Positions 1-60,000 of a stretch of DNA of 60,000 nt are shown here, one piece after another (positions within the stretch are counted from its first letter, which is position 1; every line of letters starts with the position of its first letter). Below the pieces are notes generated by a model. It searched no databases. It worked only from the letters and a program-made list of their open reading frames with translations, and was not told the DNA's origin. Source of the DNA: Malacoraja senta (lineage: Eukaryota); assembly GCA_038087875.1 (NCBI GenBank), contig CM075988.1:6450001-6510000 (forward strand). Reading direction: 5' to 3'. A program made the translations under genes and the position numbers.

Positions 1-369
1 CCTACAGGCTTGGACCCACAGTAATGAACTGGTGCTGACAAGTCTTTCAAACCACACATGCTGAAAACCTGTCAGTACAACAGCACCTGAAAGGAGAAGT
101 AAGTGAGGCAAATACTTCATGGTCAGATCTGTTCTGCTGAAGAGTCGTAAATGGAATTAGTGTCTTGTTTCTCTCAATAGTTGATGGACCAGATGTTGAT
201 TTGCAACCATCACTACCTTCATTTCAGAAGTCAGCACTTAAACCCTCTCTGTGCTTTGTCAGTGGCAGTAAGGTGACTGCTGAAAAAGACTCTGAAGCTC
301 TCTGAGGTTATATTTATGTACAGTAATAGTGGGCAGGGAGTAGAGGAAGCTTTATTCTGCCACCTATAC

Positions 370-741
370 TCACCTCATATTTCGTTTGGGCCGCTTACAC
401 CCCAATGGTATGAATATTGACTTCTCTAACTTCAAGTAACCCTTGCTTTCCCTCTCTCTCCATCCCTCCCCTCCTCCTTCCAGCCAGTCTCACTGCCCCT
501 GATTACATTATATCTCTGCTTGCTTTGTTGTTACCTTCTCCGAGCTAACAATAATCTATTCTGCATTTTCCTTGATCTCCGCCCCCTTTGATGTCTTGTT
601 CTCACACCTTACACTTCCTTATCTCTATATCTCCCTCTCCCCTGACTCTCAGTCTGAAGAAGGGTCTCAACCTAAAATGTCACCCATTCCTTCTCTCCAG
701 AGACGTTGCCTGTCCCGCTGAGTTACTCCAGCATATTGTGT
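370..741 (+). mobile_element. 5'-truncated Penelope-like element (GIY-YIG endonuclease C-terminus + 3' UTR with decayed hammerhead core)
   Basis: 371-439 translates HLIFRLGRLHPNGMNIDFSNFK*, typical of the PLE endonuclease C-terminus. CTGAAGA at 654 is followed by a CpG-decayed stem II/GAAA. Flanked by a 10-bp direct repeat CCACCTATAC (360-369, 742-751). Confidence 0.85.
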
Positions 742-1033
742 CCACCTATACCTGCTTATCTGATTGTTGTGTGGAATCAAAGTGTTCCATACTATCCAGA
801 CCAAAGATAGACACAAAATCCTTTGTGTCTATGTATTTCTGAATTGCCACAATATTTTGTAGAGAGAAGTTCCAGAATTAACGCACGCAAGTTTACGATA
901 AGAAAATCAAAAAAAAAATTGCAGATGCTGGAAATCTGAAACTAAATCACAAAATCGCTGGAAACACTCAGCAGATCAGGCGGCATCTGTGGAAAGAGAG
1001 ACCGACAAGTTAATGTTTCAAGTCAAGGAATTC

Positions 1034-1685
1034 AGGACGGTGCAGTGGTGCAGCGGTAGAGTTGCTGCCTTACAGCACTTACAGCGCCAGAGACCCGGGT
1101 TCGATCCCGACTACGGGTGCTTGTCTGTACGGAGTTTGTACTTTCTCCCCGTGACCTGCGTGGGTTTTCTCCGAGATCTTCGGTTTCCTCCCACATGCCA
1201 AAGACATGCAGGTTTGTGGGTTAATTGGCTTGGTTTCAATGTAAATTGTCCCTTGTGTGTGTGTGTGTTTTTCTTATTTCTTACTGCCTATTGTGCCTCC
1301 TGGCATGTAGGGCAGCAACGAAGGTCCTCCACTCAGTAGTGTTGATTCCTTCAGTTGCTGTTTCCGTAACATATTTGTTTTACGAGACAGGGTTGTTAGC
1401 CCTGTGCTCAACCTCCAACCTGGAGAACCAGTGGATCGCTCTTCGTCTCGCCTCTACCCTTCGACCTGTCCAGCATGGGAGACCCTAACAGGAGACAAAT
1501 CTCCCACTGGCATAGCTCTAGGAGTCACTGAGACACACAAGCTCCCCGACCACGACAAGGTTGCAATCCAACGGGGAGTTGTGTGTGTGTAGGGGAGTGT
1601 AAATGTGCAGGGATTGCTGGGCGGCATGGACTCGGTGGGCTGAAGGGCCTGTTTCCGCACTGTATCTCTAAACTAAAGTAAACTG
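1034..1685 (+). mobile_element. tRNA-derived V-SINE (HE1-like), interrupted by an RTE-derived insertion
   Basis: A-box (GGTGCAGCGGTAGAG), B-box (GGTTCGATCCC), V-domain-like core CGGTTTCCTCCCACA, and CR1-like tail GGGCTGAAGGGCCTGTTTCC...TAAACTAAA. Confidence 0.9.
1268..1578 (-). mobile_element. Non-autonomous RTE/BovB-like bipartite element (5' UTR joined to 3' end)
   Basis: Minus strand starts with an RTE/BovB-type 5' UTR (ACCTTGTCGTGG...GAGCTATGCC...GGACAGGTC...GATCCACTGG). It ends with EWRTFVAALHARRHNRQ* and an AAGAAATAAGAAAA tail. Inserted in a duplicated (TG)n. Confidence 0.75.
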
Positions 1686-1803
1686 AAAAGTAACTCAATC
1701 AGTCGTCGTTGTGTTCAAGCCCATACATTCTACACTGGCACTGGAAACGAGGAGAGGCAAGAATTAGAAGCAACCACATTGTGGAGAACATTAATTGGTG
1801 ACA

Positions 1804-3203
1804 TTGTATTGTATATCTTTATCACATACCCAGAGGAAACAAAAAAACGTTCCTCAACCAGTGTCCATTTCAATGTGCTGTAAAAAATAAATAGAAGTAA
1901 AAATACATATATCATGAACAAATTAACACTCTACTCTCTACTAAACATCAACAGGCGTTCCGATCGGCAGCGGCACGACAGTGGCTCTGCTGCAGTGTGT
2001 CCAGGTTGGTGGTTGGTGCACGATACTTTGGCAGGGAGCAGAGTCCGTTTATCAGTCTTATAACTTGCGGGAAGAAGCTGAGGAGCATCCTGCTGGTTTT
2101 GCACCTAATGCTCCGGTACCTCTTCCCAGATGGCAGGATGGAGAATATGTGATGCGATGGGTGGTAGGGGTCTTTGATGATGGAGATGGCTCTGCTGATA
2201 CATCTCTTCCTGTATATGTCCAGCAGGAAAGGGAGTGGAGCACCAATAATCCTGCTGGCGGTCTTCACAATCCTGTCTAGTTGGTGCCGTTCGCACGCCT
2301 TGCAGCTCCCGAACCAGGAAGTGATGCCGTAGGTTAATGTGCTCTCGATTGTCCCCCTATAAAAAGTTCGTAGGTGTGTAGTGGGGAGACCTGCTTTACG
2401 TAGTCTTCGGAGAGGGTGTAGTCGCTGCTGGGCTCTCTTGACCAGTGCTGTGGTGTTGGTCGTGGACGTCAGGTCATCTGACAGGTGGAGTCCTAGGAAC
2501 TTCATGCTGTTGACCCTTTCCACATCAGCTCCATCGATGTGCAGAGGTGTATGGTGTTGTTTTCCCGCCCTCCTGAAGTCAACCACCATCTCCTTAGTCT
2601 TTCCCACGTTGAGAATGAGGTTGTGGGATTTGCACCATCCTGTGAGCAGCTCCACCTCCATCCTGTACGCCGACTCATCATTGTCACTGATGAGACCCAC
2701 CACTGTTGTGTCATCAGCGAACTTGTTGATGAAGTTGTTGTTGAGTCTAGCAGTACAGTCGTGTGTTAGCAGACTAAACAGCAGGGGGCTTAGGACACAG
2801 CGTTGGGGTGAGCCAGTGCTCACGGCTATGGTTTTTGATGTCCTACTGCCCACCCTGACTGTCTGCTGCCGTTGCGATAGAAAGTTCAGGACCCAGTTAC
2901 ATGTGCCAGCATCAACCCCCAATAGCTCCAACTTCTCCACCAGCTGCTGCGGAATGATTGTATTAAAAGCCGAGCTGAAGTCTATGAAGAGGATCCTGGC
3001 ATAAGTATTTTTCTGATCAAGGTGTGACATACGAGGTTCAGTGTTGTTGAGACTGCGTCCTCTGTGGATCGGTTGGCTCTGTAGGCGAACTGCAGTGGGT
3101 CTAGGTCGGCAGGTAGACTATTTTTGATATGCTGCATAACCAGTCGCTCTAAACACTTCATTACTATGGGTGTTAGAGCCACGTTAGTGGGATGAACCTA
3201 AGA
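1804..3203 (-). mobile_element. 5'-truncated Rex1/Babar non-LTR retrotransposon
   Basis: RT-encoding ORFs 2982-3182 and 1948-3030, followed by a 3' UTR and short (ATACA)n tail. Confidence 0.9.
1948..3182 (-). pseudogene. Reverse transcriptase of Rex1/Babar LINE, frameshifted near 3030
   Basis: Motifs [78 protein letters not shown]. Confidence 0.92.
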
Positions 3204-3400
3204 GCTAATGATTAATTAAGTCTCAGGTGAAGACTAAAACAAGAGGAACAAAGTAGAACCCACAAAATAAATGATTGGTTCCCTAACTGTGAATATAGCA
3301 CTAGGCTCTATGGTTGATCAAGTGAAGGGATTGGCAGTGATAAACACTACATATCATCAGACTAGTCTTAGACCAGATACTGGAAAAACTGTAATCCTAA

Positions 3401-3991
3401 AGCCCCTGTCCCACAGGCGATATTTTCGGTGACTACAGGTGACTAGGCTGTCGCCACATGGTCGCGGGGTGACGCCTGTATGGTCGTGAGTCGTCTCCTC
3501 AAGTCGCCTAAAGAGTCGTAACGTTTTTCTGGTCGCCGCTGGATTTTGAAATGTTCAAAACTTTTCGGCGACTGTGGGCTTGACGTAGCTTGTCTTCTCC
3601 GGTCGTAGGTTGTCGCCAGGATGACGCAGGTTGTCGCCGGGTGACGTTGGTCGTAACTGGGTGCTGACTTCGGTGAATTCCATTGGCGACTACCGACATC
3701 AACCGGCGATGGGTACCGGCGACTGAATTGTCTTCAGTTGTCGCCGACAGGGTCGTTGCTTGTCGTAGCTTGTCGCCTGTGTGTTCGTAGGTTGTCGTAG
3801 GTGTGGTCGTAGGTGGACGTATTAATGGGTCGCCGGTTGTCGGTAGCTTGCCGTAGCTTGCCGTCGACTAGGTGGTAGGTTGTTGTAGCTTGTTATAGAC
3901 ATTGTCGTGGGAGTGTCCAGTCGCCAAATGTTCGACGACCTGTTACGACTGTGGCAGTCGCTGAAAAAATCGCCTAAGTGGGACATGCCCT
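3401..3991. mobile_element. PIF/Harbinger-type MITE
   Basis: Imperfect TIR AGCCCCTGTCCCAC...GTGGGACATGCCCT with TAA TSD (3398-3400, 3992-3994). CpG-rich interior of GTCGTAG/GTCGCC repeats. Confidence 0.8.
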
Positions 3992-4004
3992 TAACAAGTT
4001 TCAG

Positions 4005-4283
4005 TGTGGCACGGTGACGCATCGCTAGAGTTACTGCCTTACCGCACCAGAGACACAGGTTCGATCCTGACTATGAGTGCTGTCTGTATGGAGTTTGTGC
4101 ATTCTCCCCGCGACCTACTTGGGTTTTCTCCTGGTGCTCCGGTTTCCTCCCGCAATCCAAAGACGTACAAGTTTGTAGGTTAATTGGCTTGGTAAAATTG
4201 TAAATTGTCCCTAGTGTGTGTAGCATGGTGATAATGTGCGGAGATCGCTGGTCGGCACGGACTCGGTAAACTAACCTAAACTG
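4005..4283 (+). mobile_element. V-SINE (HE1-like)
   Basis: Same A/B box head, core and TAAAC tail as other copies. Confidence 0.9.
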
Positions 4284-5325
4284 AAGTCGCAGGAGCCCTT
4301 CATTCCTTTCACACTGAAAAGATGAAAATGTGTTCTAGACAAACAAGTAAAGAGTGAGGGCAAAGGAAGAGATGCATCCGAAGAATTTGTGCATTAAATA
4401 AAGAAGATAGTCTTTCTTGGTTGGAATAGGAGCAGATACTTATGTAACTGCAGCAAATTTAATTTGACAATTGATATCCAATTCAACAACGGAAGTTACA
4501 AAAAGCATTTCAGCCCAGCATGGACAGAGATTGGGGCATGCTGTAGGAACCATTTCCATGGGTCAGGAGAGATGATTAGCAGTGGCAGGGTTGCTCTGAA
4601 GGATCTGCATTGCTTTGCAACTACAGTGCATTTCTGGATCGCACGCAGCGAGCCACCTTTGTGTGTGGTCTTGTGGATGATTATATCCAGTCCATGTTAC
4701 TTTACTTTCAATACAAATGTATCTATGGAGGGGGCCTCTAAAAATGCAAAGGATTTCTGGCCAGCACAGAATGTTAGTGTGAACGTCTAAGTCGATTCAC
4801 CTGCGTCAGTGTATAACGAGGCTCCGCTGTTATTGCGATGGTATTACTGCTTCACCTCGTGTTATAGAAAAATGAGCGATGGGGATAAAGGGATAATGTG
4901 GGATAAAGACCAGCAAAACAAATGTATCTTCTGTATTGGAAAAGCCTCAGACGTGAGACATTGCTTGGTGCATTATTGACCCAGCAGCCTGGTGAAATGT
5001 GCTTGCATTACTTCAACCATGTCATTGGGGATATGATGAGCCTACACATGGGCAGTCGAGTAGCCAGGTAGACCAAAAATAAACATAAATCCTGCTCGGA
5101 CATAGAGACAGGCATTTGAGATTAGATTAGATGTTACCAGGTTTAATCATTTCTTGCTGAGAAGGCCATTGATACATACTATACCGCCTGCAAGCTGCTT
5201 CTGGTCATTTGGGACGAGAGTCTTATTCCAAGTTACTGAGGGGAACTATCCAACTGTGGCTCAATACAACTGTGGCACTGGGTCTCTGGAACTGCAGCGG
5301 TGCAATGCTGAGAACAATATTTCCT

Positions 5326-5460
5326 TGTGTAGGAAGTAATTGCAGGTGCTGGTTTACACCGAAGATAGACGCAAGATGCTGGAGTAACTCAGTGGGACAG
5401 GCAGCATCTCTGGAGGGAAGGAGTGGGTGACGTTTCGGATCGAGACCCTTCTTCAGACTG
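5326..5460 (-). mobile_element. Penelope-derived terminal repeat with hammerhead core
   Basis: Reverse complement of the PLE 3' UTR seen at 650-741. Confidence 0.8.
5429..5456 (-). ncRNA. Minimal hammerhead ribozyme core (GUC type)
   Basis: Minus strand CTGAAGA-AGGGTCTCGATCC-GAAACGTC. Confidence 0.6.
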
Positions 5461-6020
5461 AGCGAACTGCATCTTCCCCTTCGCTCCACCTATTGCACTT
5501 GAGTTTGAATTGTCTGTATTTATGTATAGTATTATCTGATCTGATTAGATAGCATGCAAATCAAAGCTATTCACTATACCCCGGCACACGTGACTAACCT
5601 AAATAGTGTGACCGATAAAACACAATGATAGATGCCTTGTCAAGATTATGTCATGAAGTCACGTCAAATGCCGAAAGTCAACCAAGGGATAGGTAGTAGA
5701 GGCAATTTTCCTGTAACAGCAATAGAAACAGCTCACTAAAGGATCCAATGTTGGAGCAAAAATATGAAGACATTTTAACTGGATGGCCTGATGAAGCCAC
5801 AGGTCTGCGTGAAGACGTAAAGATACTTCAAGGCAGAGTCTATGAACTGTCTACCAACCAAGCTTACATAAAACTGAGCCCACAGGGTAGTAATATTGAA
5901 AAAGGATGATTTTGGAAGAATGCAGCACAGAATATCTGGATGTGATGTATATGAAGTGGTGGCAAGATGATTTATCTATTGGCTTCACCAGTAGATGTAA
6001 ACATGGATTGGAGAACACAA

Positions 6021-6297
6021 AGGGCGGCATGGTGGTGTAGTGGTAGAGCTACTGCCTTACAGCGTCAGAGACCCGGGTTCGATCCTGACTACGGGTGCTG
6101 TCTGTACAGAGTTTGTACGTTCTCCACGTGACCTGCGAGGATCTTTGGATTCGTCCCACACTCCAATGAATTATTTGGCTTGGTATAAATGTAAAATTGT
6201 CCATAGTGTGTGTAGGGTAGTGTTAATGTGCGGGTATCGCTGGTTGGGCGGATCCGGTGGGCCGAAGGGCCTGTTTCCGCACTGTATCTCTAAACAA
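6021..6297 (+). mobile_element. V-SINE (HE1-like)
   Basis: Head, core and tail match the family. Confidence 0.9.
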
Positions 6298-6774
6298 AAC
6301 ACTAATCCAGGGGTGGACGTGGGCTATCACAAGCCATCACAGCAGAGAGAGCCACTTAGATGGAGAGGTATGAACAATCTTTTAATATTAATCACCTGTC
6401 ATACAAAGCTGTTAGAAGTGAGGAATGCACAATAGAGCATTGAGAGTCTTTTCCACGCATGGTCAAACTCTCGACCATGATCTGATAAGACTTCTTCAAG
6501 AAGAAGCCACTTCAGATGATGATCAAGAGTTTAGATAGTTTTAGATTGAACAACCTGCAAAGAGCAATAGAACAGTTTCACTTGTCCTCATCATCCAGCT
6601 TCAAATAGGGAATTGGAACGAGCAGTTCACACGGTAAAGGAGGTGTTGAAGAAATATGTCATGGGAGCTCAACCAAGCATCATTACGAATCATCAACTTG
6701 CAGGGTTTCTTCTAATCTTCCGAGCAACACCACGCTGCACAACAAGGTACATTCCCGATGAAATAAAGAATGTA

Positions 6775-7200
6775 AGACAAGAATGATCCCAGGAATGAGT
6801 GGGTCAACATATGATGAGCGTTTGATGGCACTGGGTCTGTACTCGCTGGAGTTTCGAAGAATGAGGGGAGACCACATTGTGAACGATTTAGATAGAGTGG
6901 ACTTGGAGAGGATGTTTCCACTAGTGGGATAGTCTAGGACTAGAGGTCACAGCCTCACAATTAAAGGACGTTCCTTTACGAAGGAGATGAGGAGGAATTT
7001 CTTTAATCAGAGGGTGGGGAATCTGGAATTCTTTGCACGGAAGGCTGTGGCCAAGTCAATGGATATTTTTAAGGCAGAGATAGATAGATTCTTGATTAGT
7101 ACGGGAAGGCAAGAGAATGGGGTTAGGAGGGAGAGATAGATCAGCCATGATTGAACGGCGGAGTAGATTTGATGGGCCGAATGGCTGAATTCTGCTCAGA
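6775..7200 (+). mobile_element. CR1 LINE 3' fragment
   Basis: Decayed LGLYSLE..RMRGD, ERMFPLVG.SRTRGHSL.IKGR coding remnants, and 3' UTR ATGGGCCGAATGG. Confidence 0.85.
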
Positions 7201-7497
7201 ATACTTATGGCCTTACGACTTGGGAACCCATCGAGTGCTGTCCAACCCAATCTGAAAGAGGACGTGGACGAAAGGTGATTAAAGTGGGGAAAGCAGCAAG
7301 ACCTGTGCCACAGGGGCAGGCTCACCCCACACAATGCAGTTTGCCCCTTGAGACATCCCAGTGGAGAGGAGGAAGGACGACGGGAAAATAGTCTAGGAAA
7401 AGATAGAAGTTCCATAAAGTCCACACTGATCATTTAGTTCGGGCAACCACTACCTGAGAGGATAGCAAAATAGACTGAAAGAAGAAAGATATTTCCC

Positions 7498-7684
7498 TGG
7501 TAGGCAAAAATGCTGGAGAAACTCAGCGGGTGCAGCAGCATCTATGGAGCGAAGGAAATAGGCAATGTTTCGGGCCGAAACGTTGCCTATTTCCTTCGCT
7601 CCATAGATGCTGCTGCACCCGCTGAGTTTCCCCAGCATTTTTGTCTACCTTCGATTTTCAGGCATCTGCAGTTCCTTCTTAAAC
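7498..7684. mobile_element. Palindromic Penelope-derived element (GUU subfamily)
   Basis: Arms AAAAATGCTGGAGAAACTCAGCGGG...GGAAATAGGCAA folded back at GTTTCGGGCCGAAAC. 13-bp TSD AAAGATATTTCCC (7485-7497, 7685-7697). Confidence 0.85.
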
Positions 7685-7854
7685 AAAGATATTTCCCAAA
7701 TGAGTCCAGCTAGTGTTCAAGAGAAGCCAACAGGTACTGTTTCTGACGAGAATCACAGTTAGGCAACGTTTCCACGATCCTGGATAATCAACAACTTCTA
7801 CACCCAAAACATCAGCAACAACGCTGCAACAGGCCCCCTAGAGTCAGGAACAAA

Positions 7855-8532
7855 AACCTGGAGTGTGGGAGGAAATCGGAGCACCCGGGGAAAACCCACG
7901 CAGGTCACAGGGAGAACGTACAAACTCCGAACAGCCAACAACCCCTAGCCCCTGCAATCATGTATTGCCTTTCCGCTGACTGGATAGCACGCAACAAATG
8001 TTTTTCACTGTACCTCGGTTCACGTGACAATAAATTAAACTGTAAACTGCATCAATCTGTTCTGTTTACCACTGTTGTTTGTTATACTATTCTTTTTTTT
8101 TTTTTTCTTTTTTTAATTAAAAAAAAAAAATTTTATTAGAAGTATTTTACATTACAGTTATCTGCGATAACATAACATAATTTTACACAATTCTTGTACC
8201 ACTTCTGTTTTTCAACTTTAATAGAAAAAAGGATAGAAAGAGCTCGCAAAGATAGTCAGTGAGTGATGTTATACTATTCTTATACCAATGTAAAGCACTT
8301 TGGCCAACGAGAGTTGTTTTTTAAATGTGCTATATAAATAAAAGTGACTTGACTTGAATTCTTGATTAGTACAAGTGTCAGAAGTTATGGGGAGAGGGCA
8401 AGAGGAAGAGATAGATCAGCCATGTTTGTCTATTGATGGGCCGAATGGCCTAATTCTCTTCCTATTCCTTATGGCCTTATGAACCTGGGTCTCTGGCGCT
8501 GTAAGGCAGCAACTCTACCGCCGTGTCACCAT
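7855..8532 (-). mobile_element. Nested cluster: minus-strand V-SINE interrupted by LINE 3' tails
   Basis: SINE body 7855-7945 and head 8480-8532, with (TAAAC)/(GACTT)-tailed and CR1 3' pieces between them. Confidence 0.7.
8095..8266 (-). mobile_element. Short poly(A)-tailed retroposon 3' end (L1/Tx1-type)
   Basis: Poly(T) on plus strand and AATAAA on minus. 15-bp TSD TGTTATACTATTCTT (8080-8094, 8267-8281). Confidence 0.7.
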
Positions 8533-9129
8533 TTTGCCCTTTTAAATACCGGGGGTTTTAAATACCTGAATATTTAAAGGTATTTAAATACCTGAGAATA
8601 TACCATATCTGGAGCAGAAGCGATTGATCGGACTTTGACATCTAAGATCAAGTCACCATCAGTCAAGCCCTCTATTCTGATCGGCTGCAGGACAACATCA
8701 TAAAACGGACAGAGTGTGAGGAGTAAATGAAGTGCAAGAAATAATATTTTCATGAATCAATTGACCTATTATGACTAAATATGGAAAACATTTTCACAGT
8801 TATGACAACCCACGTGCGTGATAGCAGTTTATATTTCACTAAAATAACTTATGACTCATTGTGTAAGCACTTGGACTGAGCGGGAGTTACAGTAGGTATT
8901 AAACACAAGCGAGAGTGAAGCGGATTAATTGGGCCAAGGTCTGCCATTGAACTGATCGACCATGCAAATGGCAAACGCATGAGTTTGATTTTCATCTTTC
9001 CAAGTTAATGTGGATATGTCTGAATATTTCATCCAAGGACGGACGGGCAGTGCTCACATTTAACCTCTCCATTCTTGTAACATCATAATTAATTCACTGT
9101 GATTTTATCGCATACTCCTGTGTTTGCAT

Positions 9130-9684
9130 CCTCCTACCTCTCCCCCTCTCTCTCCCCCTCTTCCCCTCTCACCATCCTCTCTCCTCTCTCCTCTCTTCCC
9201 TAATCTCTTCCCCTCTCTCCTCTCTCCACCTCTCTCTCCCCCCTCTACGCCTCTCTTCCCCCTCCCCTCTCTCAATCTCCTCTTTCTCTCCCCCCTCTTT
9301 CTCTCCCCTCCCTCTCCCCTCTCTCTCTCCTCTCTCTCCCCTCTCTCTCCCCTCTCTCTCTCCTCTCTCTCCCCTCTCTCTCTCCTCTCTCTCCCCTCTC
9401 TCCCCTCTCTTTCCCCTCTCTCTCTCCCCTCTCTCTCCCCCTCACTCTCCCTCTCTCTCTCTCCTCTCTCTCTCCCCTCTCTCCCCCCTCTTTCCCCTCT
9501 CTTTCCCCTCTCTCTCTCCCCTCTCTCTTCCCTCTCTCTCCCCCTCACTCTCCCTCTCTCTCCCCCCTTTCTCTCCCCTCTCTCTCTCCCCCTCACTCTC
9601 CCCTCTCTCTCCCCATCTCTCTCTCCCCTCTCTCTCTCCCCTCTCTCTCCCCCCATCTCTCCCCCCCTCTCTCTCCCCCCTCTT
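9130..9684. repeat. CT-rich polypyrimidine low-complexity tract
   Basis: About 550 nt almost only C/T. Confidence 0.97.
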
Positions 9685-9970
9685 AGGATGTTTTACTGAG
9701 TTGAAGGTGAGTAAATGAACACCGGTGTCTCTCTATGCACCTTATTCCTCCCCTGAGGCTTGTCCATTCATTACCTCTGCCAATCCTCTCTACAATCTGC
9801 AGATTTAAAAAATAACAATGCTTGATTAATGAACCCAGATATCCACTGCTCTCCTCAGCCTTACAATGAGCTTTGACTTTTCACCTGATTTTCTGGTTAT
9901 GTTAAAAAATCTTCATTTCAGCAGTGTTGTATAGCCAGGCTCACCGTAGTCACAATTACAGATTAAATCT

Positions 9971-10154
9971 TTAAGAAGGAACTGCAGATGCTGGAAAATC
10001 GAAGGTAGACAAAAATGCTGGAGAAACTCAGCGGGTGAGGCAGCATCTATGGAGCGAAGGAAATAGGCAACGTTTCGGCCTGAAACGTTGCCTATTTCCG
10101 TCGCTCCATAGATGCGGCCTCACCCGCTGAGTTTCTCCAGCATTTTTGTCTACC
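9971..10154. mobile_element. Palindromic Penelope-derived element (GUU subfamily)
   Basis: Fold-back arms. 14-bp TSD TACAGATTAAATCT (9957-9970, 10155-10168). Confidence 0.85.
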
Positions 10155-10577
10155 TACAGATTAAATCTAACTCCTGTAGCCCAACATGTTTTGAATTTGT
10201 AATAAAGATCTCTACTAATTAACTAATTTTAACTAAGATCTATAATTAGCTAAGATCTATACTAATGTAAGCTAATTAAGCTACCAGTGCAACTTTAGTA
10301 ATCTCAGCCAACAGTGTTTCTGACTTGAAAGGACACAAGTTGCTGGATTAACTCAGCAGGTCAGGCAGCATCTCTGGAGAACATGCATAGGTAGCTTTTT
10401 GGGTCGGGACCCTTCTCCAGACTAAGTTTCTAAGTTTATAGGAAGGAACTGCAGATGCTGGTTTACACTGTAGATATACACAAACGTCACCCATTCCTTC
10501 TCTTCAGAGATTCTGCCTGTTCCGCTGAGCTACTCCAGCAGTTTGTGTCTATCTTAAGTATCTAAGTTTCTGGCTTA

Positions 10578-10908
10578 TGGGCCTGTCCCACTTACGCCAC
10601 TTTTTCGGCGACTGCCGGCACCCATCATAGGTCGTTGCAGGTAACTGAAAAATGTCAACATGTTGAAAATCCAGCAGCGACCAGAACAAGGTACGACTCT
10701 TTGGGCGACTACTCACGACCATACAGGCTTCACCCCTGCGACATGTCGCCTGTATGGTCGCGAGGCGTCTCCTCAGTCGCCCATAGAGTCGTAGCGTCTT
10801 TCTGGTCGGCGCTGAATTTTCAACATGTTGAAAATCTTCACCGACCTGCAACGACCTATGACGGGTGGCGGAAGTCACCGAAAAAGTCGCATAAGTGGGA
10901 CAGGCCAA
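10578..10908. mobile_element. PIF/Harbinger-type MITE, near-fully palindromic
   Basis: TIR GGCCTGTCCCACTTA...TAAGTGGGACAGGCC with TTA TSD (10575-10577, 10909-10911). Arms are complementary over most of the length. Confidence 0.85.
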
Positions 10909-11111
10909 TTAGAGTCACAGACATTTCTTGGAACCCTTGGAGTCCAACCAAAACAAATACAGATGTTGGGAACCTGAAATAGTAACAGGAATAGTCAACA
11001 TACCAGGCAACACCTGCAGAAAGAAAAAGCAGCAGAATTTAGATTCTGTTGTGTAAGAAGAAACTGCAGGTGGTGGTTGACACCGACGATAGACAGAAAA
11101 TGCTGCAGTAA

Positions 11112-11338
11112 AGGGCCTGTCCCACTTTCACGATCTAATTCACGACCTTTTTTACTCGTGGACATTTTTCATCATGTTGAAAAAACGCCCCGACCTACTT
11201 GATGCCACGAGTACCTACGACTAGCATCACGACCTGCTACGACCTACCTACGACCTTGTGACGACCATGCTGCGAGTATGAGTCAAGGGCAAACTCGGCA
11301 GAGGTCGTGAATTAGGTCATGAAAGTGGGACAGGCCCT
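11112..11338. mobile_element. PIF/Harbinger-type MITE inserted into a PLE repeat
   Basis: TIR AGGGCCTGTCCCACTTTCA...TGAAAGTGGGACAGGCCCT. Duplicates the TAA of host GCTGCAG-TAA-CTCAGCGGG. Confidence 0.9.
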
Positions 11339-12044
11339 TAACTCAGCGGGTCAAGCAGCACCTCTGGAGAAAAGGAATAGGTGACGTTTCGGGCCTAAAG
11401 TCTAAATCAACGGTCTGCTCCTTGCCATGGTTCAGGCAAGTCTGCTGACGTATGAAGGAGGTCACGTGATTGTTCCAACAGGGAAGCAGAGATTAAAAGG
11501 CACAAGAGAAATACAATCATAAACCAATTGATACAGAGCAGGTTTCTCACCCATCACACAAATAGGAACAGAAAATGCTGGTATATTCAGTGGACCAAGC
11601 AGCATCTGTGGAGAGAGAAACAGATAACATACCAGGTCAACAAGCTTCCTGATGAATGAGTTCTCAACCTGGAACATTAATGGGGTTTTTTCCACAGATG
11701 TGCCTGATCTGCTGAGTATTCCAGCAGTTTCTGTTTTCATTACAGTTTACAAGTGTTTTATTGATGGTCATTTATTGTGTCATCAGGACAGTGTAAGACT
11801 TAGAATTTGTTTATTATGACAAATTTATTCGGACTCCAGAAACACGCATACACAGAAATAAGCAGACAATGATATCATTGGGGCAGCTTAGAATTATACT
11901 ACTGACTCTGGGAGACAGTCACTGGTCGAGTAAATGTTATCACCATTTAGTCTACATCACCCACCTTGACCCATCAGTAGAGAGTGAATGGGTGTGTGAC
12001 ATTCTAACCTCTGCATTCTGACCTCACCATTATTTTCACACAGA

Positions 12045-12302
12045 ATTGTGTGCAGGCTTTGGAGTGGGAGCAGAAGAGAATCACCAGGATGCTGCCTGGA
12101 TTAGGGAGTATTAGCTATAGGGAAAGATCGGGAAAAAATGGATTGTTTTCTCTGGAATGGTGGCGAGTGAGGGGAGATATGATAGAGGTATATAAAATCA
12201 TGAGAAGCATAGACAGGGTAGACAGTCGGAACCTTTCTCCCCAGGATGGAAATGTCAAAGATTGGAGGGGGTTTAGCTTTAAGGTGAGAGAGGAAAAGTT
12301 TG
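12045..12302 (+). mobile_element. CR1 LINE fragment
   Basis: ORF remnant ALE..QKRITRMLPGL..ISYRER..GLFSLE..RGDMIEVYKIM. Confidence 0.85.
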
Positions 12303-12569
12303 AACTCTAACCAAAAAAGGACCCAAAGTGCTGGAGTAACTCAGCAGGTCAGGCGGCGTCTCTGGAGAACATGGACGGGAACATGGATGTTTCTGGTCGG
12401 CACCTACTTCAGACTTCTTCTCGTAAAGCTGCATCTGCAGTTCCTTGTTGCTTCTAATGTCCACAACCTCCTGACTCCCTCTCTCCCTGGGAAGGTTACA
12501 GACCCAAACCGTGGAATTTTCCCCAAAAGGATTCTTGCAGGGAGGGGAGAGGACAAGAGAGAGTCTCAG

Positions 12570-12805
12570 CTCAGTTTAATTTATTATGACGTGTACCGAG
12601 ATACAGTGAAAAGCGTTTGTTGCGTTTTAACCAGTCAGCGGAAAGAGAATACATGATCACACTCGAGCCATTTAGAGTGTATAGATAGATACATGATAAG
12701 GGAATAACGTTAGTACAAGGTAAAGCCAGTAAAGTCTGATCAAGGATAGTCCGAGGGTCACCAATGAGGTAGATAGTAGTTCAGGTCTGCTCTCTGGTTG
12801 TGGTA
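12570..12805 (-). mobile_element. Short LINE-tail repeat with (TAAAC)n end (Rex1-like); related copies near 22076-22345, 34258-34548, 55941-56412, 58265-59335
   Basis: Recurrent GTGTACCGAGGTACAGTGAAAAGC...GATAGTCCGAGGGTC...GAGGTAGATAGTAG motif. Confidence 0.65.
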
Positions 12806-13429
12806 GTCTTGAGCCTTTGCCCCAACATTCCTGGGATTCCTGCTATTGGGTCGGTCGTGGTCCGGTGGTGAGGCTGGATCTGATCATGTGGATGGGACGG
12901 GATCAGTAACCAACCGAGGCACTTGAAAAACTGCCTGAAAAAATGCACAAACAGACAAGAGCAGGAATGTGGCCGGAGGGGTGTTGACAGCTCAGAATCC
13001 ACCTGTCTTGTGGACCAAAGGGATGCGTGTCATGATGGATGTAGAGTTCAGTGTAGCCGACAGTCTCGGGGACTTGGCAGCTCTGATTGTGGATACGGTA
13101 ATCATTGATCCTCATGATGAAAGGAAGGTTGGACCTCTGTGGATTCCCAACTCCCTGCCTTGTTGAGGTTAGGCAAAAAGTCAAGTTGGTTTGATGAAAA
13201 TATTTTCCTCCATTCCACCTTTATTCTCTGAATAAAGAACTTAGACCTGGATACTTGTGGCAATGGCTGACACTTAGCAGGGAACTGTTGTTAATCATAA
13301 TCATAATCATAATCATACTTTATTAACCAAATATGTTTTGCAAATGAAAACAGACTTGCCCACTTATAGACAAAAGTGCTGGAGAAACTCAGTGGGTGCG
13401 GCATCATCTATGGAACGAAGGAAATAGGC

Positions 13430-13457
13430 AACGTTTCGGGCCGAAACCCTTCTTCAG
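13430..13457 (-). ncRNA. Minimal hammerhead ribozyme core (GUU type) in PLE repeat 13367-13460
   Basis: Minus strand CTGAAGA-AGGGTTTCGGCCC-GAAACGTT. Confidence 0.6.
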
Positions 13458-13673
13458 ACACATATAGTGCTCTTCACAGTTACAGGACAGACACTAAATT
13501 ACTTGTGATGGGTAATGTATGAAACGTGGCAGCTAATTCGTGCAGAGCAATCTCATACAAAGGGCAACAAAATGAGTAACCAAATAAACGATTCTAAATG
13601 TTTAATTGTGGTGCACATATTGACCGAATACCACTGAGAATTGTCATGTCCTTCATCAAATACTTCAACGTGG

Positions 13674-13979
13674 GGGCAGCACGGTGGTATAGCGGTAGAG
13701 TTGCTGTTTTACAGCGCCAGAGACCCAGGTTCGATACTGACTACGGGTTCTGTCTGTGCGGAGTTTGTACGGTCTCCCTGTGACCACGTGGGTTTCCTCC
13801 GGGTGCTCCGGTTTCCTCCCACATTCTAAAGACCTACAGGTTTGTAGATTAATTGGCTTCGGTAAAATTGTAAATTGTCTCTTGTTTGTAGGATAGCGCC
13901 AGTGTACGGGGATCGCCGGTCGGCGCGAGCTCGATGGGCCGAAGAGCCTGCTTCCACACTGTAGCTCTAAACTAAACTA
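13674..13979 (+). mobile_element. V-SINE (HE1-like)
   Basis: Full head, core and tail. Confidence 0.9.
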
Positions 13980-14712
13980 CTGTGTAGGAAGGAACTGCAG
14001 ATGCTGGTTTACACGAAAGATAGACATAAAATGCTGGAGTAACTAAACTACTGTTGTGGAATACTTTAAATACACCCGAGATAGTGGACAAAGTGTAATG
14101 CCTCGTGTGAAAGATGATCCTTCCTGCACTGAAACATTCCTCCAGTGCTTTGTTTTTTCACTCGAGATTCTACCCTTTCCTGTGTCCCCACTGCCACACT
14201 CCCTCAGCACGAGGCTGTGTGCTGCGTAACTTTGAGTGCAATCTCAGGAATGTTACTCGAGTCTTCTAACAGCCAGCACTGAAGCAAGGCCAACGAACGG
14301 GAAAATATTCCACAATTCTAGTTGTTATCTGCACTTGTACAATGAACAATTCCACACTGTCACCATTGTCACATGGTGGGTATTTTTGTCCTGATGCAAC
14401 TTCCAAGGAATGCTCTCTACGTTGTTTAGCTTGAGGCCTACTCCTTCTGGGTTGTGTTGTTTATGGGTGCAAGGGCCACAGAGGGGATTGAAGTTTGCTA
14501 TTCCAAAATTGCAGTAGATAATTACATAAGACGATGTTCAGCCCATCAAACTCCCCCTCCCAAATCCCTTTGGTTGGGAAATCATTCCAATCTTTTTTCT
14601 TTGCCGATCTCTCTCTCTGTGTAGAAACAATCCTAAAGATTAAATTTGCTTTGTGCACCCAAACCTGTATCCACCTTTTCCACTGCCACAGACAACATTA
14701 CAATGATCACTT

Positions 14713-15463
14713 GCGTAGCAAGGAACTGCAGATGCTGGTTTACACCGAAGATAGACACAAAATGCTAGAGTCGCTCAGTGGGACAGACAGCATCTCTGGA
14801 GAAAAGGAATGGGTGACGTTTCGGGTTGAGACCCTTCTTCAGATTGAATAATACAGAGAGTCGATATGTCAAGGAGGACTCTTTCGAACTTCTACAGGTG
14901 CACAGTAGAGAGCATGCTGACCGGTTGCATCGTGGCTTGGTTCGGCAACAGACAGAACCCGTAGTCAGGAGCGGAAAAGACTACAAAAAGTAGTAAACAC
15001 TGCCCAGTCCATCATCGGCTCTGACCTCCCTACCATATAGGGAATCTATCACAGTCGCTGCCTCAAAAAGGCTGGCAGCATCATTAAGGACCCACACCAT
15101 CCTGACCACACACTCATCTCCCTACTACCTTCAGGTAGAAGGTACGGGAGCCTGAAGACTGCAACGGCCAGGTTCAGAAATAGCTACTTCCCCACAGCCA
15201 TCAGGCTATTAAACTCAACTGAAACAAATCTCTGAACATTAATAGACCATTATCTGTTTATTTGCATTTTATCTGCTTATTTATTGATGTATGTATTTAT
15301 TTATATAATGGTATATGGACTCACTGATATGTTCTGCATTCAAGCCTACTATATTCTGTTGTGCTGAAGCAAAGCTAGAATGTCATTGTCCTATCTGGGA
15401 CACATGACAATAAACTCTCTTGACTTGACTTGACGAGTTACTCCAGCATTTTTTGTGTCTCTC
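14713..15463. mobile_element. PLE repeat containing a nested Rex1-type LINE 3' fragment (about 14860-15434, +)
   Basis: 14-bp TSD TACAATGATCACTT (14699-14712, 15464-15477). Nested piece encodes FYRCTVESMLTGCIVAWFG...KDPHHP...LPSGRRY...FRNSYFPTAIRLLN and ends in (CTTGA)n. Hammerhead core on minus strand at 14815-14842. Confidence 0.8.
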
Positions 15464-15714
15464 TACAATGATCACTTTTTTAACTTTCCAATCCTTGTGG
15501 TAATAATGTGGTGTGATTACTGCATGCACTCTCCTCAGGAATAACAGTGGTCACCAAAGCACACACTAACTTAATTCAAACATGCAATTACCGTACTTAA
15601 TTATTCTATGTATGTTTTTAGGGAAATGCCTGCTTCTCAAAGAGGTTGTTTTTGCCACATAGATTTACCTGACCAAGGATGTCACAAGAAACTGTGCAGA
15701 CACTGGATTACTAA

Positions 15715-16090
15715 AAAAAAGAGGCAAAGTGCTGGAGTAACTCAACGGGTCAGGCAGCATCTCAAAATGATCTCTGATGAAGGGTCCCGACCTGAAACAT
15801 CATCCATCCATGTTCTCCAGAGATGCTGAAGATAGACGCAAAAGCCTGGATCAGGCACGATCCCTGGAAAAAAGGGATAGGTGACGTTTCGGATCGAGAC
15901 CCTTCTTCAGTCTGATGAAGGGCCTCGACCCCGAAAAATCACCTATTCCTTTTCTCCAGAGATGCTGTCTGACCCGCTGAGTTACTCCAGTTTTTTGTAT
16001 CTATCTTCAGTTTAAACCAGCATCTTCCTACACATATTCTCCAGAGATGCTGCCTGAAGCGCTGAGTTACTCCAGCACTTTGTGTCCTCT
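15715..16090. mobile_element. Cluster of PLE repeats with back-to-back hammerhead cores
   Basis: CTGATGA cores at 15774 (+) and 15912 (+); intact minus core at 15883-15910. Confidence 0.75.
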
Positions 16091-17267
16091 TTACCTGAAT
16101 GGTGTACAGGGTCACAGTGGACTGTCTCCTCCATGGGGCTGTGCTTCATGGCAGTGCAGTAACATAGAAACATAGAACATAGGTGCAGGAGTAGGCCATT
16201 CGGCCCTTCGAGCCAGCACCACCATTCAATATGATCATGGCTGGTCATCCAAAATCAGTACCCCATTCCGGCTTTTTCCCCATGTCCCGTGATTCCCTTA
16301 GCCCTAAGAGCTAAATCTAACTCTCTCACCCTCTTCCCTAAAGTACTCCCTCACCCCTGCACCAAATGATCAAGCCAGATGGTTGTTGCTGAAATCTCAG
16401 AAGTCCACGAAGCCTTCTGACTCAGAGGTAAGCGTGCAGTTTGTTGACCCACAGTGACGCACTGTGGGAGAGGGGAACGGAACTGTTATTTTATTTGATG
16501 AAGGGGGGGGGGTGAGGCTAATTATAGCAGTGAAGCCACAGTCCAAACACAGGGCAGTTCACTCGGTGCAGCCCGGAAACTGAAGCTGGCACCTTGCCTG
16601 CGTGTGTGAGCCAAACAGCCAGTGACCCTAGTCAAACATGCCAGAGAGACACGACTTCTCAAAGCTACAAACAAGTTGTAATTAAGTAAATAAAACCAAT
16701 TCTATTCAAAGGATTAAACAACCTGACAGGGGCATCTCTCACTGCAGCCTGATATCCTTTAATTCAATTTATTTTCATTCTTCTCTCCCTTTGCATGGTA
16801 ATCCTCCTAAATCCTCTGACAATGTTAAAAATTACAATTGAAGAACATTTTATGTCTGTTTGTGTGCTGTGTTTGCTTTTGTTTCTCTTCAATTAACACT
16901 CAGGCTCCACTTTCCATTCAAGTTCCCAGACCCGTATTACAGTCGGTGCTGCTGTTGAAACTCCTGTTATCAGAGATTAGCCACCACCACTCCTGTAGCA
17001 AGTGTCTTCTGGCTCCAGTGCATTCATCCAGTCCTCACTTCCCAGTTGATTGATTTGTTAGTCCCAGTGTCATCGCTAGGATTTCCGTAAAGTCCAAAAG
17101 TGAGTATGTGAACTTTATCCTTGTGTGAGATGTGTAAAAGATCTGACTGTGCATAGATCCCTTCTGCCCTAAATCAGGCTGTGCCCAGATTGCTTTTATT
17201 TGTGGTACTGAACCGGTGTACAGTGATGTCCTTGCATCGTTCAAATGAATTGAAACTTCATACCAGT

Positions 17268-17765
17268 CGCAGAGTGGCGCAGTGATGCAGCGGGTAGAGC
17301 TGCTGTCTCACAATGCCAGAGATCCTTGTTCAATCCTGGTCTCGGGTGCTGTCTGTGTGGAGTTTGCGCATTCTCCATGTGACTGCGTTTGTTACTTCTG
17401 GGTGCTCCGGTTTTCCTCCCACATCCCAAATACGTGCAGGTTTGTAGGATAAATGGCCTCTGTAAAATTGCCCCTAGTGTGTAGGGAGTGGATGAGAAAG
17501 TGGGATGAGATGGAAAACAAAGGGGGATCTGGCGTGGGGGACCTGGCGTGGGGGACCGCTGAGAGAACAAAGGGGGGTCATTGGGAACTAAATGGAATAC
17601 TTTGTAACTTTGTTGGCAGCTTATGTAGCTACAAGGAATCGCACTGTGACTTGTCACAAGTAATAATAATGTATCATTCATTCATTCAACTAGTGTGAGC
17701 GGGTGATTGATGGTCAACGTGGACTCGATTGGCTAAATGGTCTGTTTCCATGCTTTAGCTCTAAA
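17268..17765 (+). mobile_element. V-SINE with an internal ~180-nt insertion
   Basis: Head 17268-17505 and tail 17688-17765. Confidence 0.75.
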
Positions 17766-17927
17766 CATTCAACCTACATATAACCAACTTTGATTGTGAT
17801 TGGAGACATTTCCACGATCAGATAGTTATTAACCTCTGACTTAGATTTGCCATGGACACCCAATGTCTTCAGGTACTTTCCTGAGAACCTTCCCAGTCCT
17901 GGGTCATAGCCAGAGAGAGAGAGAGAT

Positions 17928-18295
17928 ACAGAAAACAGGCCCTTCAGACCATCAATTCCATATCGGCCATCAACCACCCGTTTTACACTCATCCTACATT
18001 AAACCCATTTATTTAATTCTCCCCACATTTTCATCAACTCCTAGATTCCCCCACTCACCTATACACCAGAGGCAATATATGGTGCCAATAAACCCTCCAA
18101 CACACACATCCTTGTGATGCGTTTCAGTTTAGTTTATTTAGTTCATGTGTACAGAGTTACAGTGAAACCAGGGCACCGGAGGAAACTCACACCGTCACAG
18201 GGAGAACATGCAAACTCCGCACGGACAGCAGCTGAGGTCAGGATTGAACCTGGGTCTCCGGTGCTGTGAGGCAGCCACTCTACCGGCCGCACCTC
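17928..18295 (-). mobile_element. Diverged V-SINE
   Basis: Reverse complement of family head and tail. Confidence 0.7.
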
Positions 18296-19085
18296 TGTTC
18301 ATTCAAAGCACAGATCAATACATGTCTGGATATTAAGGGAGACACATGGTTAGGAGTTAGTGCAGGAAAATGGAGCAGGGGTAAGTGATCAGGCACAGTG
18401 TGGATGAATGACAGAGCCTGCTGACAGGTCTGGAGAACCTGCTCTTGTTCTATCAGCCTGCAGAAGGATTCCCACCCACAACAAAACCCGATCCATTCCC
18501 TCCACAGATAGGCTCACAGAGTGATACAGTGTGGAAACAGGCCCTTCGGCCCAACTTGCCAACACCAGCCAACATGTCCCAGCGACACTAGTCCCACCTG
18601 CCTGCGCTTGGTCCATATCCCTCCAAACTTGTCCTATCCATGTGCCTGTCTAACTGTTTCTTAATCATTGCAATAGTCCCAGCCTCAACTACCTCCTCTG
18701 GCACCTTGTTCCATACAGCCACCACCAATACACGGTACACATGTCAGATGCTGCCTGACCCACTGAGTTACTCCAGCACTTTGTGTTTTACGCAAGATTA
18801 AAGCACCTGCGAGCTCTGCGGTTACTTTTCCCTCTGGGCTAGTCAGCTGCAATCCTGCACTTTGGTGGATCTGAATAATGAACCCACTACCTGGTGCTGA
18901 TGGCAGCGACTTACCCCCCAGCAACTCAGTTCTGCTGAGGAATCCACAATTGGGAAAGAGAAGTAAGAGTGGAAACTATCGAAGGTAGACAGTGGGTTGG
19001 TGCAACGGTGTAAAGTGAGTCTTGGCAAATCATCAGCATACCTAATAGCTCTCTTCCGCTTCACTCCCAGTGACATTAGTGCAGG

Positions 19086-19275
19086 TAGACAAAAATGCTG
19101 GAGAAATTCAGCGGGTGAGGCAGCATCTATGGAGCGAAGGAAATAGGCAACGTTTCGGGTCGAACGACCCGAAAAGTTGCCTATTTCCTTCGCTCCATAG
19201 ATGCTGCCTCACTCACTGAGTTTCTCCAGCATTTTTGTCTACCTTCGATTTTCCAGCATCTGCAGTTCCCTCTTA
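19086..19275. mobile_element. Palindromic Penelope-derived element (GUU subfamily)
   Basis: 14-bp TSD GACATTAGTGCAGG (19072-19085, 19276-19289). Confidence 0.85.
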
Positions 19276-19536
19276 GACATTAGTGCAGGGATGTGTAACG
19301 CAAGGCTGACAATACACTGGAGCCCATTTCACACAACCACACTGAAAAAATCTATGCCCTGGCTTCACACTGGAGTCACAACCATTGAACTAATCTTCCA
19401 ACCCCTCCTCATCCCCATGCTCCACATCTCGATTCAACGCTGGGAACAGTCCAATAGCATTGATGGGAATTTTTCCCACTAGGATCGGGCAACAGAAATT
19501 AAAGTCTTAACAATGCAAGTTTTCTAGCCCTATGTG

Positions 19537-19841
19537 CAGCATGGTGGCACAGCGGTAGAGTTGCTGCCTTCCAGAACCAGAGACCCGGGTTCAATCCTGA
19601 CTACGGGTGCTGTCTGTGCAGAGTTTGTACATTCTACCCGTGACCTGCGTGGGTTTTCTCTGGGTGCTCCGGTTTCCTCCCACACTCCAACGATGTACAG
19701 GTTTGTAGGCAAATTGGCTTGGTATAATTGTAAATTGTCCCTAGTGTGTGTAGGATAGTGTAAGTGTGTGGGGATCGCTGGTCAGCGCTGACTCGGTGGG
19801 CCGAAGGGCCTGTTTCCATGCTGTGTCTGTAAACTAAACTA
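19537..19841 (+). mobile_element. V-SINE (HE1-like)
   Basis: Full-length copy, followed by a PLE piece with CTGAAGA core at 19848. Confidence 0.9.
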
Positions 19842-20059
19842 GAAGGTCTGAAGAAGGGGTCTTGACCCGAAATGTCACCCATTCCTTCTCTCCAGAGATG
19901 CTGCCTGTCCTGCTGAGTTAGTCCAGCTTTTTGTGTCTATCTTCACTTAAGAATTTATTGTGTCGGCCAGAATAAGTGAAATAAAAAACTGTGTTGGGGT
20001 ATAAATAGGAGTAAATTCCAACCGTTTGGAAAATATGCCCACACCATGGCCACTAAAGT

Positions 20060-20445
20060 CCTGGGAATGTTCGGAGGATGAAGGAGGCCCTCATTGAAAC
20101 TTACCAAATAGTGAAAGGCCTGGAGTGGGTGTGGAGAGGATGTCTAGTGTGAGAGTCTAGAACCTGAGGGCATAGCCTCAGAATAAAAGGATGTACCTTT
20201 AGAAAGAAGAGGAGGAGGAATTTCTTTAGTCAGGGGGTGGTGAATCTGTGGAATTCATTGCCACAGACGGCTGTGGAGGACGTCATGGTTTTTTTTAAAG
20301 GCGCAGATTCTTGATAGGAAGCATAGCAAGAGTAATGAGGAGAAGGCAGGAGAATGGGGTTAGGAGGGAAAGATAGAACAGCTGTTATTGAATGGTGGAG
20401 TGGACTTGAGTCAAATGGCCTAATTCTGCTCCTTGAATTCATGAA
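20060..20445 (+). mobile_element. CR1 LINE 3' fragment
   Basis: GHSLRIKG...FFSQGVVNLWNSLPQ remnants and 3' UTR. Confidence 0.8.
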
Positions 20446-20990
20446 CGCTGCATTGTCAGAGTTTTATGCTCTGGACCAACGAGAAGGAAATATATTGTAT
20501 TTAAAAAACTGGCATCAGAGTGTTGCAGGTGGCAGAGCTAGTGCCACATGGCACCATATACCGGGTTGGATCCTGACCGTGGGTGCTGCCTATGTGGAGT
20601 TTGCATGTTCTTCCTGTGACCACGTGGGTTTCCTCCAGGTGCTCCGGTTTCCTCCCACTTCCAAAAGACATGTGGTCTCAGCAAATTGCCCCCAGTTTGT
20701 AGGGAATGGGATGACATAGAACTAATGTGAAGGGATGATCAATGGTCAGCGTGGACCTTGTGGGTTGAAAGGCCTGTTTCTATAATTTATCTCTAAACTT
20801 TAAAAATCCAGGAGAAAGCAAACCGCTGGAGAACTCAGCTGGTCAGGCAACATTTGCGGAGGGAATGGACAAACAACATTTTGAGTTGGGACATTAGTAA
20901 ACTGTTCCTACATATATGTTTTGCACATATTGCTTCCATGTCGTATCTATGGTCGGTTACATGCATTCCATAGAATGTATGGGTAAGGTA

Positions 20991-21202
20991 GATAATACAA
21001 AAAGCTGGAGTAACTCAGCAGGACAGGCAGCATTTCTGTAGCGAAGGAATGGGTGATGTTTCAGGTCGAGACCCTTCTTCAGACTCGACCCGAAACGTCA
21101 CCTATTCCTTCTCTCCAGAGATGCTGCCTGTCCCGCTGAGTTACTCCAGCTTTTTGTGTCTATCTTCGGTTTAAACCAGCACCTGCAGTTCCATCCTACA
21201 CA
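20991..21202. mobile_element. Palindromic PLE repeat (GUC subfamily)
   Basis: Fold-back arms, approximate TSD TATGGG(G)TAAGGTA. A similar element lies at about 21755-21965. Confidence 0.8.
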
Positions 21203-22811
21203 TATGGGGTAAGGTACATGTTTTTGTTGATCCTCCAGTAAGATATTGGATGTAGAAAGTGGATGCTGTGCAGAATTATTTATTTAATCTCGGTGCTTGA
21301 GTGACATGTGGATTTATTTATCTGTGCAACTGGAACACAATATGAGGCTTTTGCTTTGCTCAACATCACCGCCTTGTTTATAATTCTGCCCTGTTTAAGT
21401 GCGATCACCTCTGCCTGTCTGCTTGAGTCAGGCGGTATGAGGCGAATCCCCCTCAGGTGATTTAAGGAGGTTCCTTACAAGAGGCCGAGTGGTTTCCTGT
21501 TGACGGGAAGAGTCCTGTGGAATGCACCCAGGTACTCAGAACCCTCAAAAAAAATCTCCGCCATCATCTGTCTTTTAAACTCCTGGGGGACAGATTAGCC
21601 TGACTGCGACAAAAAAAAATACAAAGAGGATTTTCTTCGACAGAAACGCAGTGATGTCAAGGCTGGGGGACACCTGGCTTCAGGCAGCAGTGAGCAACCT
21701 GCCCTTTACCAACTGCTCCCAGTGGCTTCATACTTACTGTGACACACTGGGGCAGGCACAAAAAGCTGGAGTAACTCAGCGGGACAGGCAGCATCTCTGG
21801 AGGAAAGGAACGGGTGACGCTTAGGGTCGAGAAGTCTGAAGAAGGGTCTCGACCTGAAACATCACCCATTCCTTCTCTCCAGAGATGCTGCCTGTCCCGC
21901 TGAGTTACTCCAGCTTTTTGTGTCTATCTTCAGTTTAAACCAGCATCTGCAGCTCCTTCCTACACACGGGGGCAGTTCGAGTATGGACAGGGCAAAAACG
22001 CTCGGGCACAGGGCAGCCAGTACATGTGTGGGGGTCTTTGAATGCCATAGGGATCTCTCACTCTCTCTCTCATATTGTTTAGTTTAGTTTTGATTACATT
22101 AGTTTGTTGTCACGTGTACTGAGGTACAGTGAAAAGCTTTTTGTTGTGTGCTAACCAGTCAGCGGAAGGACAATGCATGATTACAATCGACCCATCCACA
22201 GTGTACAGATACATGATAAAGGGAATATTTTAGTGCAAGATAAAATCCAGTAAAGTCTGATTCAAGATAGTGCGAGGGTCTCTAATGAGGTAGATAGTAG
22301 CTCAGGACTGCTCTCTAGTTGGTAGATGTTCCCGTTGACTGACAGCAGCTCTCTCTATCTTTTGTTTTTGCTTTCTATCACTATAAAACACTTTCTATAA
22401 AACACTCTTGACTCTTGATACATCACCCTACCCTGACGTCATCTACTGCTGCAGTTTTCTCTTGCGACATTTCTCCATCTGCTTCCTCAACCCTCGGCAT
22501 TATATTTCCCCCCTTCACTTTCCCCCATTTGCTTCAGTCTTCCTCCACTTTTTCCCATGTCTCCCGAGTTGTATTTTCCAATGTCCTTATTTAGAATTTT
22601 TCCGTTACAGTTTCCTCTCACCATCACTGTGCTGTGATCTGTGGTTCCTCACCTTCTGTTCTCTCCCGTTTCTCCTCTGGTTTGTCTTCAATGTTTCCCC
22701 TCTTTCACTTGTATTCCCTCTTTAATTGTTTCCATTTCTTTAGATTTTCTATTTCTGTATCACTCCTGTTTTCAATCACGCACCACCTCTTGCTCTTGGT
22801 CCCTTTTGCAG

Positions 22812-23600
22812 CTCACACACACGCACACACACAGCGCACTCACACACTGCACACACACACACACAAACACTGCATGCATGCACACACACTGCACACACAC
22901 ACAGCGCACTCACACACTACACACACACACAAACACTGCATGCATGCACACACACTGCACACACACAGCGCACTCACACACTGCACACACACACACACAC
23001 AAACACTGCATGCATGCACACACACTGCACACACACACAGTGCACACACGCACAGCACACACACACACACAAACACTGCATGCATGCACACACTGCACAC
23101 ACACACACGCACACAGTGCACACACACACTGCACACAACATGCACAAACACGGCATGCATGCGCACACACTGCACACACACTCTGCACACTCAGTGCACA
23201 CACACACACACTCTGCACAGTCAGTGCGCGCACACTGCATACGCACACCTGCACACACACACACACACACACAGCTACACACACATACAGCAAACATCCA
23301 CACACCCAGCGTGCACACATTGCACACTGACACACGCACACGTTTTGCAGACACACACCATGCACACCCACATACGCACTGCACATGCACACATACACAT
23401 GCACTGCAAACACTCACACTCCCCACACACATTGGACACACATACTTTGCGCACATTCATACACTGTTTATGCAGCAGACACGTTGCACACATACAACTC
23501 ACACTATGTACATACAACGGATGCACACCATATACACACAGCATTGGCACACACAACACACGCACACATACTCCAGATATATCCGCACATACAGACGTGC
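22812..23600. repeat. CA-based compound micro/minisatellite
   Basis: Recurring unit CACACAAACACTGCATGCATGCACACACACTG, degenerating distally. Confidence 0.95.
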
Positions 23601-23760
23601 AAATGCGCAAATCCTTGATGTATCATCACAGCAGACGAGTCTGGACAGAAGGCGCTGGCAGTCGGTGGGCTGGCCCGTCTCATTCAGCGGGGTGTGTAGA
23701 GCGGAGAGTGAGAGTGTCAGCGGGCACACCAGCCTCGCTCAGCTCACAGCATCTCCGCTA

Positions 23761-23885
23761 GTGTGTGTGTGTGTGTGTGTGTGCGTGTGCGTGTGCGTGT
23801 GCGTGTGCGTGGGCGTGGGCGTGGGTGTGTGGGTGTGGGTGTGTGTGTGTGTGTGTGTGTGGTGTGGGTGGGTGTGTGTGTGTGT

Positions 23886-23916
<31 letters not shown>
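23761..23916. repeat. (TG)n microsatellite
   Basis: Direct inspection. Confidence 0.97.
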
Positions 23917-24555
23917 AGCCCTCTGTATGCCCGTGCCCATCACACGGGGGCCGCCGCAGGTTCTTGTAACGCCGACTTCTTTAACCTGCTGCTGTTTTAC
24001 AAGGGCATGTTTTTCATTATTTATTCCCAGATTTTTATTGCATTGTAAATAGTTGTGGGGGGGCTGTTCGATCGCAGGAGAAAAGGTGGGACGGAGAGGC
24101 GCCGAGACAGTGGGACACGGGGCGGGAGCCGGGGGCAGAATAAGGGGGGGGGACAGTGATCAGGCGAGGGGCTGGGGTCTCACCCCCCCCCCCACCAAGA
24201 GTGGGGGCCACTGAGAGGGTTGGGGTAAGGGGGAGAATGGGACAAGCCAGGGAATAATGTGGTGAGAAGCAACGGGGGCGAGTGGACAGGAGGAAAAGAA
24301 TTGAAGGACGGAAGGGGTGAGAGGGAAAGAGAGAAGAGGGAAAATGAAGGGTAAATAATAATAATAATGGGAGGCGAGGCAGATGCCGGGGGAGGGGGGG
24401 GGTAGGTGTGGAAGTTGACACAGGGACTGTGGGCTACGAGATGCCTCGGATCAGGGGCGGTGAGACCCAGCCTGAGTAGATGCATCCCCCGGACTCATGC
24501 ACCCCTCACTCAGTCTCTCCGTGAGCTGATACTGACCCTCCCTCGGTCTCTTCCC

Positions 24556-24878
24556 CTGCAGATGCACCTCTCTTTCCGCCGATACACCCCTCCCCAGACC
24601 CTCTCTCTGCAGATACACCCCTCTCTCTGCAGATACACCCCTCCCCAGACCCTCTCTCTACAGATACACCCTCCCTGGCCAGATACACCCCTCTCTCTGC
24701 AGATACACCCCTCCCCAGACCCTCTCTCTGCAGGTACACCCTCTCTCTGCAGATACACCCCTCCCCAGACCCTCTCTCTGCAGATACACCCCTCCCCAGA
24801 CCCTCTCTCTGCAGATACACCCCTCTCTCTGCAGATACACCCCTCCCCAGACCCTCTCTCTGCAGATACACCCCTCCC
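24556..24878. repeat. Minisatellite CTGCAGATACACCCCTC(CCCAGACCCTC)TCT
   Basis: Alternating ~21 and ~31 nt units. Confidence 0.95.
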
Positions 24879-25927
24879 TCAGGTAGCCCTCGGACTCTGT
24901 GCCGCGACTGGGGCTGAACTCTACTTGGGTTCACCGGCATTTAAAGTGGCTAATGATGAATTTAGTACAAGACTGTAGCCTTTGTTCAGCCTCCACATCT
25001 GTTTTCTCTTAAAGCAGCGTAGACTGAAATAATGTTTTTCACCCCTTACGCTGTGAAGGCAATAAATTATTGCCGAGTACCCCGCTCGCAAGCGGGCGAA
25101 CGAGCGAGAAGCCAGTGAGAGTGTTTGAACTTCCTTGCTGTGATCGCCCTTCATTAAAGCGGTAAATGCTGTGTTTCACAGTGCCCGGCCCTGACGGCAG
25201 CTACATGACAGCAACTGCGGACTGTCGGAGGGTCACGTCAGACCCATAAGAGGCGGGATCAAGATTCACTTTTGCGAAAGTAGTTCTTGGAGGCATTTGG
25301 ACCCGACTGTCCGACCAACTCGGTAAGTGCCCCGTTTGTTTTATGCCTTGTTGTGAGATTAATATCCGCTCCTTCCCCTTGAGGTACAGAATACCAGCGT
25401 TGTTGAATAAGAAGGCATGTGTTTAAACCGGGATTGTACTCCAATGCAGACCGATGTTTGTTTAAGGGCTATTGTTCTGACGCCTGTTAACCCCCTGTAT
25501 AGAGCCGATTAAATAACAATGTGTTCGGGACATGGACTGGGCTGTTAGTTGTCGGGGCGTTGGTGTGTGTTGTGTTGTTAGAGTCCCTGCTCTGTATAGT
25601 ATTAAGGCTTTAGTTTAGTGATATTGTCAACTATGATAGACACACACATAATGCTGGAGGAACTCAGTGGGACAGGCAGCATCTCTGGAGACAAGGAATG
25701 GGAGACATTTCGGGTCGAGACCCTTCTTTGGACAACTATCTAATCGGGATCTGTTTTTTTCATTTAAACAGCAATTTCCTCTGTGGAACGATTTGCCCCT
25801 AATGGAGCAATTTCTGGGCTGAGAGGAAGTTTACAGGGAGGGTTTTTTTGCTGACAGGCAGCGTGGTGACACTGTCAAACAGCCGCGGACACAGAGGTGC
25901 GCTCCACCCTCCATCTGCCTAGATCAG

Positions 25928-26128
25928 TGTAGGGAGGAACTGCAGATGCTGCTTTAAACCGAAGATAGACACAACATGCTGGAGTAACACAGCGGGACAG
26001 GCAGCATCTCTGGAGAGAAGGAATGGGTGACGTATCGGGTCTGAAGAAGGGTCTCGACCCGAAACGTCACCCATTCCTTCTCTCCAGAGATGCTGCCTGT
26101 CCAGCTGAGTTACTCCAGCATTGTGAGT
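25928..26128. mobile_element. Palindromic PLE repeat carrying an intact hammerhead core
   Basis: Arms GCTGGAGTAAC...GGAATGGGTGAC / GTCACCCATTCC...GTTACTCCAGC. Confidence 0.85.
26037..26072 (+). ncRNA. Minimal type I hammerhead ribozyme candidate
   Basis: GGGT-CTGAAGA-AGGGTCTCGACCC-GAAACGTC-ACCC: stem I GGGT/ACCC, stem II GGGT/ACCC, palindromic ACGT in place of stem III. Predicted cleavage after C26068. Confidence 0.7.
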
Positions 26129-26262
26129 CTTATCTGACCACCTTCAGGATTATTGGATTCAGCGCTGTCTTCCGTGAACGAAGGCGACACTGCATGTGTA
26201 AGTGGAGACCCGGAGCACAATCTGGCGGGTCGTGGAGAAGTGGGCAAGGTTATTGGGGCTAC

Positions 26263-26590
26263 CAGGTGAGACAGGTGAGGGGGGTGAGACATGTGAGGGT
26301 GGGAGGCAGGTGAGGGTGGGAGGCAGGTGAGGGGGTGAGGGGGTGAGACAGGTGAGGGTGAGAGGCAGGTGAGGGTGGGAGGCAGGTGAGGGTGAGACAG
26401 GTGAGGGTGAGACAGGTGAGGAAGGTGAGACAGGTGAGGTGGGAAGCAGGTGAAGAGGGTGACAGGTGAGGTGGTGAGACATGTGAGGGTGAGAGGCAGG
26501 TGAGGGTGGGAGGCAGGTGAGGGTGAGAGACAGGTGAGGGTGAGACAGGTGAGGGAGGTGAGACAGGTGAGGGTGGGAGGCAGGTGAGGG
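26263..26590. repeat. G-rich minisatellite (CAGGTGAGGGTGRGAG)n
   Basis: About 18 CAGGTG copies. Confidence 0.95.
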
Positions 26591-27109
26591 GGGTCTGCCG
26601 TGGGTATGCACGACCGCAGCTATGACAGGAGATTGTCAGAGGGAGATGGGAATGACAGACGCGGGGCGTAAAGCGAGCGTGGGGGGAGATCGAGCAAGTA
26701 GTAAGTGTCGGAGCTGGAGAGAGATGAGAAGAAGGTTAGAGGGTGGGAGGGGATTTGTTGGTGATTTTGGAAAAGCTGAACAAAATTCGAGGTAAGTGGG
26801 AGTGGGGGGTTTCAAGAGGGGTGTGAGGAGAGAGACCGTGACAAGGGTGCAGTCGTCATCTATAGAGAGTAACCATGCCAACACGTGGGCATGATGGGGA
26901 CTGGTGGGAGACGGCCGCTGCCACACGGTGCTCAGTGAGCAGGTGGAAGGAAGAGGAGACTGGGTCAGTCCGCCTGCGGCCGGCGCTGGGCTGCATGGTC
27001 TAACCTGCAGAGAGAGTGGGCAGACTTGTGCACTGGACCTGCCTGTGTGAAGAGTGACGGGGGCTCTCTGACACACAAGGTGATGTTCAGAATGGTGATG
27101 GCATTGCAG

Positions 27110-27600
27110 TGAGAGTGAGTGCAAGTGAGAGTGTCAGTGTGTGAGAGTGAGAGTGGGAGTGGGAGTGTGAGAGTGTTAGTGAGTGAGTGTGTGTGAGTGA
27201 GAGTGGGAGTGGGAGTGTGAGAGTGTCAGTGAGTGAGTGTGAGTGAGTGAGTGTGAGAGTGTGAGAGTGTGAGAGTGTCAGTGTGTGAGAGTGAGAGTGT
27301 CAGTGTGTGTGAGTGAGAGTGGGAGTGGGAGTGTGAGAGTGTCAGTGAGTGAGTGAGTGTGAGTGAGTGTGAGAGTGTGAGAGTGTCAGTGTGTGAGAGT
27401 GAGAGTGTCAGTGAGTGAGTGTGTGTGTCAGTGAGTGTGTGTGAGTGAGTGTGAGAGTGTGAGAGTGTCAGTGAGTGAGAGTGAGAGTGGGAGTGTGAGA
27501 GTGTCAGTGAGTGAGTGTGTGTGAGTGAGAGTGGGAGTGAGTGTGAGAGTGAGTGAGGGAGTGGGAATGAGAGTGAGGGCCAGTGTGAGAGTGTCAGTGA
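27110..27600. repeat. GAGT/GTGA-based compound microsatellite
   Basis: Direct inspection. Confidence 0.95.
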
Positions 27601-27938
27601 ATTTGGAGAATGGCAAAGGGAGTAATGTGTCGATGTCAAATACAAGGACAGTGTAAAAACAAGGAACTGCAGATGCTGATTTATACCAAAGATAAACACA
27701 AACTGCTGGAGAAGGGTCCTGATCCGAAATCTCACCGATCCATGTGCTCCAGAGATGCTGCCTGACCAGCCGAATTACTCCAGCACTTTGTGTCTATCTT
27801 TGGTTAAAAACCAGCATCTGCAGTTCATTTTTATTATTGTTAATAAACAAGCTTCACTTGACCATTTCTCACATGTCTGCTCCAGTTTTTTCGTACATCA
27901 CTTTTTTTCTCAATGGATTTGAATCAAAGTAATGGTGT

Positions 27939-27952
27939 CCTGCAGGTGGCAC
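27939..27952 (+). promoter_or_regulatory. CTCF-like site
   Basis: CCTGCAGGTGGCAC, one mismatch to CCASYAGRKGGCRS, in unique sequence. Confidence 0.35.
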
Positions 27953-28254
27953 TGAATATAATGGGTGACCTCTCACCTGGGGCACCAAAGGACTGCTGCA
28001 TTCTAAAGTGACCACGTTCTCCCATGTCTGACAACCATTTCATGTGATGCTCAATTCTCGCTGTTTACTTGTTCCTGAAGATACGGGCCTGTGTTAGAAA
28101 AGCTTGCGCATGGCTAGCCTTCCTTTAGCCCAGTTTGTGACTTGTTGTTGGGATATCAGTGTCCAGCAGTAGCTGCCCGTGGCTGATGGCCATGAGTAGA
28201 ATGTAGCGGCAGAGGTCACTGACCAGTGATCTGGTGTTTTCCTCCTGGACTAGA

Positions 28255-28902
28255 CTTTAGAGATACAGTGTGGAAACAGGCCCTTCGGCCCACCGAGTCT
28301 GCACCGACCAGCGATCACCCCGTCCACTCAGCTACACACACTAGGGACAATTTTACAACCTTCCAAAACCAATTAACCTGCAAACCCATACGACTTTGGA
28401 GTGTGGGAGGAAACCGGAGCACCGGGGAGGAAACCCACACGGTCACGGGGAGAAAATATAAACAGTACCCGTAGTCAGGCTCTATGCAAGTTGGATTCAT
28501 GGGAGGTGGTCTTGGAGGGGAGGATGCCCCTCAAACTGCAGAGCATCTTGGACAATACCCTCCATGACACACTGGTCAACCTGAGCAGCACCTTCAGCAA
28601 CAGACTGGTTCCACCAAGATGCAGGACAGAAAGTCACAGGAGATTCTTCTTCCCTGTGGCTATCAAACTACAACACGTCCCCCTTCTGTCGTGGGGTAGA
28701 CTAACACCCCTCCCCCCATCATTGCACATCCCCAATCCTTTCCACTTGTCACTTTAATTTCATGTTTCACAAATCTTGTGTTTTATGACTGTTGGCAGAC
28801 CAATTTCCTCTTGGGATAAATAAGGTTCTATCGCATTGTTACGTAACCCTGGTCTCTGGCGCTATAAGGCAGCAACTCTACCGCTGTGCCACCATGCCGC
28901 CC
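28255..28902 (-). mobile_element. V-SINE interrupted by a plus-strand Rex1-type 3' fragment (about 28480-28840)
   Basis: Insert encodes KLQSILDN...FSNRLVPPRCRTESHRRFFFPVAIKL; SINE halves flank it. Confidence 0.8.
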
Positions 28903-31261
28903 ATAAACTGTGGCATTAGTTGTACAATGACCATGTGTGGATGGATGCAGATCGGGGACATAATCAGCATCCGTTGCAATATCCTCCGCTACTGCAAGCT
29001 CCAGCTTCCTTCACATTCCACACAGCTCTTAGAGATACATTTTGATGCCCATAAGGTTTCTTCTCAACCATTGCAAAGTGGTGTACAGTGGGATGCAGGT
29101 AGAATGTAGGAAACACAGCAGCATGCATTAGATCCCAGAAAGCGCAAGTTCAGAATGAGTGTACAATCTGCGCAGGACTGGCATATGGGAGACCAATGGC
29201 CTCTACACGGCTGTCTGCATAATCTACCATTTATAAATGTCGGCAGAGTGTTAAATATTGAAGATAGACACAAAATGCTGGTGTATCTCAGCGGGTCAGG
29301 CAACATCTCTGGAGAACGAAAAGGAAAAGGTGACCTTTCGGGTTGACACCCTTCTTCAGATATTGGTCTGGACACTGAGAATAACCCAACAGATGATCCA
29401 AATATTCCAAGGAATGTGTAGGAAGGGACTGCGGGTGCTGGTTTAAATCAAAGGTAGACACAAAATGCTGGAGTCACTCAGCGGGACAGGCAGCATTTCT
29501 GGAGAGAAGGAATGGGTGACGTTTCGGATCGAGGCTCTTCTTCAGATATTGGTCTGGACACTGAGAATAACTCAGCAGATGATCAAAATATTCCAAGGGA
29601 TCTTATGCTTCAACCAGTGACAGCAGACAGGGGCCCAGTTTAGCATCGAAGTCCCTCCAATGGTGCAGCAAGACATCAGTGCCGCAGTGGAGTGGAAGCC
29701 AAGATCTTTGCACTACTAAAGGCTCTCGAGTAAAACCACAACAATTCTTTCAATTTGAGCTCAGAACCTCCTGACGCAGGGGGTAACCAGCTGATTAGCT
29801 GACACCCTCGTGAGGTAAGGAGAGGTTTGGCGGCAGCATGGAGGGGAGGAAATTTGGCAGCTAAAATAGATATTGAAAAAATATCTTTTTACAGCAAAAG
29901 CACAGAAATCAAACATTTCTCGGATTTGTTACTTATGTTTCACTAAAGTTAAAAAAAAATGGCTGTGAAATTAAGCTGAATATGACTTTTTGCATGTTTT
30001 GGGCATGTATCTGATTCTAATATCGCAGAAATGCTACTTCTGTGACAGAACTATGATTCATTGGGTAGCTCTCTCCCATCTGAGTGGAATTTTATAAGTT
30101 CCAGTCCCCCTCTAGAAATTCGAGCCAAGGCTGAAACAGCGCAGTGCTGAGGGAGGCTACACTGTTGGAGTTGCCATCTCACCGATCAAACGTTAAAACA
30201 GGGATCCTTTAAACTTTACCTTAGTGATACAGCATGGAAACGGGCTCTTCGACCCACCGTGTCCGAGCCAACCAACGATCACCCCGGACAACAAACATGC
30301 AAAACAACAAAAGTGAAGAATAGGCAATTTCCTCAAAGTACCCCAACTGAAGGGCAGCACAGTGGCACAGTGGTAGAGCTGCTGCCTCACAGCGCCAGAG
30401 ACCCAGGTTCGATTCAGGTGCAACCCTTCAGACTGCCTACAAACCCGCTGAAGAAAAAGCTCGAGTAACTCAAGTCTGATCCAAAACATCACCCATTCCT
30501 TCTCTGCAGAGACGCTGCCTGTCCCACTGAGTTCCTCCATCTTTTTGTGTCTATCTTCGGTTTAAACCCACATCTACTGTCCCTTCCTACACAAACCCGC
30601 TGAGTTACTTCATCACTTAGTGTCTATGTTCGGTACAAACCAGCATCTGCAGTTCCTTCTTGCACAATGAGCAAGTGTAGTTGACTATAACTGCTGGTTT
30701 CTTTGAAGGGTCGTATGTCCAAAATTCCAATTCATGAGGTTTCGACAGTAAACCAGGTAAACAGGAGCAGCGGGTAGAGCTGCTGCCTCACAGCTCATGC
30801 CACCTGGGTATGATCCTGACCTCCAGTGCAGTCTATGTGGAGTTTGCATGTCCTTGTTGTGACTGTGTGGGTCTCTCTCTGAGTTCTCTTATTTCCTCCA
30901 TCTTCCCAAAGAAGGAAAACAAGAGAAGGGAACTGAAAAAAGGGACAAAGCAATAACATATAAATATTGATATTTATATTAAATTTGTAAAAAGTGCAGT
31001 ACTAGAAAGTTAATTGGCTTCAGTAAGTTGTAAAAATTGTCCCTAGTGTGTGTAGGTTAGTGTGCGGGTGATCACCAGTCCGCGTGGTCTCGGTGGGCCG
31101 AAGGGCCTGTTTCCGCACTGTATCTCTAATGTGAAGTAATGTCTAAAAAGATTGGAGGGATATGGGTCACACAGGCAAATGAGATTGGATTAACCTGGAA
31201 TCATATCAACAAGGACATTATGGGCCAAAGGATCTGTTTCTCTGTTGAACAGTTTTTTTTT

Positions 31262-31567
31262 TGTTTAGTTTAGATATTGCGCAGAAACAGGCCTTTTGGT
31301 CCACCGAGTCTGCGCCAACCAGCAATCCCCGCACACTAACACTATCCGACACACACTAGGGACAATTTGCAATTTTTAACCAAGCCAATTAACCTACAAC
31401 TGTACATGTTTGGAGTGTGGGAGGAAACGGGAGAACCTGGAGAAAACCTCCACGGGTCACGGGGAGAACATACAAACTCTGTACAGACAGGGCCCGTAGT
31501 CAGGATTGAACATGGGTCTCTGGCGCTGTAAGGCAGCAACTCTAGCGCTGCGCCACCGTGCCACCCG
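31262..31567 (-). mobile_element. V-SINE (HE1-like)
   Basis: Full reverse-complement copy. Confidence 0.9.
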
Positions 31568-32391
31568 CACTATTTTCTATGTTCTATGATACTGAATAAG
31601 AGGACAGAAATGGCAAATAAATCGAGAAACGGGCAAAGGATTGGAAGAATGCAAAGGGTTAACTCACTGGTGCTGCACTGCCATACATTGAAAGGGAGTG
31701 TGGCTTTAAAGATCGAGCTGCAAACAGCATAGATCAATTTCTGAGCTGCATTCCCTTCCTGCAAAGATGGAATTAGGGAATTTAACCTCAAGAAAGATCT
31801 GGGAAAAAAGCAGTGCAGAGAGAGAGAGAGGGAGAGAGAGGGAGAGAGAGGGAGAGAGAGGGAGAACAACATGGGGAAAAGGAAAGTGGCAGAGAACAAG
31901 GGAAATAAAGAGCAGGAAAGTGACAGAGAAAGACAGGATCAGTGAAAAGGAGACGAGGCACGGCGAAAGGCAAGTTGTGGCTGCAAGCAAACCAGGGAAA
32001 CCATGGAGCTGGGGGAGGGAAGAGAGATGGTTCCCACAGCAAAACAGAGTGAGGGAGACAGAGAGAGACCAACTGTGGTGAAAGTGAGACACACATTCCA
32101 GCTCCCAGCAGGAGGTAGTGTATCAGCCAGTCCTGCCCGAATTGTTCTGACTACCCTGCAGTAATGTGATTGTGGCCGGGCAGTAGACGTTGACCTGATG
32201 AAGGCCAGTGTACGAGGCGGGGTGGTGGGAAGTCGAGGTGGGGGAAGGATAGGGGGGGAGGACTGCTGTTAGTCTGAGGGCTACCACCTCCGTGAAAAGC
32301 CCAGCATTTATCGAGCATCACAGAGAGATTGAAGAAAGATTATGGTTAGGTGACAGCAAGTTTATATTAAGAGCCTGAGAATAATGTTTTA

Positions 32392-33039
32392 TCACACACA
32401 CACACACACACACACACATAAACACACACGCACACACACACACACACACATAAACACACACATACACATAATCACACGCGCACACACACACACACACACA
32501 CACGCACACACACACACACACACATAAACACACACATACACATAAACACACGCGCACACACATACACACACACACACACACACATAAACACACACACATA
32601 CACACACACACACACATAAACACACACGCACACACATACACACATAAACACACACACACACACACACATAAACACACACACATACACACACACACACACA
32701 TAAACACACACACATACACACACACACATAAACACACGCGCACACACATACACACACACACACATAAACACACACACATAAACACACACACACACACACA
32801 CACACATAAACACACACACACATAAACACACACACACACACATAAACACACACGCACACATAAACACACACACACACACACACACATGCACACTCACACA
32901 CACACATAAACACACGCGCACACACATACACACACACACACATAAACACACGCGCGCACACACACAAACACACGCGCACACACACACACACACACACACA
33001 CTGACTCACACGCACACACATACATACACACACACACCC

Positions 33040-33102
<63 letters not shown>

Positions 33103-33111
33103 AGAGACTCA

Positions 33112-33142
<31 letters not shown>

Positions 33143-33174
33143 TACACAGGCACACACGCACACACACATACATA

Positions 33175-33230
<56 letters not shown>

Positions 33231-33231
33231 T

Positions 33232-33329
<98 letters not shown>

Positions 33330-33332
33330 TCA

Positions 33333-33391
<59 letters not shown>
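32392..33391. repeat. About 1 kb (CA)n compound microsatellite
   Basis: CA repeats interrupted by TAAA/TA/CG. Confidence 0.98.
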
Positions 33392-33396
<5 letters not shown>

Positions 33397-33624
33397 AAGC
33401 AAAGTAGCTCTTTACTTTAAAATATTTTAATGTCTAAAAGCCTGTGAAAAACCTGTGGAAAATAAACACTGCACACTTACAAAGAGGATCATTTAAATTA
33501 TGCATCCTCGTAGGAGAGAACATTGCAACAGGACGAGGCCATTCAGCACTTCGTGCCTGTTCTATCATTCAGGTATATCCTGTTATTTCTATAACTCAGT
33601 TTCATCAGCTGTCTAGGTTCTAAA

Positions 33625-33930
33625 TGGGCGGCACGGTGGAGCAGCGGTAGAGTTGCTGCCTTACAGCACCAGAGGCCCGGGTTCAACTCTGACTACGGGT
33701 GCTGTCTGTACAGAGTTTGTACGTTCTCCCCGTGACCCGCGTGGGTTTTCTCCGGTTTCCTCCCACACTCCAAAGAAGTACAGGTTTGTAAGCTAATTGA
33801 CTTGGTAAAAATTGTAAATTGTCCCTAGTTGGTGTAGGATAATGCGAGTGTGTTGCGATCGCCAGTCAATGCGGACTCAGTGGTCTGACGGGGCTATTTC
33901 CGTGCTGTATCTCTAAACTAATAAACTAAA
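33625..33930 (+). mobile_element. V-SINE (HE1-like)
   Basis: Full copy. Confidence 0.9.
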
Positions 33931-35003
33931 ACCAAATATTGCCAAATCAAAAGAACTTTCAATCTCAGCTTCAAGTTTTCCAAATGATTCATTATTTTGG
34001 TGGAGCAGGTTTGCCGGGACAATGTTATTCGCTGCAACTCCGCAGGGAAGCTAATCACACACACCAAATTTACCAAATTGGGTAAACTGGACCTGAAACA
34101 ATTGCATTGGGCTCAAGAACAGTATTTACTTCAATAACTTGGCCAGAACAGAAAGTGACAGGTGTTGGAAGGAAATATGGGCAAGATCTTTATGGAAACC
34201 CGGCAGAGTATGATGCACCACACAGCTGGAAAGAAATAAAGATTTGCGTTACTTATCAGTTCAGTTTAGTTTATTGTCACGTGTACCGGGGTACAGTGAA
34301 AAGCTTTTGTTGCATGCTGTCCAGTCAGCAGACAGACAAGGCATGGTTACAATCGAGCCGTACATGATAAGGGAATAAAGTTTAGTGCAAGGTTAAGCCA
34401 GCAAAGTCCGATCAAGGATAGTCCGAGGGTCACCATTGAGGTAGATAGTAGTTCAGCACTGCTCTCGGGTTGTGGTAGGATGATTCAGTTGCCTGATTAC
34501 GGCTGGGAAGAAACTGTCCCTGAATCTGGAGGTGTGCGTTTTCACATTAACCTCTTGCTTCCGGAAATCCCAAACATTTTTAACATCCAATGTAAAATGC
34601 AGTCAATGCTTAACATAGGAAGCTCAGGAGCCAGATTGTTCACAGCCAGATTCCACAAAGAGCAGTGAGATACTTCAGCTATCGAGGAACAGTTTCTTCT
34701 CCTCTCTCATCAGACTACTCAACGGTCTTCCCATAGACTAGGGTATAGTCCTAATCTTCCAACCTGCCTCTTTTGAACCTTGAACTTTTTCTCTGAACCT
34801 GTACTGTTACAATCCTGTAACTCTTTATTCTGCAGATAGACAAAAATGATGGAGTAACTCAGCGGGTCAGGCAGCATGCTTGGAGAACATGAATTACTCC
34901 AACATTTTGTGTCTATGTTTGGTATAAACCAGCATCTGCAGTTCCTTGTTATCACACTATGTTCTACACTCTGATATATTTCTCTTTGCACTACGTATTG
35001 TAC

Positions 35004-35250
35004 GTGTAAGAAGGAACTGCAGATGCTGGTTTACACTGAAGACAGACACAAAATGCTGGAGTGAAGTAGCAGGTCAGGCAGCATGTCTGGAGCAAAGGAA
35101 TAGGTGACGTTTCAGGTCGAGACCCTTCTTCAGACTGAGAGTCAACTAGAGGGCAACTAGAGGTATGAAATGGTTCAGAACAAATCAGAGCCGCACCAAT
35201 GACCAAGGAAAGGTGAAGCCCACAATGGTCCATTGTTGGCTGTGGAAGAC
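35004..35250 (-). mobile_element. PLE 3' UTR fragment with hammerhead core at 35106-35133
   Basis: Minus strand CTGAAGA-AGGGTCTCGACCT-GAAACGTC. Upstream UTR matches the 45341-45920 copy. Confidence 0.8.
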
Positions 35251-36129
35251 CTGTAGCCTTGGCGTGCAGAGTGCACTGTTGTACTTGTGTACAGCTTAAC
35301 TGTATTCATGTATAGTATGATTTTATTTGATTGCAAACAAGAGCTTTTCACTGTATCTCGACTCGTGTGTCAACCAATACAGGTGTTCTTTGAGGAATAG
35401 ATGTTGGCCCGAAATTTGGGGAAAATACTCTGCTCTTTGCTGAATGATACCAAGGATCCATTTTCATTTGTGTCAGAAGGAACTGCAGATGCTGGTTTAA
35501 ACCGAAGATAGACACAAAAAGCTGGAGTAACTCAGCGGGTCAGACAGCATCTCTGGAGAAAAGGAATAGGTGACATTGCGGGTCGAGACCCTTCTTCAGA
35601 CCCATTTACATTTGTCAGGGTCCCTGGATTGAAGTCTCATCCAGGGCCACCTCAGGCAGATTCCACAGAACCATAAGTCTGGATGTAATACTCAGTATCG
35701 GGAATGGGATTAAAAACCCACCAACTCCTGACTCACAGCTGAAGCTATGTCCACTGAGCCCAAGTAAAGTGTAAAATATCCAAACTCAGCCACACTTTAC
35801 AAGCTGGTGAAAGTCCAAGAATGCTGGAAATCTGAACTGAAAAACAGATAATGCTGGAAACACTCAGCAGGTCAGTCAGCAGCAGTGGAAGCCGTTAATG
35901 TTTCAGGTCAATGAACCCTCGGACTGGAAGTCTCACCTGTTTCACTTTCCACTGATCCTGCTTGACTACTGAGTGTTCCCAACATTTTTTTTCTTTGTAT
36001 CATGCCACAAGCTGTCGCCTTCTCGATAGGAACCAAGTTCGCAAAGGTTACACCAAGACGTATGGATGGCTTTCCAGAGCAGGAATGACTGAAAACATAC
36101 TCATTCTAGCTTCCACCAGATCTGACTGT

Positions 36130-36378
36130 GGAGAGGGTGGGGGAGAGGTGGGGGGAGAGAGAGGGGGGGAGGAGAGAGAGGCGTGGAGAGGGAGGTGGGG
36201 AGAGGGGGGAAGGTAGAGAGGGGGAGAGAGAGAGGAGGTGAGAGAGAGAGGGGAGAGAGAGAGAGGGGAGAAAGAGAAGGGGGGGAAGAAAGAGAGACAA
36301 AGGCTGAGACAGGAGAGAGAAAGAGGGAGCGAGACTGACAGTCAGACACAGCAAGAAAGAGAGACAAACGAGAGAGAT
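36130..36378. repeat. GA-rich low-complexity tract
   Basis: Direct inspection. Confidence 0.95.
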
Positions 36379-37154
36379 TAGCCCAGCGGCAGCAGACAGA
36401 AATCAACGTTGGAATTTCTGCACTTTCCGCGCAGCAGAGATATTGGCTTCTGAAGCTTTCAGTGGGATTGAATTAAACTGCACCAGGTTAGGGGGTTTAG
36501 TGAAAGGCTGATGTGTGGCAGGGAGCTGTGAGAAGCAAGGTATAATGCGGGCACTCTCGGTGGGGTGCAGAGGATGAGGTACAGCTGATTTCTCTGCGCT
36601 TGGCTAATCAGCTTTACCCTAACGGGATTTGAGGATTGTGGCAACTGACTTAGCGGAGCTTCATTCTTCTATAATTGGCCGTCCAGTCCCATGACAGCCA
36701 CTGACAAGGTGGTGTTCATTTATCTCATTCACAGAGGGTTTCGGGTCAGACAGTTCGAGCCTGGAATCGGGAGTTTGGCAACAGATCTGGCAGGGCCCAG
36801 TAATAAATGAGGCAGTTACTGTACCAGAACATAATTGGGGGATTCTCTACCGTTTGATCTTTGCCTAAAAGATTCACAAAGAAAACATACTGTACATGCC
36901 TTTTTGACCGAGTTAATAATCCCGGACACAGCAGGGTAAGTTTCACGCTGTTAACACCACCTGACCCGTTCAACGGAAAGTTTAAAGCAAGAAAGATTAA
37001 AACATCCATAATGTAAGAGATAGTGTAGAAATGCCATGTGTTTGTGGCCATTTGGGAAGATAGGAAGGATCGAGTTTGAAAGGTATGTTTTATTATCTCA
37101 GTATTTCCCAAGGCACATGAAAGTCACTGCAGTATTTCTGATGTGCAGTCGTTG

Positions 37155-37490
37155 TAGTTTAGAGAAACATCATGGAAACAGGCCCTTCGCCCCCTCCGAG
37201 TCCACGCTGACCATCGATCACCCGTTCACACTAGTTCTGTGCTATCCCACTTTCTCAGCCCATTCCGTGCACATAGTGGCAATTTACAGTGGCCAATGAA
37301 CCTACACATCCGCACGTCTTTGGGAAGTGGGAGGAAACCTGAGAACCCGAAGGAAACCCACGAGGTCACAGCGAGACCTTGCAAACTCCACACTGACAGC
37401 AAACTCCACTCTGACAGCACCCGTGGTCCGGATTGAACCCGGGTCTCTGGCGCTGTAAGGTAGTATCTCTACCGCTGCGTCACCGTGCCG
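37155..37490 (-). mobile_element. V-SINE
   Basis: Reverse-complement copy with a small internal duplication (CAAACTCCAC). Confidence 0.88.
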
Positions 37491-39846
37491 TCCAGGTGAT
37501 TTCCATTGGTTCCCATGGGATGTCACAATGGAGAAAGTCACACAAGCACCTTTGGCTGATGTACCAGAGATGGTCGGTTTCTCATTGGGAACTGTTGGGA
37601 ATGGAGGCACTGCTTCATGCATCAGGGACGTGGACATGGCTTGATGCATCAGCTGCAGGGTCACTACTTCATGGGTCAGATAGGCGGCACATTTTAACTA
37701 TGTGTGAAATCCCACAAATCTTCCCAAAGAAAATCTAACACAATGATTACAGTGTTGCTGCACAACATGGAGTCCAGTGCATCATGGAGACTCTTTCACT
37801 CTCCACTTATTCACCATTTTTGCTTCATTGTGTTTCCCTCCTCATCTTTAACACCGACCATTGCTCAGGCACAGCTCTACCAACCTCAATCCCCTTCTTT
37901 GCTTTGCAGTTCCAGGGTAGATGGCTTTTGCCATGTTGACTCATGCCAGGGTAAGGCTCCAACGTCGCCAACCATTGCTAATGGTTCCAAGCATTCCATC
38001 TCTCGCTGGTGTAGGTCCCACACTGATTGTCTGATTTTCTTCCTCTTCAAGCAAAACCTATAGAACAGGCACCAGCCATCGCCCACCCCAAGTCTGGTAA
38101 CTCAGGGGTGCAATGGCAATCCAAAAACATTTCTTATGTTCTCTCCGTCCCCTGAGCAATACTTACGTTGCTTAATGAGGTACGGTGTCGAGACTGAAAT
38201 TAGACTGGGAACATAAGGGTGGAACTTGGTTCTGTGACATCTTCTCAATGGAAATGCTGTAGTCTGTCCGTTTATTATCTTAGTTAAAGTTCTACCTTAT
38301 TTTAAGCAAATCGTTGAAATGATAAAGGGATCATGATGGCAAAAGAGTCTCCTCGTCCCTCCAGTGGGAGGAGACCCAGGTATAGTTTTTTTTGTCGCTC
38401 TGGCTGACATGGGGACAGTTTTGTACTCTGGAAGCAACTCTGCAGAACTTTATGGTTACTTGGACTCTCTGGTGCTTTGCGGACGGCAACTGGCCTCAAT
38501 CCCTGTCTTCCCCAGCAGTTAATCAATCACGGTGACAGGGATTAAGTAACGGCAGCAGCTTCAGACTGACAGTAGACATCAACGTCTTAGGTCACTGCAC
38601 GATGGTCGTCACGGAGATGCTGATAGAAGCACAAGCCCACTACCTCCTGTGAGGGTCTCTCCGCAACAGTCATCCCAGACCAGCCTCCTGTTTGTGTGGG
38701 GTATGAGAGTTGGGGGGGGGGGTGTCATCTCTAAGTATTTGAGGATTAGGGGTATAATAGGCATGTGTTACAGTGAGGAACATTGGCTAAACCAGAACAA
38801 CAGTGTATCCAGTATACGTGAGCATGTGGCAGTGAAAGGTGCATGTTACCGAGTCGTGGGTAAGTCAGTATATTATGGTAACAAGTATAATATTAATGGG
38901 AATGTATTACAGTGGGTATTACAGAATGTATTACAAATGTGTTATGCCTACTTTGAACAAGTTCTGCTCCTCTCTCCAGGTGTAAACCAGCATCTGCAGT
39001 TCCTTCCTACATATTACAGTGGAATATTGGGTATATTAATGTTACACTGTAAATATTGGATGCATTAGTTTTACAATAAGGGAGGGGCATAAGATCATTT
39101 AGTGAGGGAGGTGGTATATAGAGTAAATAAAGATACAAAGTGCTGGAGTAACTCAGTGGGTCAGGCAGCATCCATCCTTGGAGAACATGGATCGCCGATG
39201 TTTCAGGTTGAGACTCTTCTTCAGACAGTCTTCTATCCATGTTAGAAAGGATGCTGCTTGACCCGCTGAGATGCTCCAGCTCTTCTGTGTCTTTTATTGG
39301 ATACGAGTGTTGGAGTAAAGGGTGTAGGGTACATCCGACTGTGACTGTGAACTGTAAATGTACATTAGAGGATTCAGTGAGTGGGGTAGATCAGTACAAG
39401 ACAGTGAGAGGCATCGCATGTATCAGAACACTATAGCGAGCGGCTTGGGTATACGCAAACATCACGGTGACAAATGTGGCTACATTGGAGTATGTTACGG
39501 TGAAATAGGTGGGGTAAATCAGAGGGTTAAAGTGTTGGCAATAGAATATAACTGAGAGGATTCACTTCTAAATCAGAATGATACAGTGAGAATTATGGAA
39601 TGCATCAAATGTTTGAGGGACAAATTTAACTATTGCTGATCCCTGTCATTAGAGAGCCATTCGGGTGAGTAAGCACCAATGAACAGATTTTATTTCTGAT
39701 CTTTCTTTGGGCCTTGGCATATTTCATCACACCTCTGAGATCTCAAGAGCACAGGGATTCTCAGCTCTGTTGGAGATGAGGGTAGTGTGGCCAACTTCCC
39801 TTGAAGTCATCACGTAGCCCATTCTGGCTTACACTAGAGTTCAGTA

Positions 39847-40149
39847 ACAGTGGCGCAGCGGGTGGAGCTGCTGCCTCACCGCGCCAGAGACCCGGGTTCG
39901 ATGCTGACCATGGGTGCTGTCTGTGTGGAGTTTGCATGTTCTTCCTGTGACTGCGTGGGTTTTACTCTGGTGCTCTGTTGGCCTCCCACATCCCAAAGAC
40001 ATGCTGGTTTGTAGGTCAATGGGCTTCTGTAAACTGCCTTTAGTGTGTTGGATGTGAAAGTGAGATTAAATAGTGATCGTTGGTCGACAGGACAAGGTGG
40101 GCCGAAGGGCCTGGTTCAATGCTGTATCTCTAAAGTAAACTAAATTAAA
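39847..40149 (+). mobile_element. V-SINE
   Basis: Head, core and tail. Confidence 0.88.
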
Positions 40150-40869
40150 CGTACAGTGTAGGAAGGAACCGCAGATGTTGGTTTAAAGTGAAAGTAGACA
40201 CAAAAAGCTGGAGTAACTCAGAGGGTCAGGCAGCATCTCCGGAGAACAAGGATAGGCGATGTTTCAGGTCAAGACCCTTCTTCAGACTGAGACAGTCTCG
40301 ACCTGAAGCGTCACCTATCCATATTCTCCAGAGATGCTGCCTGAGCCGCTGAGTTACTTTGTTACCCCAGCTTTTAAACTAAAAACGTACAGCTTGTTTT
40401 TATGTGGTCCCAGTAACCATGGGCTGAATGCATGATAAATGGTTTTAAAAAAAGACGCTGTCTTGCTCTTGAATCCTGGTGAAGTTTGTGAACTATCTGT
40501 GGAGCTGTGACTGTGGGAGGGGCGGTGAGCATGGAGCTGCAGGTACCAGCAGCTGTGAGAGGAAGTGGAGGCTTCCAGCCACACCATAGAACCAGAGGCA
40601 CCAGACGGAGTACTGCGGGTGCAGACTCAGAATGTTGTTTACCTGAAGATGGAAATAAAAATCACAATGCGTTACTGAGGAAGGGCGATAATCATCGTAT
40701 TAAAAACCATACCTCTAATCGAGGAGTCCTCAGATTGCTTTGAGGATTAAAGTCTGCATAGAATGTACCAAGAAATTGTCATTCAGGAGATTGTGCAGAC
40801 AACCCACTGCCCCTATATTCTGTCAGTGAATAAATTCCTCACTTACTCCCATTCCCTACCTGTCCCCAC

Positions 40870-41550
40870 AAGACCATAAGACATAGGAGCAGAATTAGGC
40901 CATTCGGCCCATCAAGCCTACTCCGCCATTCAATTATGGCTGATATATTTTTCCCTTTCAACCTCATCCTCCTTCTCCCTATAACATTTGATGCCCTTCC
41001 TAATCAAGAACCTATCAATCTCTTCCTTAAAAATGCCCATTGACTTGACCTCCACAGCCATCTGTGGCAATGAATTCCACAGATTCACCAACACCCTCTG
41101 ACTACCCACCCAGACATGATTCCAAGCTGATTGTTTCAACTATTCACTCGGTACATTCCTGAATGCCGAAGGTTGAGGGGAGACCTGCTAGAATGATCTA
41201 GAATTATAGGAGGCGTAGATAGGGTCGAGAGCCAGCACCTTTTCCCCAGGGTGGAAATGTCAAAGACTAGAGGGCATTTGTTGAAGGTGAGAGGGGCAGT
41301 TTTTAGAAGGTGTGCGGGGCAGGTTTTTTACGCAGAGCACAGTGGGTGCCTGGAACGCGCTGCCAGGGGTGGTGGTGGAGGCAGATATGATAGTGGCATT
41401 TAAGAGGCTTTTGGATAGGCAGATGGATATGCAGGGACTGCCAGGATATGGATCACGTGCAGGAAGAGGAGATCGGATTATCATGGCATCGTGTCTGGCA
41501 CAAACATTGTGTGCTGAAGAGTCTGTTCCTGTGTGGTTCTGTTCCATGTT
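40870..41550. mobile_element. Two CR1 3' fragments in opposite orientation
   Basis: Minus: LVNLWNSLPQMAVEVKS...FKEEIDRFL. Plus: RGRFFTQSTVGAWNALPGVVVEADMIVAFKRLLDR. Confidence 0.85.
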
Positions 41551-42705
41551 CAATGCAGACGCACTGGCCTTCCACCCATTTATTACCATTTTATTTACCA
41601 AATAATTCTCCATTGTTCTTTTAATTAGGTTTCTATTTTTTCCAGCTAGGTTATTGTTTGGATATTAAAATCTCTGAATAAGTTATCTTGTATGGGCTAT
41701 CCCACTTATATTTTGAGTGAGTTATCCCTGGCAAGGTATCTACACTAAATACCGTGTTGCAGCTGGGAAGCTTTGGTTTGGTCTGAGTTGTTCTAATGTC
41801 CGTCAGTAACAGAGTGATAGTGGCTGAGATACCTTGCCATGTGTGTAGGCAATGCACCATCACCAAGCACTGGAGAGATGCAAAGATACAGAAATACAGC
41901 GGTGAAACAGACCCTTCAGCCCACCAAGTCTGTGCCGACCAACGTTCCCCATGCACCAGCACTATCCTACACAAAAAGCTGGAATAACTCAGCGGGACAG
42001 GCAGCATCTCTGGAGAGAAGGAATGGGTAACCTTTCGGGTTGAGACCCATCTTCAGACTCGGTTTAGACCAGCATCTGCAGTTCCTTCCTACAAAGGGAC
42101 AATTTACAATTTTAACGAAGCCAATTAGTCCTTTGTTGAACACGATGCAAAGTTATAAAATAATCTCATGGTTTGCTGCTGATCTTTGGTTATGGTGCCT
42201 CAATGGTGACTTTGTTAGACAGGTTGTTCTGGGAGCTTCGGTGGAATGTTGGTGAAGTCTAAAGAGATGTTTGGAGGAATGTCATTGACAGTAACTTGCT
42301 AAGGTATTAAACATCATTCTTGCCCTATATCCATTGGAGAAGCATAAGAGAAAGATGGGAGTTTAACTAACGCTGAGCCTTAGTAAGTGTCCTACAGAAT
42401 TTCACCGGAGGATTAAGACCAGTAAGGAGATGATCTCTACCATTCACAGTTAGATGATTTGGGTGAACCTTGTATTTGGGTGTGTAAGAGAAGCCTTTGG
42501 ACTTTCCTTAAACATAGAACAGTACATAATACAGTACAGGAACAGGCCCTTTGGCCCACAATATCCATGACGAACATGATGCCAAGTTAAACTAATCTCC
42601 TCTACCTGCGTGTGATCTACACCAAAGATAGACACAAAATGCTGGAGGAACTCAGCGGGACAGGCAGCATCACTGGAGAGAAGGAATGGGTGACGTTTCG
42701 GGTCA

Positions 42706-42975
42706 ATAGACAATAGACAATAGGTGCAGGAGTAGGCCATTCGGACCTTCGAGCCAGCACCGCCATTCAATGTGATCATGGCTGATCATCCCCAATCAGT
42801 ATCCTGTTCCTGCCTTCTCCCCATATCCCCTGACTCCGCTATCTTTAAGAGCCCTATCTAGCTCTCTCTTGAAAGCATCCAGAGAACCAGCCTCCACCGC
42901 CCTCTGAGGCAGAGAATTCCACAGACTCACAACTCTCTGTGAGAAAAAGTGTTTCCTCGTCTCCGTTCTAAATGG
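42706..42975 (-). mobile_element. Young CR1 3' fragment with (CTATTGT)n tail, nested in a PLE palindrome (about 42620-43125)
   Basis: FRTETRKHFFSQRVVSLWNSLPQRAVEAGSLDAFKRELD. Confidence 0.88.
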
Positions 42976-43714
42976 CTCGAGACCCTTTTTCAGATCTGAA
43001 GAAGGGTCTCGACCCGAAAAGTCACCCATTCCTTCTCTCCAGTGATGCTGCCTGTCCCGCTGAGTTACTCCAACATTTTGTGTCTATCTTTGTTTTAAAC
43101 CAGTATCTGTAGTTCCTCCATACACATGTGATTTATATCTGTCCATTCTTGCATATACATGTGCCTGTCCCTGAAACATCATTATTTAATTTGCTTCAAA
43201 GGGATTGGGAACCAGACCCCGAGGAAAGAAATATTTTAAATAATGTTACATTAAGCATTTCCTGTCCTAACCTGTTTTCACATTGGGCTGGGCAAGCAAC
43301 AAAGGCACAATAGTTATGCAGACTTGGAATTAAGTTGGTCCCAGATCTGATCTGGACGGTTAAAGAAACATCCCAATACTTTCAGCAGCAAAAATGGAGC
43401 CTGCAAGACTGGTGCAGGCCCAGGAGACTGAATCCCATGGTCTACACCTCCCCCTGCCTCTCACCCAAGCAGGCAACTTAACACCACCCCTTAAAAGTCC
43501 ACCATTCACCACACTGTCCTAATGGGGTTTGCGTCCATAGACTACATTCACTGACAGTGGATGGGCCCCGACCTCAATCCATATGGTCCTTGCTCCTAGT
43601 AGGAACCTTCCTGACCAGGCCAGATTCAAGAAGAACCAATTGCAAAATGGGAAAATGGCAAGTCCAAGGGGGCACAGTTGGCAACAGATGCCGCCTGGAA
43701 CTCAACATGTTGGG

Positions 43715-44105
43715 CAATGAAAGGCCTGGTTAGAGTGGATGTGGAGAGGATGTTTCCACTAGTGGGAGAGTCTCGGACTAGAGGTCACAGCCTCAGAATT
43801 AAAGGACGTTCTTTTAGGAAGGAGATGAGGAGGAATTTCTTTAGTCAGAGGGTGGTGATCTGTGGAATTCTTTGCCACAGAAGGCTGTGGAGCCCAAGTC
43901 AGTGGATATTTTTAAGGCAGAGATAGATAGATTCTTGATTAGTATGGGTGTCAGAGATTACAATACAATACGGTTTTATTCGTCACATTGCACATAAAGT
44001 GCAAGTGAAATATGAATTATGGGGTGAAGGCAGGAGAATGGGGTAAGGAGGGAGAGATAGATCAGCCATGATTGAATGGTGGAGTAGACTTGATGGGCCG
44101 AATGG
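43715..44105 (+). mobile_element. CR1 LINE 3' fragment
   Basis: VDVERMFPLVGESRTRGHSLRIKGRSFRKEMRRNFFSQRVV. Confidence 0.88.
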
Positions 44106-44482
44106 CTTTTGGATCCAAGTTGTTAAACAATGAAAGCAAGCTCCAAATGGCGGCGATGTTATTACATGTAGAGAAATGTCAATTATATTTGGTTTAGGGG
44201 GTGTGGTGACCAGAATTGCACATAATAGTCCAAATGGAGCCCAATTAAAATTTTATAAAGCTGCAACATAACTTCCCTACTTTTATACACAATGCCCTGG
44301 CCAATGAAGGCAATCATGCCAAGGACTTCTTTACCACCACATCCACTTGTGTTGTCATTTATAGGGAGCTAGGGACTGGCACCATCAGATCCATCTCTTC
44401 ATTAATACACCAAAGATGTGTGGCCACCCACTCGCACTAGTTCCATGTTATCCCACTTTCTCATCCGCCCCTGGCACACTTT

Positions 44483-44880
44483 AGGTTTAGTTTTAGAGAT
44501 ACAGTGTGGAACAGGCCCTTCAGCCCACCGAGTCCACGCCGACCAACAATCATCAGCACACTACTTCTATCCTAGGCACAGGTGACAATTTACAGAGGCC
44601 AATGAACCTACGGATCTGCACGTCTTTGGAATGTGTGAGGAAATGAGAGCACCCGGAGAAAGCCCGCACGGTCACAGAGAAAACGTACAAACGCCATGCC
44701 GGCACGTAGTCAGGATTAAACCTGGGTCTCTGGCGCTGCAATGCAGCAGCTCCACCTCTGCGCCACTGTGCCGTCCCACCAGGCGCAAATGACAGAGGTC
44801 AATTAACCTACAAACCTGCACGTCTTTGGGAAGGGGGAGGAAACTGGAGCCTCCAGAGGAAACCCACACAGTCACAGTGA
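44483..44880 (-). mobile_element. V-SINE nested within an older V-SINE
   Basis: Full copy 44483-44778 plus adjoining SINE pieces. Confidence 0.75.
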
Positions 44881-45340
44881 GGGCAGAATCATTGGCATCG
44901 GACAGGATGGTTGGCATGGACTTGGTGCATCGAAGAGCCTGTTTTTAATGTTGTATCTTTAAACTAAAACTAAAACTGATTCCCACACAGTGGGAATTTG
45001 GACGAGACATCCTGCCAGGATGCACTTTAACTTGGGTGTCATTTTCCCACCTTATTTCCCACATTTTGTCGAGTTTATTATGTCGAGTAATTATTGAATG
45101 GTAGGAGTTGGACCAGAAGGTTGTGAAGCACCATATCTCCATTGAAATGTAGAGTACATCATGTTGATATTAATGACTGTTGCGTGGTTTAACATTTCTC
45201 TTCCGGGATATTATGTTCAAGAAAATCCTCCCACACATCCTTTAAATGTGTTGGTTACTTCTGGAAAGAGCAAGGCTTCTGAGAGCTGCTAGATGGAGGT
45301 AGAATTTCCTTGGGTTTTGACCCAACTGCTGGTGGTTGGC

Positions 45341-45920
45341 TGTAGGAAGGAACTGCAGGTGCAGGTTTATACTGAAGATAGTCACAAAGTGCGTAAGTAA
45401 CTAAGCGGGTCAGGCAGCATCTCTGACGATAAGGGATGGATGATGTTTCGAGTTGGAACCCGACTTCAGCCTGAAAGTACAGGGCGGGGGGAGGGGGTGT
45501 GATGGAAACTAAAGGCCAGAACAAATCATGGCCGGCAACAGATGACCAAGGAAGGGTGGAGCCCATAATGGTTCATTGTTGGCTGGGGAAGAGGTGATGT
45601 GGAAGGGATGCAGGGATCTGAACAGAGGAACTAGTAGGATGACTAAGGTGGGGGGGGGGGAGTGGGGGGGAGAGATGGAATGTAGGGATTACATGAAATT
45701 AGAGAAATCAATGTTCATGTCGCTGGGTTGTAAGCTGCCCAAGCGAAATATGAAGTGCTATTTCTCCAGTTTGAGTGTGGCCTCACTAGCGTAGGAGCCC
45801 AGTACAGAAAGGTCAGTATAAGAATGGGAAGGGGAGTTTAAATATTTGGCAACCAGGAGATCGCGTCGGCCAAGGCGGAAGGAGCGTTCAGCAAAACCAT
45901 CCGCCAGACTGCTCTTGATC
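45341..45920 (-). mobile_element. Penelope-like element 3' fragment (decayed GIY-YIG domain + UTR)
   Basis: Minus translation SLADGFAE...LVAKYLNSPSHSYTDLSVLG...KLEK*HFIFRLGSLQPSDMNIDFSNFM*. Confidence 0.85.
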
Positions 45921-46224
45921 ATGGGGGCTTGAGAGGTCTCCCATTCCTAGATACATAACCCCTTATTCACGAAGGTCTCTCCCGGGAGATCCATGCACTG
46001 TTACCCCCTCCCCTCCCCTCCCCTCCCCTCCCCCCCTTTTCCCTTCCACTCATCCGAATTTATTTACCGGGATCATCCCTGCCTTTCTCCCTCAACCTCA
46101 CGGCAAACTTGGGCTGTAGGTCAGGATGGAAGTTTGGTTCAATGGTTCAATGGTGTTTCATTGTCACATGTGCGAAGTGCAAACGCACAGTGAGATTCTT
46201 TTCTCGCAGTAGTCTGGTAGAGTT

Positions 46225-46785
46225 TAGGGTTGCCAACTTTCTCACTCCCAAACAAGGGACAATAGGTCAAAATAAGGGACAAATTCCCGAAGGCAATTCG
46301 TTGACCGACTCTGCTGTGGCTGGGTGAATGCTGAGTTGGCCCGGGCGCTGGACTGCACACAAAGCCAACAGGCCAGCTGAGGAGATTTGGCCCGGGCGCC
46401 AGACTTTGCGCTCAAAAACTCCTCAGCTGGCCCCGCCGGCTGGGCTTTGAGTTCTGCTGCACGCAGAGTCCAGCACCCCATCTAACTCATGATCCGATGA
46501 TCGGCCATGAGAAGGAGGGGTGGTGGTGTCGGCGGTAAGCGAAGGTCCGAAGGTCGGACAGCTGGCGGGGCTGCCGCCCGACGGGGCCACGGCCGAGGCG
46601 CTACTGCTGCACTCCATGGGCTGCACTACGTCGGGACGGGTGAGGCGGGGGCCGGATGCGGCGCTCCGACCCGACAGTCCCCTCGACCCGAGTAGTAGCA
46701 GTCAAATACGGGACAAGGGCGGTCCCGTATGGGACAAACCGATTCAGCCCAATATACGGCTAATACGGGACAGTTAGCAACCCTC
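46225..46785. mobile_element. hAT-superfamily non-autonomous DNA transposon
   Basis: TIR TAGGGTTGCCAACT...AGTTAGCAACCCTC with 8-bp TSD GTAGAGTT (46217-46224, 46786-46793). Subterminal GGGAC repeats and CpG-rich interior. Confidence 0.88.
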
Positions 46786-47472
46786 GTAGAGTTTCACCAC
46801 ACCACCCCCAATTAGCAATAGAACAGCAACAGTCTACTGAGCACGCATTCAAGACGCATCATGCTTGGCGCCAGTTTTGGTGACAGTTACTGTTTGAACA
46901 CTCTGGAGATCGAAGAAACCTGTTGTAAAGCAGACATGTCTCAACACTGCAATTTGGTGTGTGACTTCTGACTCAGAGTAAACATGGTACACGGCACCCA
47001 CTTAGTGCTCCTCAATGTGTCGTCCAATCTTTTCCCCTCCCCATTCTGGGAAAGTAGATGTAAATCCCACTCAGTGAAAAGCAAACTATTCGAGGTGTGT
47101 TCGAGGAGACAGGACTCTGTAAAAACGAGGAGATTAGATGGCAGGGTTTTTTTTTAAAGAGATTTTAATTGCTGATGCGGCAGAATGCCAAATTGTGCCG
47201 GCTCCTGACTTCTGCACCTCCTCCCAGAGATGGATTTATCACTGACGTGCTTTCAAAGGAGCCGGCATGACAATATGCTGGCTGGTACTCTGTACTTGAA
47301 GGGTAAGATCGTCACATTTTAACCCGGTAAAAGCTGGAGAGGTGGGATTTTTCCGTCATTTTTTACCTTTCACTTTATTGTCAAATTTCCGAGAGCTCCC
47401 TTCACCCTCTCCTCCAAGGCCACGATCCCACATTATCTTGCTTTTCCCTTTATTATTTTCGTAGTTTATTAT

Positions 47473-47712
47473 TGTTTAGAGATACAGAGCGGAAACAGGC
47501 TCTTTGGCCCACCGTGTTCGCACCGGCCAGCGATCACACTAGCACTATCCTAAATACTAGGGGACTATTTACAATCTTCACTGAAGCCAATTAACCTACA
47601 CATCTGCACGTTTTTGGAGCGCCCGGAGAAAAACCCACTCAGTCACAGGGAGAACGTACAAAGTCCGTACACACAGCACCCGTAGTCAGGATCGAACCTG
47701 GGTCTCTGGCGA
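47473..47712 (-). mobile_element. V-SINE, 5'-truncated
   Basis: Reverse complement of tail and core. Confidence 0.85.
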
Positions 47713-47933
47713 TCCAGAATGGGTTCATTATCTATTTTTCATATACGCCATGGAGCTGTGAAAGGCAGAACTATTCTTCAATAATTATAACTGTTCACAG
47801 GGACTCCGATCAATGTCAGGTACTCCTTGATATATGGGAAATGGCCTTCTAACTAAAGGTCTCAGCCCGAAATTCAAAGAATCACTAACTTCATTATCGA
47901 TACATTCCCCATGCCACACCCTCTTTTAACTTG

Positions 47934-47987
47934 GGCAGTGTAGCTCAGTGATAGAACCTTTCACTGCAGATCAAGAGGTCCCTGGTT
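47934..47987 (+). pseudogene. Truncated tRNA-Cys(GCA) pseudogene fused to a V-SINE (47988-48251)
   Basis: GTGTAGCTCAGTGATAGAACCTTTCACTGCAGATCAAGAGGTCCCTGGTT closely resembles vertebrate tRNA-Cys up to the T-loop. Anticodon GCA at 47966-47968. Confidence 0.8.
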
Positions 47988-48715
47988 ATGCCTTATAGAG
48001 CCATAAACCCAGGTTCAATCCTGACCTCTGATCCTGTCAGTGTGGAGTTTGCACATTCTTCCTGTCAACGCATGGTGTCTCACTTGTAGGTTTGTAGCTT
48101 AATTGCCCTCTGTAGCATTACCCCTAATGCGTTTTTAGTGGATGAGAACGTGGGATAACACAGAACGAGTTGGAATGGATAATCATCAATGGCCAGCATG
48201 GACTTGGTGGGCCGATGGGCCTGTTTCCCTGCTGCATCTCTAAACTAAACTATTCTTCAATGTAGCAAAGAAATATAACTTTTTCAACGTCAATTATTCC
48301 CAGATATAGGGGAAATATTCTTCCACCCGGTCCTGAAAATATCTCAGCCCCAGACTCAAAGGATCGCATTTAATTATCTGCACATTTCTTTCCACCTTGC
48401 CTTCAATTCCCGAGCTCCCTGTGGCCTCTCTCAATGGCCAATCTGTGCCAAATTATGGGCAATTTGGGGCTATGGATTTTGCCCACTGGAAACTGGATTG
48501 TCCAAACATAGATGGAATCCTTACAATCAATAAATATTCCATCAAGGCACCACCGGTCACAAAATGAAACAACAGAATCTCGTCCACCTTGCCCAGCAGT
48601 TGTTTATCCACCAGTCTAATTGAGATCCAATTAATGCCATTTGACAAATATTCCACTTTTCAGCCGTGCTGCTCTATGGCACAGTTCATATACAACGTAT
48701 CCCAATGTGGACTTA

Positions 48716-48903
48716 ATGTTTAAGAAGGAACTGCAGATGCTGGAAAATCAAAGGTAGACAAAAATGCTGGAGAAACTCAGCGGGTGAGGCAGCATCTACG
48801 GAGCGAAGGAAATAGGCAACCCTTCTCGACCGGAAATGTTGCCTATTTCCTTCGCTCCATAGATGCTGCCTCACCCGCTGAGTTTCTCCAGCATTTTTGT
48901 CTA
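48716..48903. mobile_element. Palindromic Penelope-derived element (GUU subfamily)
   Basis: 14-bp TSD CCAATGTGGACTTA (48702-48715, 48904-48917). Confidence 0.85.
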
Positions 48904-48964
48904 CCAATGTGGACTTAGCTCACCCATGTAATCTTCATTTCCAGTTTATTTACATTCTGTCTTA

Positions 48965-50544
48965 AAGCCCTGTCCCACTGTACGAGTTCATTCAAGAGTT
49001 CTCCTATAGTTTGCCCTGATTCAAACTCGGAGATTTATGGTAATGGCCGCTCGCAGGTACTCGGGGCTCTCGTGGACATTTTTCAACATATTGAAAAACC
49101 TGCCGTTAGCGTTACGAGCCGCTAAGAGACGTCCCCAAGCTTCGACGTACCCGCTACGTACATTCTACATGCTTACCACGAGTTTGATTTTTTTTTAAAC
49201 TCGGGAAAGCTTTTTTTATTTTATTTTTTTATTTCAAAATAGACTTTATTCAAGTAATAAATATATACAATACGTGAACCGTGCGAAACATTCATCCGAT
49301 TTTTTCAGAGGCTATACAAATTGTTCAATGCAGTTAATACAATTTTCCAATTCCACAGATCCGTCCCCCACCCGTGCCACTCATGTGGCCCCCTGGCGTG
49401 GGATACCTTCCCTTATTTTGAGGGACGTCTCCACCATACTGTGCCCCCCATGTCCAGCAGCAGAAGGACCCTAGACTGTGGCCCTCCCCCACCGAGCCTT
49501 GGCGTTGGCTGCACCAAGCTTCAGTGCGTCCCTCAGCACGTACTCCTGCAGTCTGCAGCGGGCCAGTCGGCAACATTCCCTGACGGACATCTCGCTCCGC
49601 TGGGTGGTGAACAACGCTCGGGCAGACCAAAGAGCATCTTTCACCGAGTTGATGACCCTCCAGCAGCACTCGATGTCAGTCTCTGAATGTGTCCCTGGGA
49701 ACAGTCCGTAAATCACAGAGTCCTCTGTGATGGAGCTGTTCGGGATAAAGCGTTCCAGGGACCCTTGCATACTTCTCCAGACTCTTTTTGCAAATCCACA
49801 CTCTGCAAAGAGGTGGGCAACCGTCTCCTCGCCATAGCAGCCGTCCCGAGGGCAGCGTGCGCTGGTAGTGAGGTTCTGACGGTGCAGGAAGGATCTGACT
49901 GGGAGGGCTCCCCTCACCGCCAGCCAAGCCAGGTCTTGGTGCTTGTTGGTGAGTTCTGGCGATGAGGCATTTTGCCAGACAAGCTGGGCAGTCTGCTCTG
50001 GGAACCACGCCACCGGATCCATCGAGTCCTTTCCCTGCAGTGCCTGCAGGACATTCTGTGCTGACCACATGCCCAATGGACATGTGGTCAAAGGTGTTGG
50101 TCCGGAAGAACCTTTCCGCAGACGACAGATGGGGCGGCAATGTCCAGCTGACTGGCACATTGCATGGCATCTGCGCCAGGCCCATCCTTCGCAACACCGG
50201 GGACAGGTAGAACCTCAGCAGGTAGTGACACTTGGTGCCCACGTCCCTTGGTTCTACACTCCGCCTGATGCAGCCACACACAAAGGTGGCCATCAGGGTG
50301 AGGGCGACGTTGGGCACGCTTTTACCCCCGTTGTCTGCTGATTTGTACATTGTGGCCCATTGCACCCGGTCTATCCTCAACCCCCAGATGAACTGGAAGA
50401 CGGCCCAGGTGATCCCTGTGGCGTAGGAGGGAAGGACAGGCCACACTTGCACCAAGTACAGCAGCCCCGAGAGCACCTCACACCTGATGACCAAATTTAA
50501 TTCGGGAAAGCTCTTGAATGAACTCGTACAGTGGGACAGGGCTT
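48965..50544. mobile_element. PIF/Harbinger-type MITE carrying a Tx1 LINE insertion
   Basis: 34-bp TIR AAGCCCTGTCCCACTGTACGAGTTCATTCAAGAG, perfectly inverted at 50511-50544. TWA-like TSD with one mismatch. Confidence 0.88.
49212..50495 (-). mobile_element. 5'-truncated Tx1-clade (L1-like) non-LTR retrotransposon
   Basis: ORF2 C-terminus 49471-50494 with frameshift near 50070: FQFIWG, GGKSVPN, LAWLAVRGALPVR, zf-RVT CPRDGC..ETVAHLFAEC, KDALWSAR. AATAAA and poly(A) tail. TSD TCGGGAAAGCT (49201-49211, 50502-50512). Confidence 0.9.
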
Positions 50545-51873
50545 ATAGTCTCCACCATTCTGAGGGGCCGAGGAGTGCTTGGATAAACACTGTTGAGCCA
50601 GACTGAGAGAATTGCTTCATTGCTCACCACTCCCACTGTTTCCCTTGAACCCCATATGGCTATGATGCCGCAAATATTGTTTCTTGCACATGACAATTAA
50701 GGTCCATCAGTTTCCCTTTTATAAAAATTAAAGTTGGCACAGATTTTAAAAGTCAATTAATCACCAGGCATTAAACCCATCAGCCTGCCACAGTTTGAAA
50801 CCCAATGGGACTGTGTCAGTTTTGCAACAACGCTGAATCTAACAAGAAAAAGACACAAAGCACTGGAGTAACTTTGCAGGTCAGGCAGCATCTCTACAGA
50901 ACATGGATAGGTGACAATTCTGGGACTGAAATGGGGTCCCGACCCGAAACGTCGCCTACCCATGTTCTCCAGAGGTGCTGCCTGACCTGTTGAGTTACTC
51001 CAGCGCTTTGCATCTTTTTTTGTAAACCAGCAACCACAGTTGCGCCTCTATGTGTGCTGATCCCAGAGAAAGTACATCTACAATCACGGCATTACAATCG
51101 CGTCACCATTTCAAATCTCCACTCCAACACCAGCATTTCTTACTTTATCTGAACACAGTGGATGGCTCGATTACAATCATGTCTTGTCTTTCCGCTGACT
51201 GGTTAGCACGCAGTAAAAGGTTTTCACTGTACTTCGGTACACGTGACAATGAACTGAATTAAACTAAACTAAATCTAACCATGTTGATATAAACACCACT
51301 GCGATCAGGCTGTGTCTTAGGGGAGAGGGTTAGAAAATAAAAAATATTACTTGGACAGCACTGATTTTCGTCAACAGTGAGTTCATTTCCAGAGTGTACG
51401 CAATGGAGCTCAGCCGCAGTAACCCCTATCCCTGTCCTGTGGTGTTTCAGTATCTGATGACCACTGTGAAAAATCACATGAAGATGAAGAATGCTCACTT
51501 AGAAAACGACAAATAGAGTAGAGTGCCTTTCTCATCCTCAGCACATCACAGAGTAACTTACAGCCAATGATGTACTTTTAAGATAAGTTGCTGCTGCAAT
51601 GCAGAGAATATTTTGTGCTCTGCAACATCCCATGAACTTCCATGACTAAACATTAGGCTTTCATAAGGTCATGGAGAGGTACAGCACGGATACAGGCCCT
51701 TTGGCCCACCAAGTCCGTGCTAACCGTCATCCAGCCATTTACCCTCATCCTACATTAATCCAATGTTTTATTTTCCCCATAGTCTCACTTATTATTGCCC
51801 CCTCCCCAAAACAAATATTCTACCAATCACCTATAACCCAGAGGCAATTAACAGAGGCTAATTAACCTTAGGA

Positions 51874-52163
51874 TTGGCACAGTGGTGTAGCGGTAGAGTT
51901 GCTACCTTACAGCGCCAGAAACCCGGGTTTGATCCTAACCGAGGGTGCTGTCTGTACAGAGTGCTACCTATGACCACGTGGGGTTTTCTTCAGGATCTCC
52001 AGCTTACTCCAACATTCCAAAGACATTCAGGGTTGTAGGTTAATTCGCTTCTGTACATTGTCCCCATTGTGTAAGATAGAAATAGTGTTCAGGTGATCGT
52101 TGGTCAACACTGACTCGATGGGCCGAGCGTCCTGTTACCACGGCTGTATCTCTAAACTAAACT
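51874..52163 (+). mobile_element. V-SINE nested in an older minus-strand V-SINE (about 51680-52322)
   Basis: Head, core and tail; flanks are the reverse SINE tail and head. Confidence 0.8.
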
Positions 52164-53583
52164 ACCAACCCTAACGTTTATGGAATGTTGGAGGAAACTG
52201 GAGCCCCCGGAGGAAGCCCACACGGTCACAGATAGAACGTGAAAACTCCATGCGGACAACACGCGAGGTTAGGATTGTATTTGGATCTCTGGTGCTGAGT
52301 GATAGCAGCACTGTGCCGCCCATAGTGATAGCTGTAGTGATATTCATTGTGATATGAGTCCTGCCAGAACTTTGGAGAAAATCTATTTGCCTCTCTGACA
52401 AATATCGGAAAAGAATTATGTACATAATTAGGTACCAAAAAGGGCAAGAGGCCATCATTTTTACAGGTAAATGGACATGAAACATTTAATCTCATTAGAG
52501 CAGCTATCCCCAGTATTGTAGTGGTGTCTCTATGCACATGAAACAAGTAACTGCACATTCTGGTTTACAACAAAAAAGAGACAAAGAGCTGGAGTAACTC
52601 AACGGGTCAGGCAGCATCGCTGGAGAACATGGATAGGTGACGTTTTGGGTAGTGGCCCTTCTTCGGACTTTTCATTAGACCTTCAGACTCTTCTTCTTCA
52701 GAAGAAGATCCTTCTTCTCCTTCGTCTTCTTCAGACATCTTCAGACTTCAAACCCATCAGTCTGAAGAAGGGACCCAACCCAAAACGTCACCTGCCGATG
52801 TCCTCCAGAGACAGTCCCTGACCCGCTGAGTTACTCCAGCACTTTGTATTATTTTATACTGTATACATATGGTATACGGTATAAAGAAAGGGATTACTAA
52901 CCTGCAGTTACAAAGGCTAGCCCCTGTTATAACCCAAATCTAAATCGGCAATCATCTAAGGAGATTGTTCCAGTCACACTCTGGAGCTTTTAACTTGGGG
53001 AAGGTGCCTGAACTCTGTAGGTATTTTACTTGTAAGGGGAGATGAGCTGAACATTGTTGATGATTGATGATTTCAAGTGGCATGATGTGCTGCACTCCCC
53101 TGGCCCGGGCCACAGCCACGGTACAGACAGGGCGATGTTCACGCTGCTCCTCGAATGAATCACCCGCCACGGATTGAGTTGCATTCTTGCGATCATGGAG
53201 GTGGATGATGAGAAACAGATTCTTGTTTTGCAAAGCGCGGTGGGATCTCGGATCTCTCTCTGGGTTGAGACAAAGGTCAGAAACTGTAACTCAAACTTAT
53301 GGTAACGCATCGACAAATCTTGTCATTATTCTCGCCTCATGCAAGTCAGGGATTCAAAATGGACCTCTCCATCATCATCTGCCTTCTCACCATGGTCGCG
53401 AGTCGGCAGTTCATCTTTCACCTGGTGCAGTTGACAAAGTGCTGGAGCAACTTGGCAGGGCAGGCAGCGTCCGTAGAGGGAATAGATAGTCGATGTTCTG
53501 GGTCAGGACCCTTCCTCTGATTGTAGTTGGACGAAGAAAGCTGGAAAAGCCAAGTGGGATAGGACAAAGTTTGGCAAGTGATA

Positions 53584-53883
53584 GTTTAGTTTTCATTTTT
53601 AGCTTAGTTTAGAGATACAGCGTGGAAACAGGACCTTCGGCCGACCGAGTACGCGCTGACCATCGATCCCCACACACTAACACTATCCTACATTTGGAAC
53701 AATTTACAATTATACCAAGCCAATTACCCTACAAACCTCTACGTCTTTGGAGTGTGGGAGGAAATCCACACAGGTCAAGGGACGAACATACAAACTCCAC
53801 ACTGACAGCACCTGTAGTCAGGATTGAACCCGGGTCTCTGGCACGGTAAGGCAGCAACTCTACCGTCGTGCCACCATTCCGCC
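53584..53883 (-). mobile_element. V-SINE (HE1-like)
   Basis: Full reverse-complement copy. Confidence 0.9.
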
Positions 53884-53984
53884 CAACGCATGCGAATGCT
53901 GGTGAAGGGGGTTTTGATGAACAGCTCCACTGCTGTGTTAGCATGCTACCTTACAGATGAACTTCTGAGCTCCGATGCAATATG

Positions 53985-54570
53985 ACAGACTGTCATGAAG
54001 CTGGAAAGGGTGCGGAGAAGATTCACGAGGATGTTGCCAGGACTCAAGAGCCTGAGCGATAGGGAGAGGTTGGGCAGCCTGGGACTTTATTCCTTGGAGC
54101 GCAGAAGGCGTTGAAGTGATCTAATAGAGATGCGTAAAATCATGAAGGGAATAGATATGATGATTTATTTCCCAGAGTAGTGGAATCAAGAACCTGAGAA
54201 AAGCACGCAAAGTGCTGGAGTAACTCAGTGGGTCAGGCAACATCTCTGGAATACATGGATCAATAGACAATAGGTGCAGGAGTAGGCCATTCGGCCCTTC
54301 GAGCCAGCACCGCCATTCAATGTGATCATGGATCGGTGAGGTTTCAGGTCAGGATGCTTCTACAGAAGGGCCTTTCTGCTCTCCTGCTATTTTGAAGAAC
54401 CAGAGGACATATGTTTATGGTAGAGAGGGGAAGGATTTAATAGGAACCTGAGGGCAACCTGTTCACTCAGAGGGTGTTGGGTGTATGGAAAGAGGAAGCA
54501 GATGAGACAGGTATTATAACATCATGTAAAGGGCACTAGGACGGGTATATGGGGCTGAAGGGCCAGATTC
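53985..54570 (+). mobile_element. CR1 fragment interrupted by PLE and CR1-tail pieces
   Basis: KLERVRRRFTRMLPGL...LGLYSLERRR remnants. Confidence 0.75.
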
Positions 54571-57563
54571 CACGCTGAATATCTCTATGGCTTCACACTC
54601 ATATATTCAGCATCATGCATGTATAAATAACACTCTCCCTTCGCCACCATTGAAATAGGTGCAGGTCCCCTGTGCTGTACCGATCCCACCTTTCACACAT
54701 TGACTCATCTCTAGATCTACATGTTTACTTTCCATTCATTTACTAAATGTAAAAATATCAAAGGTAGGTTGAGAGGAAGGACAGACAATAAATGCTGGAA
54801 TAACTCAGGGGGTCAGGCAACATGTCTGGAGAAACGGAACAGGTGACGTTTCGGTTCGGGACCCTTCTACAGATTGACGTTGCTGCTGCTCCTTGGTACT
54901 TTGAAGAACCAGAGGGCATAGGTTTACGGTAGTGAGGGGAAAGATTTAATAGGAAGCTGAGGGGCAATTTTTTTACTCAGAGAGTGGTGGGTGTATGGAA
55001 AGAGCAGAACCCTTCTTCAGACGTAAGGGGAAGGATGGTTTATTGGGCAAGCCATTGTAGGAGGGGAGCGTTTTAAAGAACATTCCCAGGTGCTCATAAC
55101 CCCCACATGTCCCTCGTGCCTGCCATTGGGAATTTCCAGCTTCCATGCCACAAATTCCTGGCAGCTGTGCTAAGCTATGTTTTTTTTTCTAAATGTAATT
55201 AGTTTTCTGCACGATAGTAAGCTTTGAGAATCCTGTCACAGAGCAGCTGCAAGAGAACAGAGAGAAGACCAAGCAAAGATCCATTAATGTAACTGACTCC
55301 AATCAGATATAAACCACACTGGACTGCAGAGTGCATTTGCCGATGTTTTGAGTCGCTTATATTCCGTGCCACAGAGTGATCATTAGTTCTCAATAGTATG
55401 TTGTACTGACTTGGGCCCAGACAAGTAGCGAGTAGTGTTAAGACTTCTCCACGGTGAAACGAAACACAGTTTACTCTACCCTGAGACTCCAGCTTTATTG
55501 AAGATGTTTAGAGAGAATTCCAGGTCTAGTCAATGACTCTCTATTGCGAAGGTTCCTCGTCAGATCATGGCTGAGACGGAGCTTAAATGAAAGTGAGAAA
55601 CATCCAGCTGCAATCTTTCACTAGCACGGTGCGGCTGTTTTACGAGGTTAGAATGCAAAACCAAAGCATGCTCATCAGATTCCTTGTGCCTTCAAGTGTC
55701 TGTTGTCTGTCAGTGCGGCCTCCTTCAGGGATCGTCCTCCCTCCTTTTCTCCTCCCTGTCTTGCTTGTCTCCCTAAACTCGCACATAAGAATTTAAAAAG
55801 TGAAAGGTTTGCTGTTCAATTCAACAGCAGACTCTTGTGGAAAATCATAACCTTGCTTCTTCTGGTGTGGCGGCTCTAAGCTCATTAGAGAACAACCAGG
55901 TTCCTGACAAAACCCACAACTGAACTGTCCTACCAGCAACTAGTTTAGTTTAGTTTATTGTCACGTGTACCGAGGTACAGTGAAAAGCTTTTGTTGCGTG
56001 CTAACCAGTCCGCGGATAGACAATACATGATTACAATCGAGTGTAGTCAAGAGTGAAGAGTGTTTTATTGTCATATGTCCCAGATAGAACAATGAAATTC
56101 TTACAGATACTGCAATCTTGAATCATGTACTTGTACAGATACTTGATATAAGGAATAACGTGAATAACATTTAGTGCATGGTTAAGCCAGTAAAGTTCGA
56201 TCCAAGATAGACCCTCAAACTATTTTTAATTGGACTTTACTGGCCTTTACCTTGCATGAAACGTTATTCCCTTTATCATTTATCTGTACTTTATGGATAG
56301 CTCAAATGTAATCATGTATTGTCTTTCCACTGACTGGTTAGCACGCAACAAAAGCTTTTCATTGTACCTCGATACACGTAACAATGAACTAAACTAAACT
56401 AAACTAAACTAAATTAAACTAAACTAAACTAACTGGGTAGAACTTGTATTATGCCTTATACAACCTTAGGACCGGTGCTTTTTATTTATAGACGATTAAT
56501 AAACATACATGTCATGTACCCGAAAAACAAAATAACAGCATTTAACTTTTTAGTTAAATGTGCCTCCAATGGTCTTTTTAGAGGTTGCGATATGCTGCAC
56601 ATTTGCAGTGCAGTAGATTGGAAGAAGTATGAGTGAATCACTGCCTCACCTGGAAGGACCGTTTGGATCCCTAGATGGTGATAACGGAGGAGATACGCGG
56701 CAGGCACTGCATCTCCTGCAGTTACATATGACGGTGCCAGAGAAGGGGAGCATTTGGCGAAGAGGACAAGTTGACCAGGGAGTTATGGAGAGGACAACGG
56801 GTGGCATTAAATGCACATAAGACTGATATGAATAAATAACTGTTAAAAGTGTTGAAATAGAGGGAGGAAACTAGTTCTGCCATTCGCAGGAACGGTTGTA
56901 CAAGCTTTGCACTTTTGAATTGAATAGTTTCACGGGAGCTGATTCATATATGGGGGTGTCCATCTATTGAGCCTTTGTAACCCAGAGATAGTCCGTGGAT
57001 ACATTTAATGCAGTTATGAACGTGAAGGGAAAAGGAATGGAAAGGTATTATTGTGGGGTTCGATGAAGTAGGTGGAAAGAATGCATGCAGAGCATAAACA
57101 CAGACATAGATTTGTTAGAGCAATTGATGTATTCTACTCTGAGACTGTGCAATTCTCCAGATAATCTTTACATGGTGTCAGTGGATCCTTCACACATGCC
57201 TGAGAGGGTAGGCTGGGCCTCAGTGTAATTTCTCACGTAGAAATTGATTCTTTAAGTGCTCGTTCAATACCATGCTGAAGTATTATTTGGTCTAGCCTTT
57301 GAGAGGCCTTGAACAATGTGATCCCGGAGGTTATACAGCTCCTGCAGATTGAAAGTTGGGCACATTAAAGTTCTTGAATAAGAAGAGCAGGGTCTGAAAA
57401 AGTAAGAATGTAACCTGAGTCTAATAAGAGGTGGACTGCCAAAACAAAGTGTTTAACATGAGGGAAGGTAACAGTCAGGAACACTTTGGGCTCACTGTAC
57501 GCTAGGATGTCTGAAAAATATTCTCCTTCTGCCAAAATGCATTTCCAGCAGCCCAAGAGAGAG

Positions 57564-57770
57564 GTGTGGGAAGGAACTGCAGATGCTGGTTCACACCGAA
57601 GATAGACACAAAATGCTGGAGTAACTCAGCGGGACAGGCAGCGTCTATGGAGAGAAGGAATGGGTGATGTTTCGGGTCGAGACCCTTCTTCAGACAAAAT
57701 GTCACCCATTCCTTCTCTACAGAGATACTGCCTTTCCCGCTGAGTTACTCCAGCATTTTGTGTCTATCTT
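57564..57770. mobile_element. Palindromic PLE repeat (GUC subfamily)
   Basis: Approximate 15-bp TSD CAGCCCAAGA(G/C)AGAG. Confidence 0.8.
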
Positions 57771-58411
57771 CAGCCCAAGACAGAGATCACAGATGGCTTG
57801 GTGAAGAGCATTTTATGCTATTTTGCTTCAGAGTGCTTGGCTTGGTTGAGAGCACTCTGAAGAAGAGGGCATTCATGACGCATTCAGATTTTTTAATCTC
57901 CGTTTATTCATGCTTAAGCCACCTTCTTGAGCCACTGCCCAGTTTTCTCCCACACAGTTACCACGTAGAAAGAAGTAGGACGTAGATCCGGCGCCAATGA
58001 AGATCTGCTGATACGTTGGAATGCAACTTGGAGGGGATCCTATGGGTGGTGGCGTTCCCTTGTGGCTGCTGCCCTCAATGGGGGAGGGCATGGGTTGGGA
58101 GCTGTGATTGGGGTCACTCCGATGTGCAACCATAGAGATTTATGAAGATGGAGCACATTGTACCCACTGTGACCTCGTGGTGGAGAGAATGAACATTTCA
58201 GGGACTGAATAAGGTGGGCAGTTTAGTTCGGATGGCCTCGACCTTCTTGGCTAATTTGCATAATTTGTTATTATCACTATACTGAGGTACAGTGAAAAGC
58301 TTTAGTTTGCATGCTCTCCAGTCAAACAAAATACTATACATGATTACAATCAAACTGTCCAAAGTGTACAGATAAAGGATGAAGGGTACAACATTTGGTG
58401 CAAGATAAAGT

Positions 58412-59183
58412 CTAATCAAATCAGAATCAGAATCAGAATCAGAATCAGATTTTATTCACCAAGTATGTTTTGCAACATACGAGGAATTTCACTGGCCAGG
58501 TCAGTCATACAATTAAAAGCAACAGACTCAAAAATACATTTTAACATGAACATCCACCACCGTGACTCCTACACATTCCTCACTGTGATGAAAGGCAAAA
58601 TAAAGTTCAAGTCCTTCCTTTTGTTCTTCCTCCATCGGGGGGCCTCGAGCCCTCCGTTGATGGGATGGTCTTGACTCCCGTAGCCGGCGGCGTTCGGGCC
58701 CTCCGCGTCGAGACGTTCAGCTCCTGCATCAGGGGGTTGTCAGCACCTCCGCGCCAGGCGATCGAACCTCGCGTCGGGGCTGGTCGAACCTTCTGCGGCG
58801 TTGGAGCTCCCGACTAGCCTCTCCCGAGACTGCGAGCCCTTGATGGGCCGCAGGCCGCGGTGGGAGTGATCCCAGGCAAGGGATCCGCTCCGATGTTAAG
58901 TCTGCGCCCCGCAGTGGAGCTCACGACAGTCCGAGGAGGCCTCCAGCTCCAGCGATGGTAGGCCGCAGAGCCCGGAGAATGTGATCCGAAAATTGATCAC
59001 ATTGCGGGGAAGGTAGGAACTTGAAGAAAAGTTTCCCCCGATCCCCTCGCCCCCCCCCCCCCCCACGTAAAACAGACTGAAGTACATTAAAACAAACTTT
59101 TTACAAACGCTAAAAATAACAAAAAGATGAAAAAACGAACAGACTGCTGGCAGGGCTGCCATCTCCCCGGCGCCCCTGGTGGT
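58412..59183 (-). mobile_element. GC/CpG-rich non-autonomous retroposon with (TCTGAT)n tail, inserted in a LINE-tail repeat
   Basis: (ATCAGA)n at 58414-58449 followed by TTTATT...CCAAGTATGTTTTGCAA (same 3' end as at about 13295-13343). No substantial ORF. Confidence 0.6.
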
Positions 59184-59954
59184 CTAGTGATTAAAGATAG
59201 TTCAAAGGTCTCCAATGAGGTAGATGGGAAGTCAGGGCCACTCTCTAGTTAGTGATAGGATGGTTCAGTTGCCTGATAACAGCTGGGAAGAAACTGTCCT
59301 TGGAGGTGTGCGTTTTCACACTTCTGTACCTCCTGCCGGATGCGCAGGTAACTGTGGTGAGGCAAGTCCTTGATTATGCCACCCATCCTTAATCTCCAGA
59401 GATGCTGCCCGACCCGCTGAGTTACTCCAGCATTTTGAGTCTATCCTTGGTATAAACCAGCATCTGCAGTTCCTTGTTTCCACTGTAGATTGTTTAGCTT
59501 TTCACGGGTAGACAATGAGAATAATTGTAAACCACCTCAGGACCCTGTTTACCTCTGAAACATACCCCTGACCATCCATCACACGGACAACACAACTCCC
59601 AGCTTGCCCCTTCCAGCGGTGTCCTATTGCCGGGTGGTCTGCACCTGCAGTGTCCCTGAGCTGGGTGCAGTAATGACGAGTCGTATATCTTGGTCAGCCA
59701 CTGGGGATGTGGGGACACCTCAGGTGTTGGGGTCAGGTGTGGGTGAGCATTCCTGGTCAGATGAAAAAGGTGCAAGTGTTTGATGATCCAGGGCCGCAGC
59801 TGTCAATAGCAACCCGATCGACAACAGGAGTTAAGTGGAAGGGTAGCGAGATCGAAGCATTCACAAGAAGAAGCGACATTCTCGTGCACCTATAAGGGCT
59901 TCCTCTCTACATGCCTCAAACTTTGAAGGTAAGAGTTGGTGTTAATATAGTGGG

Positions 59955-60000
59955 GTGGGCACGGTGGCGCAGTGGTAGAGTTGCTGCCTGACAGCGCCGG
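59955..60000 (+). mobile_element. V-SINE head (cut by window edge)
   Basis: GGGCACGGTGGCGCAGTGGTAGAGTTGCTGCC. Confidence 0.85.

Follow-up and report, generated by a model that had tools for sequence, protein, structure and literature searches.

A repeat with a hammerhead-like core is scattered over both strands of the 60,000-nt stretch of DNA analysed here (the window), raising the question of whether its copies can cut the transcripts of their host or whether the motif belongs to some other kind of element. We conclude, at a probability of about three in four, that the repeat is the 3'-terminal module of an endonuclease-bearing Penelope-like element (PLE) family in an elasmobranch-type genome, and that the hammerhead in the window copies is a passenger.

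The window contains about 30 recognisable copies of a 28-nt motif, on both strands, made up of CUGAAGA, one extra A, a GGGU/ACCC stem, GAAA and CGUC. The pattern CTGANGA-N(4-30)-GAAAC matched 15 times, against 1.41 expected and a maximum of 5 in 100 shuffles, and 13/15 matches were the repeat; those at 18935 and 34692 were unrelated to it and were rejected as repeat cores. By blastn, 67 repeat units were found within the 60 kb. A core was present wherever the original prediction had placed one, both for the six described as near-intact (26041 on the forward strand; 5429, 14815, 15883, 29518 and 35106 on the reverse) and for the seven described as decayed (654, 15774, 15912, 19848, 21836, 42996 and 52762). 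This list was an undercount, and further examples occur at 13457, 21082, 25731, 29359, 35599, 39224, 40285, 42056, 52666, 54872 and 57693 (reverse) and at 27706 and 50926 (forward). Cores do lie on both strands, but this does not imply two ribozyme genes; it reflects an architecture of inverted pairs.

The proposed junction of the repeat with a PLE C-terminus was confirmed at two places. On the forward strand, a remnant of the PLE ORF C-terminus (344..439), translated as ..HLIFRLGRLHPNGMNIDFSNFK and then a stop, is followed by a pyrimidine-rich spacer (440..653), the unique part of the pseudo-LTR, which runs from the stop codon to the hammerhead core and ends in ..CTCAGT. The core begins 215 nt on, on the same strand, as a CpG-decayed copy (654-681) with a short-form tail (654..743; unit 620-743, 3' limit +93). 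An older PLE 3' end at 45341..45946 (reverse) is arranged alike, with a GIY-YIG remnant (45650-45946), a spacer, a decayed core (45442-45469) and a long tail to 45341. Equivalent spacers are present at loci L004, L005 and L031, where the sense-strand order from ORF to core holds as in the window. At L031 the ORF of 1161 aa ends in the same C-terminal motif, with RVT_1 matched by residues 646-815 and GIY-YIG by residues 1066-1099, and a core follows 120 nt 3' of its stop codon; homologues have RVT_1 and then GIY-YIG, at scores over the Pfam cut-off in P0001 and P0004. Long copies also carry the module about 30 nt 5' of the ORF start, a pseudo-LTR arrangement: in L032 (a partial tandem) and L033 (which starts at -28, not -2) the order is core, 132-nt tail, about 30 nt, ORF ATG. 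A long element thus reads, on its sense strand, ORF (reverse transcriptase with a C-terminal GIY-YIG endonuclease), stop, pyrimidine-rich spacer of 120-215 nt, 28-nt minimal type I hammerhead motif and tail of 95 or 135 nt, and this same-strand ORF bears out the predicted derivation of the repeat from a PLE.

In hammerhead terms, the motif combines the CUGAAGA box and an unpaired A with a 4-bp helix II (GGGU/ACCC) that has a YYCG loop, with GAAA and with a palindromic helix III (ACGU) that has no loop; a cut is predicted after GUC or GUU. The identification as a minimal, dimer-type PLE hammerhead agrees with the published description (PMC4209133) in every checkable sequence feature: all core boxes, the nucleotide between A9 and G10.1, the G10.1-C11.1 pair and the palindromic 15.2/16.2. 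Rfam hammerhead models gave no match at gathering score or at E <= 10, and helix II showed no compensatory changes, its stem being invariant across subfamilies. One sub-subfamily (GAGU..ACAC; about 60 of the first 100 of 678 matches) has an A.A mismatch in stem II and has therefore spread although its stem is broken. In its native context the motif has a helix I of just 2 bp, and the hammerhead-type fold was computed at -3.9 kcal/mol against a minimum of -13.0 for the monomer, and at -12.7 against -32.3 for the dimer. The structure of a solo unit as RNA was not significant (z = -0.56), while the inverted pair at 25927..26134 folded into a hairpin of -143.9 kcal/mol (z = -15.25). Conservation was 0.93 in the core boxes, 0.87 in stem II, 0.75 in loop II and 0.64 in the upstream flank; the core is thus the best-conserved block, as predicted, but one flanking block in the tail (+41..+58, 0.91) is about its equal.

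Copies in the window are either solo units of core plus tail (95-135 nt) or head-to-head inverted pairs with target duplications of 10-16 bp. Solos with a long tail lie on the reverse strand at 5326..5460 (core 5429-5456, limits -4..+130), 14712..14846 (core 14815-14842) and 35004..35137 (core 35106-35133). Another at 35469..35601 (reverse), flanked by a 14-bp target-site duplication, begins with GT directly 5' of its core. The solo at 13366..13459 (reverse, core 13430-13457) belongs to a subfamily whose loop is UUCG and whose cleavage triplet is GUU, the core type also found 3' of the long ORF in L031, and the unit at 42995..43128 (forward, core 42996-43023) has an 18-nt inverted core stub 5' of it. 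Two units at 29263..29546 (reverse), 186 nt apart with cores ending at 29359 and 29545, arose by local duplication, since they have their upstream flank in common.

Among the inverted pairs, that at 25927..26134 (forward) consists of a left arm of reverse-complemented tail (+129..+15) and a right arm, on the forward strand, with a perfect 28-nt core (26041-26068) and a short tail, and that at 15813..16024 has a core on each strand (15883-15910, reverse; 15912-15939, forward). Target duplications of 13, 14 and 15 bp flank the pairs at 20989..21203 (core 21055-21082, reverse), 21754..21966 (core 21836-21863, forward) and 57564..57773 (core 57666-57693, reverse), respectively. Pairs of a second subfamily occupy 40156..40358 (core 40258-40285, reverse) and 50851..51044 (core 50926, forward). 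In a third subfamily, the arms of the pair at 7507..7687 (target duplication AAAGATATTTCCC, seen by eye) meet inside stem II, and the CUGAAGA box is therefore absent. Pairs of the same kind occur at 9970..10165 (arms again joined in stem II, target duplication present), 19082..19285 (12-14-bp duplication) and 48713..48903 (16-bp duplication).

We examined unit anatomy in an unbiased sample of 143 units from 250 kb. Of the 3' ends, 48 fell at +86..+96 and 51 at +121..+132, two discrete clusters about 38 nt apart that are the signature of a PLE "tail"; of the 5' ends, 57 fell at -5..+2 and 22 at +9..+20. Head-to-head pairs, 25 in all, took up about a third of the units (50/143), and the other 93 were solos, with target duplications of at least 10 bp around 9/25 pairs and 11/93 solos. 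Among 62 units starting near the core, position -1 was T in 52 and -2 was G in 41, and similarity was gone 5' of -3, so that units begin sharply 2-3 nt 5' of the core. This anatomy agrees with the PLE hallmarks outlined in PMC8557442 (5' truncation, an adjoining inverted truncated copy and a 30-40-bp tail) and with in vitro data on an Anolis PLE, in which both strands are cut and extended and reverse transcription starts internally at two sites (PMC11167929).

By analogy with the Anolis element, we infer that reverse transcription begins at internal tail sites and is primed on both target strands, after which the two cDNAs would join through microhomology, which the palindromic stem II would often supply. 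Each inverted pair is a single insertion event, and the window copies are dead-on-arrival fragments. Solo units starting 2-3 nt 5' of the core would be run-off cDNAs, presumably templated by the 5'-proximal tail copy on an RNA with its 5' end at that point; this RNA end is probably a transcription start, because TCAGTCT fits an initiator.

The claim of a very high copy number held genome-wide: in the 1.94 Gb searched, exact cores numbered 45,154, and 81,340 sites lay within two mismatches of the commonest 32-mer, with 0 matches in reversed-sequence controls. For the further claim of a retrozyme-like family, the window and the rest of the genome differ. TRF found no tandem hammerhead arrays of the unit in the window, but elsewhere arrays derived from the same PLE have periods of 384 (L034), 275 (L035), 254 (L040) and 219 nt (L041), with a core in every repeat save one of L035, which had no core match within four substitutions. 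Neighbouring units are identical, and these arrays are clearly deletion derivatives of the PLE. In two core-less arrays, L036 (period 138) and L037 (165), the units start at +28, the first base after GUU, exactly in the former and with a 1-nt ambiguity in the latter. A start at the predicted cut site is an indirect hint of cleavage in vivo. In the young subfamily, +28 junctions were about four times as frequent as +24 junctions by hand count; in the older, larger subfamily they were not clearly enriched (hand classification: about 30 of the first 100 of 1,051 matches at +28 versus about 17 of the first 100 of 1,451 at +24). To judge from the arrays with a hammerhead in each unit and from the two that start at the predicted cut, the hammerhead in source elements probably cleaves at least occasionally.

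Three other readings were weighed. An active, retrozyme-like non-autonomous family, whose copies on either strand cleave host transcripts and whose propagation is carried by circular RNAs, would account for the abundance of intact cores, for arrays with one hammerhead per unit and for the two arrays that start at the cleavage site. We nevertheless consider it quite improbable, given that the window copies are solos or inverted pairs rather than arrays, that few units have their 5' end at the cleavage site (only 4/143 sampled units start at +26..+32), and that published minimal hammerheads cleave little as dimers and not at all as monomers (PMC4209133). The predicted self-cleavage of host transcripts meets further obstacles: solos have a 2-bp helix I, no second copy as helix III partner and alternative folds that are far more stable, and in inverted pairs the motif is buried within a long hairpin, so that on these folding models the window copies are unlikely to cut host RNA.

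Alternatively, the 28 nt may have been kept for a non-catalytic role, for instance to bind or position the element's protein or to serve as a core promoter just 3' of the transcription start, with the hammerhead-like form vestigial. The equal conservation of the adjoining tail, the spread of the broken-stem-II variant and the initiator-like unit 5' end fit such a role, as do the normal insertion of Anolis hammerhead mutants in vitro (PMC11167929) and the proliferation of PLE clades that lack a hammerhead, as described in PMC8557442. It is still unlikely, since four subfamilies retain all the catalytic positions, the extra nucleotide, the G-C closing pair and the palindrome despite variation in loop II and both flanks, two arrays start at the predicted cut, and the Anolis motif cleaves when protein is present (PMC11167929). 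That the hairpin copies are foldback (MITE-like) DNA transposons or hairpin small-RNA genes unrelated to retrotransposition is scarcely credible: they do form near-perfect inverted repeats of about 95 bp flanked by duplications, and several miRNA precursor models score, but all far under gathering scores; moreover, both arms have as their outer end the 3' terminus of the PLE, which again stops at either of two points, the arm junctions vary, solo arms outnumber paired ones, and long copies run on into the PLE ORF. A PLE 3' module carrying its hammerhead as a passenger thus remains our preferred reading.

Among known systems, the closest is the minimal hammerhead of metazoan PLEs (Cervera and De la Pena 2014, PMC4209133), with which the motif has in common type I topology, the CUGANGA and GAAA boxes, the unpaired nucleotide between A9 and G10.1 beside a G10.1-C11.1 pair, and a location in the PLE flanking repeat (pseudo-LTR). 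Both lack loop III and have a palindromic 15.2/16.2, so that helix III forms only between two copies, and both occur as thousands of dispersed single motifs, some of them on opposite strands 100-700 bp apart in that survey. Helix II has 4 bp here versus 6-8 bp in the Schistosoma and Drosophila examples, and the motif is nearly uniform within this genome whereas it was described there as 'extremely variable'. In the Penelope of Drosophila virilis, helix I is likewise 2 bp and a pyrimidine tract ending in AG likewise abuts the hammerhead on its 5' side, the tract of D. virilis being the 3' end of an intron (PMC4209133); that element differs in a 2-nt palindromic insertion in helix III and a bulge in helix II. 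The Poseidon PLE of Anolis carolinensis (PAc; Frangieh et al. 2024, PMC11167929) also has its hammerhead at the pseudo-LTR/ORF junction and insertion ends at two internal reverse-transcription start sites 3' of it (the 'tail'). Its ORF starts inside the hammerhead, whereas the ATG of the present element comes after the tail, about 160 nt from the start of the core; in PAc both target strands are cut and extended with unprocessed RNA as the main template, as would be expected here too. Animal non-LTR retrozymes, as outlined by Cervera and De la Pena (2020, PMC7229834), resemble the 219-384-nt tandem units outside the window in having one type I hammerhead each, but the window copies are not tandem and their hammerhead is minimal, not canonical with loop-loop contacts. 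Li et al. (2026, bioRxiv 10.64898/2026.07.22.740005), in outline, place retrozymes derived from PLE pseudo-LTRs in the single chondrichthyan that they sampled. PMC4209133 makes no mention of cartilaginous fishes. The repeat is therefore not a new system but a highly abundant case of one already known, with a copy number about 10 times the largest count of that survey (about 9,000, in Xenopus; PMC4209133).

The pattern CTGANGA-N(4-30)-GAAAC matched the window 15 times, against 1.41 matches expected from shuffles, and a 25-nt string, CTGAAGA-A-GGGTCTCGACCC-GAAAC, followed by GTC, was common to 13 of these 15 matches. Every core coordinate of the original prediction was confirmed in the window, and its core count proved too low: we recognised ~30 cores (28-nt minimal hammerhead motifs, from whose first base +/- positions are counted) and, by blastn, 67 repeat units (copies of core plus tail) in the 60 kb. 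Throughout the 1.94-Gb genome, the commonest 32-mer with at most 2 mismatches returned 81,340 matches and a 28-nt descriptor spanning the subfamilies 45,154 exact matches, with 0 for the reversed control in each case. Sequencing-run contigs (X1-X3, X5; probably DNA) confirmed the enormous copy number, and many of them part from the window copy at 26039-26041. Other minimal-hammerhead families with a different helix II were sought in the genome with a descriptor in which 10.2 is not G and 11.2 is not C; each of its 678 matches proved to be a variant of this one family.

Minimal hammerheads of Penelope-like elements (PLEs) are distinguished by a nucleotide between A9 and G10.1, by a G10.1-C11.1 pair, and by a palindrome at 15.2/16.2 where loop III is minimal or missing, such that helix III needs two paired copies (PMC4209133). 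In the repeat studied here the catalytic boxes C3-U4-G5-A6-N7-G8-A9, G12-A13-A14 and A15.1 / U16.1-H17 are all present, and CUGAAGA ... GAAA-C-G-U-C (or U) is found in four subfamilies. Helix II reads GGGU-YYCG-ACCC and is closed by G10.1-C11.1, with one unpaired A between A9 and G10.1; loop III is absent, and GAAA-CG-UC supplies ACGU, a 4-nt palindrome at 15.2-16.2. Judged by its sequence, the putative core carries all three of the extra features of a minimal PLE hammerhead. Helix I in the native spacer context consists of 2 bp only, GU with AC (or GC), and longer pairing is accidental and confined to inverted pairs, for example at 26041.

Helix II showed no covariation across the subfamilies, in which the stem is the same and the loop alone varies (CUCG, CCCG, UUCG, UCCG). 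The commonest double change, GAGU..ACAC, breaks a helix II pair yet has spread, making up roughly 60 among the 100 matches listed of the 678; the sub-subfamily with the broken helix reads CTGAAGAAGAGTCTCGACACGAAACGTC and carries an A.A mismatch, so that a broken-stem master copy was still amplified. None of the Rfam hammerhead families matched the window at the gathering score or 25900-26250 at E <= 10, and in the latter stretch the scan gave nothing but miRNA-hairpin matches below threshold, attributable to the inverted repeat. On our own reading, the Rfam hammerhead models presumably expect a helix III hairpin, which is absent from this variant. By folding energies, a dimer held in the hammerhead-type fold is weak (-12.7 versus an MFE of -32.3 kcal/mol), competing folds being much stronger, and this predicted weakness agrees with the published behaviour of such motifs, which show no cleavage as monomers and poor cleavage as dimers (PMC4209133).

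Conservation across copies was scored as the share of the commonest base per column, averaged over each block after removal of CpG columns; it fell from 0.93 in the core boxes to 0.87 in stem II, 0.75 in loop II and 0.64 in the upstream flank, which is the gradient predicted for a hammerhead. Downstream, the mean was 0.79 over +28..+40 and 0.91 over the tail block +41..+58. The original prediction had named core nucleotides no better conserved between subfamilies than their flanks as an outcome that would count against it; the core is clearly better conserved than the upstream flank, but the tail block is as conserved as the core, and the test is therefore not decisive.

The proposed link between the hammerhead repeat and a PLE C-terminus was upheld by two copies in the window. 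At 344-439 (+) a frame reads ..HLIFRLGRLHPNGMNIDFSNFK and then stops, with a core 215 nt further on in the same strand, and the copy at 45341-45946 (-) is built in the same way. Relatives of this C-terminus are elasmobranch proteins with RVT_1 followed by GIY-YIG, and 67 scored places in the genome are similar to a PLE protein (~1e-173), open frames of 560-1300 aa being present at many of them. At one genomic locus, L031, a 1161-aa ORF contains RVT_1 at 646-815 (26.3 bits, below the cut-off of 29.6) and GIY-YIG at 1066-1099 (19.3 bits, below Pfam's cut-off of 22.6), the domain order being right, and homologues reach the Pfam cut-offs in the same order (P0001, RVT_1 at 69.1 bits; P0004, GIY-YIG at 23.2 bits). 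A reverse transcriptase followed by a C-terminal GIY-YIG in a single ORF points to the canonical order of an endonuclease-bearing PLE.

After the ORF stop of L031 come a 120-nt pyrimidine-rich spacer, a UUCG/GUU-type core and a tail ending at +94. At two further loci, L032 and L033, the same core with a 132-nt tail lies ~30 nt upstream of the ORF's ATG, L032 being a partial tandem; this arrangement is the pseudo-LTR layout, with the predicted hammerhead at the known location of PLE hammerheads. Inverted truncated copies are present at L005, L004 and L031. The PLE hallmarks listed in PMC8557442 include strong 5' truncation, pseudo-LTRs that arise through partial tandems and, on the 5' side, an inverted copy that is itself 5'-truncated, and all of them are seen here (L032, L004, L005, L031 and 25 inverted pairs of units). 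Searching for a full-length element through the GIY-YIG remnant had led to another locus, L030, whose 390-aa open frame proved to be only a C-terminal fragment read through into flanking DNA, and when the element interior was sought in the downstream flanks of 53 long-tail units, an unrelated SINE was all that these flanks had in common. In its N-terminal half the long ORF overlaps L031:847-1720, a stretch with proline-rich tandem repeats in which each of the three forward frames is open.

The anatomy of the dispersed units was examined in 250 kb, made up of the window and 19 arbitrarily placed 10-kb stretches. Every unit was mapped onto real reference copies by blastn, a MAFFT/nhmmer unit profile having been dropped because the palindromic arms spoiled it (243 match columns from a 150-nt seed). 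Of the 143 units obtained, the window contributed 67 and the remaining 190 kb 76; their 3' ends form two clusters, at +86..+96 (48/143) and +121..+132 (51/143). The two clusters represent the optional 30-40-bp 'tail' extension at the insertion end, a PLE hallmark according to PMC11167929 and PMC8557442. The 5' ends were concentrated at -5..+2 (57 units) and within stem II at +9..+20 (22 units), with only 20 of the 143 units extending beyond -11 and only 4 starting at +26..+32. Visual inspection suggested that about twelve members of the -5..+2 class in fact extend further, their pyrimidine-rich spacers having diverged too far for alignment. In the 62 units that begin close to the core, T stood at -1 in 52 and G at -2 in 41, similarity was lost upstream of -3, and copies with ends fixed by a target duplication mostly start with GT directly before the core.

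These positions bear on two candidate origins of the solo ends. That solo units start at the predicted cleavage site (after GUC or GUU, so that +28 is the first base after the cut) was rejected on account of starts at -3..0 rather than +28, and a second cleavage site at the GUC formed by GT and the C at the core start was rejected because GT, lying upstream of this C, is where copies begin when target duplications fix their ends. Fifty of the 143 units form 25 head-to-head pairs and 93 are solos; by script, target duplications of 10-16 bp flank 9/25 pairs and 11/93 solos. One arm of a typical pair begins at ~-2 and the other in stem II, and in pairs of the third subfamily both arms meet in stem II and the CUGAAGA box is lost.

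Several features of the surrounding DNA were also recorded. Two PLE tails abut the (TTTAG)n terminus of the same ~290-nt SINE-like repeat (13690-13980 and 39860-40155, read on the - strand and 74% alike over 286 nt; also 10320-10570), and several target duplications of PLE units are TAAGTTT/AAACTAA-like; the PLE endonuclease may favour the AT-rich microsatellite tail of the SINE. Large microsatellite or low-complexity blocks lie at 32393-33392, 9137-9684, 22814-23305 and 27108-27600 ((CA)500, CT-rich, CA-rich and GTGA-rich).

In Anolis, both target strands are cut and extended by the PLE protein, and reverse transcription starts at two internal sites downstream of the hammerhead (PMC11167929); this explains pairs with element 3' termini at both outer ends within one target duplication. 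The converging cDNAs would be joined by microhomology, often at the palindromic stem II. A full transcript would carry the tail twice, once after the transcription start and again at its 3' end, and initiation at the 5'-proximal copy would give 95-135-nt run-off cDNAs, which we infer to be the solo units. The sequence TCAGTCT would fit an initiator motif, and one long copy, L033, starts at -28.

The window copies are dead-on-arrival fragments. The suggestion that they might cut host transcripts is not supported, since solo units have no partner for helix III and inverted pairs bury the core in a hairpin (predicted fold of a pair as RNA, -143.9 kcal/mol, z = -15.25). Near-perfect RNA hairpins of ~95 bp are formed by the pair at 25927-26134 and by other inverted pairs, and Rfam miRNA precursor models (MIR533, mir-3170, others) match them below threshold. 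Annotation pipelines could mistake these pairs for microRNA genes, and their hairpins might feed small-RNA pathways; in annotation, the motifs are best masked as PLE tail fragments, not as ribozyme genes or microRNA hairpins.

Retrozyme-like tandem arrays are absent from the window, where neither TRF nor same-strand neighbours revealed a head-to-tail array of the unit, but they do occur elsewhere in the genome (L034, L035, L040, L041). The two window units 186 nt apart at 29263-29546, which share ~45 nt of upstream flank, represent a unit duplicated locally in tandem together with its flank and do not form a retrozyme-type array. Genome-wide, a 45-nt probe spanning the boundary between tail and 5' UTR gave 477 matches, and ~45 among the 100 matches listed lay in regular arrays. 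Six arrays were examined by sequence. Those with periods of 384 (L034), 275 (L035), 254 (L040) and 219 nt (L041) are PLEs that have undergone internal deletion, and every repeat has a core save one in L035, where nothing matched within 4 substitutions. A comparison of neighbouring L034 repeats showed two to be identical, and two L035 repeats compared differed at 19 positions. In PMC7229834, a non-LTR retrozyme consists of ~150-450-bp head-to-tail repeats, each with a type I hammerhead, and these core-bearing arrays match that definition. They are likewise consistent with the proposal, made in a preprint (bioRxiv 10.64898/2026.07.22.740005), that retrozymes derive from PLE pseudo-LTRs.

Two further arrays, with periods of 138 (L036) and 165 nt (L037), contain no core, and their units begin at +28, exactly in L036 and with an ambiguity of 1 nt in L037; their downstream ends differ between arrays. 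In L036/L038 and L041 the downstream end coincides with the normal long-tail terminus of the element, and these arrays were therefore made by the element's own reverse transcription. Three independent deletion junctions, in L035, L040 and L041, fall within a few bases of an AC-rich site, ..CCACACCCAACTC.., ~55-60 nt into the ORF. Reverse transcription in Anolis starts in an AC-rich stem-loop early in the ORF (PMC11167929), and the AC-rich site may be a further start or jump site.

The 5' end of the core-less units thus coincides with the first base after the predicted GUU cut, and ligation of a 5'-OH produced by the hammerhead would yield just such a 5' end joined to a 3' end of arbitrary position. 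One tentative reading, to which we assign a probability of roughly 0.3, is that the core-less arrays are DNA fossils of small circular RNAs copied repeatedly by the PLE reverse transcriptase: the 5'-OH left by hammerhead cleavage would be ligated to a 3' end, and the resulting circle would be copied round and round. Alternatively, the arrays may begin at +28 through stalling of reverse transcriptase at the folded core. Junctions were counted genome-wide by classifying matches by hand for the first 100 matches per search, and the figures are rough. For the young subfamily (base of 9,326 intact 27-mers), ~38 of the 89 non-array matches listed, from 287 in all, were junctions at +28, and ~26 of 58 were junctions at +24, an excess of +28 over +24 put at roughly 4-fold from hand counts of the matches listed; at +32 there were ~4 among the 100 matches listed of 1,715, a larger base. 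The older, larger subfamily had ~30 at +28 among the 100 matches listed of 1,051 and ~17 at +24 among the 100 listed of 1,451, with no clear excess of +28 over +24 in these hand counts. The indications of in vivo cleavage by the predicted hammerhead are suggestive but mixed. If the core-less arrays are indeed fossil circles, then, together with the core-bearing arrays of 219-384 nt, they would provide evidence from the genome that the 'feeble' minimal PLE hammerhead cuts in vivo in a vertebrate and that a live PLE keeps giving rise to retrozymes through internal deletion; the several hundred thousand solo units would in that case be run-off ('strong-stop'-like) cDNAs from the 5'-proximal copy of the start site of reverse transcription.

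Minimal hammerheads in PLEs have been known since 2014 and cleave poorly in vitro (PMC4209133), the hammerhead is dispensable for insertion in the only reconstituted PLE system, that of Anolis (PMC11167929), and some PLE clades are without hammerheads according to PMC8557442. The minimal hammerheads of PLEs and their spread in thousands of copies have been published before, as have the PLE tail, inverted copies and the link between retrozymes and PLEs; what this analysis adds is the scale in a genome of 1.9 Gb, a solo unit with sharp limits, and core-less arrays starting at the predicted cut. Our search of the literature on hammerheads in cartilaginous fishes found nothing specific, bar one chondrichthyan sampled in bioRxiv 10.64898/2026.07.22.740005. 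For the question of what minimal PLE hammerheads do, this genome provides an unusually rich natural data set, combining intact cores in the tens of thousands, a young PLE whose open frames are long, and deletion derivatives caught as perfect tandem arrays, two of them starting at the predicted cut.

The spacer between stop and core (window 440-653; L004, L005, L031:4170-4288) is a long pyrimidine tract ending in CAG at the core and looks like a 3' splice site, and the stop codon of L004/L005 lies within CAG|GTAG, which resembles a 5' splice site. The Penelope element of D. virilis has an intron whose 3' end lies at the corresponding point beside its hammerhead (PMC4209133), and the candidate acceptor described here would occupy the same position.
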